Shown: piece by piece, positions 1-64,000 of the stretch
Layout of the letters: each line of letters starts with the position of its first letter
Numbering within the stretch: the first letter of the stretch is position 1
Source of the DNA: Emiliania huxleyi CCMP1516
Lineage: Eukaryota
Assembly (NCBI RefSeq): GCF_000372725.1
Contig: NW_005202428.1
Location: 1,783,331 to 1,847,330, forward strand
Length of the DNA: 64,000 bases
Direction: 5' to 3'
Made by a program: the position numbers and the translations under genes
The notes under the pieces: generated by a model
What the model was told of the DNA's origin: nothing
The model's input: the letters and a program-made list of their open reading frames with translations, nothing else
The model's database searches: none

Positions 1-707
1 GTCGTGTCATCCTTGTCAGGGGAGCAGGAGAGCCCCACCTGTGCCCCTGATCGTCCTTCCAAAATCCTGCTCGTGCAGGTGAGGACCCTGTCCTCCTCCC
101 CTATCCCTCGTTTGGGTGGTCTGTTTCTTTAGCGGCGAGTCGCAATCCAGGGGTCGTTGTGGCGGGCCACCCTGTCCAGAGAGGCACAGGTGCCAATCTG
201 GGGTCTTTCGACCGAGTCTATGAGCCCTGGCCGCCTCCCGGTGGTGGCAAGGTTGAGCAACCGAGAGGCAGAGATGGTGCGGGGGTACGGGTGTTCCAGG
301 GGGTCACGACACGCACCGACCCTTCACGAACCGAAAGGCTGTGCCCGGGGAAGGCACAGAGAAGGCACAGCAGTAATCCGGCACGTGTTGGGCGCCCCAT
401 GTTCCGTTTGGCGGCTAGGTCGGCTCAGGGCCCCGTCCACTTCTCCCTCCCACTTGGCGCGTGATGTTGAAGAGATGCCGGCCGGGCCAGCCAGGGCGGG
501 GATGGGGGGGCGAGGGCGGAGGGCGGGATTGGCGCCAAGCGGGAGGGAGGGAGCGGACGGGGTGGAACGCATAGATGGGGGATGGCGAACGAAGGCGGAG
601 GGCGGAAAGGTGGGAGGGCGACGGAAGTTGGCATGGGTGGGCGGCGGGTGGTTCGGAGGGGCGGGGGCGGGGGCGAGGCTGGGCGTCCTCCCATCCCTCT
701 CGAGCAC

Positions 708-751
708 TTGAGCACTGGATAGGGTCGATTCCGCATGGTACGGGACCCCTC
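708..751 (+). repeat. Dispersed 44-bp motif M1, copy 1 (identical to 36015-36058)
   Basis: TTGAGCACTGGATAGGGTCGATTCCGCATGGTACGGGACCCCTC occurs at both positions. Confidence 0.9.
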
Positions 752-1228
752 GATCGTCTCGCCCTCCCTCACTGGTGTGTTCATTGGGGGGGGGTCATAT
801 TACAAACACAGTACAGGATCGAGGTGCACGCTGCTGAAGCAGTGTCGTCCCCCCTCTCCATCACCTCTCTGGGAGGCGTCGGCGGTGATGGCGGCGTGAC
901 CGATCGAGCTACAAGGGGAGCTTGTTCAGCAGGATCCGGGTGGGCGGAGCAGTCCCTCACTTCCTCAAATGGGTGAGCCTCAGAACCCCAGCCCTCCAGC
1001 CCATCACCCATCGGCTCATGTGGATTCGAACCACCGCCGGGATGGATGCTTCCTGCTTCCATCAATGTCCCATCTGATTAATTCCAATTTCCTCCTGTGC
1101 AAGAGCGGAGAGGGCTCGGACGGCGCGTGGCGGGGGAGGGCAGGCATGGAATGGGCGCGGGGGAGGGAGGGGGGGCTCAGCCGTGCCGAAAAGCATCAAC
1201 TAAAAATTAATGCCATCCCTCTCCTTAA

Positions 1229-1296
1229 TCCTTAAAATCCCTGGTGGTGGCGGCGTGCCGTCCTCCCATCCCTCCCTTGGGTTGTCTGTTTTCTTT
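1229..1296 (+). repeat. Dispersed motif M2, copy 1 (inverted copies at 36453-36529 and 48338-48398; degenerate pieces near 90-130 and 684-699)
   Basis: CCTTAAAATCCCT...GTGCCGTCCTCCCATCCCTCCCTTGGGTTGTCTGTTTTCTTT. Reverse complements were read directly at the other sites. Confidence 0.85.
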
Positions 1297-1673
1297 CGTT
1301 TCCTCCCTTGGGTTGCCTGTTTCTTTCTTCCTTTTTTACTGGCCAAGCAGTTTTGTTTTACTGGCCTGGCACTGACAGAGAGAGTCGTGATTTCTTGTTG
1401 GTTAATAAAAATCTCTCTCTGGCAGACAAACACAAAACAAATCTCTCTCTCTGGTCTCTCTCTCTCTGGCAGAACACGATAAAGAAGAATTGAAAAATTA
1501 AAGAAAAACAAGCAATAAACGTACAGACTGCTCAACGAGGGACAGAAGAATTCGAAGACGCTCGGAGAAAAAAAAAACCGCGCGCCGCGCGCCGACTTCA
1601 GCGTGTTATTACTCCTCCTTCCAGGACCATCGTTCCTCCTGGCAGCCTACTTGCTGCTGTCTCCTACTTCAGC

Positions 1674-4382
1674 ATGGCGCTACTCAGCCTGCTTGCGCTG
1701 CTGCCGCTGGCGCAGGCTGCACAGAACGTCTTCATCCCCTTCAACGCTAAAGCCCAGGAGCAGCCCGTCATCTCGGACGCCAACGATGCAAACCCGGGTG
1801 ACCACGTAACTGAGGTCGACATCACGCTGTGTGAGGTGCTGCTGGTGGCTCACGATTCGGAGCTCGACGTGAAAGCCAGCCAGTACTCTCGCTCTTACTT
1901 TCTCGGAGCCGACATAGCCTGCAGCAACGTCATCATGGACGCGAGCACGCTGTCTGTGGGCGGACCTACCATCAAGGTGAAGCCTGGCGACCAAATGCGG
2001 ATCACGCTTTTCAACAACCTTCCGGCATCGAACAGGGGGTTCGAGTGGGCCAACACGCAATCCCTCAACAACACGTACCACGACGTGCACATCACCGGCC
2101 TCCACACCCACGGCCTCCACATCTCCGGCGAGGCGCCGGGCGACTCGATCTTCACGTCGGTCTACCCCAAGGGCTCGGACCCGTCCCTCTGTCCCGAGTA
2201 CGACGAGGGCACCGATCCCAAGTCTTGCTCTGTCGGCAGCCACACCTTCAACTACAGCATCCCAGCAGACCACATGGGCGGCACGTTCTGGTATCACCCG
2301 CACCACCACGGCTCGACTGCGCTGCAGGCCGGCGGCGGTGCTGCAGGCATGATCATCGTCGAGGACATGCCAGGTGACCTACCCACCGTCGTCGCAGAGA
2401 TGGAGGAGCACGTCATGTCGATGATCTCGGTGACCTTCATCAACAATCATGACATCGCCCGCAGCGGGGAGCTTGTCTGCAAGTGCAAGGTCGGCACCTG
2501 CGACGCCTGCACCGAGGCCACGAAGAACAAGTGCAAGAAGACCTGCAAAAACCCCGGTGGCGGTCCCGGGTTTGCGGGCAGTCTGGCGGGCTTTTTCAAT
2601 ACACTGCCGGGAGTCTCGGAGGGAGACTTCCTCGCGTGTCCCGTTGGCGACCGAAACGCGACTGTGCCGGCGGCCAAGCAGCATGAGCTCGAGCTCAAGT
2701 GCCAGGAGGGAGTCGGCGGGGGCGTCGGCGTGTGGGCGCCAGGGCTTGTCACAGACGGGTTGTCTGAAGGAACCCCGGAGCAACGACACAAGTTCCTCGG
2801 CGAGTCGAATATGGTGCTTATGAACGGCGCCTTCAACCCGGAGAAGGAGATTGTCGCCAACACGTGGCACCGGTTCCGCATGCTCTACTCCTCCGTCGAC
2901 AAGGTGGTGATGCCCACGATCGAGGGCGGTGGGTGCGAGTACAAGCTCCTCGCCAAGGACGGAATCACGCTGCAGTCGGCGCCGCGCGACTTCGAGACGG
3001 GCTTCATGGGCCCCGGGAATCGCGCGGACTGGCTGGTTCGCTGCCAGCCAGGGAAGCACAGGCTGATCACTCATGCGTACGTGCCCTTTGGAGGTGACTT
3101 GCTGCAGCTGACGGGCGAGACCAAGCTGTACGGCCCCGGGCCGAACGTCCGCGGCAACCACTACACCCGCGAGGCGCAAAACCTCGTGACTCTCGTCGCG
3201 ACGGTCGACGGCTCGGCGCCAGCGACGCCGTCGTGCGAGGTGCTGCCCACATTCGAGGTGGCCCGCCCGTGCTACCTGGTTGACCTGCAGCGCGAGCCGA
3301 GCACCTCCTTCTCCATGCATGACGATACCAAGATCGGGGTCACGCTCGGGTTGAAAGTCGGGAACAGCGACATTTCGGGCCTCCTCCCTCCCAACTACTA
3401 CGTCGAGTCGAACGAGAGCAGCTACAGCAACACGCTGGACTTCGACGGCATGCACTCTGTGGACGCGAAACCGCCCGTCGGACAGCCAATCGAGCTCGAC
3501 CTGCATGGACTCTACTTCCACGCCTTCCACCTGCACGTGAACCCGTTCCAGCTACAGGGCGACCCCATCCTGGCGGACGCCACCGCAGCGATCCCCAACG
3601 GCAACTCGGGCGGGGCGATCCACGCGAATTTCGAGGAGAAGAAGACGGGCGCGTTCGCCGACTACTTCCGCGCGGGCGACTGGCACGACACGCTCATGCT
3701 GCCCACGCGCAACTCTCTGACGGTCCGCTCGCAGACGGACAAGTTCACGGGGAGCCAGATCTTCCACTGTCACATCCTCGACCACGAGGACCTGGGCATG
3801 ATGGGGCAGTTCCTCATCCAGGAAGGGCCTGACGCCGAGTGGGCAGGGGCGAGGAGGATCGACCCCCGCTGCTACAACGCAAGCAGCGTGGAGCGCGGCG
3901 GCGCGAGGCCGTTTGCCCGCATCGTCGACCCAGGCTCGTGCGCGGCGGCCGAGGCGTACCCCGCGACGCCGCCCTTCCCGCCCCTCGCTCCGCCGCTCCC
4001 TCCGGCCGCACCGCCGCCGCCGCCGCCGCCTGTGAACCTCGTGACCATTGTGTTGAACCTCGTGACCGTTGGCATCGGGCTGTTGGCCTCGTTGATTCTC
4101 CTCTCCCTGTACTACTACTGCGGCTGCTTCTGCGGCGCCAGCGGTGGACTGTGCCAATCTGGCCACCACCCGTGCGCCGGCGCCATAGCCTGCTGGGAGG
4201 TCAACGAGTTCTGCTGCCAGAATTACGGCATCGGCCGACGCGACATTCCGGATGCCACGAAGCGCGATGTGGAGATCGCAAAGGTGGAGATCGACGTTGA
4301 GGTGGAGATCACGACGGGCGAGGCGATCCGGCCGGTTGCGCCGCAAGCGCCCTCGGGCATGGCGGAGCGGGAAGTGGTTTAG
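1674..4382 (+). CDS. Multicopper oxidase, type I membrane-anchored, single exon, 902 aa
   Basis: Signal peptide (MALLSLLALLPLAQA). All four MCO copper motifs are present: LHTHG, FWYHPHHHG, HAFHLH and HCHILDHEDLGMM. These are followed by a poly-Pro linker, a hydrophobic helix (VNLVTIVLNLVTVGIGLLASLILLSLYYY) and a Cys-rich tail. Confidence 0.95.
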   Translation: MALLSLLALLPLAQAAQNVFIPFNAKAQEQPVISDANDANPGDHVTEVDITLCEVLLVAHDSELDVKASQYSRSYFLGADIACSNVIMDASTLSVGGPTIKVKPGDQMRITLFNNLPASNRGFEWANTQSLNNTYHDVHITGLHTHGLHISGEAPGDSIFTSVYPKGSDPSLCPEYDEGTDPKSCSVGSHTFNYSIPADHMGGTFWYHPHHHGSTALQAGGGAAGMIIVEDMPGDLPTVVAEMEEHVMSMISVTFINNHDIARSGELVCKCKVGTCDACTEATKNKCKKTCKNPGGGPGFAGSLAGFFNTLPGVSEGDFLACPVGDRNATVPAAKQHELELKCQEGVGGGVGVWAPGLVTDGLSEGTPEQRHKFLGESNMVLMNGAFNPEKEIVANTWHRFRMLYSSVDKVVMPTIEGGGCEYKLLAKDGITLQSAPRDFETGFMGPGNRADWLVRCQPGKHRLITHAYVPFGGDLLQLTGETKLYGPGPNVRGNHYTREAQNLVTLVATVDGSAPATPSCEVLPTFEVARPCYLVDLQREPSTSFSMHDDTKIGVTLGLKVGNSDISGLLPPNYYVESNESSYSNTLDFDGMHSVDAKPPVGQPIELDLHGLYFHAFHLHVNPFQLQGDPILADATAAIPNGNSGGAIHANFEEKKTGAFADYFRAGDWHDTLMLPTRNSLTVRSQTDKFTGSQIFHCHILDHEDLGMMGQFLIQEGPDAEWAGARRIDPRCYNASSVERGGARPFARIVDPGSCAAAEAYPATPPFPPLAPPLPPAAPPPPPPPVNLVTIVLNLVTVGIGLLASLILLSLYYYCGCFCGASGGLCQSGHHPCAGAIACWEVNEFCCQNYGIGRRDIPDATKRDVEIAKVEIDVEVEITTGEAIRPVAPQAPSGMAEREVV

Positions 4383-4588
4383 GTGGGGGCCCTGTTATCT
4401 GCTTTGTCTTTTTTTGTCTAATGGAAGTGTGTGAGTGTGGGTGTGTGCTCTTATGTGAGTGTGTGCAGGTATTTTTTGCGAATCTTGGGTTGTAATTTAT
4501 TTTTCGGTTGTTCCCCTGTTTTGTGAGATTTTCATCGTAAAATTCTTTCAGTGAAATTCGCCGCCGCTGTTTTTCTTTATTCCGTCGG

Positions 4589-5024
4589 ATGACGGTCGGC
4601 TCTCGTCAGACAGTGGGGTACCTCCAGCTCAGCATGCCTTTCTACGTCATGGAGTGGAAGATGCGCGCCGGCTGTCCGAAGAAGGCTTTCGAGTGTTTCT
4701 TGGGCACGGGTGCGCCATTCCCTGGCGTCAAGATGCCCCTCGCCCGGACCGCTCCCTCACCACGCTCCTCCTGACGCCACGCCACCCCTCCTGCCGGCAC
4801 TGCTCGCTGACTCCGCAGCCGCCCCTTTCCGGCGACCATATGCTGCCCTGCGCGCCTCCCCTCCCTTCCACCGAGCCATGGTGGGAATGAAGGAAAAAAT
4901 ATCGCACAAAATCACTTCCCATTTCACATAGGGCCGAGTTCCTCGAGTGGAATACCACGCCCGTGCTCCCAGACGAAGAGGCGGGTGCGACGGCGGCGAA
5001 GGTCTTCCCAGAGTTCGCAAAGTG
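4589..5024 (+). CDS. Possible small spliced hypothetical protein or gene remnant
   Basis: Two coding-like segments, PFYVMEWKMRAGCPKKAFECFLG and AEFLEWNTTPVLPDEEAGATAAKVFPEFAK*, are separated by an intron-like stretch ending TAG at about 4931. No family recognised. Confidence 0.25.
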
Positions 5025-5199
5025 AGACATTGTGTCGGCCCCGGCGCGCGTAAAGACTAAAGTACAGTCGGTCCCGTCCGGTCGTGACACCTTCTCTCTC
5101 GTCTCTGCTCGCTCTGAAGCTCGTTCTGAATTATATCCTCTCTCGGGTCGTATTTTGTGGTCGCTCTCCGTCTCGCTATCACCTACAGGGGACACCAGT

Positions 5200-7127
5200 T
5201 TATCTCAGACCCCTCCCTAATGCCACACCGACGACCGAAGCCACGGCCACCGCCGCGACGGTGGCGACCCTCGCGTCACTGTTGCAAGCCTCAACACAGC
5301 TATCAAAAAGCAGACAGCTCCTGGCATTGGCGACTACGCGAGAACAGGCAAAGGAAGCGCTGCGCCACATTTGTGTGGCAAGTTGGCTGGCATCCGGCGC
5401 CTTGTCGGGGAATGGCCGGCCGTCGACGTCGAGATGCCACGGGGTGGCGACGCCCCACGGCGGCTTGCTCGGCGGCGGCCCCGCCCTGGGCGCGCTGTGC
5501 GCCTCCTCGATCGTGCTCGAGCCGTACGGCAGCACGACCGGGTCCGTGTTGATCCTCATCTTCATCGCGCCCTCGACGGACGCCTCGCTCACCACCATCA
5601 GGAAGCCGCCACCTGCGCCCGAGAAGAGGCAGCCCGCTGTGTGCGGGAAGCCGTGCCGCGCGACGAAAGCGCGCAACTCCTCGGACTTGGCCGCGTCCTT
5701 GCCGCGATACGGGTCGGTCGTGTACGGCAGCATCGCCTAGCACCGGATTCGCCGAGATGCACCGATGGAAAGGAGCGGATACGGGCGTGCGCGGCTTCAT
5801 CGCCTCCCACGCCGCCATCGTGTCGGAGAGCGCCTTGCCGAGCTTGGCGGCGTCCATGGCGAGGATCGCCTCCCACGCCTGCTCGGAGGCCTCGGCGAGG
5901 GTACGCACCATCCGCACCTTCTCGGCGAGCGGCACGGACGGGTCCTTCAAGCGGTTCACCTCCTGGCTGTTGTACCCGGGCGGGCGGGAGACGAAGGGGA
6001 TGTCGACGATGTGCACCACCCGCTCGAGCCACGCGAAGATGGCCGCCTGCCTCGGGTCGGCCGGGTCGCACAGAGAGACCACCGTGTGGGGCCAGTGGCG
6101 GCCGCCAGCGTAGCACAGCTTGTTGACGCCTGAGAACAGGAGGCCACAGTGGTCCTGGCTGCCCGCCCAGTAAAGCCGCTCCTCGGTTGCCGCCGCGTCG
6201 AAGTTCTCGGCGCCCCACAAGAACTGCGCCGCTCGCAGTGGCCCGAGGTGCTTTGGCATGCCGCCGTTCCACAGCTTGGCCGCCCACTTGCGTGACGACG
6301 TGGCGAGGCCGCACTCGTCGCGGCAGATGCCCTCGTGGAAGGCAATGTTGATGGTGATGGCGCAGCCCGACCAGAGCTCGTTGCACCACTTGAGGTCCAT
6401 CCAGCCGCCGCAGAAGCAGAAGCGCCACGGGAGCGAGCGGTGGAAGGCCTCCATTGGCAGCTGCTGCTTGGCTGCATCCTCAGCCGCGAGCATCTCCCGC
6501 AGCCGCTCCTTCATCGAGGTCGACGATCGCTCCTCGAGGCCGGGCGCGGCCTTGCGCGGCGCGACGACGATGCGCACGTCGAGGCCCGCCTGCCGCCAGA
6601 CATCAACCATTGCTCGTTGACGAGGCGTCGCTTCTCGCTATGTCTCGGCTATGTCTCGGACCGATCTCGGCTAAATCTCGCCTTCTCGAAGAGGCTCATC
6701 CGCTCCTCCAACTGCGACGCGTCGTCGTTGACAAAGTAGATGTCGGGCCGCAGCTCCTTCGCGTCCTCCACAAAGTCGAACCGGCCGCTGCCGACCGACA
6801 AGGCCGCATTGTGCACGCCCTTGATCTGGCGCACCATGAAGAGGCGCTCCTCGTCCGAGTACATCGGCGCGCGCCCCTTGAGCGCCTGCACGTTGTCCGA
6901 CGTTCCGATCCGGACGTACAGCTCTCCAAGCGTGGCCGCCTACGTCACGCGTCGTGCAGCGGCTCACACCTCTTGCGGAGGCTCACACCTCTTGGTGTGG
7001 GTGCAGAGGCGTGGCCGTGTCGTGGAGCGGCTCACACCTCTTGGAAGAACTCGACGTGGCCGGAGTGGAGGAGATCGAAGCAGCCAGAGACGAGCACCTT
7101 CTTGGCGCTGCTGCCTGGCCATTCCAT
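5200..7127 (-). CDS. Cytidylyltransferase (HxGH) - GHMP-kinase-like fusion protein, about 4 exons
   Basis: Exon 1 reads KKVLVSGCFDLLHSGHVEFFQE (nucleotidyltransferase signature), then YSDEERLFMVRQIKGV and RSSTSMKE. GHMP-like motifs follow: PWRFCFCGGWMD, GLATSS, AGSQD and SGAGGGFL. Introns lie at about 6940-7038, near 6620-6685 and at 5737-5803. The C-terminus is hydrophobic. Confidence 0.85.
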
Positions 7128-7373
7128 CCCACCTGGCGTGGCACCGACGCCCACTGACCGACGCCAGCTGACCAACACCACACCGATCTCCAGGGCTAAG
7201 GGGGGGCGAGGCCGGAGGAGTATGACGGCCTCTTCGACGACCCAAAAGGCGCCGTCTCCTGTGCCTTTTGTGGTGCCAGACGGATCGAGGAATTCTTTTG
7301 ACCGTGAATCGTGTCGTGCGACCGCCTTGCGTTCTAAAATTCTTTTGACCGGAAGGATGCACAGCTGCCCGGC

Positions 7374-8534
7374 ATGGTCGTCGTCCTGGACCGGCTGTAC
7401 GTCACCCTCTTCGTGGACGACGGCGACCCTCTCGCGACGCTTCTCGTGCAGGACGCGGCCTACTTCCAGTTTGGCACCACCGAGGTGATCGAGGCTCCGG
7501 CGACGCACGTGCACTTGCGCCACAAGAAGTACAACACCCTGAACGGCGCGTGCGTCGGGGTCCTCGACGACATAATGCCGAGCTGGCGGACGGCGCGCGG
7601 GCGTGGCGATCCGCACGTGGCGTGGATGTACGTGGTCGGCGAGCTGCCGTACAGCGAGCTCTCTTCGCAAGGCGCGCGCGTCGGCCTTCTCGACGGCCAA
7701 CATTCGTTCGTGTCGCCCCTCGCGGCGACACGCCGAATCAGCGTGCGGCGGTCGCCGGACGGCACTGGCCGCTGGGTCCCGGCGCACGTGCTGCGCCCCT
7801 TCATCCCGGCGGGCGTGCCCGATAATGTGGCTGTGCAGTGCGTGCGCGAGCTGATTGCCAAGGGCGGCCACCATTCGGGCACGCACCGCAAGGAAAAGAA
7901 GCGGGCGCGCGAGGAGAGGAGGCGCGACGAGGAGGGGGCGCCGCCGCCGCAGCAGCAGCAGAGCCGGGCGCGAAGGCCCGCCAGCGCGGCCACGCAGCTG
8001 CCCGCTGGGTGGGTCTCGGGCGTCGACCCCGCCACGGGCCACCTCTACTACCACCACACCCCCAGCGGGCGGTCGCAGTGGGAGTGGCCGGAGGCAGGAG
8101 GCGGCGAACCGTCCGCGGGCACGTCGAGCGGCGGCGATCCCACCCCCGCGGCAGCCAAGCGCCCCACCAAGGTCCACACTAGGGACGGCATGATGTACTT
8201 TGTTGACCGGCTCGGGCCGCTGCCGCACGAGATAGTGCGGACAGAGATGCGCGGGCCGCCCGGCAAGACGTACAAGGTCTTGTGCATGAGGCCGGTCGCA
8301 CCGACGGGCGAGACTTGCGAGGCACTCGGCCTCGCGAGCCGCTCCGGCCCGCCTCCCGAGGAGGTGTTTGTGCAGAAGCAGGAGCTCGTGTTCCTGCACG
8401 AGCGCTTCCGGCAGTATTGGTGCCTCGCCGCCCGCCCGATCCCCCCCCCCCCCCCCCCCGAACAGCGCCCCGTGGCGAACTGTTGCGCGCATCCCAACTC
8501 CCGCTACCAGGTACGAACGCGCCGGCGGCGATGA
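7374..8534 (+). CDS. WW-domain protein (3' end may be spliced)
   Basis: 386-aa ATG ORF with a canonical WW domain, LPAGWVSGVDPATGHLYYHHTPSGRSQWEWP. Confidence 0.75.
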   Translation: MVVVLDRLYVTLFVDDGDPLATLLVQDAAYFQFGTTEVIEAPATHVHLRHKKYNTLNGACVGVLDDIMPSWRTARGRGDPHVAWMYVVGELPYSELSSQGARVGLLDGQHSFVSPLAATRRISVRRSPDGTGRWVPAHVLRPFIPAGVPDNVAVQCVRELIAKGGHHSGTHRKEKKRAREERRRDEEGAPPPQQQQSRARRPASAATQLPAGWVSGVDPATGHLYYHHTPSGRSQWEWPEAGGGEPSAGTSSGGDPTPAAAKRPTKVHTRDGMMYFVDRLGPLPHEIVRTEMRGPPGKTYKVLCMRPVAPTGETCEALGLASRSGPPPEEVFVQKQELVFLHERFRQYWCLAARPIPPPPPPEQRPVANCCAHPNSRYQVRTRRRR

Positions 8535-9607
8535 CGCCCTTAAGGCCTCGCTCTTCGAGGCCGTGTCTCGCTACGCCGCGAAGCGCAGCGAGAGACTAAG
8601 CGAGGAGCAAGCCTTCCGCTCGCTGGCAAAGTGTCCTGCGCCGACGCCGGTGCCGAGCGAGTTTGTCGCTTCGGCGCTGAACCCGGAGACGCAGTAAGGC
8701 CGTATAAGTCGTCATCTCTTGTATAAGTCTAGAGAGGTGAGATAGATGTGTGTCGCCTCGAGTGTGTCGCGGAGGTCTCGAGACGTCGAGAGAGCGGCTT
8801 GATGAGTGTGCGCGAGCGCGTGCGTGGCTGGCGCGAGTGATGATCGTACAGAGTGTCAGTCATGGTAGAGTCAGTCATGCTAAACACGAATAAATGTCCA
8901 CGACCGCTCTCGCAACCAACTTCCGCTACTTTAGTGGTCGGCCGCTCGCAGGGTGTGTGCGTCTGCGTGGCCGGGCGCGCGGGGGCCGCGGCCCCCGGCC
9001 CCCGCGGGCCCGCATCGATGGACGATGCCGCGGCCCGCGCTCTCACACTGTGTGCCTGAGTGTGGGATGTCAATGGTCGCGCGCGGCCACCGCGCACCGG
9101 CCTCGCGAGCGCGCACTTGCACTTTGCACTCGCTTGCCTGCACAGTTTTGCACACTGATGTATAGGCTTGTGGTCCTGCCCTGCCGCATACTGCCGCACA
9201 ACTGCCCTGCCCTGCCCTGCCCAATCCCCTACCTGCCCCGGGTGTGAAATCCACACTGCCCTGCCCTGCCCTGCCCACACTGCCGAGGTGTGAATAGCCG
9301 GCCTCTCCCGAGGTCTCGGAGAAACTTCTCTCATACGTATATAGTTTTGTCTCCCCTCTTCGGCTCTCTAGTCTCCACACAAGAGTCCACATGTGTCATT
9401 TGTCAAGCATATGCGCACAGCTGTGTTCCTGAACACAGTAGCTGCTCCTCCCGCGACTGTGTCCACGACAAGTACGCAAAGTAGTAAGTACGTTCCCCCG
9501 AACGCGCATTGCCATTGGCCATTGCAATTTGCATGCACACCATGCACAAACGTTTCCCCACCTTCCAGCTGTGGCACTCGTGCACGCGAGGCTCCACGAG
9601 TGCTCGC

Positions 9608-10778
9608 TCAGCCGTACTTTTGCTGCAGCAGATACGCGAGCAGCTCGGCGTCACGCAGCTCCGAGACGTTGCGCATTCCCTGAGGCGGGGCGAGGGTGGG
9701 CGCGTGAGGGTTCGGCAGACCGCACTCCTCTCCCTGCGAAACGCTGCACACGCCTGCAAACGCTGCAGCTCGCGCCGGTCCCTGTCGGTGCAGACCACCA
9801 CCAGCGGCGAGCGCGGCGCGGTAGTCGGCAGCGTCTCCACCTGTTCACGCGCGCACGCTGTGAAGAGCTGCCCTCCTCTGTCGCCCCGCGCCGGTCCGCA
9901 CGCGAGTCGACCGTGGCGCCGCCCGCCTAGAGCCAAGTCACACAGCCGCGCTCAGCGGAGGGGGACAGCCGAGACGCGCCGGCCGGCCGCTCCCAGGCCT
10001 TCTCGATGATGATTTTGAGCTTGTCGGCGTCCGGAGAGGTGGTCTTGGTGATGTAGAAGGTGCGGCCGCGCAGGCAGGGCGCGGCGGCGGCGCGCGTGCG
10101 CGCCTTGGCGGCGTCCCAAGGGACTTTGACTCCCTGAGGTGTCGCGGGGGCTGGCGCGTCAAGGCCGAGTGGGCCCGCCTCGGAGGCATCTGTGGGCATC
10201 CTCTCGGCTCTCTCTCGCGCGCTCCCCTCTCGCTCGGCTCTTCGCTCTCGTGCGCCGCGCCTCTCGACCCCCGCCCCCCCCCTCTCACCCATCGCTCTCC
10301 GCTCTGTCTCTCGCGCGGCGCCTTGCTCGAGACAGTGCACTCGCCGAGCAAGTACGCGCCCACCGGCACGAACTGGTCGGCGGCGCGGCACGCGTCGACC
10401 CACTCGGGCGTCACGATGTCGCACACGGAGACGGCGACGAGCAGCTTGATGGTGCGCGACACGTTCGGGCTCGGCTCCACCACCATCACAGTGCTACCCT
10501 ACGGACCGGCAGTCACATCACAGTCACAGCTCGGCGGCCCATCGCAGCGCGCCACGCCGCCGCCGCCGCCGCTGCGCGCCGAGAGGGCGGCGGCGTCCTC
10601 GACGACGCTGCCGCCGAGCGACGCGACCGTGGCGAGAAAGCCGTCCAGCCGCTCGCCCTCGGGGAGGCCGGAGAAGGCGACGCTCGGCTGTGATTGTGCC
10701 TTTGGCGCCGCGGCAGTGGAGGAGGAGACGGCGGCGCCAGCCGACGACGAGCGGCGCCCGCTCGCGCGCCGCTCCCCC

Positions 10779-10831
<53 letters not shown>

Positions 10832-12053
10832 GCCGCCGCCGTCCGGCGCAGCGTCCTCCGGCTGCTCGGCCCCGCCCGCGGCAGCCGACTGGGACGCGCC
10901 GCTCTCTCGCGCGCGCTTCCGCGTTCGCTCCGGCTTCGCCGGCTCCTCGGCAGCAGGCTCCTCGGCAGCAGGCTCGGCGGGAGGGGCGGGCGGGGCGGAG
11001 GAGGCGGCCTGGATTGCGCCCTCCTTGCCAGCCCTCGGCCGCTTGGCCCACGGGGCGACCTGTCGTGGGTTGGCGAAGGGCAAGGCGCCACGTGAGTACG
11101 CGCGCACGAGACTGCAGGGAGGAGAGGGGTGTGGGGCGCACCTCCTCGCGCGCGGCGCTACCCGCGGCCTTGTGGGTCGACGACTGCTCGGCGGACTCAG
11201 CGGCAGCAGCGCCTCGCTTGCGTTGCGACCGCCCCGCTGCCGCTCCAGGCGCCGCCGCAGATGCAAGTGGCTCCTCGCTCTCGTCTTCGAACTGCTCCGA
11301 CACCTACTCACAGCCGCAGAGGCGCGCCTCAGAGGGGCCGCGTCGTGGCGAGTGCGCTTCGGCCGCCATCTGCGTCGCCGCAACGCTCTGCGGCGTGTCG
11401 GTGCCGGGCAGGGCAGCCCTCTCGGGCGCGCTGCTGCCTTGCGACGCATCGCGAGGGCCGTCCTTGTCCTCCTCGGCCTGAGGCGGAGGCGGCGGCTCTG
11501 GCGCCTCCTCCTCTGGCGCCTCCTCCTCCTCCTCCTCACACGCCTTGAGCTGGGTCGCGTCCGCATCCTCCTCCTCCTCCTGAGCAGGCGGGCCGGCACT
11601 TGGCGTCTCTCGCGAGTGCGTGCGAGCCCTCTCTGACTGGGGCCGAAGGGACAGGCTGGGCCGGGGCTGGGCGAGGGTGTGTGCAAGCGCCTGCGTCTCC
11701 AGGCCAGTCAGGTCAATGGCGCCGCCGCAGACGTCCTCCCCGCCAGCTGGGCCCGCCTGCGTCGCCGCGGGCCCGGCCTCTCCCGCGGCGGGAAGAGGCC
11801 CGTGCAGCGGGCCGTCCACCTGGGCCGACAAGGGGAGCGGGAGGGCGGTGGGCGGGAGCGGCGTCGGCGCCTCTCCCCAGCCGGAGGTCTGCAGCTCGCG
11901 CGCCGGCTGTGGCTCCGCCGGCTCCTCTGCCACGGGCTGCAAGCCGCCGGATGGGGCCACGCCGCCCTCCTCCTCCTCCCCGCCCCCCTCCTCCGGCTCG
12001 CCGTACGCCTGCGTCGCTGCAGCCGCGAGCGGCTCGTCGTACGCCTGCGTCGC
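9608..12053 (-). CDS. TQ/SQ-rich acidic region followed by C-terminal tandem BRCT domains (multi-exon; probably the 3' half of the upstream Agenet gene)
   Basis: BRCT1 reads SVAFSGLPE..LATVASLGGSVVED..SRTIKLLVAVSVCDIVTPEWVDACRAADQFVPVGAYLL. BRCT2 reads CLRGRTFYITKTTSPDADKLKIIIEKAGG..AELLAYLLQQKYG*. ATQAY, ETQAL and ATQM motifs lie upstream. No ATG start is evident, and there is an acceptor AG at 12054-12055. Confidence 0.8.
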
Positions 12054-12076
12054 CTACTCGCAGCTAGGCGCCACCC

Positions 12077-15000
12077 TCAGGGGGGCGGCCGACGCCTCCC
12101 GCCACCGCCAGACAGAGGGGCCGCCTCGAGCGCCGCCTTGAGCGCCGCCTCAGCAGTGGCGCCGTCCTCGCGCACGTCCCACTCGCGCGCATTCCACTCG
12201 TCCGTCTCGGCCATCCAGTGCATCCCCGGGCGCAGCTGCGAGACGGGCACCGTGTGGAAGATCTATACAATCAAGGGAGTGCAAACCGTCAGTGATTAGC
12301 GGTCTAGACTGAGCAGATTCTAGACTGAGCGGATTCGGGCCGAGTGCTCCCGGTCCCACACGGTGTGTTGCTCGCCCTCGACGCCGACCCAGTACACCTG
12401 TGCGGCGGCGAGGTCCCTCATAGAGCAACGTGGGCGAGAAATGGAGATGCGAGGCGCGTGAGAGAGCGGCGCGAGAGAGCGCCTCCCACCACCCATCAAA
12501 GAGCGCGAGCTCGAGCGGCGCCTGCAGCGGACCTGGTCGGGTAAGAACCGGAAGGGGAGTGGCGGCGCCGCGGTGTGGCCCGACGCTCCGCGAACGCGAA
12601 GTTGATGAGCTGCAGGGGTGGCGGCGCGGGCCGCACGCGCTCGAGGGGCACGACCTCCTCCCAAACGTCGCCTATTCGAAACTGATTGAATAAGAGCAGA
12701 TTCCCTCTCGGCCGACAGCCGCATGAGAAGCGCCGTTGGTCTCGCGAAACTGATTGTACCTACGAAACAAGTAGCGGTGGGGCGGAGGCGCGTGTGCCCG
12801 TGCGCGAGCATGCTCGTACCGCACGAGCATCTCGAGCGAGATGACGTCGTTGGCCGACAGGACCGTGCATGAGAACCACGAACCCTCGTAGCCGTCCTCG
12901 ACGCCGTACACCTCGACCTCTTCGGTCAGGTGCGACCGCCCGAGCAGCTCGGCGAGGCTGAGGGGCCGCGGCGCTTTGAGCAGAGCCTCGAGCCCCTCGA
13001 AGTCGAAGTAGTCGCTGGAGTCGCGGCCTGCAGGGCCGCTCGCGTCCTCGAAGAGGCCGCCATCGAGGGCGTTGACCCACGCCGCAAAATCGCCGTTGCC
13101 AGAGCCGAGCGGGTCGGGCGCGGCGAGGATGCCCGGCGCGGCCAGGTCGCCCGACACGCCGGGCGCGGCGAGGAAACCCGACGCGGCGAGGATGCCGGAT
13201 GCGAGGCCCGCGGGAGAGGCGAGGAGCGTGAGCTCGTCAAGCAGGGAGCGCGAGTCCACGCCAAACAGCGCGCCCGGCAAGGGAGGGGGGGGGAGCGAGG
13301 CAGACGCGGCAAAGGAGGGCTCGGCGTGGAACGGGACAACGGAATCGAAGGTGACGGGGGCGGCTGAGGTGGAGGGGCCGCGCGAGGCAGCTGCGGGGAA
13401 AGGGGCGGCGGGGACGGCAGCGTAGAGGATCGAAGCCTGCATTGGCGGCGGCAAGGTGGCGTGAGCAAGGGAAGTGACAGTCGGCCGGTCTCTCGGGCGA
13501 TCGCGGCGAAAGTGACGCCTCGGTCGGCACGACGCCGCCCTCGTCCCGCTCGAAGGTGTGGTCGTCTAGCCCAAGGTCGCGCTCTTCCGCCTCCGCCGCC
13601 GCCTCGACATCGCTCTCGTCGGGGTCCGGCCCGAGTGCGGACTGCCCGAAAGCCTCCGGCCCGTAGGCTCCGCGGCCCGCGGCCGCCACGAGCTCTGCGA
13701 CCGACGTCTCCTCCACGGCAAAGTAGCGGTTCGAGAGGTCGAGGGAGACCGCGCCGCGGGTCATGCGGGCCGCCGCCTCACCGCTCATCTTCTGCACGGC
13801 GGCGTACGCGAGGTCGCTCCCCCAGTCCTACCGAAAAAACGCCACACTGAGAAATAGAGCGGGCGAGAGCTGCCCACAACCGAAGGCGGCGGCCTGCTTG
13901 ATCACACGCAGATTCGGCGTGCCGTTGAGCTTCGCCTGCACCCAAATACAAGTGAGTGAGGGTGAGTTCACGAGGACGGGAAGCGAGCGCGAAGCGAGCG
14001 CGCCGTCAAACTGCCGAACACGAGGGTGGTGCAGCCAGCGACCACGTCCATCTTCCACACCTTGGGGCCGAGCATGCCGTTGGGGCAGACGAGCGTCGTG
14101 CAGAGAGTGCTCGGGACGCCCGCCGCCGCCGCCGCCTCCTCCGCCGCCTTCAGCCCCTCCGTGCGCGCCGCGGTCAGCTTGGCCTCGTTGAGGTCGGGCG
14201 CCTGCTCACAAAAATGAGATGGCCTCGGGGATGCGATGCGACGACCACGGGGTGGGCGAGCGACGCACCTAACCACAGCGATGCGACTAGGACACGACGC
14301 GATTGGCCGCACGGACGTGAGTCATGGCGCCAGCTCGTACGCGGCCAGCGTGTCCTCAAGCGAGACCCGGACATGATTGGGCGGGCTCGGCGGCGGCACA
14401 ATCATGAAGCCTTGAGCGAAGAGCTCTCTTGAAAAGAAGACGCCCATCGTCAGGTACCCCTCCGGACTTCCCGGAAGGTTGCCGCCCGCGCCGAACCTGC
14501 GCATCAACGGGTAGGCTGGTTGGCATAAGAGGTGACGGGGAAGCGAGAGTTCGACGCGACAAAGCGCGCGTGCGGAACAGGCAGCGGTGACGCGCCACGC
14601 CGAGCCCGGGTAGCCGGCCCGCGAGCTCGACCCGCCCCAACTCCTTCACNNNNNNNNNNNNNNNNNNNNNNNNNNNNNNNNNNNNNNNNNNNNNNNNNNN
14701 NNNNNNNNNNNNNNNNNNNNNNNNNNNNNNNNNNNNNNNNNNNNNNNNNNNNNNNNNNNNNNNNNNNNNNNNNNNNNNNNNNNNNNNNNNNNNNNNNNNN
14801 NNNNNNNNNNNNNNNNNNNNNNNNNNNNNNNNNNNNNNNNNNNNNNNNNNNNNNNNNNNNNNNNNNNNNNNNNNNNNNNNNNNNNNNNNNNNNNNNNNNN
14901 NNNNNNNNNNNNNNNNNNNNNNNNNNNNNNNNNNNNNNNNNNNNNNNNNNNNNNNNNNNNNNNNNNNNNNNNNNNGGGGGGGGGGGGGGGCTCGCCCGAG

Positions 15001-16552
15001 GGCACCCCTTCCGGTCGGCGTCCTCGATCTCGTGCGCCTTTGCCGGCCGGCCGCAGTAGAGCAAGTATGAGCCGTAGCCCCGGCAAAGGCACTGCCCGAT
15101 CACCTCCCACTTGAAGTACGCTCGCCCGCCGCGCGCATTCCAGGGAGGGGGCTTCATCCGCTCGTAGCCGCCGGTCATGATGTAGCACGCGCCGTCCACG
15201 TCCTGGCGGTACACGGGGAGAAGGGTGAGCCCGCGGCGCATCGGACTGTGGCGGGGGAGGGTGAGTCCGCAGCGCCTTGCGAAAGAGCTGCTCGCCCCAG
15301 TCTGCGAGCTTCCGCGCCTCGGAGGCGGCGAGGTCGAGCCGCTGCTCGTCGGAATAGCCGTCGTTGAGCTCCTCGCGCGCCTTCCGCAGGACCAGCCTCT
15401 GCATCCGCCGCGTCTGCCGCTGCAGCCTTGCCGCCGCCATCTACGTTTGGGAAGTGCGCGCGGCCCTGAGCCGGGCGGCGGCGGTGGGCGCGCGAACCAA
15501 GCACCTCAGCGAGGTGACTGCAGTGGTGGGTGCATCTACGGGTCTAAGCGATCCAGACAGGACGCTCGTGACCCAGGTTGCCTCCTTGGGGGAGGCGCTG
15601 CCGCCTGCGCTGTCCTGGGCGGCCTTCTTGGGCGGCGCCTTCTTGGACTTGGCCTGAGGGAGGAGGGGGAGAGGCGCGGCCTTCAGCGGGCGTGGAGAGC
15701 ACGTAGCCCACGTCACCCAAGGGGTGAAACATGGGCATCTGCTGGTCTGCGCATCCAGAGGACGCGGGGCGACCGTGGCCACCTGCGCGGCGGCGCCGCC
15801 TGCGCTTTTGTCGGCCGGCCGCTTCAGCCGGTTTGACCGGCTCTTGACGGACTCCGCGCTGCGGCCGGGCAGGCGCTTGGCAATGTCGACCCAGCTCTCC
15901 CCGGCCTCGTGGCCCGCCTTGAGAAGCGCATCGTCCGCTGCAGTCCACCGCACGAGCTGGTGCTTCACGGGCTCGTGCTTCACGGGCGCGTCGGGCTGCC
16001 GCTTCAGCCGGTTTGACCGGCTCATGACGGACTCCGCGCTGCGGCCGGGCAGGCGCTTGGCAATGTCGACCAAGCTCTCCCCGGCCTCGTGGCCCGCCTT
16101 GAGAAGCGCATCGTCCGCTGCAGTCCACCGCACGAGCTGGTGCTTCACGGGCTCGTGCTTCACGGGCGCGTCGGGCTGCCGCTTCAGCCGCTTTGACCGG
16201 CTCTTGACGGAGTCGGTGCTGCGGCCGGGCAGGCGCTTGGCAATGTCGGCCCAGCTCTCCCCGGCCTCGCGGCCCGCCTTGACGAGCGCATCGTCATCTG
16301 CGGTCCAACCGATCATGCCGACGGGGGGCACGATCACGGTTCCAACTTTTTCCGGGGTACCCTGAACGCGGTGACGAACTCACAAGCGATCCCACTGGGA
16401 GCTCGCCCGTCACGCAGCCACTGCGGCGCAGAGACGAGGTGTGCTCTACCAATTGGTTGTGGACGGATGGATGTTGTGCATTCAGGCCGACCGAGGCTAG
16501 ACAGGGGCGGAGGGGGGGGCGGTCCGAACGTCCTCGGTCGCCCGACGGACAT
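12077..16552 (-). CDS. Myb/SANT-repeat and tandem Agenet (plant Tudor-like) chromatin protein; multi-exon, spans an assembly gap, may be two genes
   Basis: Three Myb repeats (WTAADDALLKAGHEAGESWVDIAKRLPGRSAESVKSRSNRLK) at 15820-16310. Agenet 1 reads EEVEVYGVEDGYEGSWFSCTVL..LVRY..EEVVPLERVRPAPPP. Agenet 2 reads APLELALFDGWWE..VYWVGVEG..IFHTVPVSQLRPGMHW (12200-12930). The start codon is uncertain. Confidence 0.7.
15820..16310 (-). repeat. 180-bp near-identical tandem repeat (about 2.7 copies) encoding the Myb repeats
   Basis: Blocks starting GCCGCTTCAGCCG recur at about 15818, 15998 and 16178 with few mismatches. Confidence 0.9.
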
Positions 16553-17768
16553 CAAATACTTTCATCCTGGGAGCAGGAAAGAAAAGAAGAAAAACAAACC
16601 AGTGCGAGGGAAAGTCTTTTCCACTCTGCGAGCACGCGTGAAGATTCTTTTCCACTTTCCACATGCAGCGTTTGTCGGTCGTCCTCCACACCGCTGTGGC
16701 GTGGCAGACGGTGAACGAGCTAGCGTGCGGGGAGAGCGGCATTGTGCATGGTGCGGAGTGCATTGCCGTTCTTAACGGAGTCGCTTAGGCGGCTCCGGTG
16801 GTGAGCCGGTGTGTGTGCCAGTCCGCGCCAGTCCGCGCCCTTGTCGTGCCAGTGTGCTGTGAGAGAGGCTGTATTTTAAGAATTCTTTTCCACTCGCCAG
16901 GTGTATTTTATTTTTGCTTGGCCGGGCATCATGACGGGGTAGGTAGGGTAGGGTCTGAGCCCTCCCGTCGGGGTTTCCCCTCTCTCACGCCGGAATTTAC
17001 ACAGCAGAAAAAGAATTTTTCCGCGCAAATCACGATGTCAACCCTCCCCAAGTCGTTGATCTGGTGCTTGTAGGGCTTGAGAGTGGCCTGCCATGTCGCA
17101 GGAAGGACTGTGGTTGCAGGATAGCACCACCAGCCATCACTTTAGTTGGTATAGTACCCCACCTTCACCCATCCCGTGATTTCTTTTTTAGTTTCCCATA
17201 ACTTCCCTCACCGCACGGAAACATACGCGCCAGCCGCGCAGCAGCCTCACATGCAGCGCCGACCGCATGCTCGCGCCCTGGGCCGCCGACGACCCGGTCG
17301 GGCGGGCTGCGCGGCCGCCGTACACCATCAGGCAGGCGCGCGACCACTCGCAGCGCGCCGCAGCACACCGCGCAGCCCTGCCAGCCAAGCCTGTGCCTCA
17401 AAGCTGCACAAACAGGCGCACAACAGAGCACAGCGCACAGCACACGCCGGCGCGCGCGCAGCACACGCAGACTCACGCGCGACTCCAACACGCACACGCG
17501 CACAGCACGCGCGCATCGCACGCCAGCGCAGCGCCGCACACAGAGCACACTTGCCCACATCAGCAGCAGCCAGCCTGCCACAATCCTCATCTCACACACG
17601 CGCGCGCACACTACCCACGCCGGCGCACGCATTGGGCGTCGCCGAGAGCAACTGAAGCAACCTTAAGCTGACTCCTGACCCCTCCAAGCCAACCCGTAAG
17701 CAGGCAGCATAAGCAGCCACACAATGAGGCATCCTGCTGCAAAAAGAGGCACCTCGCTGCCTCCCGCT

Positions 17769-18200
17769 GCATCTCGTGGCATCTCGCGGCATCTCGCGGC
17801 ATCTCGCGGCATCTCGCCTNNNNNNNNNNNNNNNNNNNNNNNNNNNNNNNNNNNNNNNNNNNNNNNNNNNNNNNNNNNNNNNNNNNNNNNNNNNNNNNNN
17901 NNNNNNNNNNNNNNNNNNNTGTGCTCTATCCACGAATCGGTCCGTAAGTCGCCAAATCTCGCCTAACCTCGCCTAACCTCGCCTGATCGCCTAATCTCGC
18001 CTAATCTCGCCTCATCCCGCCTCACCTCGCCCCACCCCGCCTCACTTCACCTCATCTCTTTCTCTAGGCTACTCCGAGACCGACCCGAGACCGACCCGAG
18101 ACCCGAGATCGACCCGAGCTCGACACGAGATCGACCCGAGATAGACCCGAGATCGACCCGACGCCAGCTGACCGACGCCACACCGACGCCACACAGCTGA
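17769..18200. repeat. Low-complexity 10-11-bp minisatellites flanking an assembly gap
   Basis: CATCTCGCGG, CTCGCCTAAC and GACCCGAGAT arrays. Confidence 0.8.
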
Positions 18201-19248
18201 CCGACACCACGCCAGCGACACAGGTGTGAATAAGCTGTGTGCCGCTATTTTCACGCTGCTCAGCACGCCCCCCGGTTAAGCTGCAATGCAAAACTCTTTT
18301 TACCACCTTCAAGTACGCCCCCAAGACTCCCCCTAACCGCCCAGGATGAGCTCCTGAGGTGCCAGTCTTTCTTCCGTCCGAGATATGGCCGGTTGAAGTT
18401 GGGGTTCCACGGTCAGGATGGAGGTGCCGAACTGGATGGGGGTCAGCCAGGGAGGCTGTTGTGGCGCACCGGACCGCCCCCCAGCACCGTACCCCACCCA
18501 ACTGCATCCATGGGAGTCACAAACGGTCCTGCACTCGCGGCTGCAAGCACTCACGACACTCAAACCCACCACCTGCCTCCTACCCTGTACGAGGAGCCAT
18601 TTCACCCGTGCAACATCTGCACAGGTGTACCGCCGACGCTCAAGCGCCCGGCCCCTACTAGAGTAGTCTTGTGGGACCCACAAACGACCAATACATCCAC
18701 TCGGGGCTGTAGCATGTGTCCGGGGGGGGCATCCCCGTAAAGCAGCCAGCAGGTGCCGGACACGGCGTTGGCCGTCTTGGACCGAGATCAGGGCGCAACT
18801 GCCTGTCTCGTGGGGCTGAAGGACCGTCATGGGGTCGGATTTGATGCTGCCAATCAGTCGGGTCGATAGGTGGCGCCCCGGCGAGATGCATTGCGGGTGC
18901 TTGGCGTCGCCTGCTTGAGTGGCCTGAACGCACTCGCGGGAGCCAGAGAGCAAAGGTGTGCGCGAATTGAGGCTTCTGAGCGAGTCCAGGCAAGCCACAG
19001 GACCGGCCATGTGCCTTGGTAGTCGAGCGGTGGCCGGAGGTAGCCTCCAGTAGTGCCTCTCAGTTCGGCACCTCGGTCTCGACCACGACCAGACTGGGAG
19101 CGGCACACAGCTTATCGGGAGGATGTAGCGATAGGTAGGTAGGTAGGTGTTACCTCACACGGTCTACTGCAAAGACAAGGAGGGCCCACAGCACACACAC
19201 ACCAAGAGTGCATGTGCTGCATTGGACATCAGAGGGCCAAGGGTTGGA

Positions 19249-20088
19249 TCAAGCAGTGGGAAGGGACTCGAGGTGACGCGCGAGCGCGATAAGCGCGGCA
19301 TCTTCGTCGTCAAAGCAGCGCATGAGCGCATCGAGGTCGTCGTTTGCTATGCGGTCGTAACCATCGTCGTCGTCGGACTCGTACGCGGGCCCGCGGTCGT
19401 CCTGGTCGGACGTGCACTCGTCCTCGTCGGACGAGTACTCGCTGTCCTGCTCGGCTTGCACGGCGCGGAGCGAGTGCACCCAGTGCGGGGCACCGTCATC
19501 CGTCTTCATGCGAAGCCAATCGCGCACGTGGCGGTAGAAGCGGTCACCCTCGGGGTCGAACTCGTTGAACCCGAAGTAGTTCCAGCTCCACCACGCGGTC
19601 GGCGGCGCGCGACAGGATGTAGACGTCGCGCCGCGAGAGCGGCGCCACCTTCTCACCTGCCACGTACTGCCGCACCCCATCCCGTTCGATGTAGATGCCG
19701 GTGATCTCGAGAGACCTGCACCTCCACGCGCTCCGTACCGCCGCGCCGATCTTCGCGCGGGCACCCAGGCCGCTCGCGCACCGTCGCGCAGAGTCGCGCG
19801 TTGCTGACGCAAGAGGCCGTGGGCGAGCTGCTCCCACTTGATCGCAGGAGCAGCCGCAGGTGCCGCAGCCTTGTGCTGCCGGAAGTTCTCGAGCCGGCGC
19901 GCGCGGCTGGCCTTGCCGCCGCGCGCACGCCGCTTTGGCGCCGCGGAAGCGATCTTGCTGCTCACCGTCAGCACGCCGTACGCCTCCTCAGAGGCCTTGC
20001 CCACCTCTCCAGATGTTGCGAGGACGCCACCCGGCATGGCCGGACCTGTCGTGGCGTGGAGCCTTGATGACGCTGCGACCGCGTGCAA
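19249..20088 (-). other. Hypothetical ORF, possibly element-derived, between TAGG microsatellites
   Basis: Coding-like acidic C-terminus (DSEYSSDEDE..). (TAGG)n lies at 19132-19147 and 20136-20200. No domain recognised. Confidence 0.25.
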
Positions 20089-20976
20089 GCACGAGCCCAG
20101 TGGGGGGTCTGTCCACCACGGTTAGACCCTATGCAATAGGTAGGTAGGCCCGGTTTTGACCGCCCCAGACAGAGGGCCACGCAATAGGTAGGTAGGTAGG
20201 TGGTGGTGGTGGTGGTGGCGGGACTTGAGAATCGTGCTTTTTGGGTTGGGTTGGGTTGGGTTGGTGGGTTGGGTTGTTCCCAGCGAGGTTGGGTCGTCGG
20301 CGAAGGGTGGTCTCGACCGCCGCCGCTCACGCCAGCGAGCGGCCACCATCGGTGTTTTTGGCTTCGCCACCGTCCAAAGCGTGCGCAATGCGCTCGCCGG
20401 CATCGAGCGAGCACGCCTGTCCGACGAGCGGCTTGCTGTGTGGACGCCTTCTTGTGGCTCTCGTCGAGAGCGTTTTGCGTCCCGGCGGGTGTGAGAATGT
20501 GTGTCGTTCTGATGTGTCACTGTGTACGTCACATCGATGTGGATAACAAGCACGGTCGATCCGTCGAAGCGATACACTCGTTCCTATCACGCTGGAAGGC
20601 TTGCACGGAGCTCTGTGCCGGCACACAGAAGAGCCGTGCGGCAAGAAGAGCTCGATGGGGAGCGAGAACCGTCAGAGGTGCTCACCCAGGTTTCGGAAGT
20701 CCGCCCTGATGCGGTCAGTTCCCCCAGGTTTGACCGCGCAGCTCGCAAGACTCGTTCAGCACTCGTAGCCTTTCTGCGCCTCTGACTCTGCACATGCTGC
20801 TACGGGAAGAGCAGTCTATCCGCAATATATCGACGAGTTCGAGAGAGCCACAGCTTTCGCTTGGGAGGGATTGAGCGCGTCGCGACGGACTTCAGGTTAC
20901 ACCTGAAAATCTGACGGTTCTCGCCGGGACGCAACCACACCAATGCACTCGTTAACTACGCTAGACTAGAGCTATT

Positions 20977-22277
20977 TTAGGAGTCGTCTCGCACGAACTC
21001 CTGGTGCCTCATCACCGGCGTGCCCCACGGGAAGTCGCGCTCACGCGTAGCATAGTCGGAGTACCACATCTTATGCCACACCTGGCATAGAACGCGCCGC
21101 GGCTCGTCGCTGTCGTTGGCGAGGCCGCGGTGGTATGCGCGGCCGTCAAACACGACGATGTCACCAGCGTCGGCGCACATCTGCACCGAGTCCTCGTGCG
21201 CGAGAAAAGGCTCGCGGCCGCCGTGGGCGAGGATCCCTCTCTGCACCGCCGCCGCAGCCAGGTGGTGCGAGCCAGAGATGATCTCGGTCGCGCCGTTCCT
21301 CTCGTCCATCCGGCCGAGAGGCGCAAGCGTCGTAAAGTAAAAGGGTGGGAGAGTGCCGTCGATCCAGACGTCGCCCTTGCTCTCGCCCCAGAGGTCGTAG
21401 CTGTCGCGGTGCCACGCGCCGTTCGGGTTCTTTTGTTCGCTGATGAGCGCCATGTTGTAGTGGGTGTAATCCTCCTGCAGCATCCGCCTCATCAGCGCCC
21501 CGAGGGCGGGCGGCTCGTGGTACTCGGGGCCTGCAAAGACACCGTCCTGCATCCGGTGGCAGAGCTCGTAGCGGCCCGGCCCCGTCTTCACCAGCACGCT
21601 CGACCTGCCCGGGGCACCCTTGGCCGGGTCGTTGTTTGTGAGGTCGCACATCTCGGTCAGATCGAGGGTGCGCCTGGCGCAGCGAGGATGGAGGGTGGGA
21701 AGGGTGAGAGGTGCGTGTGAAAGCAAGCTAGAAGGGCAAGGGGTGGCTGGTCACAGCGTGTAGAGAGACACTGTGTGCAGCACTATGATTCGCGCCGGTT
21801 CGTCCAGTCCTTGAGCATGTATGTGAATCGGGCGGGGGAGGAGACAGTGGTCTCGCACGAGCAGCACGGTTGGCAGCCGTTCGACTGCGAGCCGTCAGGC
21901 CCTCTTCCACTCGTCTCACACTCCGCGCCATCCTCGGAGGCTGCTGACGATGGAGTGCAGGTGCCGCTACCATTGTCGCCCTTAGGCTCCCAATACCTGG
22001 TCGCCTCGGTGCGACGTAGCGCCGCCTTAGCGTCCTCCCAGCTTTCGTCATAGGCCTTTGTAAAGGCTGCGACTTGCTCAGGGCTGTAAACACCTCTCAG
22101 AATCACCCATCCCTTTTCCCTCAGCTGCTTCTCGGCGGCTGGAATGTCAAACCCCTGCGCTGTCGCAATGGCCTCAAGGCCGTCCAAGCGCTCCTTGGTG
22201 TTCCACGAGGGCAAGAAGGTGGTTGTAGACGTGTCCGGAGGCGGCTCTTCTCCTCTTTCTGCTGGTTGTTCGTCCAT
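20977..22277 (-). CDS. Phytanoyl-CoA dioxygenase (PhyH)-family Fe(II)/2OG dioxygenase
   Basis: LREKGWVILRGV, WHRD (HxD), NGATEIISGSH and AGDIVVFDGRAYHRGLAN. One intron lies near 21680-21800. Confidence 0.9.
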
Positions 22278-22746
22278 CCAAAGCGGCACTGCTGGTTGTT
22301 CGTCAAAGACGGACCGGCTAACCGACCGAATCGCGAAGGCCGAACGTTTGTTAAAATTGGCCGCTTGTCCTGTTGGAGAGAGGCCATTAGGGGCATAGAG
22401 ATAAAACCGTACCTTGTTGTGTTCTGTGATCTGTAAGGGTCCGCCCGCAGGCGCCTTTTGTATACCGACGAGGCGCTGCGTATGCCACCGGTACTCCCCT
22501 TTCCCCCTCCATGTACTCTCTCCATGTATTGTAGAAGCTCGGTGGATGAATCACAACTTGTCTCCCGCTGGGGTTCTGTGTGATCTCTCTCCCAGTAGTA
22601 AACGAGAAGCTAACAACTTCACGAAATTGCCAAATTCGGCGTTCTTTTACTCGTAGTCGAAAAGCCGGTCGGCCACTTGCAAACTACAAAGCGGCCGCTG
22701 GGGCGAGCTGTGGACGTGCGACAAAGCCGCTGGGCGCAGGAGAAGC

Positions 22747-24558
22747 ATGGCCGCCCTGCGCCGCAGCCTCGTCGCGCTCGCGCTGGTCGATCACCAATGG
22801 GCGCGTGGAGCCGGCACGCATGTCCGGCGTTATGCAGACCCGTGCTCACAGCCTCTGCTGCCGGTTCGAACCTGCCCGGTGCTTGCATATGGGAGAAGGC
22901 TTGGGTGGGCGATGCAGGCTGGACAAGCAAACAGAGTAGGAGGAGGGCTGAGAAGCTGCGCACACTCCAGCGACAGCGCACACGCGGTCGCCACGGAGGA
23001 CCGCCCACCCCTCAGCCTCCCGACCCCACACAAAGGTGCTTGTCTACGTGTATCTGCTGCCGCCTCCATGCGCGGATTGGGACCCAGAGGGCGAGGATGC
23101 GTTCGACGAGGCGTTCGGCGAACTCCGCGACGCGCGGCTGCCACACCTACGCAACACATCCAACCGTGCCCTCACCACGCTCTGGCACTACCGGTTGCAC
23201 TACTCGCAGTGCCGCACGCAATGCGCAGAGGCGCCTCGCCGCCCTACACGCATTCTCCGCAGCTCGCGCCGCCCCAAATCTGCCCACGCTCCCCTCGTGC
23301 CTGCAGGCGGCGGACATTTTCTTCATTCCGACGCTGACAGCGCCAAAAGACTCGCAGGGGGGCATCGGGCGGGGATGTGGCAGCTGCGGTGCGAGCGAGC
23401 TGCTGCGCCATCTCCCGCACCTCCGGGCCGCGACCGCCGCGCGGCACGTGCTCCTCTGCCCGCTCGAGCACTTTGCGATGAGCGCCTGCGAGGGATGGTG
23501 GTCTCACCCGCAGGGCTTGCTGGCGGAGGCGCTGCGCCGATCCTCCTATGCCGGGACGTCCCCCACGGCCGTGGCACTGGGCACGGCGCGTCCCATAGGC
23601 GACGCGCCTCTCCTTCTCGGCAATCGTCCCGCCGGCGATGCAGCCGCACATCTCGTACATGCGCCGTCCAAGCGAGCGGGAGGCACTCACTGCGCCGGAG
23701 ACGTACCCGCACCTATACTCGCTGCCGCAGCCGAGCATCGTGCACTGGCTGCGACGGGCGCCACCCTTCACACCCTCCGACGAGCGACCGTACCTGATGT
23801 CGTACGCGGGCAGCCGGAAGGGCGACGTGGCGGTGAGGCGGCTCGTTGCTGATTACTGCAACCGCTCGAGCGGTAGCAAGACGTGTTTGATGCCGAGCTC
23901 GATGAAGACGGTCGAGGTCGCATTCGTCAAGATGAAGTCCGTCTTCTGCCTCGAGCCCGCGGGCGACACGCCCTTTCGCCGCTCGATCGCGGACTCGGCG
24001 GCCCTTGGATGCATCCCGGTGCTGATGAACAATGTGTCCGATCTCACCGGCAACCTAGTCTGGGACGACTGGCGCGAGCAGTCGCGCGTCCTCCTGCCGC
24101 GCGACGAGCTAATATCCGGCCGCCTTGACCTCGGCAAGGCGCTTGCACGGCTGCCCAGGGCGCGCGTGGCGCTGATGCAGCACACCCTTTGGCTGCACGC
24201 ACGCAAGCTTCAGGTTTCATACGATGACGACCAGCGCGATAGCGTGTTCGCCAGCCTCTCCGGCATCCTCTCTGCGCGGGGACTGTCTCGCCTGCCGCGC
24301 GCCGCTGCGCCGCCCGTCACCAGGGGTGAGGAAGGCACCGGCGCTGGCAGCCGCAGCGGCAGCGGCAGCGTTGCCCCGTGCACGGATCTGCCCGACGTCG
24401 CGCACAGGGAAAGCTGCCGGGAGATCATGGACTTAGCGGCAGAGGTGTCTGCGCGGCGCAAGCGCGGCAGGAGGAATGCGCCCGAGGCGGACCCCGATTT
24501 AGGGAAGGTAACCCTTACCCGGGCCGGTGCTCGACGTAACAGAATGTACAGAAGATGA
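22747..24558 (+). CDS. Exostosin-family (GT47) glycosyltransferase
   Basis: LRVYVY, AADIFFIP and the GT47 core MKSVFCLEPAGDTPFRRSIADSAALGCIPVL. GC-AG introns are present, e.g. 23529-23598. Confidence 0.85.
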
Positions 24559-24844
24559 CTCACGTAGAGCTAATCGAATGTGGAATAAGTACACCCGCGG
24601 ACCCGCGTGTTGGGATTGGGTACTCCTGTCAATACAACATTGCGTGTACACACACGCCGCGATGTGTACGGTGTGTAGATCCTGTGTAGATCGCAGTGAC
24701 CAGTGTATCGGGGGGTTGTGCGAGCGCGTCCAGACTCCAGAGCCGGCCTCGCTTCCGTCGTCTCGGATCTCGGATGGGAAACTGAATGAGTCCGCTCGAT
24801 ATTACAGTATTGTTGACTGTCCCCGTTTTTTTGTTGTTGAAATG

Positions 24845-25330
24845 GAGAGAGAGTGGATTTGTACGTCGTCCAGCATGTGCCACCACCGCCGACCCGATTA
24901 GCCGTCGTACTCGACCTCGTGCACGATCCGTCCGTCCCCGTCCTCCTCCCGCGCCATGACGGTCGCAGGGTACCACCGCTCACTGTCGCAGAAGATCTCG
25001 AGGCGCGATCCGGTGGGCAGGACAGTGTGGCCGTCGAGCGCCGCCCTGGCATCCTCGCGCTTTCGCTTCCGCCGCTTCGCCTTCGTCTCCTTGCTGCGCA
25101 GCAGGGTGTAGTTCGGGCCCACCTCCGCCACGCTGTCCAGCACGTGGACGGCGCTCGCCATCTCGACCGCGTCGTCCTCCGGCGGAAGCTCCGCGTCGCC
25201 CGCGGCCGCTTCCCGAGCGCGCTCGTCGCGCATCCGCTCGTGGTGGGCCTGCCGACGCGCCACGCCGGCGCCCGTGTGCCTCGCCGCCGCGTCCGGCGAC
25301 GGCATCGATGCTGTCCGCCCGAGCGTGACT
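24845..25330 (-). pseudogene. Tudor-like domain fragment with an in-frame stop
   Basis: LPTGSRLEIFCDSERWYPATV..HEVEYDG*SGRRWWHMLDDVQIHSL. The TAA at 24898-24900 interrupts a Tudor-like barrel. Confidence 0.55.
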
Positions 25331-25466
25331 CGCCACTCCACGACCTTTCCACGACCTCCACGACCGCCGAAAAGTTCTCCCACTCGCTCTGCCCCAAACC
25401 TACCGGTACATCTTTCTACAGTTACATTACAAGATGCGCGCGTCGTGTCCTGCTCTCAGCGGCTCT

Positions 25467-27646
25467 CTATGAGCGCTGGGCCGCCGCGGCCGCCGCCTTC
25501 CTTGCAGCGGCCGCCTTGGCCCTCGCAGCGGCCGCGCGCCTCGCCTTTGCGGCGGCCATCGCCGCCTCAGCTGCCGCCGTGGCCGCCTCAGCTGCCGCAA
25601 GTGCCGCGGCCGCGGCTTCCTCCTCGGCCGCGGCTTCCTCCTCCTCCGCCTCTGCCTCCTCCTCCTCTTCCTCCGCCTCCTCGGCCAAGCGCTCCGCCTC
25701 GACCATCTCAGCTAAAGCCGCTGCCTGGCTCTCCGCCGTGATGCCGAGCCGGATCCTCTCCTCGTGACAACTTTCGAGAAGCCTGATCAATCTCGCCTCC
25801 TCGGCCTTCTTTGCGGCCTCGGCTGCGGCTGCCTTTGACAGCACCTCGACACCCTCTGATCGTGCCTCTGCACCCTCCGCCGGCGCCTCGGGCTCCTGCG
25901 ACGGCCCAGCGCCGCCGCTCCCGCCGCCCTTCTTCTTCTTCTTGCCCTTCTTGCCCTTGCCGCGCTTCTCCGCCTCCTCCTCCGCCAGCAGCTCCTCGGC
26001 ATGCCGCGCCGCCTCCGCCTCCGCCACCGCCCTCTCCGCCGCCCTCTCCGCCGCCCTCTTCGCCGCCTCCGCAGCCCTCGCCGCCTCCTTCGCCACCGCC
26101 TCGGCCGCCGCCTTGGCCGCCGCATGCTCCTCGAAGGCGCGCACGCACTCGGCGCTGCCCGCCTCCTTGGCAAGCTGCAGCGCTGTGCAGCCAGCCGCCA
26201 CGCCGAGTCGAATTTCCGTGTCGGCGCCCGCACGCAGCAAGCAGAGCACGACGGCGGGGTGGTTCTGGTAGGCGGCGAGCATTAGCGCAGTGAGGCCGGT
26301 ATTGTTCTGCTGGTTGATCTCCGCCCCATGCTGCAGCAGCAGCTCGGCCACCCGCTCGTGAGCGTGGTGACGCCGTAGCTGTCCTGCAGGTTGATCTCCG
26401 CCCCGTGCCGCAGCAGCAGCTTGACCACCCGCTCGCGGCCTTGGTGGGCGGCGTACATCATGGCAGTGCCGCCGAGGCTGTCCACCACGTTGACCTCAGC
26501 ACCGCGCTGCAGCAACAGCTCGACCACCCGCTCGTGGCCTTGGCGGGCGGCTGTCATCAGCAACGTACAGCGCTCACACCCTCTAAGAGTGAAATTCGCG
26601 TCCACCCGCCCGCCGCCGTCGAGCCACGCCAGCAACGCCGCCTCTTCGCCTTGCCTAGCCGCCTCCGCGATCTCCTCGGGGACGGCGTCCTCGCCCGTTC
26701 CGCTCTCCACGCCGCCAGAAGAGGACGCGGCAGTTTGCTTTCTCTGCGAGAGGGGCTGGTCCTCCTCGTCAAACGAGTCCGGGGGCGGCTTGTTGGTTGG
26801 TGCCGCCGCTGCCCCCTTGCCCGAGGCGGCATCGCCGTCCGCCCCTGCGCCGCCCGCCTCGCCGATCTCCTCGGGAACCGGCCCGCTGCTGCCGCCCTCG
26901 CCGCCCGAAGCGCTGCCTGCCCCCGCGCCGCCCGCCTCGACCGCCGCCGCGTCGCGCCTCTCTGCCGCCACCTCGCCGAGAACTGTCTTGACAGCGGCGA
27001 CGCACTCGGTGTGACCCTTCTCCTTGGCGATCTGCAGCGCCGTCCTGCCCGCCGCAGTGCGCAGCGCCATGTCTGCGCCCGCCCGCAGAAGCTGGAGCAC
27101 GACGGCAGGGTGGCCATTGAAGGCGGCGCCCGCGAGCGCAGCGTAGCCGTCGCTGGCTTGAAGGTTGACCTCTGCGCCGTGTCGCAGAAGCAAGTCGACC
27201 ACGCGCTCGTGGCCTTGGTAAGCAGCGAGCATCAGCGCGGTGCTGCCGCCGCTGCTCTGCAGGTTGATCTCCGCGCCGTGCCGCAGCAGCTTCTCGACCA
27301 CCTGCACGTGGCCGTGGTCGGCGGCGGCAATCAGCGCCGTAATGCCGATACTGTTTTGTGCGTCCACCTTCGCGCCGCCCTTGAGCAGAAGTTCGACCAG
27401 CTGCTTGTGACCGTTGCTGGCGGCGATCAGCAGGAGCGTACAGCCACTCACACCGCGATACACGCACGTCGCGTCAACCCACCCGTCCCCGGCGAGCCAC
27501 GTCTGCACCACGCCCACCTTGCCGGCCGCCGCCGCGGCTTGGATCTTTTTCGGCAGCGCGAGCGGCGCAGCCTGTGGCGTCGTTGAAGCGTGCCCGCGCC
27601 GGGAGGCGGCTGAGCCAGCTATCTGCCGGCAAGGCATAAGATGCAT
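25467..27646 (-). pseudogene. Ankyrin-repeat protein with Ala/Glu coiled-coil tail; frameshift at about 26360
   Basis: Many G.TALM.AA..GH..VV.LLL.HGA repeats in two clusters. At about 26360 the sequence jumps from GVTTL to HERVAELLLQHG in another frame, with part of a repeat missing and no intron-sized gap. Confidence 0.8.
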
Positions 27647-27989
27647 GTGTCTGGGCTTTCTTTTAACGTGCCTGTTCGCACCTGTGTTGAGCCTGTCTGC
27701 TGTGAGAGAGAGTTGTCTTGTTTTATTTCTTTTAACGTGTATCTGTTCTTCGCCTTTCGATAAATCAAATCTAATCAAATGCCAGTGGTGCGCGCCTTCG
27801 GGTGTATATACATTTCCTCTCGCACCCCGTCTCTTTTCCTTTCCTCTCTACAGCACGCTCTCTTTTCCTATATATTTTCCCGGGGAAACCATCAAATTTT
27901 CCGGGCTCTGAGCCGAGTCTGAGGCTGGTTTGGCTTTGGGCCCAAAATCAGCCAAATCGGCAAAATACCGGGTATTTTGCGGGTGGGTA

Positions 27990-28312
27990 GGTCTGGCCAC
28001 TTTTTCTTTGCCTTGCTTCCGTTGGGTTTCTTTGCCTTGCTTACTCCCTGCTGACAAGTGCACTGGACAATTGGCGACCAGTTTGCTTACCAGACCGTGA
28101 GCAGCCTATTGATTATATCCAAGCGTGGTACAAATTGCGACACTATCTGGTGCAAAAAGACCAAGCTACTGATCATCAACCTGGGTATTCAAATCAAATG
28201 GATCTTTGACTGGTATTTTTGCCTCGCGCCAGCTGCATTTGCGATATGCGGCACCATCCTGCTCGTTGCTTGGGGCATTGCAATCTACAATTTCGTGCGA
28301 TCCCTCCTATCC
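27990..28312 (+). mobile_element. Degenerate inverted fragment of the membrane-protein ORF carried by the LTR element (57330-57630)
   Basis: Encodes TKLLIINLGIQIKWIFDWYFCLAPAAFAICGTILLVAWGIAIYNFVRSLL, versus TKLLIINLGIQIKWVFDWYFCLAPAALAICGIILLVAWGFAIYDFVRSLL in the element. Small indels are present upstream. Confidence 0.9.
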
Positions 28313-28473
28313 CACACAAGAGGACGCATCCAAACCGCCGCATTTCGCCCGCCGAAAAGTTCTCCCACTCGCTCTGCCCCAAACCCAAATCTGTCTACAG
28401 TTACATTACATAATCCGCGCGCATTTACGACGGGGGGGGGGGGGGGTCGACGGAAGCACGGAAGGTCATTGGT

Positions 28474-29931
28474 TCACGCCTTCCCAACTGCCTTCCCTGT
28501 CGCCTCCTCCCAGCCCAACGCCGTCGGGATGTCCTCATAGTCAAGCGTCCACAGGCGGACGGCGTTGTGCGAGGAGTCGTCGTAGCACTTGAAGCCGAGG
28601 AGCTGCTGTTGCGTGGGAGTCATACTCCTGGCCGCCTCGGGCGACACTCCGAGGCATCCCGCCTCCTCGGGCGTGAGCCAGCCTATGAGAGCCTTGCCGC
28701 ATCGTCAACTGACACGACTCCCTGCCCTCTCATCTCTGGCGCGAGCCCGCCAGCGACATACGAGAGGTGCAAACCCTGCCTCCACTCGCACTGGGTGGTG
28801 TTCGCGCCACTGCCGTGGATCACCTGGCGGAGCAGCCGCCACCCCACTCACCTCCAGAGGCTCTATGGTGTATTTTCTCGGAGATCTCGGCGTAAGGCCT
28901 TGCCGCTGTAGATCATGCCGCTGCCAGCCGGCATCACCGCCTGCGTCACGTCCTCAGGCGCCGCCTGGAGCGCGTAGTCCGGCCACGCGTGGCTGCCAGG
29001 CACCACGCGTGTCGCGCCCGTCTCCGCTCGAAAGTCGGAGAGCGCGATCATGCACGAGATAGTCACCTACATTGAGGCACTCTATTGGTGACGAACAATG
29101 AAGCGATGAATGGGTGTGCGGGTGCTTGCTAGAAAGGTCGCCGCGGGCGAGGCGGGTGAGGCGCAAAAGTGCGGCCAGTTGAGCGCGTCGCGGTGCAACC
29201 ACTGCGCGCGCTCGCCGGGGCCGAGACACATCATCTGCCCCGTGTTCATCCAATAGGACGTGCCTAGGTGCAGCGCCCGGGACAAAATTTGGCGACGCCC
29301 ATCTCTTGGCCGGTGCGCGTCAGGCAGACTGTTACAGTGGGGAAGGAGCTCGGCGTCAGCCATGCGCAGCAGCAGCGGGTGCACCAGCACGCGGTTCAAA
29401 AACGTTCGAGACCGTGCTGCGAGCCGGGTGAAGCGCACCGTGTTGCCGCCCCAGAAGGCCGCGACGTGCGCGTCCACCGCCTATGCGTGAAAATATCTAG
29501 TGTGCAAACACTAGTAGGAGACGCCGTGTACCGTGGGGCCTTGTTGTCCTAGCACGGGAGTACCCGTGTGGACCGGAGGCAGCAGCAAACACGAGTAGCA
29601 CGCGGGGCACGGACAAAGCTGCTGCCTTTGTTCCAGGCATTGCTGATTCGAAAGACTGCGCCGTCTCCCTGCGCAATGCCTCGACGTCGACCTGATCAAG
29701 CATGCCGCGAACCACCACGGCACCATCGCGCTCGAACGCGCCACGAATGTCCTCAAAGCTCACGCTGTGGTCAAAGCTTTGCAGCGGCTTGGCTCCGCCC
29801 TCCGCTCTGCTGTGTTTTGTCGCAGCTGCCGTTGCCGCTCGCGTCGCACCGAGCGCTGGCGTCCGAAGGACAGTACCCCTTCGCTGCGTATGCTGCGTGA
29901 GCCGCGCACGCGTAGCCCAGAGCAGTGCCAT
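28474..29931 (-). CDS. PhyH-family Fe(II)/2OG dioxygenase, Arg/Ala-rich N-terminal extension, about 6 exons
   Basis: FERDGAVVVRGML, PGERAQWLHRD, IALSDFRAETGATRVVPGSH, MPAGSGMIYSGK, VIHGSGAN and GWLTPEE..QQLLGF. Confidence 0.9.
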
Positions 29932-30065
29932 GGCGTATTCTTCGACCCAGTGAGAGGGAGGGGACGCGCGTTTTACCTCACAGTTGCCGAGCTGTACTCG
30001 ATCGCCTCACGCCGCGCGTGGGCCTTTAGGGGCCTAGACACCCCCACTCTCCCGTTTCTCCCTGT

Positions 30066-31087
30066 ATGGAGATCGCTGATGACGTGATTGCCGGCATGGC
30101 TGGGGGCGCCTCAACCCTCGCGGTGGGACTGCCACTCGACGTTGTCAAGGTCCGCACCCAGGCGCAGCCTCACCTCTGCACCGGCATGCTGCAATGTGCT
30201 TTTCAGGCGTGGGCCGGCCTCCTCCCTCGCACAACACTGGGCACACAGGTACACCCAACGAAGAGTGAGCACCGTGGCAGGTGCTCGCCAGGGAGGGGCC
30301 ATCGGCCTTCTACCTCGGGGCAACGCCCGCTGCCGCCAGCATAATGCTCGAAAGCACGGTCCTCCTTGCGCTCGATCGGCATTGGAAGAGGGCGTTAAAT
30401 CGCGCCGCGGGCAGGGAGTCGGATGCGGATCTCGCTGCATATGAGGTCGCGCAAGCTGAGAAGGCACTGAGGACTAAACCAGTAGTGCCCACCCAAAGCG
30501 ACATGCCGCAGGAGTCGCTCTGCGGCGGGGCCACGGCGGTGGGCACGGTCTCCCTGATCTGCCCGCTGGAGGTGGTCAAGGTACGGCTGCAAAACCAGGC
30601 GGCAATCCCGGGGGCAGGCGCGGCGTGCGGTCCTCTCGCAACGGCGGCAGCGCTGTGGCGCACCGAGGGGATCTGTGGCTTCTACCGGGGATATAGCGCC
30701 CAGTTGTGCCGGGACGTGCCCTTCTACCTCATCTTCTTTACAGCGTATGAGGGGTACATGAAGGCTGCGGCGCGGTGGAGCGGTGCCGAGACGAGGGACG
30801 GCGTACCTCGGTTGCACGTCCTCCATGGCGGCGGCCTGGCCAACGCTGCAGCCTATATGTGCGGCCTGCCCTTCGACGTGGCCAAGACGGTTGTGCAGTC
30901 GGGGGCGGTGCCGATCGGCGGCGGCGGCGTATGGAGCACTCTTTGGGCGCTCTGCCGGGCGGACGGGCTGACGCGCCTGTTCCGGGGAGGATGGCCCCTC
31001 TTTTGGTATGGCTACGTTACGGGAGCGGCGTGGTGGATCACAGTGGAGACTGTGCAGGCGCAGATGCAGTGCGGTAAACGTCAGTGA
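30066..31087 (+). CDS. Mitochondrial carrier family (SLC25) protein
   Basis: Three Px[DE]xx[KR]x signatures: PLDVVKVR, PLEVVKVR and PFDVAKT. Also EGICGFYRG. A GC-AG intron lies at 30208-30280. Confidence 0.92.
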
Positions 31088-31553
31088 TTATTGCTGGCAG
31101 CGCGTACCATACGTCAGTACCGCGCCCATGATGCCCCATGCCGCGGCGTGCCCCAGCGCCGCCGGTGGCGCGTCGCGGCGTGTGACGGAGACACGACACT
31201 CATGACGACACCGCTCCGCCGCACACTAGCGCCACCGCTACTGCGCCTGCGCGGGGGGTGGCCAGGGACGAGAATGTCGCGGCGGGCCGACCGATTCTCA
31301 GCGACGAGGCTCTCTAAAAAGGTGGACTGAGACGTCTTAACAGTACGAGGGGCCACACACAAGCGAGAGCGCTCAGCCCGCACGCGCGTACCGCGCGACA
31401 ACACAGGCGCGGGAACGGGCTCTCACACACGATCCCAGCGGCTTCCACCGCCACGGCGCGGGGCCCGCGCCCCAGCCCCGTCTTCGAACGTTCCGGGACC
31501 GCTCCGTCAGACATGAACCATGGCTGCGCCTCGGCCGGCGGTGCCTGCCTCGC

Positions 31554-33134
31554 CTAGGCCTCGTCCTTGTACTCGTCGTCCTCGTCGCCCCCGCCATAGT
31601 CATCATCGCTGTCGCTGAGGTCCTCGTCGCCGCCGCCGGCCGCCGGCTGCAGAGCGGGGCGGGGGGCGGTCAGGGGCAGAGCGGAGGGGGGGCGGGGATG
31701 TTGGACCCGGCGACGTGGGTCTCTTGGGAGCCTCTCGGGCTCTCGTGTGGGCGTGGCGGGGCGCGAGACGTGTGGGGGAGTGTCAGTGCGGCGGGCGGTG
31801 GGCGGCTTTGAGCGGGATGGGGCGCGCCTCCGGCTCCGGCTTCTCGTACGGCGTGAGCTCCCCGGCCAAGAAGGCGCGCGCAAACTCACTCATCGTGTCG
31901 CCCGAGAAGGCGGCGGCGCCGTCGGCCGGCGCATAGTACTGCCCGCCGGCCGAGATGCCCATCAGGATGGTGTTTGGCTTGTCGGTCGGTAGGCCGTAGT
32001 CGCCCAGCTCGTAGCTCAGGTCTGTGCTCGACGCGACCGCGACCGCCAGCTTGCCCTTGAGCTTGGCCGCCGCCTTGCGCGCGCGCTTGAGCACGTAGCT
32101 GACGCCCTGGGCCGGGAGAGGAGCGGCGGTGGGTGCAGCGGCGGCGAGGGAAGCGGCTGCGCCGGGGCTAATCAGGCAGAGTGTCCAGGAGGCGCCTTTG
32201 CATTCTTCGCGAAGTCGAGGTTGAAGAAGACGACGAGTGTCGCGCCTAGCGCCGACACGTCGCCGAGGTATGCGCCGAGAGGCAGCCGAAGTCGGAGAAG
32301 GGGCGGCGGGCGGGGGGCTGCACCGGAGTAGCGCTCCTTGGTGGAGGAGGAGTAGAGCCCGACCAGCGGCTGCGCTTTGCTGTTGAGCCAGTTGCGGACC
32401 GCGGACTCGGACAGCTGCCGGGGGAGATGGAGGAGGGACAGAGGGTGGGGGGAAGGGCGGGGGCAGAGGATGGTGGGAGGGGAGGGGGGGTGGGAGGCGA
32501 GACACAAGGTGGGTGCTGGTGGCGCGTGCGCGCAGAGTTGTGCGCGTCCTTTGAAGACGGCGCTGTGTGTCCTCCTTCGTCCGAGCTGGGCCGCGTGTGC
32601 TGGCCGGCGGAGCACCTTTGTCGACGGGAAGCGCTCGCGCGGCTTGTCTCCGTGCTCGGCAGACAGAAACTTGGGCGAGCGGTAGAGGTAGAGGCCGCCC
32701 GTCTTGGACTTGAGCTTGGCGAGCACGTCGGGCGCCGCCGAGAAGGCGAAGCGGTAGTTGTACAGCGACGAAGCGATCGAGTTGAACGCGGCCAGCTCCG
32801 GGTTCGTGACAACGGGCGCCTCCCACGTTCCGTCCTCGTCCTCGTCCCAGTCCTCGGGCATGACGGCCGCCGGGTCAGGCATCTCCTTCTCGAGGAAGGC
32901 GCCCACCACAGACGCGTCGTTGTCATCCATGAAGGCCTCCAGGTCCGCGACCGACGAAAGCTCGCGCGCGGCCCCGTCTCCGGCCGGCGCCGGCGGAGGG
33001 TCCTCCTCCTCCTCCTCCTCGCCGTACCCACCGCCGCCGCCAAAGTCGTCTTCGCCGTAGTCGTCCTCCTGGCACGCGGCCTGGCCGGCGAGGCCGAGGA
33101 GCAGCAGCGTGAGCACGAGCTTGGTGAGCCTCAT
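31554..33134 (-). CDS. ER-resident PDI-like (b/b' thioredoxin-fold, no CxxC seen) protein with a calreticulin/calnexin P-domain insert
   Basis: Signal peptide MRLTKLVLTLLLLGLAGQAAC. PDI-b-like segments: ELSSVADLEAFMDDNDASVVGAF, AFNSIASSLYNYRFAFS, QPLVGLYS and EFARAFLAGELTPYEKPEP. Insert reads DPAAVMPEDWDEDEDGTWEAPVVTNPE. The acidic C-terminus ends KDEA*. Confidence 0.8.
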
Positions 33135-33505
33135 CACTCCGCTAGCGCACTGAGGTGTGAGAGTCTCTGACCCGCGCGGCGACACGTCACGAGCGCCATT
33201 TCGCCTTTTCTTTCTTTCTATTCCTTCTTCTGGACTTCGAAAACACTAACACAAAAATAATTGTGCAGCGGTCGTACAGCGGCGCGGTCGTCTCTTCTTC
33301 GATGATCTCGCCAGGGAAGAATGCGTAATGCGTAAAACGCTAAACGGCTCGATGGACGATGCAGGTGTAATCGCGCCGGCGGTAAATAAATAAATAAAAA
33401 CGGACACCTCTACTGTGAGGGGTGCAGGTGGGTAAAAAGCACTCTGTCAACACAAGCCACGACCACCCAACTCCTCAACAAACCGCTCAGCCTCAGAGAA
33501 TGCCT

Positions 33506-34672
33506 CTACCACCTGGGGCTGCCCTTGCCACCCTTGCCGCCCTTGCCGCCCTTCCCCTTGCCGCCCTTGCCGCCCTTCCCCTTGCCCTTGCCCTTGCCCT
33601 TGCCGCCCTTGCCTCCCTTGCCTTTTCCGCCGCCGCCGGGCGACCCCTTGCCGCCCTTCCCGCCACGCGCGCCAGAGCCGCCAGCGCGGCCCACGTCGTC
33701 GCTGTCGTCGCCACTGTCGTCGCCCTCATCCTCCGAGTCGGGCCGCGGCGTGTCGACGTGGCGCGCCGCCTTGCGCGCCGGAGTGTGAGCCGATGGCTGC
33801 GCCCGCTTGCCGCCAGCCACACCCGCCTCCTCGGCGCTCTCGCCCTCCTCGCCGCTCTCGTCGCCGCTCTCGTGGCCGCTCTCGTCGAAGATGCCGTCGG
33901 CGGAGTCCTCCTCGTCCTCATCGCTCTCGCCGGCCTCGCTCTCGTCGTCGTCGAGAGCCCCGCGCAGGGCCGCATCCTCCTCCGCGTCGGAGGAGCCGTC
34001 CTCGCCGCTCTCCTCGCCGCTCCCCTCCTCGCCCTCCTCCTCGCTCTCAGCCTCCCCCTCCTCCTCCTCCCCCTCGCTCTCCTCCTCCTCCCCCCCTTCC
34101 TCCTCCTCCTCCCCCTCGCTCTCCACCCCTTCCTCCTCCCCCTCCTCCTGCTTGCCGCCCGCCATCACCACGACCAGCCGGTCCTCGCTCGCCTCCACCT
34201 CCTCACCCTCATCCTCCTCCTCCTCCTCCTCCTCGCTCTCCGCCGCTTCATCCGCGGCGGCGCGAGCCAGCATCGCCTCCACCTTCGACGCTGGCCACTT
34301 GAGCGGGTCCTCCTCCTCCTCCTCCTCCATCCCCTCCTCCTCGGACTCCTCCTCCGACTCTGAGCCAATCGGGAAGCCCGCCCTCACCCAGCCGCCAACC
34401 ACGTCGATGGCGCACTCGCCGGAGGCCTCGAGCGCGGCGAGATCGCGCTCGTCGAGGACGACACCGAGGCAGCTCTGCTCGCAACCCGGCCGTAGCGAGC
34501 ACAGCACGAGCGAAGGGCTGCTGCACGAGCTCACCGTGAGCCGCGCACTGCCCGTGGACTTGCTGAGCGCGGCGTGCTTGAGCTGGAGGATGTGGCCGGG
34601 ACACCACGGGCGGTCGCGGGAAGGAAGCGCGACCTTCTCGCCTGGGGCGATCCGGCAGGCGAAGAAGCTCAT
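33506..34672 (-). CDS. Nucleoplasmin-like (NPL; FKBP39/HD-tuin type) acidic nuclear protein
   Basis: N-terminal MSFFACRIAPGEK..LQLKHAAL..LVLCSLRPG.EQ..L resembles the NPL fold. Long Glu/Asp tracts and a Gly-Lys repeat tail follow. Confidence 0.75.
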   Translation of the reverse strand: MSFFACRIAPGEKVALPSRDRPWCPGHILQLKHAALSKSTGSARLTVSSCSSPSLVLCSLRPGCEQSCLGVVLDERDLAALEASGECAIDVVGGWVRAGFPIGSESEEESEEEGMEEEEEEDPLKWPASKVEAMLARAAADEAAESEEEEEEEDEGEEVEASEDRLVVVMAGGKQEEGEEEGVESEGEEEEEGGEEEESEGEEEEGEAESEEEGEEGSGEESGEDGSSDAEEDAALRGALDDDESEAGESDEDEEDSADGIFDESGHESGDESGEEGESAEEAGVAGGKRAQPSAHTPARKAARHVDTPRPDSEDEGDDSGDDSDDVGRAGGSGARGGKGGKGSPGGGGKGKGGKGGKGKGKGKGKGGKGGKGKGGKGGKGGKGSPRW

Positions 34673-34776
34673 GTTCAGGAGAGTGTGGCCTCGTGCCTGC
34701 CCAAACGTCAGCTGGCGCAGCACCTGCAAAAGAAATCCCGCTGCAGAAGCAGGGATAGCCGTTGAGAAGGCCGCAA

Positions 34777-36018
34777 ATGAAGCGAGTCTATGGCCTCAAA
34801 GACAACACGACGGAACATAGCGAATACAAGAGGCTGGCGGAGCAGCTGGAGCGACCAGAGTGGGCGCAGCTGCGACAATACTGGAAGTGGGCGGCCATAG
34901 AAGAGCGCGCACACGGACAGAAGACGGAACGGAGGGCGCCCGATAGGGTGCGGAAGGTGAAGGCGGCAAGGAAGGCGCCGACCTGCTACGGGGGAGGCAC
35001 GGAGGAGGACGAACACGGATGGGAGTACCTCTGCGAATGGGAAGGCGAGCAGAGCGACAGCTGGGTGTGGCACGATAAGATGCCCCACACATGGGAGCGG
35101 GAGCTAATGCACGCGCAAGGCGCGAGATGGCAAGCGGCGTCCTTCCGAGAGTGGCTAGAACACCGCAGAAGACTAGGTAGATCGGGGCCGGAGGCAGCGC
35201 AAGCGGACAGAGCACTAGAGACGTGCGATGGAGAGAGTAATGCTCCGTCGTGGAGCGACGTGCTCGATCGATTCATTGAATACAGCAGGGAGGTTAACGG
35301 GGTGTGCACAAGCGCACCCAACATGACAGAACACACGTTCGAAGAAGGGCGAACCAGGACGGACATCCGAGTGGAGGGGAAGGCCAGGACGCTCTACCTC
35401 GGAGGGAAGAAACCGGCGCAAGACAGCGGCACGCAACTGGGGTCGAGAGAGGACGGGGACAATCGAGTGATAAAGCTGGAGGGGACCCCGGGCCTCGATA
35501 CCAACGCGACATGGGAGGAGGAGATACCCGAGCAAAATAAGATCACGAAGGACGCGGTGAGAAAGATGATGGAGAGACAGGAGAGGGAGCGACAGGAAGA
35601 CGTAGGGCGTGCTTGCGCGCCTTTCCGAGGCCCCTCCAACCCACCCGCGCTAGGTCTCGGGTTTGACGCATGGGGTCACACCCGCGAAACCCGTGAACTA
35701 GCCGGGGCAGTCGGAGAAGGGGCAACTCCGTGCACTGACGGTCGGCCGTCAGAAAACACGCCTCCGTGGCTCGGGTTACACCAATCCTCGCTACCCAACG
35801 CGGCCAAAGGATATCCACCTCGAGAACCTCGAGAGAGGGAGTATCCGCGGGTCGGGCGGGGGGGCCCCTCCCTCCTAGATGATGATTCTAGCACTTCCCT
35901 CCATAAGATAAGGCCACCTCGAATGTGTATAGAGGTGGTCATTGAGAGGGGAGTCCTAGAAACTGAGGGAGTTGGAGGTTATTTTGTCTGTCGGTCGGTC
36001 GCGAAGAGAGTTGTTTGA
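34777..36018 (+). mobile_element. Chromodomain-containing intronless ORF, probably from a mobile element
   Basis: RVRKVKAARK..GWEYLCEWEGEQSDSWVWHDKM fits the chromodomain pattern. The coding strand is purine-rich, unlike host genes. The stop lies inside dispersed motif M1, and an inverted M2 follows about 430 bp later. Confidence 0.55.
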
Positions 36019-37691
36019 GCACTGGATAGGGTCGATTCCGCATGGTACGGGACCCCTCAGAGTTGTTTTAGTGTGTGTGTTAATGTGGGTGATGTCGTAG
36101 TACTCAGGGACAAATGCACACCACAGCGCTCGACATAAAACAGGTAAGACGCAGTGTCCAGTGACGCTCGGCAAGTGTCCTCGAGCAGCAGCGAGTCCTC
36201 ATCGGTGTTCGGTGGGTGGCGCGGGTACTCGAGTAGGATCGCGGGTAGAGTGATGCCGAATCCGAGACTCGGCAGGGCGGCCGCTCCGGGCGTGGTCGCG
36301 AGTCGCCTCGCCGAGCGAGCGGAGACTGGTCGCTCCGTCCGTGGCGAGCGCGAGGGCAGAGGCGCTGCGTGTGTGGCCGTATGTATGAATGTAGGAAGGT
36401 GAAGAACAGTCAGGCTCGGACTGGACACCAGCGCGGTTCGTATAAAAGGAATAAAGAAAACAGACAACCCAAGGGAGGGATGGGAGGACGGCACATCGGC
36501 ACACCGCCACCACATAGGGATTTTAAGGAGAGGAGTGTGGTGCTAGCCGTCGCCCACCCTAACCCTTGCTTGGTCGTCTGCCTCTTTCTATCTCCCTTCG
36601 CAGTCCCTCGCCGATTCTCGCTGCAACCAGCGCGGCATGACGTATGTGTGGCCGCTCCGGTCCCAGCAATATTTTGACCGCGCAAGACAAAGGGTGGCTA
36701 ACTAAGGCTCTGTCTGCCCGGCGCCCGCGTCGGTACCATTGACTAATCCCGGAATACGCACCCACACACCAAATAGCGAAAATCCGAATACCGTGCAAAA
36801 ACCACGGAATCTGGACCGAAGAACGTCGGGGCAAGTTTGGCTAACTCCATAACATCCGGCGCTTCCTTCGATTGGATGGACGGACGAATGATCGCGGAAA
36901 AGCGGACCGCATCGCGACATCGGGGGTTCACCATATGCCGAGCCTGCTCGGCCTGCCATGCGCGCGGCGCGCGCCTCGCCCGAGCGCAGCCACCTGCGGA
37001 CCTGGCCAGCCTGTTCCTGGCTCGTGCCCAGCCTCTCCTTCCGCTGCCGCCGGCCTCGCAGTCCCGCCAGCCATCACACTGCAGAGCCTGCGTAGACGCC
37101 ACAGACGCCAATTCTGCAGCCCACAGCCCTGGCAACTCGAGGGCCAGCAGTATACGACGACGACATCTCACACCCCGCGCTGGCCAGCGCCATCTGGGAT
37201 CAGCCCCTCACGGCCCGGCCCAACCTTCCCTTCCCCACCCTCACCTCCTCAGCCATGCCCCCCACTCCCCACCCGCTTGGATCGATCAGCTGACAGCTCC
37301 ACAGGCTCCCACCACCGCGTGTCGTGTCATGAAGCATGATAGATAGAAATAGAAAGCATGAACCATCGAAAGGTCTGATCTCCAAAAAGAGCTCTCGGCC
37401 TGCCGCGCGCGCCCGCGCCGCCCCGCCCCTTTTGCGCAGCAACACCTTAAACTTTTAGGCCCTCCAAATTCGGGTCGGAGCGTAGCGGAGTGGGACCCGA
37501 GTTTGAAAAAGGCGACGGACGCTTGCGTCCTAGCCTCCAACAACGCCTCCCCGGCGCAGAGGGGCCCCCAGAGGGATGCTCAACCCCCCCACGCCACGCC
37601 GCTTGCGGCGGTCCTCTAAGCCATACCCGGGTAGCGGTCGCACGCACGGCTCCCGCGAAGTTCAGGGAGTCGGCTGGTGCTATACCCAGCC

Positions 37692-38926
37692 ATGGCATCG
37701 CTCACTGTCTTCGCACTCATGGAGGCCACCAACACCACCCGAGTTCTCGAGCACCTGAACGAGCTTCGCAAATTTGGCGGAACCGGTGGCGGCAAACGCG
37801 GTCTAGGCGTTTCCCGGCAGGCTCTTGCAACCGACGATCCGATCCACACGCTCCACGATTGACACTCCACGCTTGATCGACACTGCACACGCACTCCATA
37901 GACCTCACACAAATACACACCTGCAGGCGCTCACGCCGCCCGACATCGCGGCCCGTGAGTGGGTGATGGCGAGGATGGCCGACGCGGGGCTGGCGAGGAG
38001 GAGGATGGATGGCATCGGCACGGTGTACGGCGAGGGCGGCGACCCGTCGGCGCCGAGCCTTCTGATGGGATCACACACCGACTCGCAGCCCGAGGGCGGC
38101 TGGCTGGACGGAGGCGGCCCGCCGCTCCCCCGCCACCGCACCCGCGCCACTCGACACATATGCCACGAGTCCTCGGCATGTGCGCTGCGCACGCAACTCC
38201 GCCCGCCGCCCCGCAGCGCTCGGCGTCGTCTACGCCCTCGAGGCGGCGCGGGTGCTGCACGAGGCTGGCGCGCCGGGCGCGTGGTCCGTCATCGACTTTC
38301 AGGAGCGATCGCCCGAGAGCAGAGACCGCTCCCCGAGGTCCGTCCGAGGGCGTGGCGCGGCAGCATGCCGCACCGGCGCCCGCCTTCCATAGGACGAGGA
38401 GGGGCGGTACAACACTCTGACCGGCTCGCGTGTCTTTGCGCGCCACCTGCCGCCGCCGCTCGAGGAGCCGGCGGACAGAGCGACGCGGGAGAGGACCCCT
38501 CTCGGATGCACTTCCGGCGGCACCTCGCACGTAGGAGATGGCGGACGGCCGTGCGAGGGCGGGGCTGTCCGCGGCGCCGGTCCTCTATTGGGACTCAGCC
38601 CGCCCGGCTGGCTTTTCCGGCTACCTCGAGGCGCGAAGCAGAGAGCAAGCTCGCGGCAGTCTCGGGGCGCGGGACGGCGCAGCCTGACGCCGCGTGGACC
38701 GTGAGCAGGCCCACATCGAGCAGGGCCCGCGCCTCGAAGCCGCCAACGCGTCGCTCGGCGTTGTGACGGCGGTCGTCGGCCTCCGCCAGATGCGCGTCTC
38801 CTTCCTCGGGAGGCAGGTGGGTCGGCCACCTCCCGTCGCCTACACCTGTACCTGTACCTGTCCAGCCCCACCACCCTCGTAAGCCCCTCTCCAGCCTCAC
38901 AGCCCTTGCCTCCGCCGCGTCCGCTC

Positions 38927-38957
<31 letters not shown>

Positions 38958-40199
38958 TTCTTTGCTCCTGCCGCCGACACATCCTCCGCCACCCTCGCCT
39001 CCACCTCTGCCCCCCCCGCCTGCAAAGCAGCTGTCTCAAACTGCAGGACCACGCCGGCGGGTGCGAGATGCCCGAGCGGGCCGACGCTGCGCTCGCGGCG
39101 ATGCGGTGCTGCGAGGAGAGAGCGAGCGAGAGAGAGGCGTCGAGTCGGCGCCGTGAGGAGGAGCTGACGCACCGGCCACCCCGCGTGCCATAGGTACGCT
39201 AGCGGCCTCGACGCGGCGCTGCGACGGGTGTGCGACGCGCCGGAGGCGTGCGACGGCGCCGTCTGGACCTTCCCTGACCTGACGGGTGCTCGCTCTGCCC
39301 CCTTCGCCCGGCCGCGATCAGGATGATCGTGCCTCTCTGCCGCCTCTCCGCCACGGCTCCGCGCTTCGGAAGGCGCACTCGGCACCGTCGCTCGCCCGCC
39401 CGGGCTGCCCCGTCGCCGTAGGTTTCGTTTCGCACTCGACCATCCCAGGCGAGGCCAACCTCACGCTGCAGTTCCGCGCGCCGACCGAGGCGCCGATGGA
39501 GGAGATTGAGCGCCTCGCGCGCTCGCACTGCGAGGCCGATCGGTCGGCGCTCGGCCTCCCGCCCCTCTCGCACGCGCGGCCCGTGCGCTGTACAATCGTC
39601 CACGAGCCGTAGATGCGGGATTCAGACCCGCGCATTGCGACTAGCACTCTCGAAAGAGGACACGTGTTCGGCTGTATGAGGACCCGACCCCGGTGTTTGC
39701 ACGATGTAGGTCCACGAACGTCCGCCGGTGAGGGCGGCGCCGATGGACGACGAGATGCGATCGTGCGTCGAGGCCGCGCCTGCTCGTCGAGATCGCCCGA
39801 GGTTGACCGCGATTCACCGTGGCTGGCCGAGTTGTAGGCGGCCGCCCGGATCGCCGCCCCGTCGGCCGGTGCTGGCGCAGCGGGCACGCTCTGTGGCAGC
39901 TTGGGAGGCGAGGCTAGGAGCTTTCCCTGAAAGCTCTCGGACTCTTCCTGCTAGGCACGCTCGCGATGCCCAGCCGGGCGGTGCACGACGCGTCGCCCGT
40001 GGCGACGAGGATGCCGGCGGCGATGCTGTTTGTGCCTTCGGTGGGCGGCGTCTCCCACTCGTTTGATGAGCACACGCACGACAAGGACCTCGCCCTCGGG
40101 GCGCGCGCGTTCGTGGGCGCCGCGGCCGGGATTGTGTTGCAGCAGTGCGCGGCGACGCCGCCGGAGCTTGGACGCGTGTCAACTGTAATTCCCGCATGA
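37692..40199 (+). CDS. M20-family Zn amidohydrolase (allantoate / N-carbamoyl-amino acid amidohydrolase-like), many exons
   Basis: [39 protein letters not shown] and [27 protein letters not shown]. Confidence 0.9.
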
Positions 40200-40724
40200 G
40201 ATCCCGACGACTGTGTGTTGACACTCGACTGAGCCGTAGCTCCCGCGTACCGTGTAGAAAAAAAACTGTTCAGTTTTCGAAGGCAAAAACGCCAGCCTGC
40301 GCCCTCCCCTCACACTGACACTTCTCCCCTATTCCCATCTTCAGGTTGCGCACACATCTCCCAGCGAGCTAGGGGATCTCCGCGTTTTTTCTCCCCTAGT
40401 CATCCGCCCGCGCCGCGCGCCATCTATGGGCGACAAGTGCAGCCACTGACCGAACTATTCCAAAGGAGTGGTCGACGCCTCGCCTGAAGTCGGGTGGGCT
40501 CGCGCACACTGCTTAGCCCTAGGAGAGGGGTGTGTGTGAGGTGGTGGAATGGTAAGGTTTCAGGCCACGGGGGTGGGGTATTTGGGGGATGAGTCAGGAG
40601 CCAGCAGCCTTCCTACTGGTCCTGAGTTCACAGCTCTTCCGCCCGACGGGGTGGTCCCTTGGATTCGGGCCCCGCTCCCTTTTCCTGCGCCTGGTCTGTC
40701 CCTGTCATGTGCGTTGCGAGATGC

Positions 40725-40918
40725 AGAGCTGGTTAGCTGTAGCACAAAGCTGGTGGAGCACTGTCTGGTTAGGCTGGAGAGCTGTTAGGCTGGGGCACAG
40801 AGCTGGTTAGGCTGGAGCACAGAGCTGGTTAGGCTGCTGGTTAGGCTGGAGCACAGAGCTGGTTGGGCTGGAGCACAGAGCTGGTTAGGCTGGAGCAGAA
40901 AGCTGGTTAGGCTGGAGC
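40725..40918. repeat. 22-bp tandem repeat (AGAGCTGGTTAGGCTGGAGCAC)n
   Basis: About 7-8 imperfect copies read directly. Confidence 0.85.
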
Positions 40919-41740
40919 GCGGGCGGCGGCGGCCGGCGAGGGCATCGCAAGCAGGCGAGAGGCGGCCGCGGGGCGTCGAGTGGCGCGATAGGAGGGTAGG
41001 CTGGCCGTGGGGGGGCGCCGCGTGGCCTCGGCAACGCGTACCGTGTAGAGTTAGAGCGTGCAAGCTGTCCTGGAGACTGGAAAATCTCTGCCCCCCGCGG
41101 GATGCCCGGAAGGGGTGGAGGGTGACCGCTGTTATATTTGAAAACACACATTCAAACACGTGTCTATAGAGAAAGAATCGCCGCTCTCGTCTAAAAAGTA
41201 AAAGACTAAAGAGTACGCGTCGTCAGTGTATATGTGAGCATTGTTCTTGGCGATAGAGGGTAGACAGCGTCCTAATCTAAAATCTGAGGATTCAGGATTG
41301 AGGCATCGCTTCAGTGAGGCCAAAGTGAGTTTATGGATGTGTGAGAACGGTACGGGACACGAGGAAGCACGCGGACCGACTCGTCGGCGACTCTGCTGCA
41401 CGGCGTTTCAGAATTTTTCTCAGCGTGAGCGAGACGTGGAAGAGTGCCACCGTCGCCCGAAACGCCGCATGTACCTCTTGCGAGCCAAAGATCGACTCGC
41501 ATGTCGATTTCGACTTGACGGCAGCATGGAGGCATCACGTCTCCATGCTGCCGATTGGCGAGAAAACCGGAGCGTTTCTCTAATCTATTCAGAGCATACA
41601 CGTACACGCGCGGGGCGACACATTCCGACCAAGCACACCGGCCTCCAGACATGATCCAAACACTTCCACTCCTAAAGTACTCTCACGATTGCTCTGCGTA
41701 CACGCATTACTCTCGCATCTCGCAGTCGAGACTCTCTCGT

Positions 41741-44396
41741 TCACCCGATCTGCTGCATGATCTCGCGCATCCGCACGAGCGCGCGCCGCAGCCGGTCACT
41801 CGTGCTGCCCACCTCGAGCAGCGGCTGAACCGCGTCGTCGGTGGCCACGCCGATGACGCCCCACACGGCGTAGCTCAGCCTCTGTGCGCGGCGGCGTGCC
41901 GAATAGTGCGCGTGGTCGACGGGCACAAAATGGACCTAACGCGCGCACACACACACCCGCGGCGCGTGACTCCAGTGTGCGGGGGTGGGGGGGTGGGGTG
42001 TGGGGGGTGGGGGGGCGTGGGGGGCGTGGTCGAGGGAGCGCGCACCCAAGAGGAGAAAGAGTCGCCCTCGCCGTCTGCCTGCGCCGCCTCGTACCGCTCA
42101 CGCAGCTGCGCCTACGGGACGTGTCGCCGACAACGTCGTGGAGAGTCTCGACCCGTCCGTCCGGCGGGAGGCCGTCGTCGGCGCCCCCATCTTCGCGAGC
42201 TCGAAGTCGACGGGCCAGCCGCCCGCCTCGGGGGCGGGAGGCATCAGCCCGATGAGCTGGCTCGGCACGGGCACCTGGACACCGCAAGGACAACGGTCGA
42301 GGTCGAGGGGGAAATGGGGAAGGGGAGGTCTCTCCCCCCCTGCAATGGTCCCTTCTGTGATGGTCCATGGATCTTGGGCGCCACCCCACAAAACGACACA
42401 GAAGCGCGGCACGTCTGTGGGTGGAGAACGGGGCACCTGCTGCCCCTTGCCGCGCAGCCTGGCGATGGTGGCGAGGAGCCGGTCGAGCTCCAGCCACACC
42501 TGCGGCGGGCGGGCGGGCGGCGGTCGAATGCCGCGAGAGCGCACGATGCCTGGGCCTGGCGGGCGGTGTCCATGCGCCCGTGTGTGTGTGTGTGTGTGTG
42601 TGTGCGTGCGAGCGCGGTAGGGGAATGCTGTCGCGGCAAAGGAACGCTGTCTTCCGCACAAGCCCGCGTGGCGAGATTGCGCGACGGCCAGCACACTCGC
42701 CTGAATCTCGAGCGCCGCGAGCGCGCGCGCCGCCTCCGCCGCCGCCTCCGCCGCCACGGTCGCCGCCTCCTCCGCCGCCGCGCCCGCCGCCGCCTCCTCC
42801 GCCTCCTCCCTCGCCCGCTCGATGGCCAACTCGACCGCCTCCCGAACGGCCGGAGCGCCTGGAGCACAGCGCCCGGCGTAAAGAGCCGCCGCCCACGCCT
42901 CGAACTGACCCCCCCAGGCGGGCGCCGCGCCCGCGTAAAAGTCGCCCCGCCCCTCTGCCTCGTCGCCGCAGCGCTGCTCCTCCGCCTCCCACCGCGGCAG
43001 TCCGAGCGCGTCCTTGTAGCAGACCGGCCGCAACCCTCCGGGCGTGAGGGGCGTGCGGCCGAGCGCCGCCTGCAGCGCGGCGGGCTCAGCACGCGCGGTG
43101 GACTCGGCCAGGCGCGCGTCGACCTGCGAGAGAAGCGCACCAGGTTCTCTCCTGGCCACATTACGTACTCAAAGGGAAGGGGGGCAGAGGAGCGTGACTT
43201 GATTGAGCAGGAGCGGGACTGCGCTGTGGCGCGCTCTTCCACCTGGCAGAGGCTGAGGTGCATCGAGAGCGACAGGTTGGCGTGCTCGTAACCGCGCCAG
43301 TGCGCCTCCTCTGCCGCCGACGCGGCGCACGTCAGCCGGCGCTGCAGCTCGTGCAGGCGGTGCGTGCCTGCAGGGCATGGCATGGACTCGTCCTGGACGT
43401 GTCGCGTGTCGCGCCGCAGCCCGCGCCGTCGTGCGTGCCGTCCGTCTTCTCGGACCAGCCCGATGCCGCGAGGAAGCGGCCGGCGAGGCGCGCGCTCGAG
43501 AGCAGCTGCTCCTCGTCCGGGAGGATGGCAAAGTCTGCGCGTGCGTACGGCAGCGTCTGCGTCGCGCGGAGGGCGTAACCGCGGGCGAGCCCCTGCACGA
43601 GGAGGGTGAGTCGCGAGTCCGCCTCGCGCTGCACGGCGACGACCTGCGGCAGGGTAGGGGAGGGTGGTCGGGTGGAGAGGGCTCGGGCGGAGATTCTCGC
43701 GGCTGTGATTGGGCTTACGACTCCATGGCCAAGCGACTCCACGTAGCCCAACCACGCAAGCCCAATCACACAGTCTCTCTTTCTCCGCCTCGTGGCGAGG
43801 ACGCTCTGTCTCTCCGCCACGCCGCGCGCACACCTGCATGAGCGTCCCATGCAGCGCGGCGCTCGAGTCGGGCCGCAGCTCGTAGTCTGGGTTGTCGAGG
43901 TTCTTGATGCCGCCGGGCAGCTGCAGGTGCGCGTACCTGATCACAGCGCGGCGTGTGAAACGAGGCCGCCAGGTTGGCCGGGCAGCTGCAGGGGCGCGCA
44001 CAGCCATGGCTGTGGCTGCGCCAGCAGCTTCTCGAATAAGAGCGTGTACTGCGGCTGGAAAACATTGAGCACTGTCCGATGGTGGGGAAGCATGGCCACG
44101 GACCAACGGGTCGCTGGGAGGTCGAGATGAACGCCCACGCGCGCAGCATCGCGCGTGGCGACAACAGGTGTGCGTGGCAGTAATTTCTCCGACGGAGGAA
44201 CCTCCTCCGATACGGCCAGGAAGGAGCGGCGGATGGCCGAGAGGGCAGCGTTGCGTTCGGCATTGTCGCCGTTGCTCAAGTCTCCGCCTGGAACGGCCGT
44301 CATGCGCACGAGGCGGTGCGCTCTAGGGGGCGAGGCGGTCGAGCCTGGGCTCAGCACCACCGCGATGGTGGCCACGGCAGCTGCCGTGAGGAGCAT
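41741..44396 (-). CDS. Lon-protease N-terminal (substrate-binding)-like domain protein with signal/transit-type leader
   Basis: MLLTAAAVATIAVV leader; AMLPHHRTVLNVFQPQYTLLFEKLL; DSRLTLLVQGLARGYALRATQTLPYARADF; C-terminal QPLLEVGSTSDRLRRAL. No AAA+ or protease domain seen. Confidence 0.75.
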
Positions 44397-44747
44397 CGGG
44401 CCCGTTTTGCCGTGATCTTGAAGCCGTATCGGCCGTGCACCTCGAAAGGGCCGTCTGCAGAGAACCTTCCTGCAATCATCAACCGGCATTGCTCAGTTTC
44501 TTTCCCCCCTTCTTTTCTCCGCCTAAGGTTCCTCGAATGCTTGTTAGAGCCGAATGGGGGGGGAACCCGGCCATCAGATATCGAAAAGACCCGCCCTTTT
44601 GCAGGGTGGTACTCAACGCGGCCAAAGGATGATACCTGCAGGATACTCGAGTATCTCGAGAACCTCGAGAGCGCCGCTGTGGTCCCGCACAAGACGTTAA
44701 AACTACATTAAACGTCCGTCCCGTCGTGATAACTTCCGTCGCCTTTG

Positions 44748-45480
44748 ATGAGCGACGCGTACCCCGTGAGCGAGCTGCCGCGCCCTGCCCGCACAAAGGC
44801 CGACAAGACGAGCAAAAAGGCAGCGCTCACGGTCGAGGCCGCTCAGCCCAGCCCCGCTCCGCGGCACTACCGCGCGCTCCTACTCGCCTTTCTCGCAGGA
44901 GCCTTGGCTCTCGCAGGGGCGGGCGCAGGCCTCTTCCATGCCGAGTACGCCACAGTGCTCAAGAGTGAGCCGAGCCGTGTGCCGCGCACGGGCGCCCCGC
45001 GCGTGCCGGATGCTCCCCTGTGGCTATTGCCAGCACGATCGGCCCTCCACGTTCGACGGCGCTAGCTTGGGCGTATCCCTGAAACGCTGACCCTCCATAA
45101 TGTATTCAGGGATTGGACTGAGCCTGGTGATGTCGGGTGTTGCAGTCGGGTGTGTCGTATGAGACTTCAAACGCCACGCCAACGCCGTCGGTTGTACTGC
45201 ATGAGGTTTCGCGCGAAGGGGAGACGATCTGTACGCGGGCCGATATAGCTAAAGCGAGGTCACACGATCTGACTCTGGGCCGAGGTCGCTGGTGACACAC
45301 GTGCGGCCCCGACACGGCGGCGGGGTTGTGTCATGGGCTGGTTGGCAAAAGCAACCGCCTACGACTACGTGTACCAGCGTAACTCACTACTCACACACGC
45401 GCCGACCACACGCGCCGAGAGTCAGGCCGCTAGAGTGTGTGGCCGCGGGGAGGTGCGGGGTCGCGGGGACAGACCTTTGA
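44748..45480 (+). CDS. Hypothetical type II membrane protein (first exon clear, rest uncertain)
   Basis: ATG ORF with a hydrophobic helix (ALLLAFLAGALALAGAGAGLF) ending at a GTGAG donor near 44965. It is divergent from the Lon-N gene. Confidence 0.35.
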
Positions 45481-45781
45481 AGATTGAACACCGGCGAGAG
45501 ATTGTTTGTCCAACGTGTTCTTCTGTGTCCAGCGTTACACGAGGGAGTTTTGGTGTGTAAAAAATCTCACCGGACGGGGACGTTCAAACATCGTGTCGTG
45601 AACACACGTCACCGACGCGCTCGTCGCGCGTCTTTACACACTTTCGGCCGGCTTTTTAGCTCTGGCTGCCCTTCTCTCGCGCCGGCGCCCCAGGCACCCT
45701 GGCGCCGTGCGATACATCCGCAGGCTTTTGAGTTTTGTTCACCCCTGCTCTCTCCGCAGGTTTTTGCTCACACCTGCTCCT

Positions 45782-45918
45782 CAGTCTCACTCCCAATACG
45801 TGCATCACTTTTTTGTGACGGTGTCACAACTTTGATCAAGCATATCTCGATAACTACCGTCGACGCTTGATCAAAGTTGTGACACCGTCACAAAAGTGAT
45901 GCACGTATTGGGAGACTG
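45782..45918. repeat. Long near-perfect inverted repeat (foldback, about 52-bp arms, 23-nt loop)
   Basis: CTCCCAATACGTGCATCACTTTTTTGTGACGGTGTCACAACTTTGATCAAGC pairs with GCTTGATCAAAGTTGTGACACCGTCACAAAAGTGATGCACGTATTGGGAG. Confidence 0.92.
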
Positions 45919-45981
45919 TCCTCCTCTCCTGAATGCATACCTACGGAGATTGCATAGCCGAATGTCTTGATGATGTGGTGC

Positions 45982-47541
45982 CTGAGCCCTGGCTGTCAGG
46001 CTGTCAGGTGCTGTCAGGTGATCTGTCGGGCTGTCGGGCAGCTGTCAGGCACTGTCAGGTGCCTCTGTCAGACCAGCTGTCGGGTGCTGTCAGTGCTGTC
46101 GGGTGCTGTCGGGTGCGTGTCTGACATCAGAGGGGCTCTGTAGCTGTCGGGTGCTGTCAGAGCTGTCGGGTGTTGCTGTCAGACGCTGTCGGAGCTGTGT
46201 CAGAGCTGTCAGGCTGCTGCTGCTGTCAGACGTTGGGCTGTTGCTGTCAGGTGCTGTCAGGTGGTGCTGTCGGGGTGCTGTCAGGCTCTGACACACACCA
46301 GCCACACTTATGACATTATCAAGAGGAGACCAGCAGGACTCTGCTGCACATACTCTAGTCTCTACTCTGCCTCCGGTCCCACCATCTTCTTCATGGTGGA
46401 CGTCACCATTCTTGTCTGCCGCACTGAGAGAATAGCAGAGAGGCAGGGGGGAGTGCTTCTTCAGGTACACCTTGCTGATGATCTGGTAGTTGCTGGTCCA
46501 GCGGAAGGCCTCCCCATCGTTGTCGCTCGTCAGCTTGTAGTACTTGCACGCTCTGTTCTGGTAGCGCGCGGCGCGCGTCTACCGTGCCGTCGGCGACGGC
46601 CACCTGCTCGATGTTGCGAATGGCAAAGACCTTGGAGCTGTCCTCCATGGTGAAGAGCACCGCAACTGCGGAGAGAAAGAGAAGAGGGAGAGATGAGAAT
46701 GCACGTCTTATGTGTGTGTGTGACAGGCGGCAAGGGCGTGGTCACCGTCATCATCATCCATGTAGAAGTCGAGCTCCTCATCCACATCCTCGCCTCGCTG
46801 CTGATGGGACTTGATGAGCCGCTTGACGTGGAAGCGGAGCTTGCGATCCTTTGACTCCTCCTGGATGGAGACGTTGAAATCTGCCAGCAGCTTACGGATC
46901 TCCTCAAAAAACTCTGCGCTGCTGCCCTCCTCGCCGCCGGTTGGAGGCGCCACGTTGGCCCCCGTCCGCATCAGCTGGTTCAGCACGGCCTCGGCATCTG
47001 CAGCATCCTGTGCGCCCATGGCGGTCAGCTCGGCCGGCTCAGCATCGGGTGTGCCGTTTGGATCATCCTCCTTCTCTCCCAGCTCCTCCAGCAACGCGCC
47101 ACCCTGGACATAGGTGTCAGCCAGAGGAAAGTGCAAGCACGGCTGCTTGAAGAAGCCGGTCTGTGCACAGAGGTTGGCGCGGACTCCACAGAATCGAAGG
47201 CGCGGACCACATACACATGTCTTTGCATGTAATAGTTTTGCTATACCCTCATGGGACACAAGAAAGAGGCTGCACGGCCTGAGTACGGTCTGTGCTGCTG
47301 TCGGGCTGGTCGGGCTGTCGGGCTGTCAGCGCTGCTGTCAGGCCACTGTGTGCTGTCGGGCTGTCGGGCAGCTGTCAGGCCTGACAGCAACGGGACGCCT
47401 CTGATGTCAGGCTCTGCTGTCAGGCTGTCAGAGACGTGCTGTCAGACTGTCGGAGAAAGTGCTGTCAGCGCTGTCAGGCTGTCGGGCACTGTCAGGCGCT
47501 GTCCGGGGTTTGCTGTCAGGCTGTCAGACCAGGGCTCAGTG
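45982..47541. mobile_element. Non-autonomous TIR DNA transposon with CTGTCRG subterminal arrays
   Basis: TIR CTGAGCCCTGG / CCAGGGCTCAG. TGTGGTGC occurs on both flanks (45974-45981 and 47542-47549). Dense GCTGTCAG/GCTGTCGG repeats lie at 45990-46290 and 47295-47527. Broken minus-strand ORFs are inside. Confidence 0.75.
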
Positions 47542-48529
47542 TGTGGTGCTTTATGATGCGATCCAACTGATGTTCCAGCATCACAACAGAGTACGCAATG
47601 GTTGAGATGTACGGCTTGGCTACATCTGAGTTTTGCTGGTCGTGTGTAGCCGCAAGTAAGCGCCGTGCTCCGTGTGCCACTAATGATGGCAGCGCAGATG
47701 TGGCAACAGGAGGAGGACAGATACAGCTAACAGAATAACAGATGAGAGATGTGCAGCAGAGTCATCGGTGTGTGGAGATGGTGGAGAAAATAAAATATTC
47801 TTACCTTCAAGCCCCCCTCCGAGACTAGGGACAGAACCCACCCGTACACAGGAGAGATGGGACTGCGCCTCGCCCCCACTTGCCCTGACTGCACAGGATT
47901 GCGTGCCCCGAAGACGGCGACACATAGCGGGGGACACTGCGCAAGGAGGGGGTGCGAAGCCAAGGTTGGGGTTCTAGGTGGTGGGACCATGAGGGGGGGT
48001 GGGCGGGGTCCTGTGGGGGTGAAATGTTGCGCGGCGAATTCGAACCTACCCCCTCGCCGCGCCGATCCTCACGCGGAGGGTAAAACCCTGTGGGACAAAA
48101 CCCCTCCGCGGTCGGCTGTCTTCAGAGTGGACCCCCCCCGTGGAGATGGTGGAGATCGTAGTCTATCATATGCGAGCGAGGGGCAAGAAGCTTCATCGCG
48201 CGAGGTCGCGGGAAGGAATGACCAAATGATTTACTGAATCTCTCTCCAAATATACCATCAATCATCATCGCCGGCCGACGGCCCGCGTCTTCTTCTTCGC
48301 GCGGCGGCACAAAAAGAGAAACAAATACCGCCGAAAGCCAAGGGAGGGGTGGGAGGACGGCACGCCAAGGGATTTTAAGGCGAGTGTGGTCCTCGCCGAC
48401 CCGTCGCGGCGGCAGTGCTCGCGTTTTTGCCCGGCCGCGCGCAGCGCTAATCGGGCGTCCTTTGCTCCTCCGCGAGCTGTATAGGGGCGCAAAATCTACG
48501 AATTAGATGCGTCAAAGATGCAGTCGGCC

Positions 48530-49640
48530 CTCGTTCGAATGGCGGCGGCGCCGGCGCGCAGCGCCACGCCGCCAGGCGTCCGCCGGAGGCTCCCCGGCCG
48601 ACACATCCCGGCAAGCTTGCCGCGCGCAGCGCCCCGCGCCGCAGGCCCGCCGGAGGCTCCCCGGCCGACACACTCCGGCTGCTCTCGCGGGCGCGGGAGC
48701 GCCGGTGCGCCCGCGCCACGCCACTAGGCGTCCGCCGGGGACTCTCGCTGCGGCCACACCCCGGCAAGCTTGCCGCGCGCAGCGCCCCGCGCCGCAGGCC
48801 CGCCGGAGGCTCCCCGGCCGACACACCCCGGCCGTATTCGCTCGTCCACTCGCCCTTCTCGCGCCGCTCTTGCGCACCTCTTGCGCCCCCCTCTCCCCCG
48901 CCGGCCCCGAGAGACTTGGCACGTACCCCCCGCCCCCGCCCCGCCCCCGCCCCGCCCCCGCCCCGCCCCCGCCCCGCCCCCGCCCCGCCCCGCCCCCTCC
49001 CCCCTTTGACGCCCGGCAAATCCCTTGTGTTCCAAATCGTGGCAGTTGAGGTCGCGGCGTCCTCTGCCCCCCCCCCCCCCCCGGGCTGCCCCCCCCCCCC
49101 CCCCCCTCGCCCCTCGCCCTCTAGCCGCCGCCCTCACCGCCCACACCCACCCACCCACACCCACACCTTAGCCAGTTGCGGCGGCCTCCGCAGGTGCGGA
49201 CGACTGCGCGACCTTTTGCGCCAGACGCCAGTCGCGGCAGATAGATTCTCGCCGGCGAACATTCTCGCTCCTGTGGGCAGTTCTCCGCATCCCGGGTAGA
49301 GCGAGCTCCCGAGGTGCTACCCGCTGCGCGCATTGGACTCCAAGTCGATACGAGCGCGCCGCGCGTTGAGCACGCGGCGCGCTCGCATCGATTCGCCACT
49401 TCCAGCGTGAGGGTGTATAAACCAAGCTGCAGAAACGAGCTTTTAGTGCTTATGAGCATAAGCACTGGATTCTCATGCGCGCGGAGCGCGCCGGTGCTCT
49501 ACCCGGACACGCGCGGAGCGCGCTAGCTGGACACCGCACGCGCGGAGCGCGCTAGCTAGACACACACGCGCGGAGCGCGCCGCTGCAGAACACGCGCGGA
49601 GCGCGCCGCTGCATGGGTAGGCGCGGAGCGCCGCCACTCG
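48530..49640. repeat. GC-rich repeat block: duplicated ~70-bp unit, (CCCCG)n and CGCGCGGAGCGCGC arrays
   Basis: Duplicated unit at about 48605-48672 and 48757-48824; (CCCCG)n at 48927-48995; CGCGCGGAGCGCG units at 49477-49632. Confidence 0.75.
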
Positions 49641-51576
49641 AGATTGGGCCTGTGGGTGGGCCGATTGGTTCTTAAGCGTGTGAGTCAAACTCTTAATAGA
49701 AATCGCATCTAGCCCTCCACAACCCTCAAAATTTTCTTCGGGGCGCGCTCCGCGCGCGGCGCTCCGCGCCTACTCCTTGAGCGTCATAGGCACTGGTTCG
49801 CACATGTTCTGCAGCTTGGTGTATAAATAGCTTCAAAGAAGGACCAAGCGCACCAGCGACACAAGGGACTGTTCTACTAATCAAAACCCGCCCTCAAGGG
49901 CTGGGAATGCTGCGCTCCCACGCCACCCCCCGCGAGCCCCCGACCGCCCGACGGCGCGGCCGACCCCGCGAATTCATCGCTCATCGCGGGACGCGGGGGC
50001 TCTCTCGGCTCTACGGACGGCCTACGGGACCGGCCCCAGCTTCGGCTGAGGGCTGAGGTAGAGCCCGACAAGCTGCCGAGCCCGAAGGAGGTGGGCGTGG
50101 GCCGTGGGAAGGTGGGGTGGTCCTCACCCCGGCGGCCCGCGCACGCACGCCGTCTGAGCCTAGCGCAGCGCGAACTCGCTCTGGGCCTAGCGCAGCGCGA
50201 GATTTGCGCAGCAACCCGGCCGGGCAACCGTTTAAAAAAACTTATTTTTGGTGAACCACAGCTCGCGGCGTCTCGCCTTGCTCACGTAGAAGCACAACCC
50301 CGGATCCGCCTTGCTCCCTCCTACCACGAAACTTTGGCAGGCGCCCGAATGGACAACGCCGAGGACATCCGCCACATCCACGGCTTGCTTCGACAGCTGC
50401 GACATCTGTGGGGCGTACTTTGCTGCGTCCTTGGTGCCCTCGCCGGTGGGTTCATCCTTTGCTTGCGGATCAGCGTGCAGCAGACTCCCACCACCACCTC
50501 ACCACCTCCGCTTTGGAAGCCAGCTGTTAATGCTCCTCCTCCTCATCCCACTGGCGATGCAGGTCTCCTCCCTCTCCCTCTCCCTCGCCTCGGCTCCTGA
50601 GCTCGGCCCACCTGTCTCGCTCACTCTCTATCTCCGATCCGCGGCACTGCCCGCCTTTTTGTTGCAGGACTGGAGCCTCATCTCCTACCTCCAGCCGCCC
50701 GCCACCATCTTGGCCGCCTGCGGCGCGGTCGATACCGTCACGAGCCAGTGGGAGAACTCGCCGCGCTCCCAGCGGAGCTGAACCGACGATCTCCGCTGCA
50801 GCCGAGTTGATGGCGACGAGTCAGGCGGTCGGCTCGGGGTCGCCCTGCTCGTGCTGGCGGCATCCCCCCTTTTCCCCCCCGGGCAATGCGGCCAAACAAC
50901 TCCGATCGCCGACGGTTCAGCGGAGGAGCCGATGCAGCCCGACGGCGGTGCAGGCCAGCGCAAGCGAGCTAGCCGGCAGGGGCGGCGGGGCGGGGCCGAC
51001 CCGTCGCGTGGCCGGGGTTCGGTATCTCTCTTCACGCGCGGGGGGACAGCAGAGATCTTCTTTGTGAGTGTGGATAGAGGACAGGGGGCGATCCGGTCGT
51101 GGTCGGTGTCGCCGGTGCGCAGGCTCGCACACGAGGATCGGAGGATTCCGCGCGGAGGTCGAATGCGGAATGGTCGTTGAGATCGGCAGAGAGCCGCGCC
51201 GGGGGGGGCAACTCTTTCCGCGGGAAAGGGACGCAAACACACTATTTCTTGCAACGGATTCTGTGTTTCAGTAATCGATGCTAATTGCTAAAGCGACATC
51301 CGACAAATAAACAGAAATAAGAGCAAAGTACTACCGTTCTGTCCACGCTGAGACGCATATCCCGGGGCGGCACAGCCCGGGCGTCGTACTGGGGGCCATG
51401 GGCGGCGCAGACCTGCGCGCGGGTGCTGCTGCCGCCGGCGGCAGCGCGGCCGCGAGCGTTTGATGTCCAGGAGCCAGTCTCGAGACATGCCGTGTCCCCT
51501 CCGCGCCCGCGCGGGCGAGTAGCGACAACCTGCCAACCCACACCCACCCCTCCCTCCGCCTCTCCCTTTGGCCGCG

Positions 51577-52137
51577 CTACGAGTTGGTGCCGTCCCACTC
51601 GCTACCCGCGAGCGCGGTCATCTTCTTGATGCCCTCCTCGAGCCGCAAGCACTCTGGCGAGCCCTCCGACACCAGGCATTCTTCGAGGAGCTGGAAGTCC
51701 GAGGAGCTCGCCAGCGTGCCGGACCGCGCGAGCTTAGCCGCCCACCGCTCGGCGAACTTGGCGGTGTCGCCGCCAAATGCGGAGGCGGCCTCGCGCACCT
51801 CGACTGCCGCGGCCTCGAGAGCCACCTTCTTGCTGGCAGTCGCGCTAACCGGGGCGCCGTCCCAGGCGGAGGGATCGACGTCCATCATCACGAGGTCACG
51901 CAGGCGCGAGGAGCTGCGGCCAAACACCGCGCGACGGAGCGGGGACGGCCGGGTGCCGTAGGTAGCGGCAGCCTCACGCACTTCAGCCGCCGAGGACTTG
52001 ACTGCGGCCGCCGGCTTGAGTGCGACCTTCTTCTCGCCGCTGAAGACAACGCGGCGGAGCGGAGAGGGACGGACGTGCGCGGAAGGGCGTGCCGAGACGG
52101 ACAGCGAGACGGCCACGAGGAGGAGGAGGAGGCGCAT
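51577..52137 (-). CDS. Small signal-peptide (probably plastid-targeted) protein with internal duplication and a C-terminal Cx8C motif
   Basis: MRLLLLLVAVSLSVSA leader. RPSPLRR.VF and KKVAL..AAAxEVREAA each occur twice. The C-terminus contains LLEECLVSEGSPECLRLEE. Confidence 0.7.
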   Translation of the reverse strand: MRLLLLLVAVSLSVSARPSAHVRPSPLRRVVFSGEKKVALKPAAAVKSSAAEVREAAATYGTRPSPLRRAVFGRSSSRLRDLVMMDVDPSAWDGAPVSATASKKVALEAAAVEVREAASAFGGDTAKFAERWAAKLARSGTLASSSDFQLLEECLVSEGSPECLRLEEGIKKMTALAGSEWDGTNS

Positions 52138-53179
52138 TTGCGGGCAAAGCTTTTGAGTGGCCCAGTGATAGAGTGTTGATGAGCGAAGAGGACTTGTCGG
52201 CCGACAGAAAACTCTTTTCTCTCTCTCTCTTTAGGGAAGGGCGGGAGGGCCCTGGCGAGTAGAGACCACGCCTCACTTTTTCACAGGGGGGGATCCGTCG
52301 CGCATGCCCGAGCCCTCGGGCGAGGGCTTGTGCTGTGAATAGCAGGCGTGGCTCTACTCGCCAGGGGAGGGCCCCTCTCTCTCTCTCTCTCCAAAAGGGC
52401 CCGGCCAAAAGGATTTCTTTCATCTTCACGCCAAAAACCGCCGGTGTGTGTCCCGCAGCGGCCTCGCTGGGCCAGAAAGTCGGCCCGCGAGTCGGCGAGT
52501 GCTCCGCGGCAGCCTCCCTGGGCCAGAACGTCGGCCGGCCCGCGAGGTGGATGCTCACACACACGAGCTACACAAACAACAACTCTAACACTCACACGTC
52601 ATTTGGGGCCTGGAGCCCCTGCAGACTGAAGTTTATGGTGGTGCCCTGTTTGTTGTTGGATGCTAGCATGACCATGAGCGATGAGCCCGATGAGATTTTA
52701 GAAAACCAACCGATGAGTCGCAGTGCTCTTGCGTTTCGGCGGTAGTGATCTAATCACCCGAATGCCACGTTCGGATCGCTTCTCATCGCAAACCCCGTCA
52801 GCAGTCCCCCTCCGGGAATGTTCGTTACAGCTACGGACATAAAAAAAAAAGCGCCAAGGGGCGCAGCGCCGACAATCACGGCGGTGATTGCGGCGCAGGT
52901 GGGGGGACGGGAAGTCCGTCGGCGTTGCCGGGGGCCCAAGGAAGCGCGAGGGAAAAATTCCGCCGCTGAGGGCGCTCGTGCGGCAATAGCCGGGTGGAGG
53001 GGGAGCGTGCCGGACGGGGCGTCGTCGCGCCGTCCGATGGTCTGCTGCCCCGCGCAGCAACCGTCGGGCGACGACCCGGGGGCCAAAAACCCGGCGACGA
53101 CGGCGCTCTGGATGGGGCGTGACCTCCTGCCTCCAACCTCCTTCCTTTTTGAGCAGGTGTGACGCCGCGCGAGCGACGC

Positions 53180-53312
53180 TCCGAGATCGCCCGAGATAGC
53201 GCGGCGCGGCCCCGAGATCGCCCGAGATAGCGCGAGATCGCCCGAGATAGCGCGGCGCGGCCCCGAGATCGCCCGAGATAGCGCGAGATCGCCCGAGATC
53301 GCGCGGCGCGGC
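53180..53312. repeat. 10/11-bp minisatellite (CCGAGATCGC / CCGAGATAGCG)
   Basis: Tandem array read directly. Confidence 0.85.
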
Positions 53313-53648
53313 CCGGGGCGGGGTGGATGGGTTGGGAGCGAGGGGGCGGAAGTGATCAGTGCGGTAGAGGGTCAGCTCGAGGCGCGTGAGCCGGACTTGT
53401 GAGCCGGACCACCCCCTCTTGTTCTCTGCGTTGTTGAGCCAGGACTCAACATACTCGGGCTGTTGCCATCCCAAACTGTCACTCCCCTTTCTCCCGGCCG
53501 GGGTGGGGCGCGCGCGGGGGCGGCGGGTGTGAGGGATGTCTGTGAGCCCGAGAGCGATATGCCATGTCCGCCTTGCGTGTTTTCATAACATCGAAGGCTA
53601 AGCTCAAAAAAAAAGGCGCGGCTTACCTCGCTTGATGGCTGCCGGGAG

Positions 53649-55877
53649 ATGAAGCGGGCAGCCCACCACCTCCTCCTCCTGGCCGCCGCGTTGTCCGCTG
53701 CATCGCTTGCCACGCCGCCGCGTCCGCTGCGGCCCAACCGTGCGGCTGCGGACGCCCTCGGCGCCGCCGTGCCGTCGCCGCAGCTCGATCCCGCGCTCGT
53801 GGCAGAGCTAAGCGAAGCCGTCGCGCCGCCGCCGGGCGAGGCAGCGTCCGAGGCGGCGCTGCTCGACCCGGTCAAATTCGCCTTCAACACCGCCATCGTC
53901 GACTCCGTCAAGGGGCTGATTGACCTCGCGTATCCCGACCGGCCCTTTGCCCGCTTCTACGTCCTCGAGACGGCGGGCTCCCCACGGGCGCGAGCGGCGG
54001 CGTGCCGCGGCCTCGTCACGGCACGGTGGCGTGCGTGTAGGTGGCGCGCGTGCCGTACTTTGCGTACCTGTCGGTGATGCACCTGCGAGAGACGTGGGGA
54101 GAGCGAGACGCCTCTCTGCGCGAGCGGATGCGGGTCCACTATGCGGAGGCGCGAGACACTGCCCACCTTGCCTCAAGACGGTGTAGACACTTCGTAGACG
54201 TTCGCAGAAACGCCGCAGACACCTCGTAGACATCCGGTAGGCACCCGGTAGACCCCAGACCCCAGACACCTCCCAGAAGCCCCAGACTCCTCCTAGACAC
54301 CTCCCAGACACCTGCCAGACACCTCCCAGACACCTGCCAGACACCCTCCCTCCCAGACACCTCGTAAACACCTCACAAACCCTCCCCACACACACAGGCG
54401 GACAACGAGCTGCACCACCTGCTCATCATGGAGTCGCTCGGCGGCAACTCCTCTGCCGTCGACCGCGCCGTTGCGCAGGACAGCCACGCTCCTTCTCACC
54501 CCCTCTGACACCGCCTCCCCCCCCTGCACACGCCCAACCTCCCACGGCTCCTCCACCGTCGCGCAGGCCACCGCCGCGCACGCTCGCGCACCCTGCCGCC
54601 CCTGCCGCCCCCCTGCCGCCCCTCGGACACCCCCCCCCCCCTCCCTCCAGGGCCTCGCCACCGCATACTACTGGTGGGTCGTCTTTGTCTTTGCGCATGA
54701 TGAGCGCGCCGCCTACCACCTTAGCGAGCTCGTCGAGGCGAGAGACAGCCGAGAGACAGCCGAGATACAGCCGAGGTGCAGCCGAGATGCGGCCAAGGTG
54801 CAGCCGAGGGGCAGCCGAGGGGCAGCCGAGGGGCAGCCGAGGTGCAGCCGAGATACAGCCGAGGTCACGCACTACATCTCCCACGCGCACCGGGCCTTGC
54901 ACTCTAAATGGGTCTCCTGTCTCTCGGACGCGGGGCTGCACGAGGACCTGCCTGGCCCTCTCCCCGCCCGCCTTGTGTGAGGGGGGGGGGGGGGGAAGCG
55001 GACGAAGAGTGACTCAATCCACGGGTTCCTCCACTCGCCCGTAGGACCACGCGTACCGGACGTACGACGCCTTCCTCGCCTCGCACGAGGTCGAGCTGCG
55101 GGCGCTGCCGGTGCACATCTCGGCCACATCTCGGCCACATCTCGGCCACATCTCGGCCACATCTCGGCCACATCTCGGCCACATCTCGGCCATCTCGGCC
55201 AGGTCTCGGCCAGGTCTCGGCATAGACTAGATTCCTCCGCGCGACAAAGCAGGAGAGACTCGGAGCCCTGCTGGAGCCCGCCTGCAGGTGCCCGAGGTGG
55301 CGCGCCGGTACTACGAGCAGGAGAACCCCTTCCTGTTCGACTTGCTCTGCACGATCGGCGACGGGGAGGAGGAGGCGGCGGCGGAGGCGGCGGAGGCGGA
55401 GGCGGCGGAGGCGGAGGCGGCGGCGGGGCGGGGGAAGGGGCGCGCGAAGAGCAGTTGGATCCAATGGACCTATCGCAAGTGGGCTGGGGGGGCGGGGCCG
55501 CTCGAGCCCGCCGCCGCCGCCGCTGAGCCCGAGTGCCCGCGGAGGCCGCGGCTGCGCTCGCTGTACGACGTCTTTGTCTGCGTGCGCAACGACGAGCGCG
55601 AGCATTGGGGCGCGAGACATCTCCCCCCTCCTTTCCCGCCTCCCCTCCCCTCTCCCTCCAGCGGACACCCGGGCTGCCTCCCCTCCCCTCCCCCTCCACA
55701 GGCGCGATGAGCTCGCTCGTGTCGACGGGGACCGTGCGCGCCGCCGGCGCCGCCGGCGTCTCTTCCACCCGCCCGGCCGCCGGCACGGGGCTGGGCGCGT
55801 GGCTTGCGCCGTACCTGTCCAGGACGACGCCGCTGCCGCCCGGCCCGGTGGACGGAGGCCTCCGAGGGCGGCAGTAG
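53649..55877 (+). CDS. PTOX: Plastid terminal oxidase (alternative oxidase family), about 7 exons
   Basis: ARFYVLET|VARVPYFAYLSVMHLRET, ADNELHHLLIMESLGG, AAYHLSELVE|DHAYRTYD and SLYDVFVCVRNDEREH give the di-iron ligands. There is an N-terminal signal peptide plus transit-like region. Confidence 0.93.
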
Positions 55878-56442
55878 CGGCTGAGTGTTGGGGCAGCGCC
55901 AAACCTCGCGACAGCCGACATTTTCGACGGTGCTGTGGTGGCGTGCGCCGTCGGTGGCGGTGCCGGTGGGCGGTGGCGGTGCCGGCTTTTGGTCCGTTAG
56001 CTTCCGCGTTCTGGTGGGCCAGTGCGAGCGCCACCCCCGGATACGCGCATTTCTGTTTCTTTGTCGTAGGTATATTCTTTGTTGATTTTTTGTGCCTCCC
56101 ACCCAGCAAAGGAGACAAAACTTTTGGAGCACTTGGAGCACTTGGAGTGCAGTCATCAACCTCACATCCAGGGCCGGGTTCCCACTTTAGTACTCGATAG
56201 CGGTCACGCCGTAGCTCGCGCATAGGAGCAGGAGGCTAGGCAGAGGCCGCATCGCGTTCGCTGAGCTGTAACAAGTTTGATCCAAAACAAGAACACAAGT
56301 TTGACTCTACTAATATAGCGCGCGGATAAAGCGCGCGCGCCGCGGTGGCGGCGAAATATAATATTATCTCAGAGGAATATAGTGTGAATGCCCGGGAACA
56401 GCCCCTCCTGGCCCGAGTGCGGGGCGCGAGGGACAAATAAAT

Positions 56443-57170
56443 TCAAAGGGCATGAAATTCGTCGAGCTGCTTGATCAGGCCAGTAAAGATGGCCCGCGAG
56501 GCAGCCTTCGTGAGTAGGTCGGCGAGCATCACGACGCCGGGGAGGTGTTCGACAGAGATAACGCCACGGCTGACGAGATCGCGAAGAAACTCGGCGGCGC
56601 GCAAGATGTGCTTGGTCTTCTTGAAGGCAACGGGATCGAAGGCCATGCCGACGGCGGACTTGCTGTCGCAGTTGATGACGCTGGCGCCGTCGATGGAAAA
56701 TCCAAGGTCGATCAGTAGCTCACGGATGAAAATCACCTCCTTGGCGGCTAGCATGGCGCCGAAGAACTCTGCCTCGGCACTAGACAGCGTGACGGATCGC
56801 TGCATTTTGGAGAACCAGTGGAAGAGACATCCGTAGAAGAAGAACATGCCACCGGAGCAAGAATACTTCGTGGCCCAGTTTGAATCGACGTAGCTCTCAA
56901 GGTTGCGGTTGGAATTCGGCTGCATGACGAGGGCGCGGTCAGCTGTGTCGCGCACGTAGATAAGCACCCGGATGGCGGCTTTAAAATGCGACGGGCCAGG
57001 GTTCGTCATAAACCGAGCAAGCTGAGACGCGGAATAAGCAATATCGACGCGCGTCATATTGGCAAGCCACAGTAGTCCGCCGACGATGGCCATGTAGGCG
57101 GTGCGGAATTCGGACATCTCGTCGTATTCAACAGATCCAACGGCGGGCTGATCGTAAGTTGAGAAGCTTC
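56443..57170 (-). pseudogene. Ty1/Copia pol remnant: RT C-terminus plus RNase H
   Basis: YMAIVGGLLWLANMTRVDIAYSASQLARF, YVDSNWA, SKMQRSVTLSSAEAEF, CDSKSA, KTKHI and ADLLTK. No gag, protease, integrase or YVDD upstream. Confidence 0.93.
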
Positions 57171-58615
57171 CGAAGGAAGTCGCGATAGATGCTGACGCAA
57201 ACGATTGCATACGGGCACCCAAAGGAGATGGTGGTGGTAATAGGTGTCCAAATGAAGCAAACAGTTTTGACAGTAGTGCTGGTGATGACCTCAAAGGCGA
57301 CGAGGCATGCATACCTGGCGAAGTATAGGAGGGATCGCACGAAATCGTAGATTGCAAAGCCCCAAGCAACGAGCAGGATGATGCCGCATATCGCAAGTGC
57401 AGCTGGCGCAAGGCAAAAATACCAGTCAAAGACCCACTTGATTTGAATGCCCAGGTTGATGATCAGTAGCTTGGTATTTGCACCATAGTGTCGCAATCCG
57501 TACCACGCTTTGACAATCATAAGGCTGCTCATGGTCTGGTAAGCAAACAGGTCGCCAATTGTCAGCGCACTTGTCAGCAGGGAGTACGCAAGGAAAAGGA
57601 ACCCAACGAGAGCAAAGCAAAGAAAGAATGGCCAGATCATTCCCATCCATGTGGACTGTACCCGAGCGCAATTCTTGTTTGAGAACATATAGTTCCAATG
57701 GAGCTCGTATTTGACCCAATCGCGCTTGCCGCGTCGCCGAAAGTGATCAAGGCAAAGGGCTTTCGCAGCATCGGTGGTTCCATGGAGTGGCCAGATGATA
57801 CCACATGTCCCATTGTTGAAGGGCACTACCTCTGTCCCACTGCTCAAGGTCTCATGGTGCAATGCCTCTCCTGCACTCGGCGTGTCCGAGTGGTCCCGGG
57901 GAAGGACTTTCTGCCAAGGTGTAGGGTCAAATGTAGCGTTCCACGGTGAAACATTTTGGAGGCAAAGGAAGCCGTTCCCGTCGCATTGACCCAGAAGAAT
58001 GGGCAGCATTGAGTAATCCAGCAAAGGTGGCGGCGGCATGTGTGTCGCAGGCTTCCTATGGGGCTGGGTTGTCGCAGCAAGAGTCCCGTGCCTCGTGAAT
58101 TGTAGCGCCATCGTATTGGGCCATGAGTGCACCTGTATCGCGGGGCTGCGGAGGGCCAAAAATTCAGATTGGCCGCAGTGGGTGGATAAGGCCTCAGGAG
58201 CCGACTGTAGCGCGTGCTCCATCGCCTGGGAGGTAGTGTGAGTGGAGGCACACATGTCCTCAAGGTGTTCTGACCCAAGTTGCCAATTTATCGATAAATC
58301 TTTGAGAAATGAATTGTCGATGCAAATGGCGGGCTCGAACGTGCTCGACGAGACCGACTGGACCCATTGTTCAGATCCTTCGGCTCGATTGGGGTTGTGC
58401 TCGCACACGCCAGGCGCCCAGGTGGTGGCTGACATACATGGTGCAAGGCTTGTCCATGGTGGAGGTGCCATGGTGGTCGACGCTGTCATGTCGCTGGTGG
58501 TGTCGGCCTCGGCGATGCAGTAGTCGAGGCCGTTCTTCCCGGTAGAGAAGTCATACTCGATAGCGGTCACGCCGTAGCTCGCGCATAGGAGCAGGAGGCT
58601 AGGCAGAGGCCGCAT
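57128..58615 (-). CDS. Signal peptide + Cys-rich ectodomain + multi-TM protein carried inside the LTR element
   Basis: Uninterrupted ORF of about 495 aa from an ATG inside the 5' LTR (MRPLPSLLLLCASYGVTA). It has many Cys, sequons NVS, NAT and NGT, and hydrophobic helices (IWPFFLCFALVGFLFLAYSLL; FCLAPAALAICGIILLVAWGFAI). Confidence 0.7.
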   Translation of the reverse strand: MRPLPSLLLLCASYGVTAIEYDFSTGKNGLDYCIAEADTTSDMTASTTMAPPPWTSLAPCMSATTWAPGVCEHNPNRAEGSEQWVQSVSSSTFEPAICIDNSFLKDLSINWQLGSEHLEDMCASTHTTSQAMEHALQSAPEALSTHCGQSEFLALRSPAIQVHSWPNTMALQFTRHGTLAATTQPHRKPATHMPPPPLLDYSMLPILLGQCDGNGFLCLQNVSPWNATFDPTPWQKVLPRDHSDTPSAGEALHHETLSSGTEVVPFNNGTCGIIWPLHGTTDAAKALCLDHFRRRGKRDWVKYELHWNYMFSNKNCARVQSTWMGMIWPFFLCFALVGFLFLAYSLLTSALTIGDLFAYQTMSSLMIVKAWYGLRHYGANTKLLIINLGIQIKWVFDWYFCLAPAALAICGIILLVAWGFAIYDFVRSLLYFARYACLVAFEVITSTTVKTVCFIWTPITTTISFGCPYAIVCVSIYRDFLRKLLNLRSARRWIC

Positions 58616-58978
58616 CGCGTTCGCTGAGCTGTAACAAGTTTGATCCAAAACAAGAACACAAGTTTGACTCTACTAATATAGCGCGCGGATAAAGCGCGCG
58701 CGCCGCGGTGGCGGCGAAATATAATATTATCTCAGAGGAATATAGTGTGAATGCCCGGGAACATTAGTTCTTAGCAACCCCTTATTGAGAAGAAAATACC
58801 TCTCGTGGCGCTGTGCGCTGGCCTTCACACAGGGGCACTCACTCACAGCAACGCCGCCAGCAGCGCGACGCGCTCGGCCTGCTGAGAGAAGACCTTCCCG
58901 GACGGCAGTACCTCGAGAGAGAGAGAGAGAGAGAGAGAGTGTGTGTGTGTGTGTCACCCAAGGCTGCGACGACTGTTT

Positions 58979-60601
58979 ATGCGCCTGCGCCATGCTCGCC
59001 GGCTTCATCTCGCCACCGCCTTCCCAGAGTGGCGGCCTCTCGACTTCTTCCACCACGAAATCCTCCACGCCTCACGCAAGGAGGGCTCGCGGGCGCGCGT
59101 CGGCCGGCTACACACGCCGCACGGCACCGTGGAGACGCCCGGCTTTGTCGTCGTTGGAACCAACGGTGCGGTGAAGTTCGTCGACCATCATGCCGCCGAT
59201 GCAGCCGGCATGGAGCTGATGTTTAGCAACACCCTCCACCTAGAGGTGCACCCGGGCCCCGCCGCGGTTGAGGCGGCGGGCGGGCTGCACAAGTTTATCG
59301 GCCGTGAGTCGCGCCCGCTCATCACAGACAGCGGCGGCTTCCAAATCTTCTCATTCGCGCACAGAGGGCAGCGGGCAATGCCGGGCGCTGAGGAGGCGAA
59401 GGAGGACGGCGAGGACGGCGGCGCCTCGCTCAAGTCGTCGCGTCCATTCCCTGCGCGCCACAAGTACGAGGTCGCCGCGGCGAGCAGCAGGGACGGCCCT
59501 CCGCCGCCTCCACGCGTGCGCGTGAGCGAGGACGGCGCGTGATCCCCGCACCGCCACCCACGCCGCCGCCTTCCTCGCCACCCACGCCTCCCACGCCGCT
59601 GCCGCCTCTGGCCGCCACCCCTGCTGCCGCCGCCTCCCCAGGCGCCAGCTTCCGCTCGTACCGCGACGGCCGGATGCTGCACCTGTCGCCAGAGTCGACG
59701 GTCCGCTCTCAAAAGGCGCTGGGCGCAGACATCATCATTCCGCTCGACGACCTCCCCGGCGCTGCGACCGCCGCGACGTCGCGCTCGAGGCTGGGGCACC
59801 GTCCACGACCCGTCCATGACACGTCCTGTAGGCGCTTCGACCGCCGCGGCGCCGCTCGAGGAGTCCGTGGCGCGAACGCACCGCTGGGAGGCACGCAGCC
59901 TGCGCGAGCATCTGGGCGACGTGCGGCAGCAGGCCACGTCCCCGACACGTCCCCGACACGTCCCCGACACGTCCCCGACATTTGGGCGGCGTGTGGCAGC
60001 AGGCCATGTACGGGGTCATTCACGGCGGCACGGACGAGTGCGCGGCAGCAGGCCGAAGAGCCCGGCAGGGTCCCACGTCACGTCCTCGACCAGAGTGCCA
60101 TGGGGGGCGCGTAGGCGGCTCCGCTCGCTGTCGGTGGCGACACTGGCGCGGTGGCCCTTCGACGGCTTCTGCGTGGGGGGCTCGCTGGGTCGCGACCGGA
60201 GCGAGCTGGCTGCGCTGCTGCGGTACGTGATGCCGCTTCTGCCGCGCGAGCGCCCAAACCACTTGCTCGGCATCGGCGACGTCGAGTCGATCCAGGTGGG
60301 GGTGCGGCTCGGGGTTGACACCTTCGACAGCTGCTGGCCGACGCGGCTCGGGCGGCACGGCACCGCGCTCACGCGCCACGGCAGCCTCAAGGTGGGCCAG
60401 GCGCGCTACCGCGACGACTACGGCCCGCTCGACGCTTCGTGCGATGGCTTCGTCAGCAGACACCACTCCCGCGCCTATCTGCACCACTTGTGGCGCGCAA
60501 AGGAGCCGGCCGTCCACGGGCTCCTCACGCTGCACAACATAAAGTTCATGGCCGACCTGATGGCAGACATGCGCGCGAAGATCTGGCGCGACGAGCTCTA
60601 G
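58979..60601 (+). CDS. tgt: Queuine tRNA-ribosyltransferase (tRNA-guanine transglycosylase), about 5 exons
   Basis: ARVGRLHTPHGTVETPGF, NTLHL, LITDSGGFQIFS, QKALGADIIIPLDD, HLLGIG, GVDTFDSCWPTRLGRHG and RAYLHHL..LTLHN. Confidence 0.95.
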
Positions 60602-61020
60602 TGCTTGCTTCGAGGAGACACTTTCGTCACTCACTCTGGCTGCCGGCGTGCCGCCTTCCTCGAGCGCAGTGACCACACAGTGTCCTCTCGGTTGCTCGGC
60701 AGTTCGGGGAGACACCGCTCACACCGCGGGGTCGCGCTCTCGCGACACCGAAGAGCGAGCGGCACACACAGCAATTACCGTCAGCGGTTTGTTATAGCGG
60801 AGCGTTTTCGCAGAGTACGTGATCGATATCTTGTTGGTTTTCAAAATCTCTCTCTCAAGGGAAGATCACACGCGTCCAGAGCTCCACGAGAGAGAGAGCG
60901 CGAGACAACACGTGTGTTCGTGTGAGGCGCTGAGGTGTGTGCATGGGTGTGTGTGTCGTGTGCTGGTCGTGTGCGAGCTGACACAGAGCTGATACCTGCT
61001 GGATACACCTGCGCGTGACC

Positions 61021-61690
61021 GACTAGGTCCAGCCCTGGGTGGCGCAAGATCTGACGTTCTGTGACAATCGTCAGATCCGTGTTTTTCTCGTTGTTTTGTC
61101 GCTCGCTCCGCTCGCCACCTCACGCTCGGCCGTCCGGCCTGCACGCCTCGCTGCACCGCTGGCTTGACTGAATCAGGCAGCAGCAGGCTGCTGCTGCTGC
61201 CACAGCAGCAGTCTGCGGCCCTATACGCAAGTTAATGACTAGCAGCACTGCCGGGGGCATACGAGCCGCCACAGCCGGTGTGTCCCGTGCACTGCCACCT
61301 GCCCGCGGCTACGCACAATGTGCGCTCGCATTGGATGAGCCCTGCTGATGGACCTGCATCGCCTAGCTGCACGAGAGCAATGCCGCAGGCAGTGGCCGTG
61401 GCATACACTGCGAGCACACTTGGTGCAGCTGCGAGGTGCAGCAAGAGCACGTCGTTCCTGCCTCTGATGCCACTCTCGCGGCTTGCAGCGCGTCACTCGC
61501 GCATGCTCTCCAGGAGCTATGGCGGGCGCGTGTGTGGGGCTGTAGCCTGTGTTTGGCCGGTTCTGACCCGTTTACTATCAGTATCATGTCCGGGCCACAA
61601 AAAATGGCACACGGGTAGCGGCTCAGGGGCCCAGTAAGTCGCGGAATCGCCAAATGTCACAACCTGCGCCACCCAGGGCTGGACCTAGTC
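61021..61690. mobile_element. 670-bp MITE-like element with ~38-bp TIRs and a 4-bp target duplication
   Basis: Left end GACTAGGTCCAGCCCTGGGTGGCGCA; right end TGCGCCACCCAGGGCTGGACCTAGTC. GACC lies at 61017-61020 and 61691-61694. Confidence 0.85.
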
Positions 61691-62038
61691 GACCGGTGGG
61701 ACCGGTATTGCTCTCACCGTCCTGGCCGAGGGTATTTTATATCGCGATTTTTTTCGAGGTCAGACCCATTCATGCCTGCACCTGGCACCACTGTGGACGG
61801 TCCGTCCGACGTCGGGTAACCGTCGCCGCCGCCCTCGCCGCGACTCAAGGTGCGCGCTGCGTGACCGCCGTGAGCTGCCCTCCCGACCCATGTAAAAAAA
61901 TCCGCCATCTCCCCTCTCAGTGAGCCGGGAGAGCGCTCCGGGCACCTCCGGGCAGCCGTCTCCCCGCCACGAAAGCTCTGCCGAGAGCGCCGTTCCCATG
62001 GGCGGCGTTCCCGAACCATTCGTAGGCGCCGCGCGGCA

Positions 62039-62866
62039 TTGCCAATGCTCCATCGACGCGGTGCAGGCGGCCCCAAGCCAAAGGGGTGGACACGTGCCGC
62101 CAAGAACGCCTTCCTAATCCACTTTGGTGTGCGCACGGGCGGTACTCCAGTGGACGCCACTGCCGACGGCGCCGCCGCCGAACCGCCCGCCGCCGACCCT
62201 CCCACCGAGGAGGTCGACGGAGCTGCAGACCCAGCGATGCAGTCCGAGGCCGCCGCTCCGGCGGCAGAGGCTGACGTCCCGATGGCGCAAGCGCTGAGCG
62301 ATGCCGAGCTTTCATCAGATCACGAGCACGAGGAGCAGCCGCTGCTCCATGAGCAGCGGCTTGCGACAGTCAACCAGGAGCAGGCACGGCTTGAGGCGCT
62401 GCGTTGGACCGAGGAAGAGGTGGCTTTGTGGGTGAGTTGGGGGGGTGTGAAGGAGGACTTGATCTAGGCTGGAGATTGCACGTGGAGCACTTGGAGGCGC
62501 TAGAAGGAGTTCGAGGAGGAGCGTGCGGGCTACATGGAGGAGACCTCGTGCGACGAGTCCGAGGACGAGGACGAGGACGAGGGCGACGGCGAGGCACCCG
62601 CACCCGCACCCGCACCCGCACCCGCACATGCACATGCACCCGCGCAGCGTGCAGGGAAGCGTAAGGCTGCACCGCCTCGAGCACCGCCGACGCGCCCGCC
62701 AGACAGCAGTGATGACGATGGCCCATCATTGCATGCGCCAGCACCGGCGCGGGCAGGGCGGGGGGCCAAGCCGGCAGCCAAGGGGTCCGCACGGCGCAAG
62801 CCGCCAGCAGCCAAGCCAGCAGCCAAGGCAGTAGCGGCCATGTCGAAGCGTCAGCGACGGAAGTGA
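62039..62866 (+). pseudogene. Decayed low-complexity ORF with two in-frame TAG stops, inside an inverted-repeat-bounded segment
   Basis: ORFs 62039-62467 and 62534-62866 share one frame. GCGATTTTTTTCGAG(G/C)TCAGAC near 61744-61765 is inverted near 63214-63235. Confidence 0.4.
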
Positions 62867-62891
62867 TCTGTACACACTGCATGAGTATGAA

Positions 62892-62962
<71 letters not shown>

Positions 62963-64000
62963 CTATTGTACGAGATTTGTACATTGCGCTCTAGACGGGG
63001 GCTCTCGGGCTCTTGGGCAGCAGCTCACAGCCTATTTTTGGTCGGTTTTTGGCGCTAAAAAAATGCAAAATTTTCTTCGCGGGGCTCTGCCCCGCACCCC
63101 GCTGGGGCTGCCAGCCCCAGACCCCAGGCTGGGGCTCCGCCCCAGACCCCGAGTTAGGCGCTGTCGGCGGCCAGAGGCCGAGTTACGTCTGCAGGCAAAA
63201 GTCGCTCGCTGCCGTCTGAGCTCGAAAAAAATCGCCAGGTCATGCAAAATAAATCTGAGAAATATTCGCGGGCGTATCGTCGATGTCCCAAAGTCAGCGT
63301 TGCGGAGTTGCGAGAAGCGATGGGCGCCCCTCTAAACGCCCATAGCGCCACCGCCTCGCTCGCCCGAGCCGCTCCGACTGGAGGGCGCTGCGCTCGCCCG
63401 GCATCGAGCCGGTGCACCACCCGCCCCCAGACGCGGGTCCGGACCCCCCTCGTCGCCAGCGGCAGCCGCTGGCTCGACGACCAGCACCCTCTCGGCCGCC
63501 TCCTTGGCCCGGCCGCCGCTGTCGCGGCTGTCGGGCTCCGCGACAGCCGTCGACCACCGACCAGAGGTAGCTGTGCCGCTATGGATGCGGAGAGTGCAAA
63601 AATGCATACGCGCTTTTGCGACCCCGCAGCATGGTTTGATAAAAGCCACCGTTCTCGAGTCGGCGAACTCACCATTTTATTTTCGAGTTTAGGTCTCGTG
63701 ACGGCTATCTCGACCCTGCGCGCGCGATCTGAAGCTACGAGGCCTGGGTCGGGGCTATGAGTGGGCTACATGCCGCTTGCCGCGGCTCCTAGGTCGACGA
63801 AACGCTCGCGCTTCACCCTCCCCCCCTCTGACGATAGGTCGTCTGCGTCGTGCGCTCACCGGCAAGAATCTAACGGCGGGCGATGGCGGCGCGCGGCGAC
63901 GCTTCTGACTCAATGGAAGGTCGCCCACACACCCACCCTCACCACAACGCCGTAGGCGGGTCGAGGCTGCCCTCCACCCGCTCGCGTTTGCCTCCCCTAC

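What the first reader, a model, noticed from the sequence alone, without database searches (positions are those of the whole stretch)
5715..60010. Window-wide pattern: short introns are diverged copies of their own splice junctions, suggesting intron birth by tandem duplication
Seen: in unrelated genes, 65-73-bp introns start with a copy of the next exon's start and/or end with a copy of the previous exon's end. Examples are Lon-N 43937-44001, TGT 59759-59831 and 59933-60002, the kinase fusion 5737-5803, GT47 23529-23598 (GCGCTGCGCCGATCCTCCT vs GCGACGCGCCTCTCCTTCT, 14/19), two PhyH introns and PTOX intron 1. Established: duplication of an AG|G-containing exon segment is a proposed but rarely documented route to intron gain. 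Inference: it may be a dominant mechanism here. It would also explain the many GC and GA donors, because the donor is simply the first bases of the duplicated exon.
Basis: partly seen in the sequence, partly recalled or inferred. Interest (0 to 1): 0.85.

Follow-up and report, generated by a model that had tools for sequence, protein, structure and literature searches.

The report
Algal introns copy next exon's start
In a bloom-forming alga, many introns begin with a copy of the first letters of the exon that follows (2 to about 30 bases), which likely marks introns born from small duplicating insertions and would explain why this species so often starts introns with GC or GA instead of GT.

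Summary
Real, but one-sided. The window is Emiliania (Gephyrocapsa) huxleyi or a very close relative. I mapped 46 introns, 24 from RNA. Six carry in-register copies of 17-33 nt (0.4 expected): five copy the next exon's start, one the previous exon's end. All six are among the shortest introns. Three of the six long-copy introns have no AG at the exon end, so plain AG|G tandem duplication fits one intron cleanly. The layout matches Introner-type gain (donor taken from the duplicated target, AG from the insert), known in dinoflagellates, but repeat length varies and no element family appears. TGT is intronless in several other haptophyte-clade loci; no presence/absence polymorphism was seen. Not found in print for this alga. 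The scan's earlier notes hold only related patterns on other DNA ('mirages'; GC-AG mini-introns). 'Dominant mechanism' needs a genome-wide test.

The parts
43937..44001 (-).
   Evidence: RNA joint in X13, X14, X15; DNA run X8 unbroken
59759..59831 (+). TGT intron 2, 73 nt, GC-AG; first ~30 nt copy the next exon; upstream exon ends CG; 3' end shares a 14-nt motif with intron 42112-42184
   Evidence: RNA joint X14; transcript-type protein P0001; L055
59933..60002 (+). TGT intron 3, 70 nt, GC-AG; the one clean AG|G tandem-duplication case: last 24 nt copy the previous exon (21/24), first 7 the next exon (6/7), middle is an 11-nt repeat (4.2 copies here, three more in L055)
   Evidence: RNA joint X13, X14
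5737..5803 (-). Intron 3 of the CTP-transferase/kinase fusion gene, 67 nt, GC-AG; first 22 nt copy the next exon (17/22)
   Evidence: homologues P0173-P0176; spliced frame open; no RNA laid
23529..23598 (+). GT47 intron 3, 70 nt, GC-AG; first 19 nt copy the next exon (14/19)
   Evidence: homologue P0187 continuous across it; spliced frame 502 aa; no RNA laid
28683..28750 (-). Last intron of the second PhyH gene, 68 nt, GC-AG; first 17 nt copy the next exon (14/17); upstream exon ends TG
   Evidence: by eye; no RNA joint shown
53973..54040 (+). PTOX/AOX intron 1, 68 nt, GC-AG; no in-register copy; internal copy of the spliced junction from 54023
   Evidence: by eye, spliced frame 387 aa
39598..39709 (+).
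   Evidence: RNA joint X14, X15; X8 unbroken
43368..43438 (-). Lon-N-like intron 3, 71 nt, GC-AG; first 8 nt identical to next exon start; upstream exon ends CG; not named
   Evidence: RNA joint X13, X14, X15
22879..23035 (+). GT47 intron 1, 157 nt, GT-AG; first 7 nt identical to next exon start
   Evidence: frame and homologues
55610..55701 (+). PTOX intron 6, 92 nt, GC-AG; first 6 nt identical to next exon start
   Evidence: by eye, open spliced frame
42275..42436 (-). Lon-N-like intron 7, 162 nt, GT-AG; first 6 nt identical to next exon start
   Evidence: by eye, open spliced frame 523 aa
42859..42930 (-). Lon-N-like intron 5, 72 nt, GC-AG; 4-nt exact start, 11/18 in register, weak gapped likeness to both flanks (whole-length test z 0.7, not significant)
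   Evidence: RNA joint
38465..38534 (+). M20 intron 4, 70 nt, GA-AG; first 12 nt match next exon at 10
   Evidence: RNA joint X14, X15
38303..38392 (+). M20 intron 3, 90 nt, GA-AG; next exon also starts GA
   Evidence: RNA joint X14, X15
59535..59641 (+). TGT intron 1, 107 nt, GC-AG; 4-nt exact start
   Evidence: RNA joint X13, X14
60038..60114 (+). TGT intron 4, 77 nt, GT-AG; no in-register copy; holds an 11-nt copy (from 60044) of the intron-3 junction
   Evidence: P0001
42112..42184 (-). Lon-N-like intron 8, 73 nt, GC-AG; 4-nt exact start; 3' 14 nt nearly identical to the end of TGT intron 2
   Evidence: by eye
55111..55287 (+). PTOX intron 5, 177 nt, GT-AG; 4-nt exact start; filled with an 11-nt repeat
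6940..7037 (-). Kinase-fusion intron 1, 98 nt, GT-AG; two extra internal copies of its own donor boundary (6993, 6974): mirage-like
37821..39837 (+). Span of the ten RNA-confirmed introns of the M20-family gene, an unbiased test set: donor dinucleotide equals next exon start in 8 of 10 (3.0 expected)
31647..32615 (-). Span of four introns of a thioredoxin-like gene: ordinary junctions, shared start 0-1 nt (counter-examples)
   Evidence: RNA contig pieces and 420-nt exon sum
58979..60601 (+). TGT gene, five exons; the only gene with DNA of relatives in hand

Best explanation
Many introns of this alga start with a copy of the next exon's first bases, and they were likely born when a short insertion into coding DNA duplicated its target site, so that the first copy became the 5' splice site and the inserted filler supplied the 3' AG. 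Shown: the copies, their removal from RNA, their exact anchoring at the donor, the lack of a matching copy at the 3' end, and TGT without these introns in relatives. Inferred steps: (1) a staggered break or templated repair duplicates 2 to about 30 nt of exon; (2) 35-60 nt of filler, often patched from nearby sequence or a 10-11-nt repeat, ends in YAG; (3) because this spliceosome accepts GT, GC and GA donors, any target starting G[T/C/A] gives a precise intron if the whole insert reaches about 65 nt; (4) the copy then decays, base +2 last because it is constrained in both donor and codon, and the intron grows by 10-11-nt repeats. A minority (TGT intron 3) arose by plain AG|G tandem duplication plus repeat growth. 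GC and GA donors would then be partly birth scars rather than only a result of high GC content.
For: 6 of 46 introns with in-register copies versus 0.38 expected. Unnamed introns: exact shared start 2+ nt 23 of 39 (13.3 expected), 4+ nt 9 (2.5), 6+ nt 5 (0.26), by intron/exon permutation that keeps the splice consensus; within-gene permutation of the 24 RNA-based introns: base +2 matches in 19 (11.1 expected), p 4e-4. Match falls with distance from the donor: 0.64, 0.62, 0.44, 0.36, 0.28 at +2 to +6 against 0.36, 0.47, 0.36, 0.24, 0.27. No 3' excess. Echo stronger where the exon lacks AG (9 of 18 versus 3 of 28). Long-copy introns are 65-73 nt in a range of 65-307 (p 6e-4). Phase 0 in 29 of 40; sites with G|G[CTA] or AG|G[CTA] in these coding sequences are phase 0 in 53% and 84%. 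TGT is one unbroken frame in L001-L006, which group with named haptophyte proteins at 99 support; L002 is a multi-gene eukaryotic contig; full-length TGT proteins also lie on 6-79-kb contigs from sources whose gene calls read into introns (P0344). In L055 the exon equals the intron copy at the base where the window's exon differs, so the copy predates that change. Legends of Figs S8 and S9 of PMC4028052 describe three other E. huxleyi junctions that slide by AG+GCC, 9+3 and 3+1 bases.
Against: Small sample: 46 introns in 11 genes; 22 lack RNA and 15 were placed by eye. All six long copies were named beforehand; 0 of 39 unnamed introns reach 13 of 18. 17 of 46 introns share fewer than 2 bases, including all four of the thioredoxin-like gene. 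No intron-less allele: X8 depth 0 at 15 of 15 joints shown, L055 has 4 of 4 TGT introns, so birth was not caught in progress. Orthologue evidence is one gene; the locus search ranks unbroken genes first (80 of 585 kept), L001 and L004-L006 are short and could be transcripts, and L002's neighbours are intron-poor too, so loss in relatives is possible. No DNA from close sister genera. A random filler should mostly give cuts inside a long duplication, yet five of six start within 0-2 nt of the donor: the source of the AG is unexplained. GA donors are rarer (3 of 46) than co-option alone predicts (25%).
Confidence: 0.55

Rival explanations
1. Decayed Introner transposons: non-autonomous elements that carry the 3' AG and take the donor from a 4- or 8-nt target duplication, now too diverged to recognise.
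For: Same architecture as Symbiodinium and Polarella elements with GHNN or GHN6 duplications. Two RNA-confirmed introns have exactly 8 identical bases and five have 4. Introners exist in Chrysochromulina. Two introns share a 14-nt 3' end.
Against: All-against-all alignment of 46 introns gives only low-complexity and 11-nt-repeat matches. Copies of 17-33 nt are far longer than the 3-9 bp cited for these elements. Young-looking introns (copy 85-92% identical) should still resemble their family. Emiliania is not mentioned in the main text of the Introner survey (0 hits; supplement not read).
Confidence: 0.15
2. Plain tandem duplication of an AG|G exon segment made most of these introns, and the 3' half was then remodelled.
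For: TGT intron 3 fits fully. Weak gapped likeness to the previous exon in Lon-N-like intron 5 and TGT intron 2. The window is rich in close direct repeats at all short distances. The route is shown in vivo according to PMC3443670. A synonymous change could have removed the exonic AG in some phase-1 cases (inference).
Against: In five of six long-copy introns the 3' match is 0-2 nt while the 5' copy is 74-92% identical; no likeness to the previous exon in any register overall (p 0.10); no AG at the exon end in three of six, and in 43937-44001 no synonymous change could supply it.
Confidence: 0.12
3. RNA-templated events: either a break near the start of an existing intron is repaired from spliced mRNA, overwriting its 5' end with the next exon's start, or a reverse transcriptase inserts the 3' tail of an excised intron (ending in AG) with a variable target duplication.
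For: Both predict exact anchoring at the donor with a ready-made AG, which five of six show; fillers of about 40 nt; the shared 14-nt 3' end of two introns in different genes (pattern chosen after seeing them); an internal copy of the spliced junction in PTOX intron 1. Variable duplication length in target-primed reverse transcription is recalled, not from a call.
Against: No filler matches another intron over more than 14 nt among 46; no poly(A); overwriting needs old intron positions, but TGT relatives are intronless; no LINE-type frame was identified in the window.
Confidence: 0.12
4. Chance, base composition or splice consensus in a GC-rich, repeat-rich genome, plus selection of the best cases by eye.
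For: High background of close repeats; donor consensus GYGC resembles common codons; long copies only in named introns; an earlier scan note on another protist reached this verdict for its junction repeats (e1-7377654).
Against: Pseudo-intron, across-gene and within-gene controls all exceeded, including in one unnamed gene with ten RNA-confirmed introns (8 of 10 versus 3.0).
Confidence: 0.06

Closest known systems
Introners that carry the 3' splice site and recruit the 5' site from the target duplication (Symbiodinium, Polarella classes 4, 5, 6, 8, 10; Gozashti 2022 PMC9860276, passages; bioRxiv 10.1101/2020.10.14.339549, passages; Huff 2016 not held, recalled only)
   Same: Intron start equals next exon start; GT, GC and GA donors; phase-0 bias; GA rarer than expected.
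   Different: No sequence family among 46 introns; repeat length varies from 2 to about 33 nt instead of a fixed 3-9; GC-rich fillers with 10-11-nt repeats.
Introns gained at double-strand breaks in Daphnia (PMC4202315, passages; review PMC3443670, passages)
   Same: Unique introns with a direct repeat shared with one adjacent exon and with internal repeats.
   Different: Daphnia repeats are 4-12 bp in AT-rich, polymorphic introns; here up to about 33 nt, nearly always on the donor side, and no intron-less allele seen.
Tandem genomic duplication of AGGT (Rogers model; PMC3443670, passages)
   Same: TGT intron 3: both splice sites from one duplicated AG|G.
   Different: Five of six long-copy introns copy one side only; three lack the exonic AG.
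Amphioxus 'mirages' (PMC3087553, passages)
   Same: Kinase-fusion intron 1 holds two extra copies of its donor boundary; copy number of intron repeats varies between alleles.
   Different: Mirages duplicate an existing boundary into the intron; the main pattern here puts the next exon's start at intron base 1, which a boundary duplication alone does not produce.
GC-AG-rich introns of E. huxleyi (PMC4028052: passages, section 15, supplement 1 legends)
   Same: 56% GC, 40% GT, 4% GA published; 25, 17, 3 (and 1 GG, by eye) of 46 here.
   Different: That paper ascribes GC donors to genome GC content; in what I read it treats junction sliding as a mapping matter, not as a trace of origin.

Membership tests
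Introner (donor from target duplication, AG from element) | Donor lies at the start of a duplicated exon stretch; 3' AG not from the duplication | tested here: met
   5 of 6 long copies and the short echo are donor-anchored; 3' side at background
Introner (donor from target duplication, AG from element) | Families of similar introns in unrelated genes | tested here: not met
   All-against-all of 46 introns, both strands: only low-complexity and 11-nt repeat matches; one 14-nt shared end. Window only.
Introner (donor from target duplication, AG from element) | Fixed, short duplication length (3-9 bp) | tested here: not met
   Exact shared starts 0-8 nt, imperfect copies 12-33 nt
Introner (donor from target duplication, AG from element) | Terminal inverted repeats (in some families) | not tested
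   No per-intron test was run
Introner (donor from target duplication, AG from element) | Phase bias predicted by co-opted coding bases | tested here: met
   Phase 0/1/2 = 29/8/3 of 40; 53-84% phase 0 predicted from G|G[CTA] and AG|G[CTA] sites; old proto-splice sites would give a similar bias
Tandem genomic duplication (Rogers) | Duplicated segment contains AG|G, giving both splice sites | tested here: not met
   Met fully in 1 of 6 (59933-60002); only AG shared in 2; absent in 3
Tandem genomic duplication (Rogers) | Intron matches next-exon start plus previous-exon end over its length | tested here: not met
   In-register 3' extension 0-2 nt in 5 of 6; previous-exon likeness in any register p 0.10
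Break-repair intron gain (Daphnia type) | Direct repeat shared with one adjacent exon, above the level of controls | tested here: met
   control is permuted pairs and pseudo-introns, not old introns
Break-repair intron gain (Daphnia type) | Intron absent from orthologues | tested here: inconclusive
   TGT unbroken in L001-L006, but one gene, a search biased to unbroken genes, no sister genus
Break-repair intron gain (Daphnia type) | Presence/absence polymorphism within the species | tested here: not met
   0 of 15 joints in DNA run X8; 4 of 4 TGT introns in L055; two samples only
Break-repair intron gain (Daphnia type) | Dependence on end-joining enzymes | not testable with these tools
   needs repair assays
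Mirage minisatellites | Tandem copies of an existing exon-intron boundary inside the intron | tested here: inconclusive
   Met for 6940-7037; not the layout of the six long-copy introns
U2-type spliceosomal introns of E. huxleyi | Removed from mRNA at G[T/C/A]..AG ends, present in DNA | tested here: met
   19 RNA joints and 5 contig-piece junctions; DNA X8 and L055

The most novel reading that the evidence does not exclude
E. huxleyi makes most of its introns without transposon families, by a repair or reverse-transcription route that copies up to about 30 bases of the next exon to make the donor and captures a ready-made AG end (an 11-nt repeat unit or the tail of an excised intron); its majority of GC and GA donors are the scars, and thousands of datable birth intermediates lie in its genome.
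Probability: 0.25. Interest if true: 0.85.

Novelty: new variant of a known kind. Interest (0 to 1): 0.62.

Why it matters
The source of most new introns is a long-standing open question; genome-scale gain has been traced mainly to Introner transposons, and duplication or repair cases are few. If the window is typical, about one intron in ten in a major ocean alga keeps a readable 17-33-nt birth scar, and most keep a 2-8-nt one, with no element family. That would give a large, datable set of intron births in a species with many strains and transcriptomes, and a mechanistic reason for its GC/GA donors. It also matters for annotation: the public TGT model P0123 reads into the copy in intron 2 and mis-splices the gene.

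Tried and rejected
No whole genome was available, so no genome-wide test. Searches for more DNA of this alga with two repeat patterns found 0 loci in viral contigs and 0 in genome contigs. The PTOX homologue search found nothing, so PTOX junctions rest on the open frame. Exact look-ups of 10 exon frames found 4 in the collection but no spliced transcript protein. Assembly artefact: rejected (L055, X8). Reverse-transcriptase template-switch artefact at direct repeats: rejected, because the cuts have G..AG ends and restore frames conserved in intronless relatives. Ongoing gene conversion between exon and copy: not supported at the one informative base. A whole-length rotation test gave z 2-3.7 for the long-copy introns but is driven by the one-sided copy, and Lon-N-like intron 5 was not significant. 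The 77-nt period in the ankyrin gene is a repeat unit short by 22 nt, not a duplication. In one search, 11 of the 15 joints shown were long jumps between repeats and were dropped; 45 and 18 further joints were not shown. PhyH introns near 29070-29150 and in the first PhyH gene, and the many introns of the gene at 9600-14500, were left out because they could not be placed without bias. The protein atlas did not answer. The TGT tree is the quick tree; the careful search did not finish. Literature: nine searches found no report of this pattern in E. huxleyi; subscription papers, including the genome paper and Huff 2016, were not held; PMC2784329, PMC12480563 and PMC13518057 passages had nothing on it; PMC11782384 was seen as abstract only. 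Figure images of PMC4028052 (junction logos) and the supplements of the Introner papers were not seen and may bear on novelty.


Full report
Organism and data. The TGT gene at 58979-60601 matches a spliced 432-aa protein at 99% (P0001), whose cluster holds a named Emiliania huxleyi protein; a PhyH exon does likewise. The window is therefore E. (Gephyrocapsa) huxleyi or a very close relative. Six RNA and several DNA runs hold the region. I laid four RNA runs on 44001-64000 and three RNA runs plus one DNA run on 28400-44600.

Intron set. 46 introns in 11 genes: 19 from RNA joints (15 of 15 shown; 4 of 15 shown, the other 11 being jumps between repeats), 5 from RNA contig pieces, 4 from the TGT and kinase-fusion proteins, 3 from GT47 homologues and 15 by eye. 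Spliced frames are open for TGT, the kinase fusion, the thioredoxin-like gene, PTOX (387 aa), GT47 (502), the Lon-N-like gene (523) and the carrier (315); the M20 frame runs 377 codons through all ten introns; PhyH was not tested as a whole. Donors: 25 GC, 17 GT, 3 GA, 1 GG, close to the published 56/40/4%.

Noticed in passing
window 56192-58763 (-): Young LTR element between PTOX and TGT: two identical 210-nt terminal repeats, a 5-nt target duplication, a copia-like RNase H remnant (recalled motif, no Pfam hit) and an unrelated 513-aa frame without Pfam hit. RNA contigs show loose ends at both edges.
   Followed up: partly
window 26307-26383 (-): Ankyrin gene with one repeat 22 nt short, which shifts the frame; a 77-nt GA..AG stretch here would, if spliced, leave an open ankyrin frame: a candidate intronization, no RNA laid.
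   Followed up: partly
window 9600-14500 (-): Intron-rich Agenet-domain gene; one intron end holds an exact 12-nt copy of the preceding mini-exon (12756 and 12688), and several donors seem to echo the next exon; junctions not verified.
   Followed up: partly
window 41936-42066 (-): Frame requires a GG donor for Lon-N-like intron 9; by eye only.
   Followed up: partly
window 53181-55221, 17748-18194, 59935-59980, 6633-6659: Families of 10-11-nt tandem repeats in introns and between genes, in both orientations, with copy-number change between alleles; period near one helical turn (inference).
   Followed up: partly
window 45790-45914: Near-perfect hairpin, 31-nt and 26-nt arms, MITE-like, beside a 45992-47530 element bounded by arrays of a short GCTGTCAG-type repeat.
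   Followed up: no
window 34900-37600: Very high depth in DNA run X8 (up to 41,000 against about 10 in genes): a high-copy repeat with a 419-codon frame lacking a Pfam hit, lying next to the nucleoplasmin-like gene.
   Followed up: no
P0123 against window 59759-60114: The public E. huxleyi TGT model reads into the copy in intron 2 and mis-splices introns 2-4.
   Followed up: yes
window 15810-16307 (-): Myb gene with 2.8 near-identical 180-nt coding repeats.
   Followed up: no
window 37719-40200 (+): M20-family gene with ten introns in about 2 kb; the spliced frame stops after 377 codons, so a further intron near 39910-39980 is likely.
   Followed up: no
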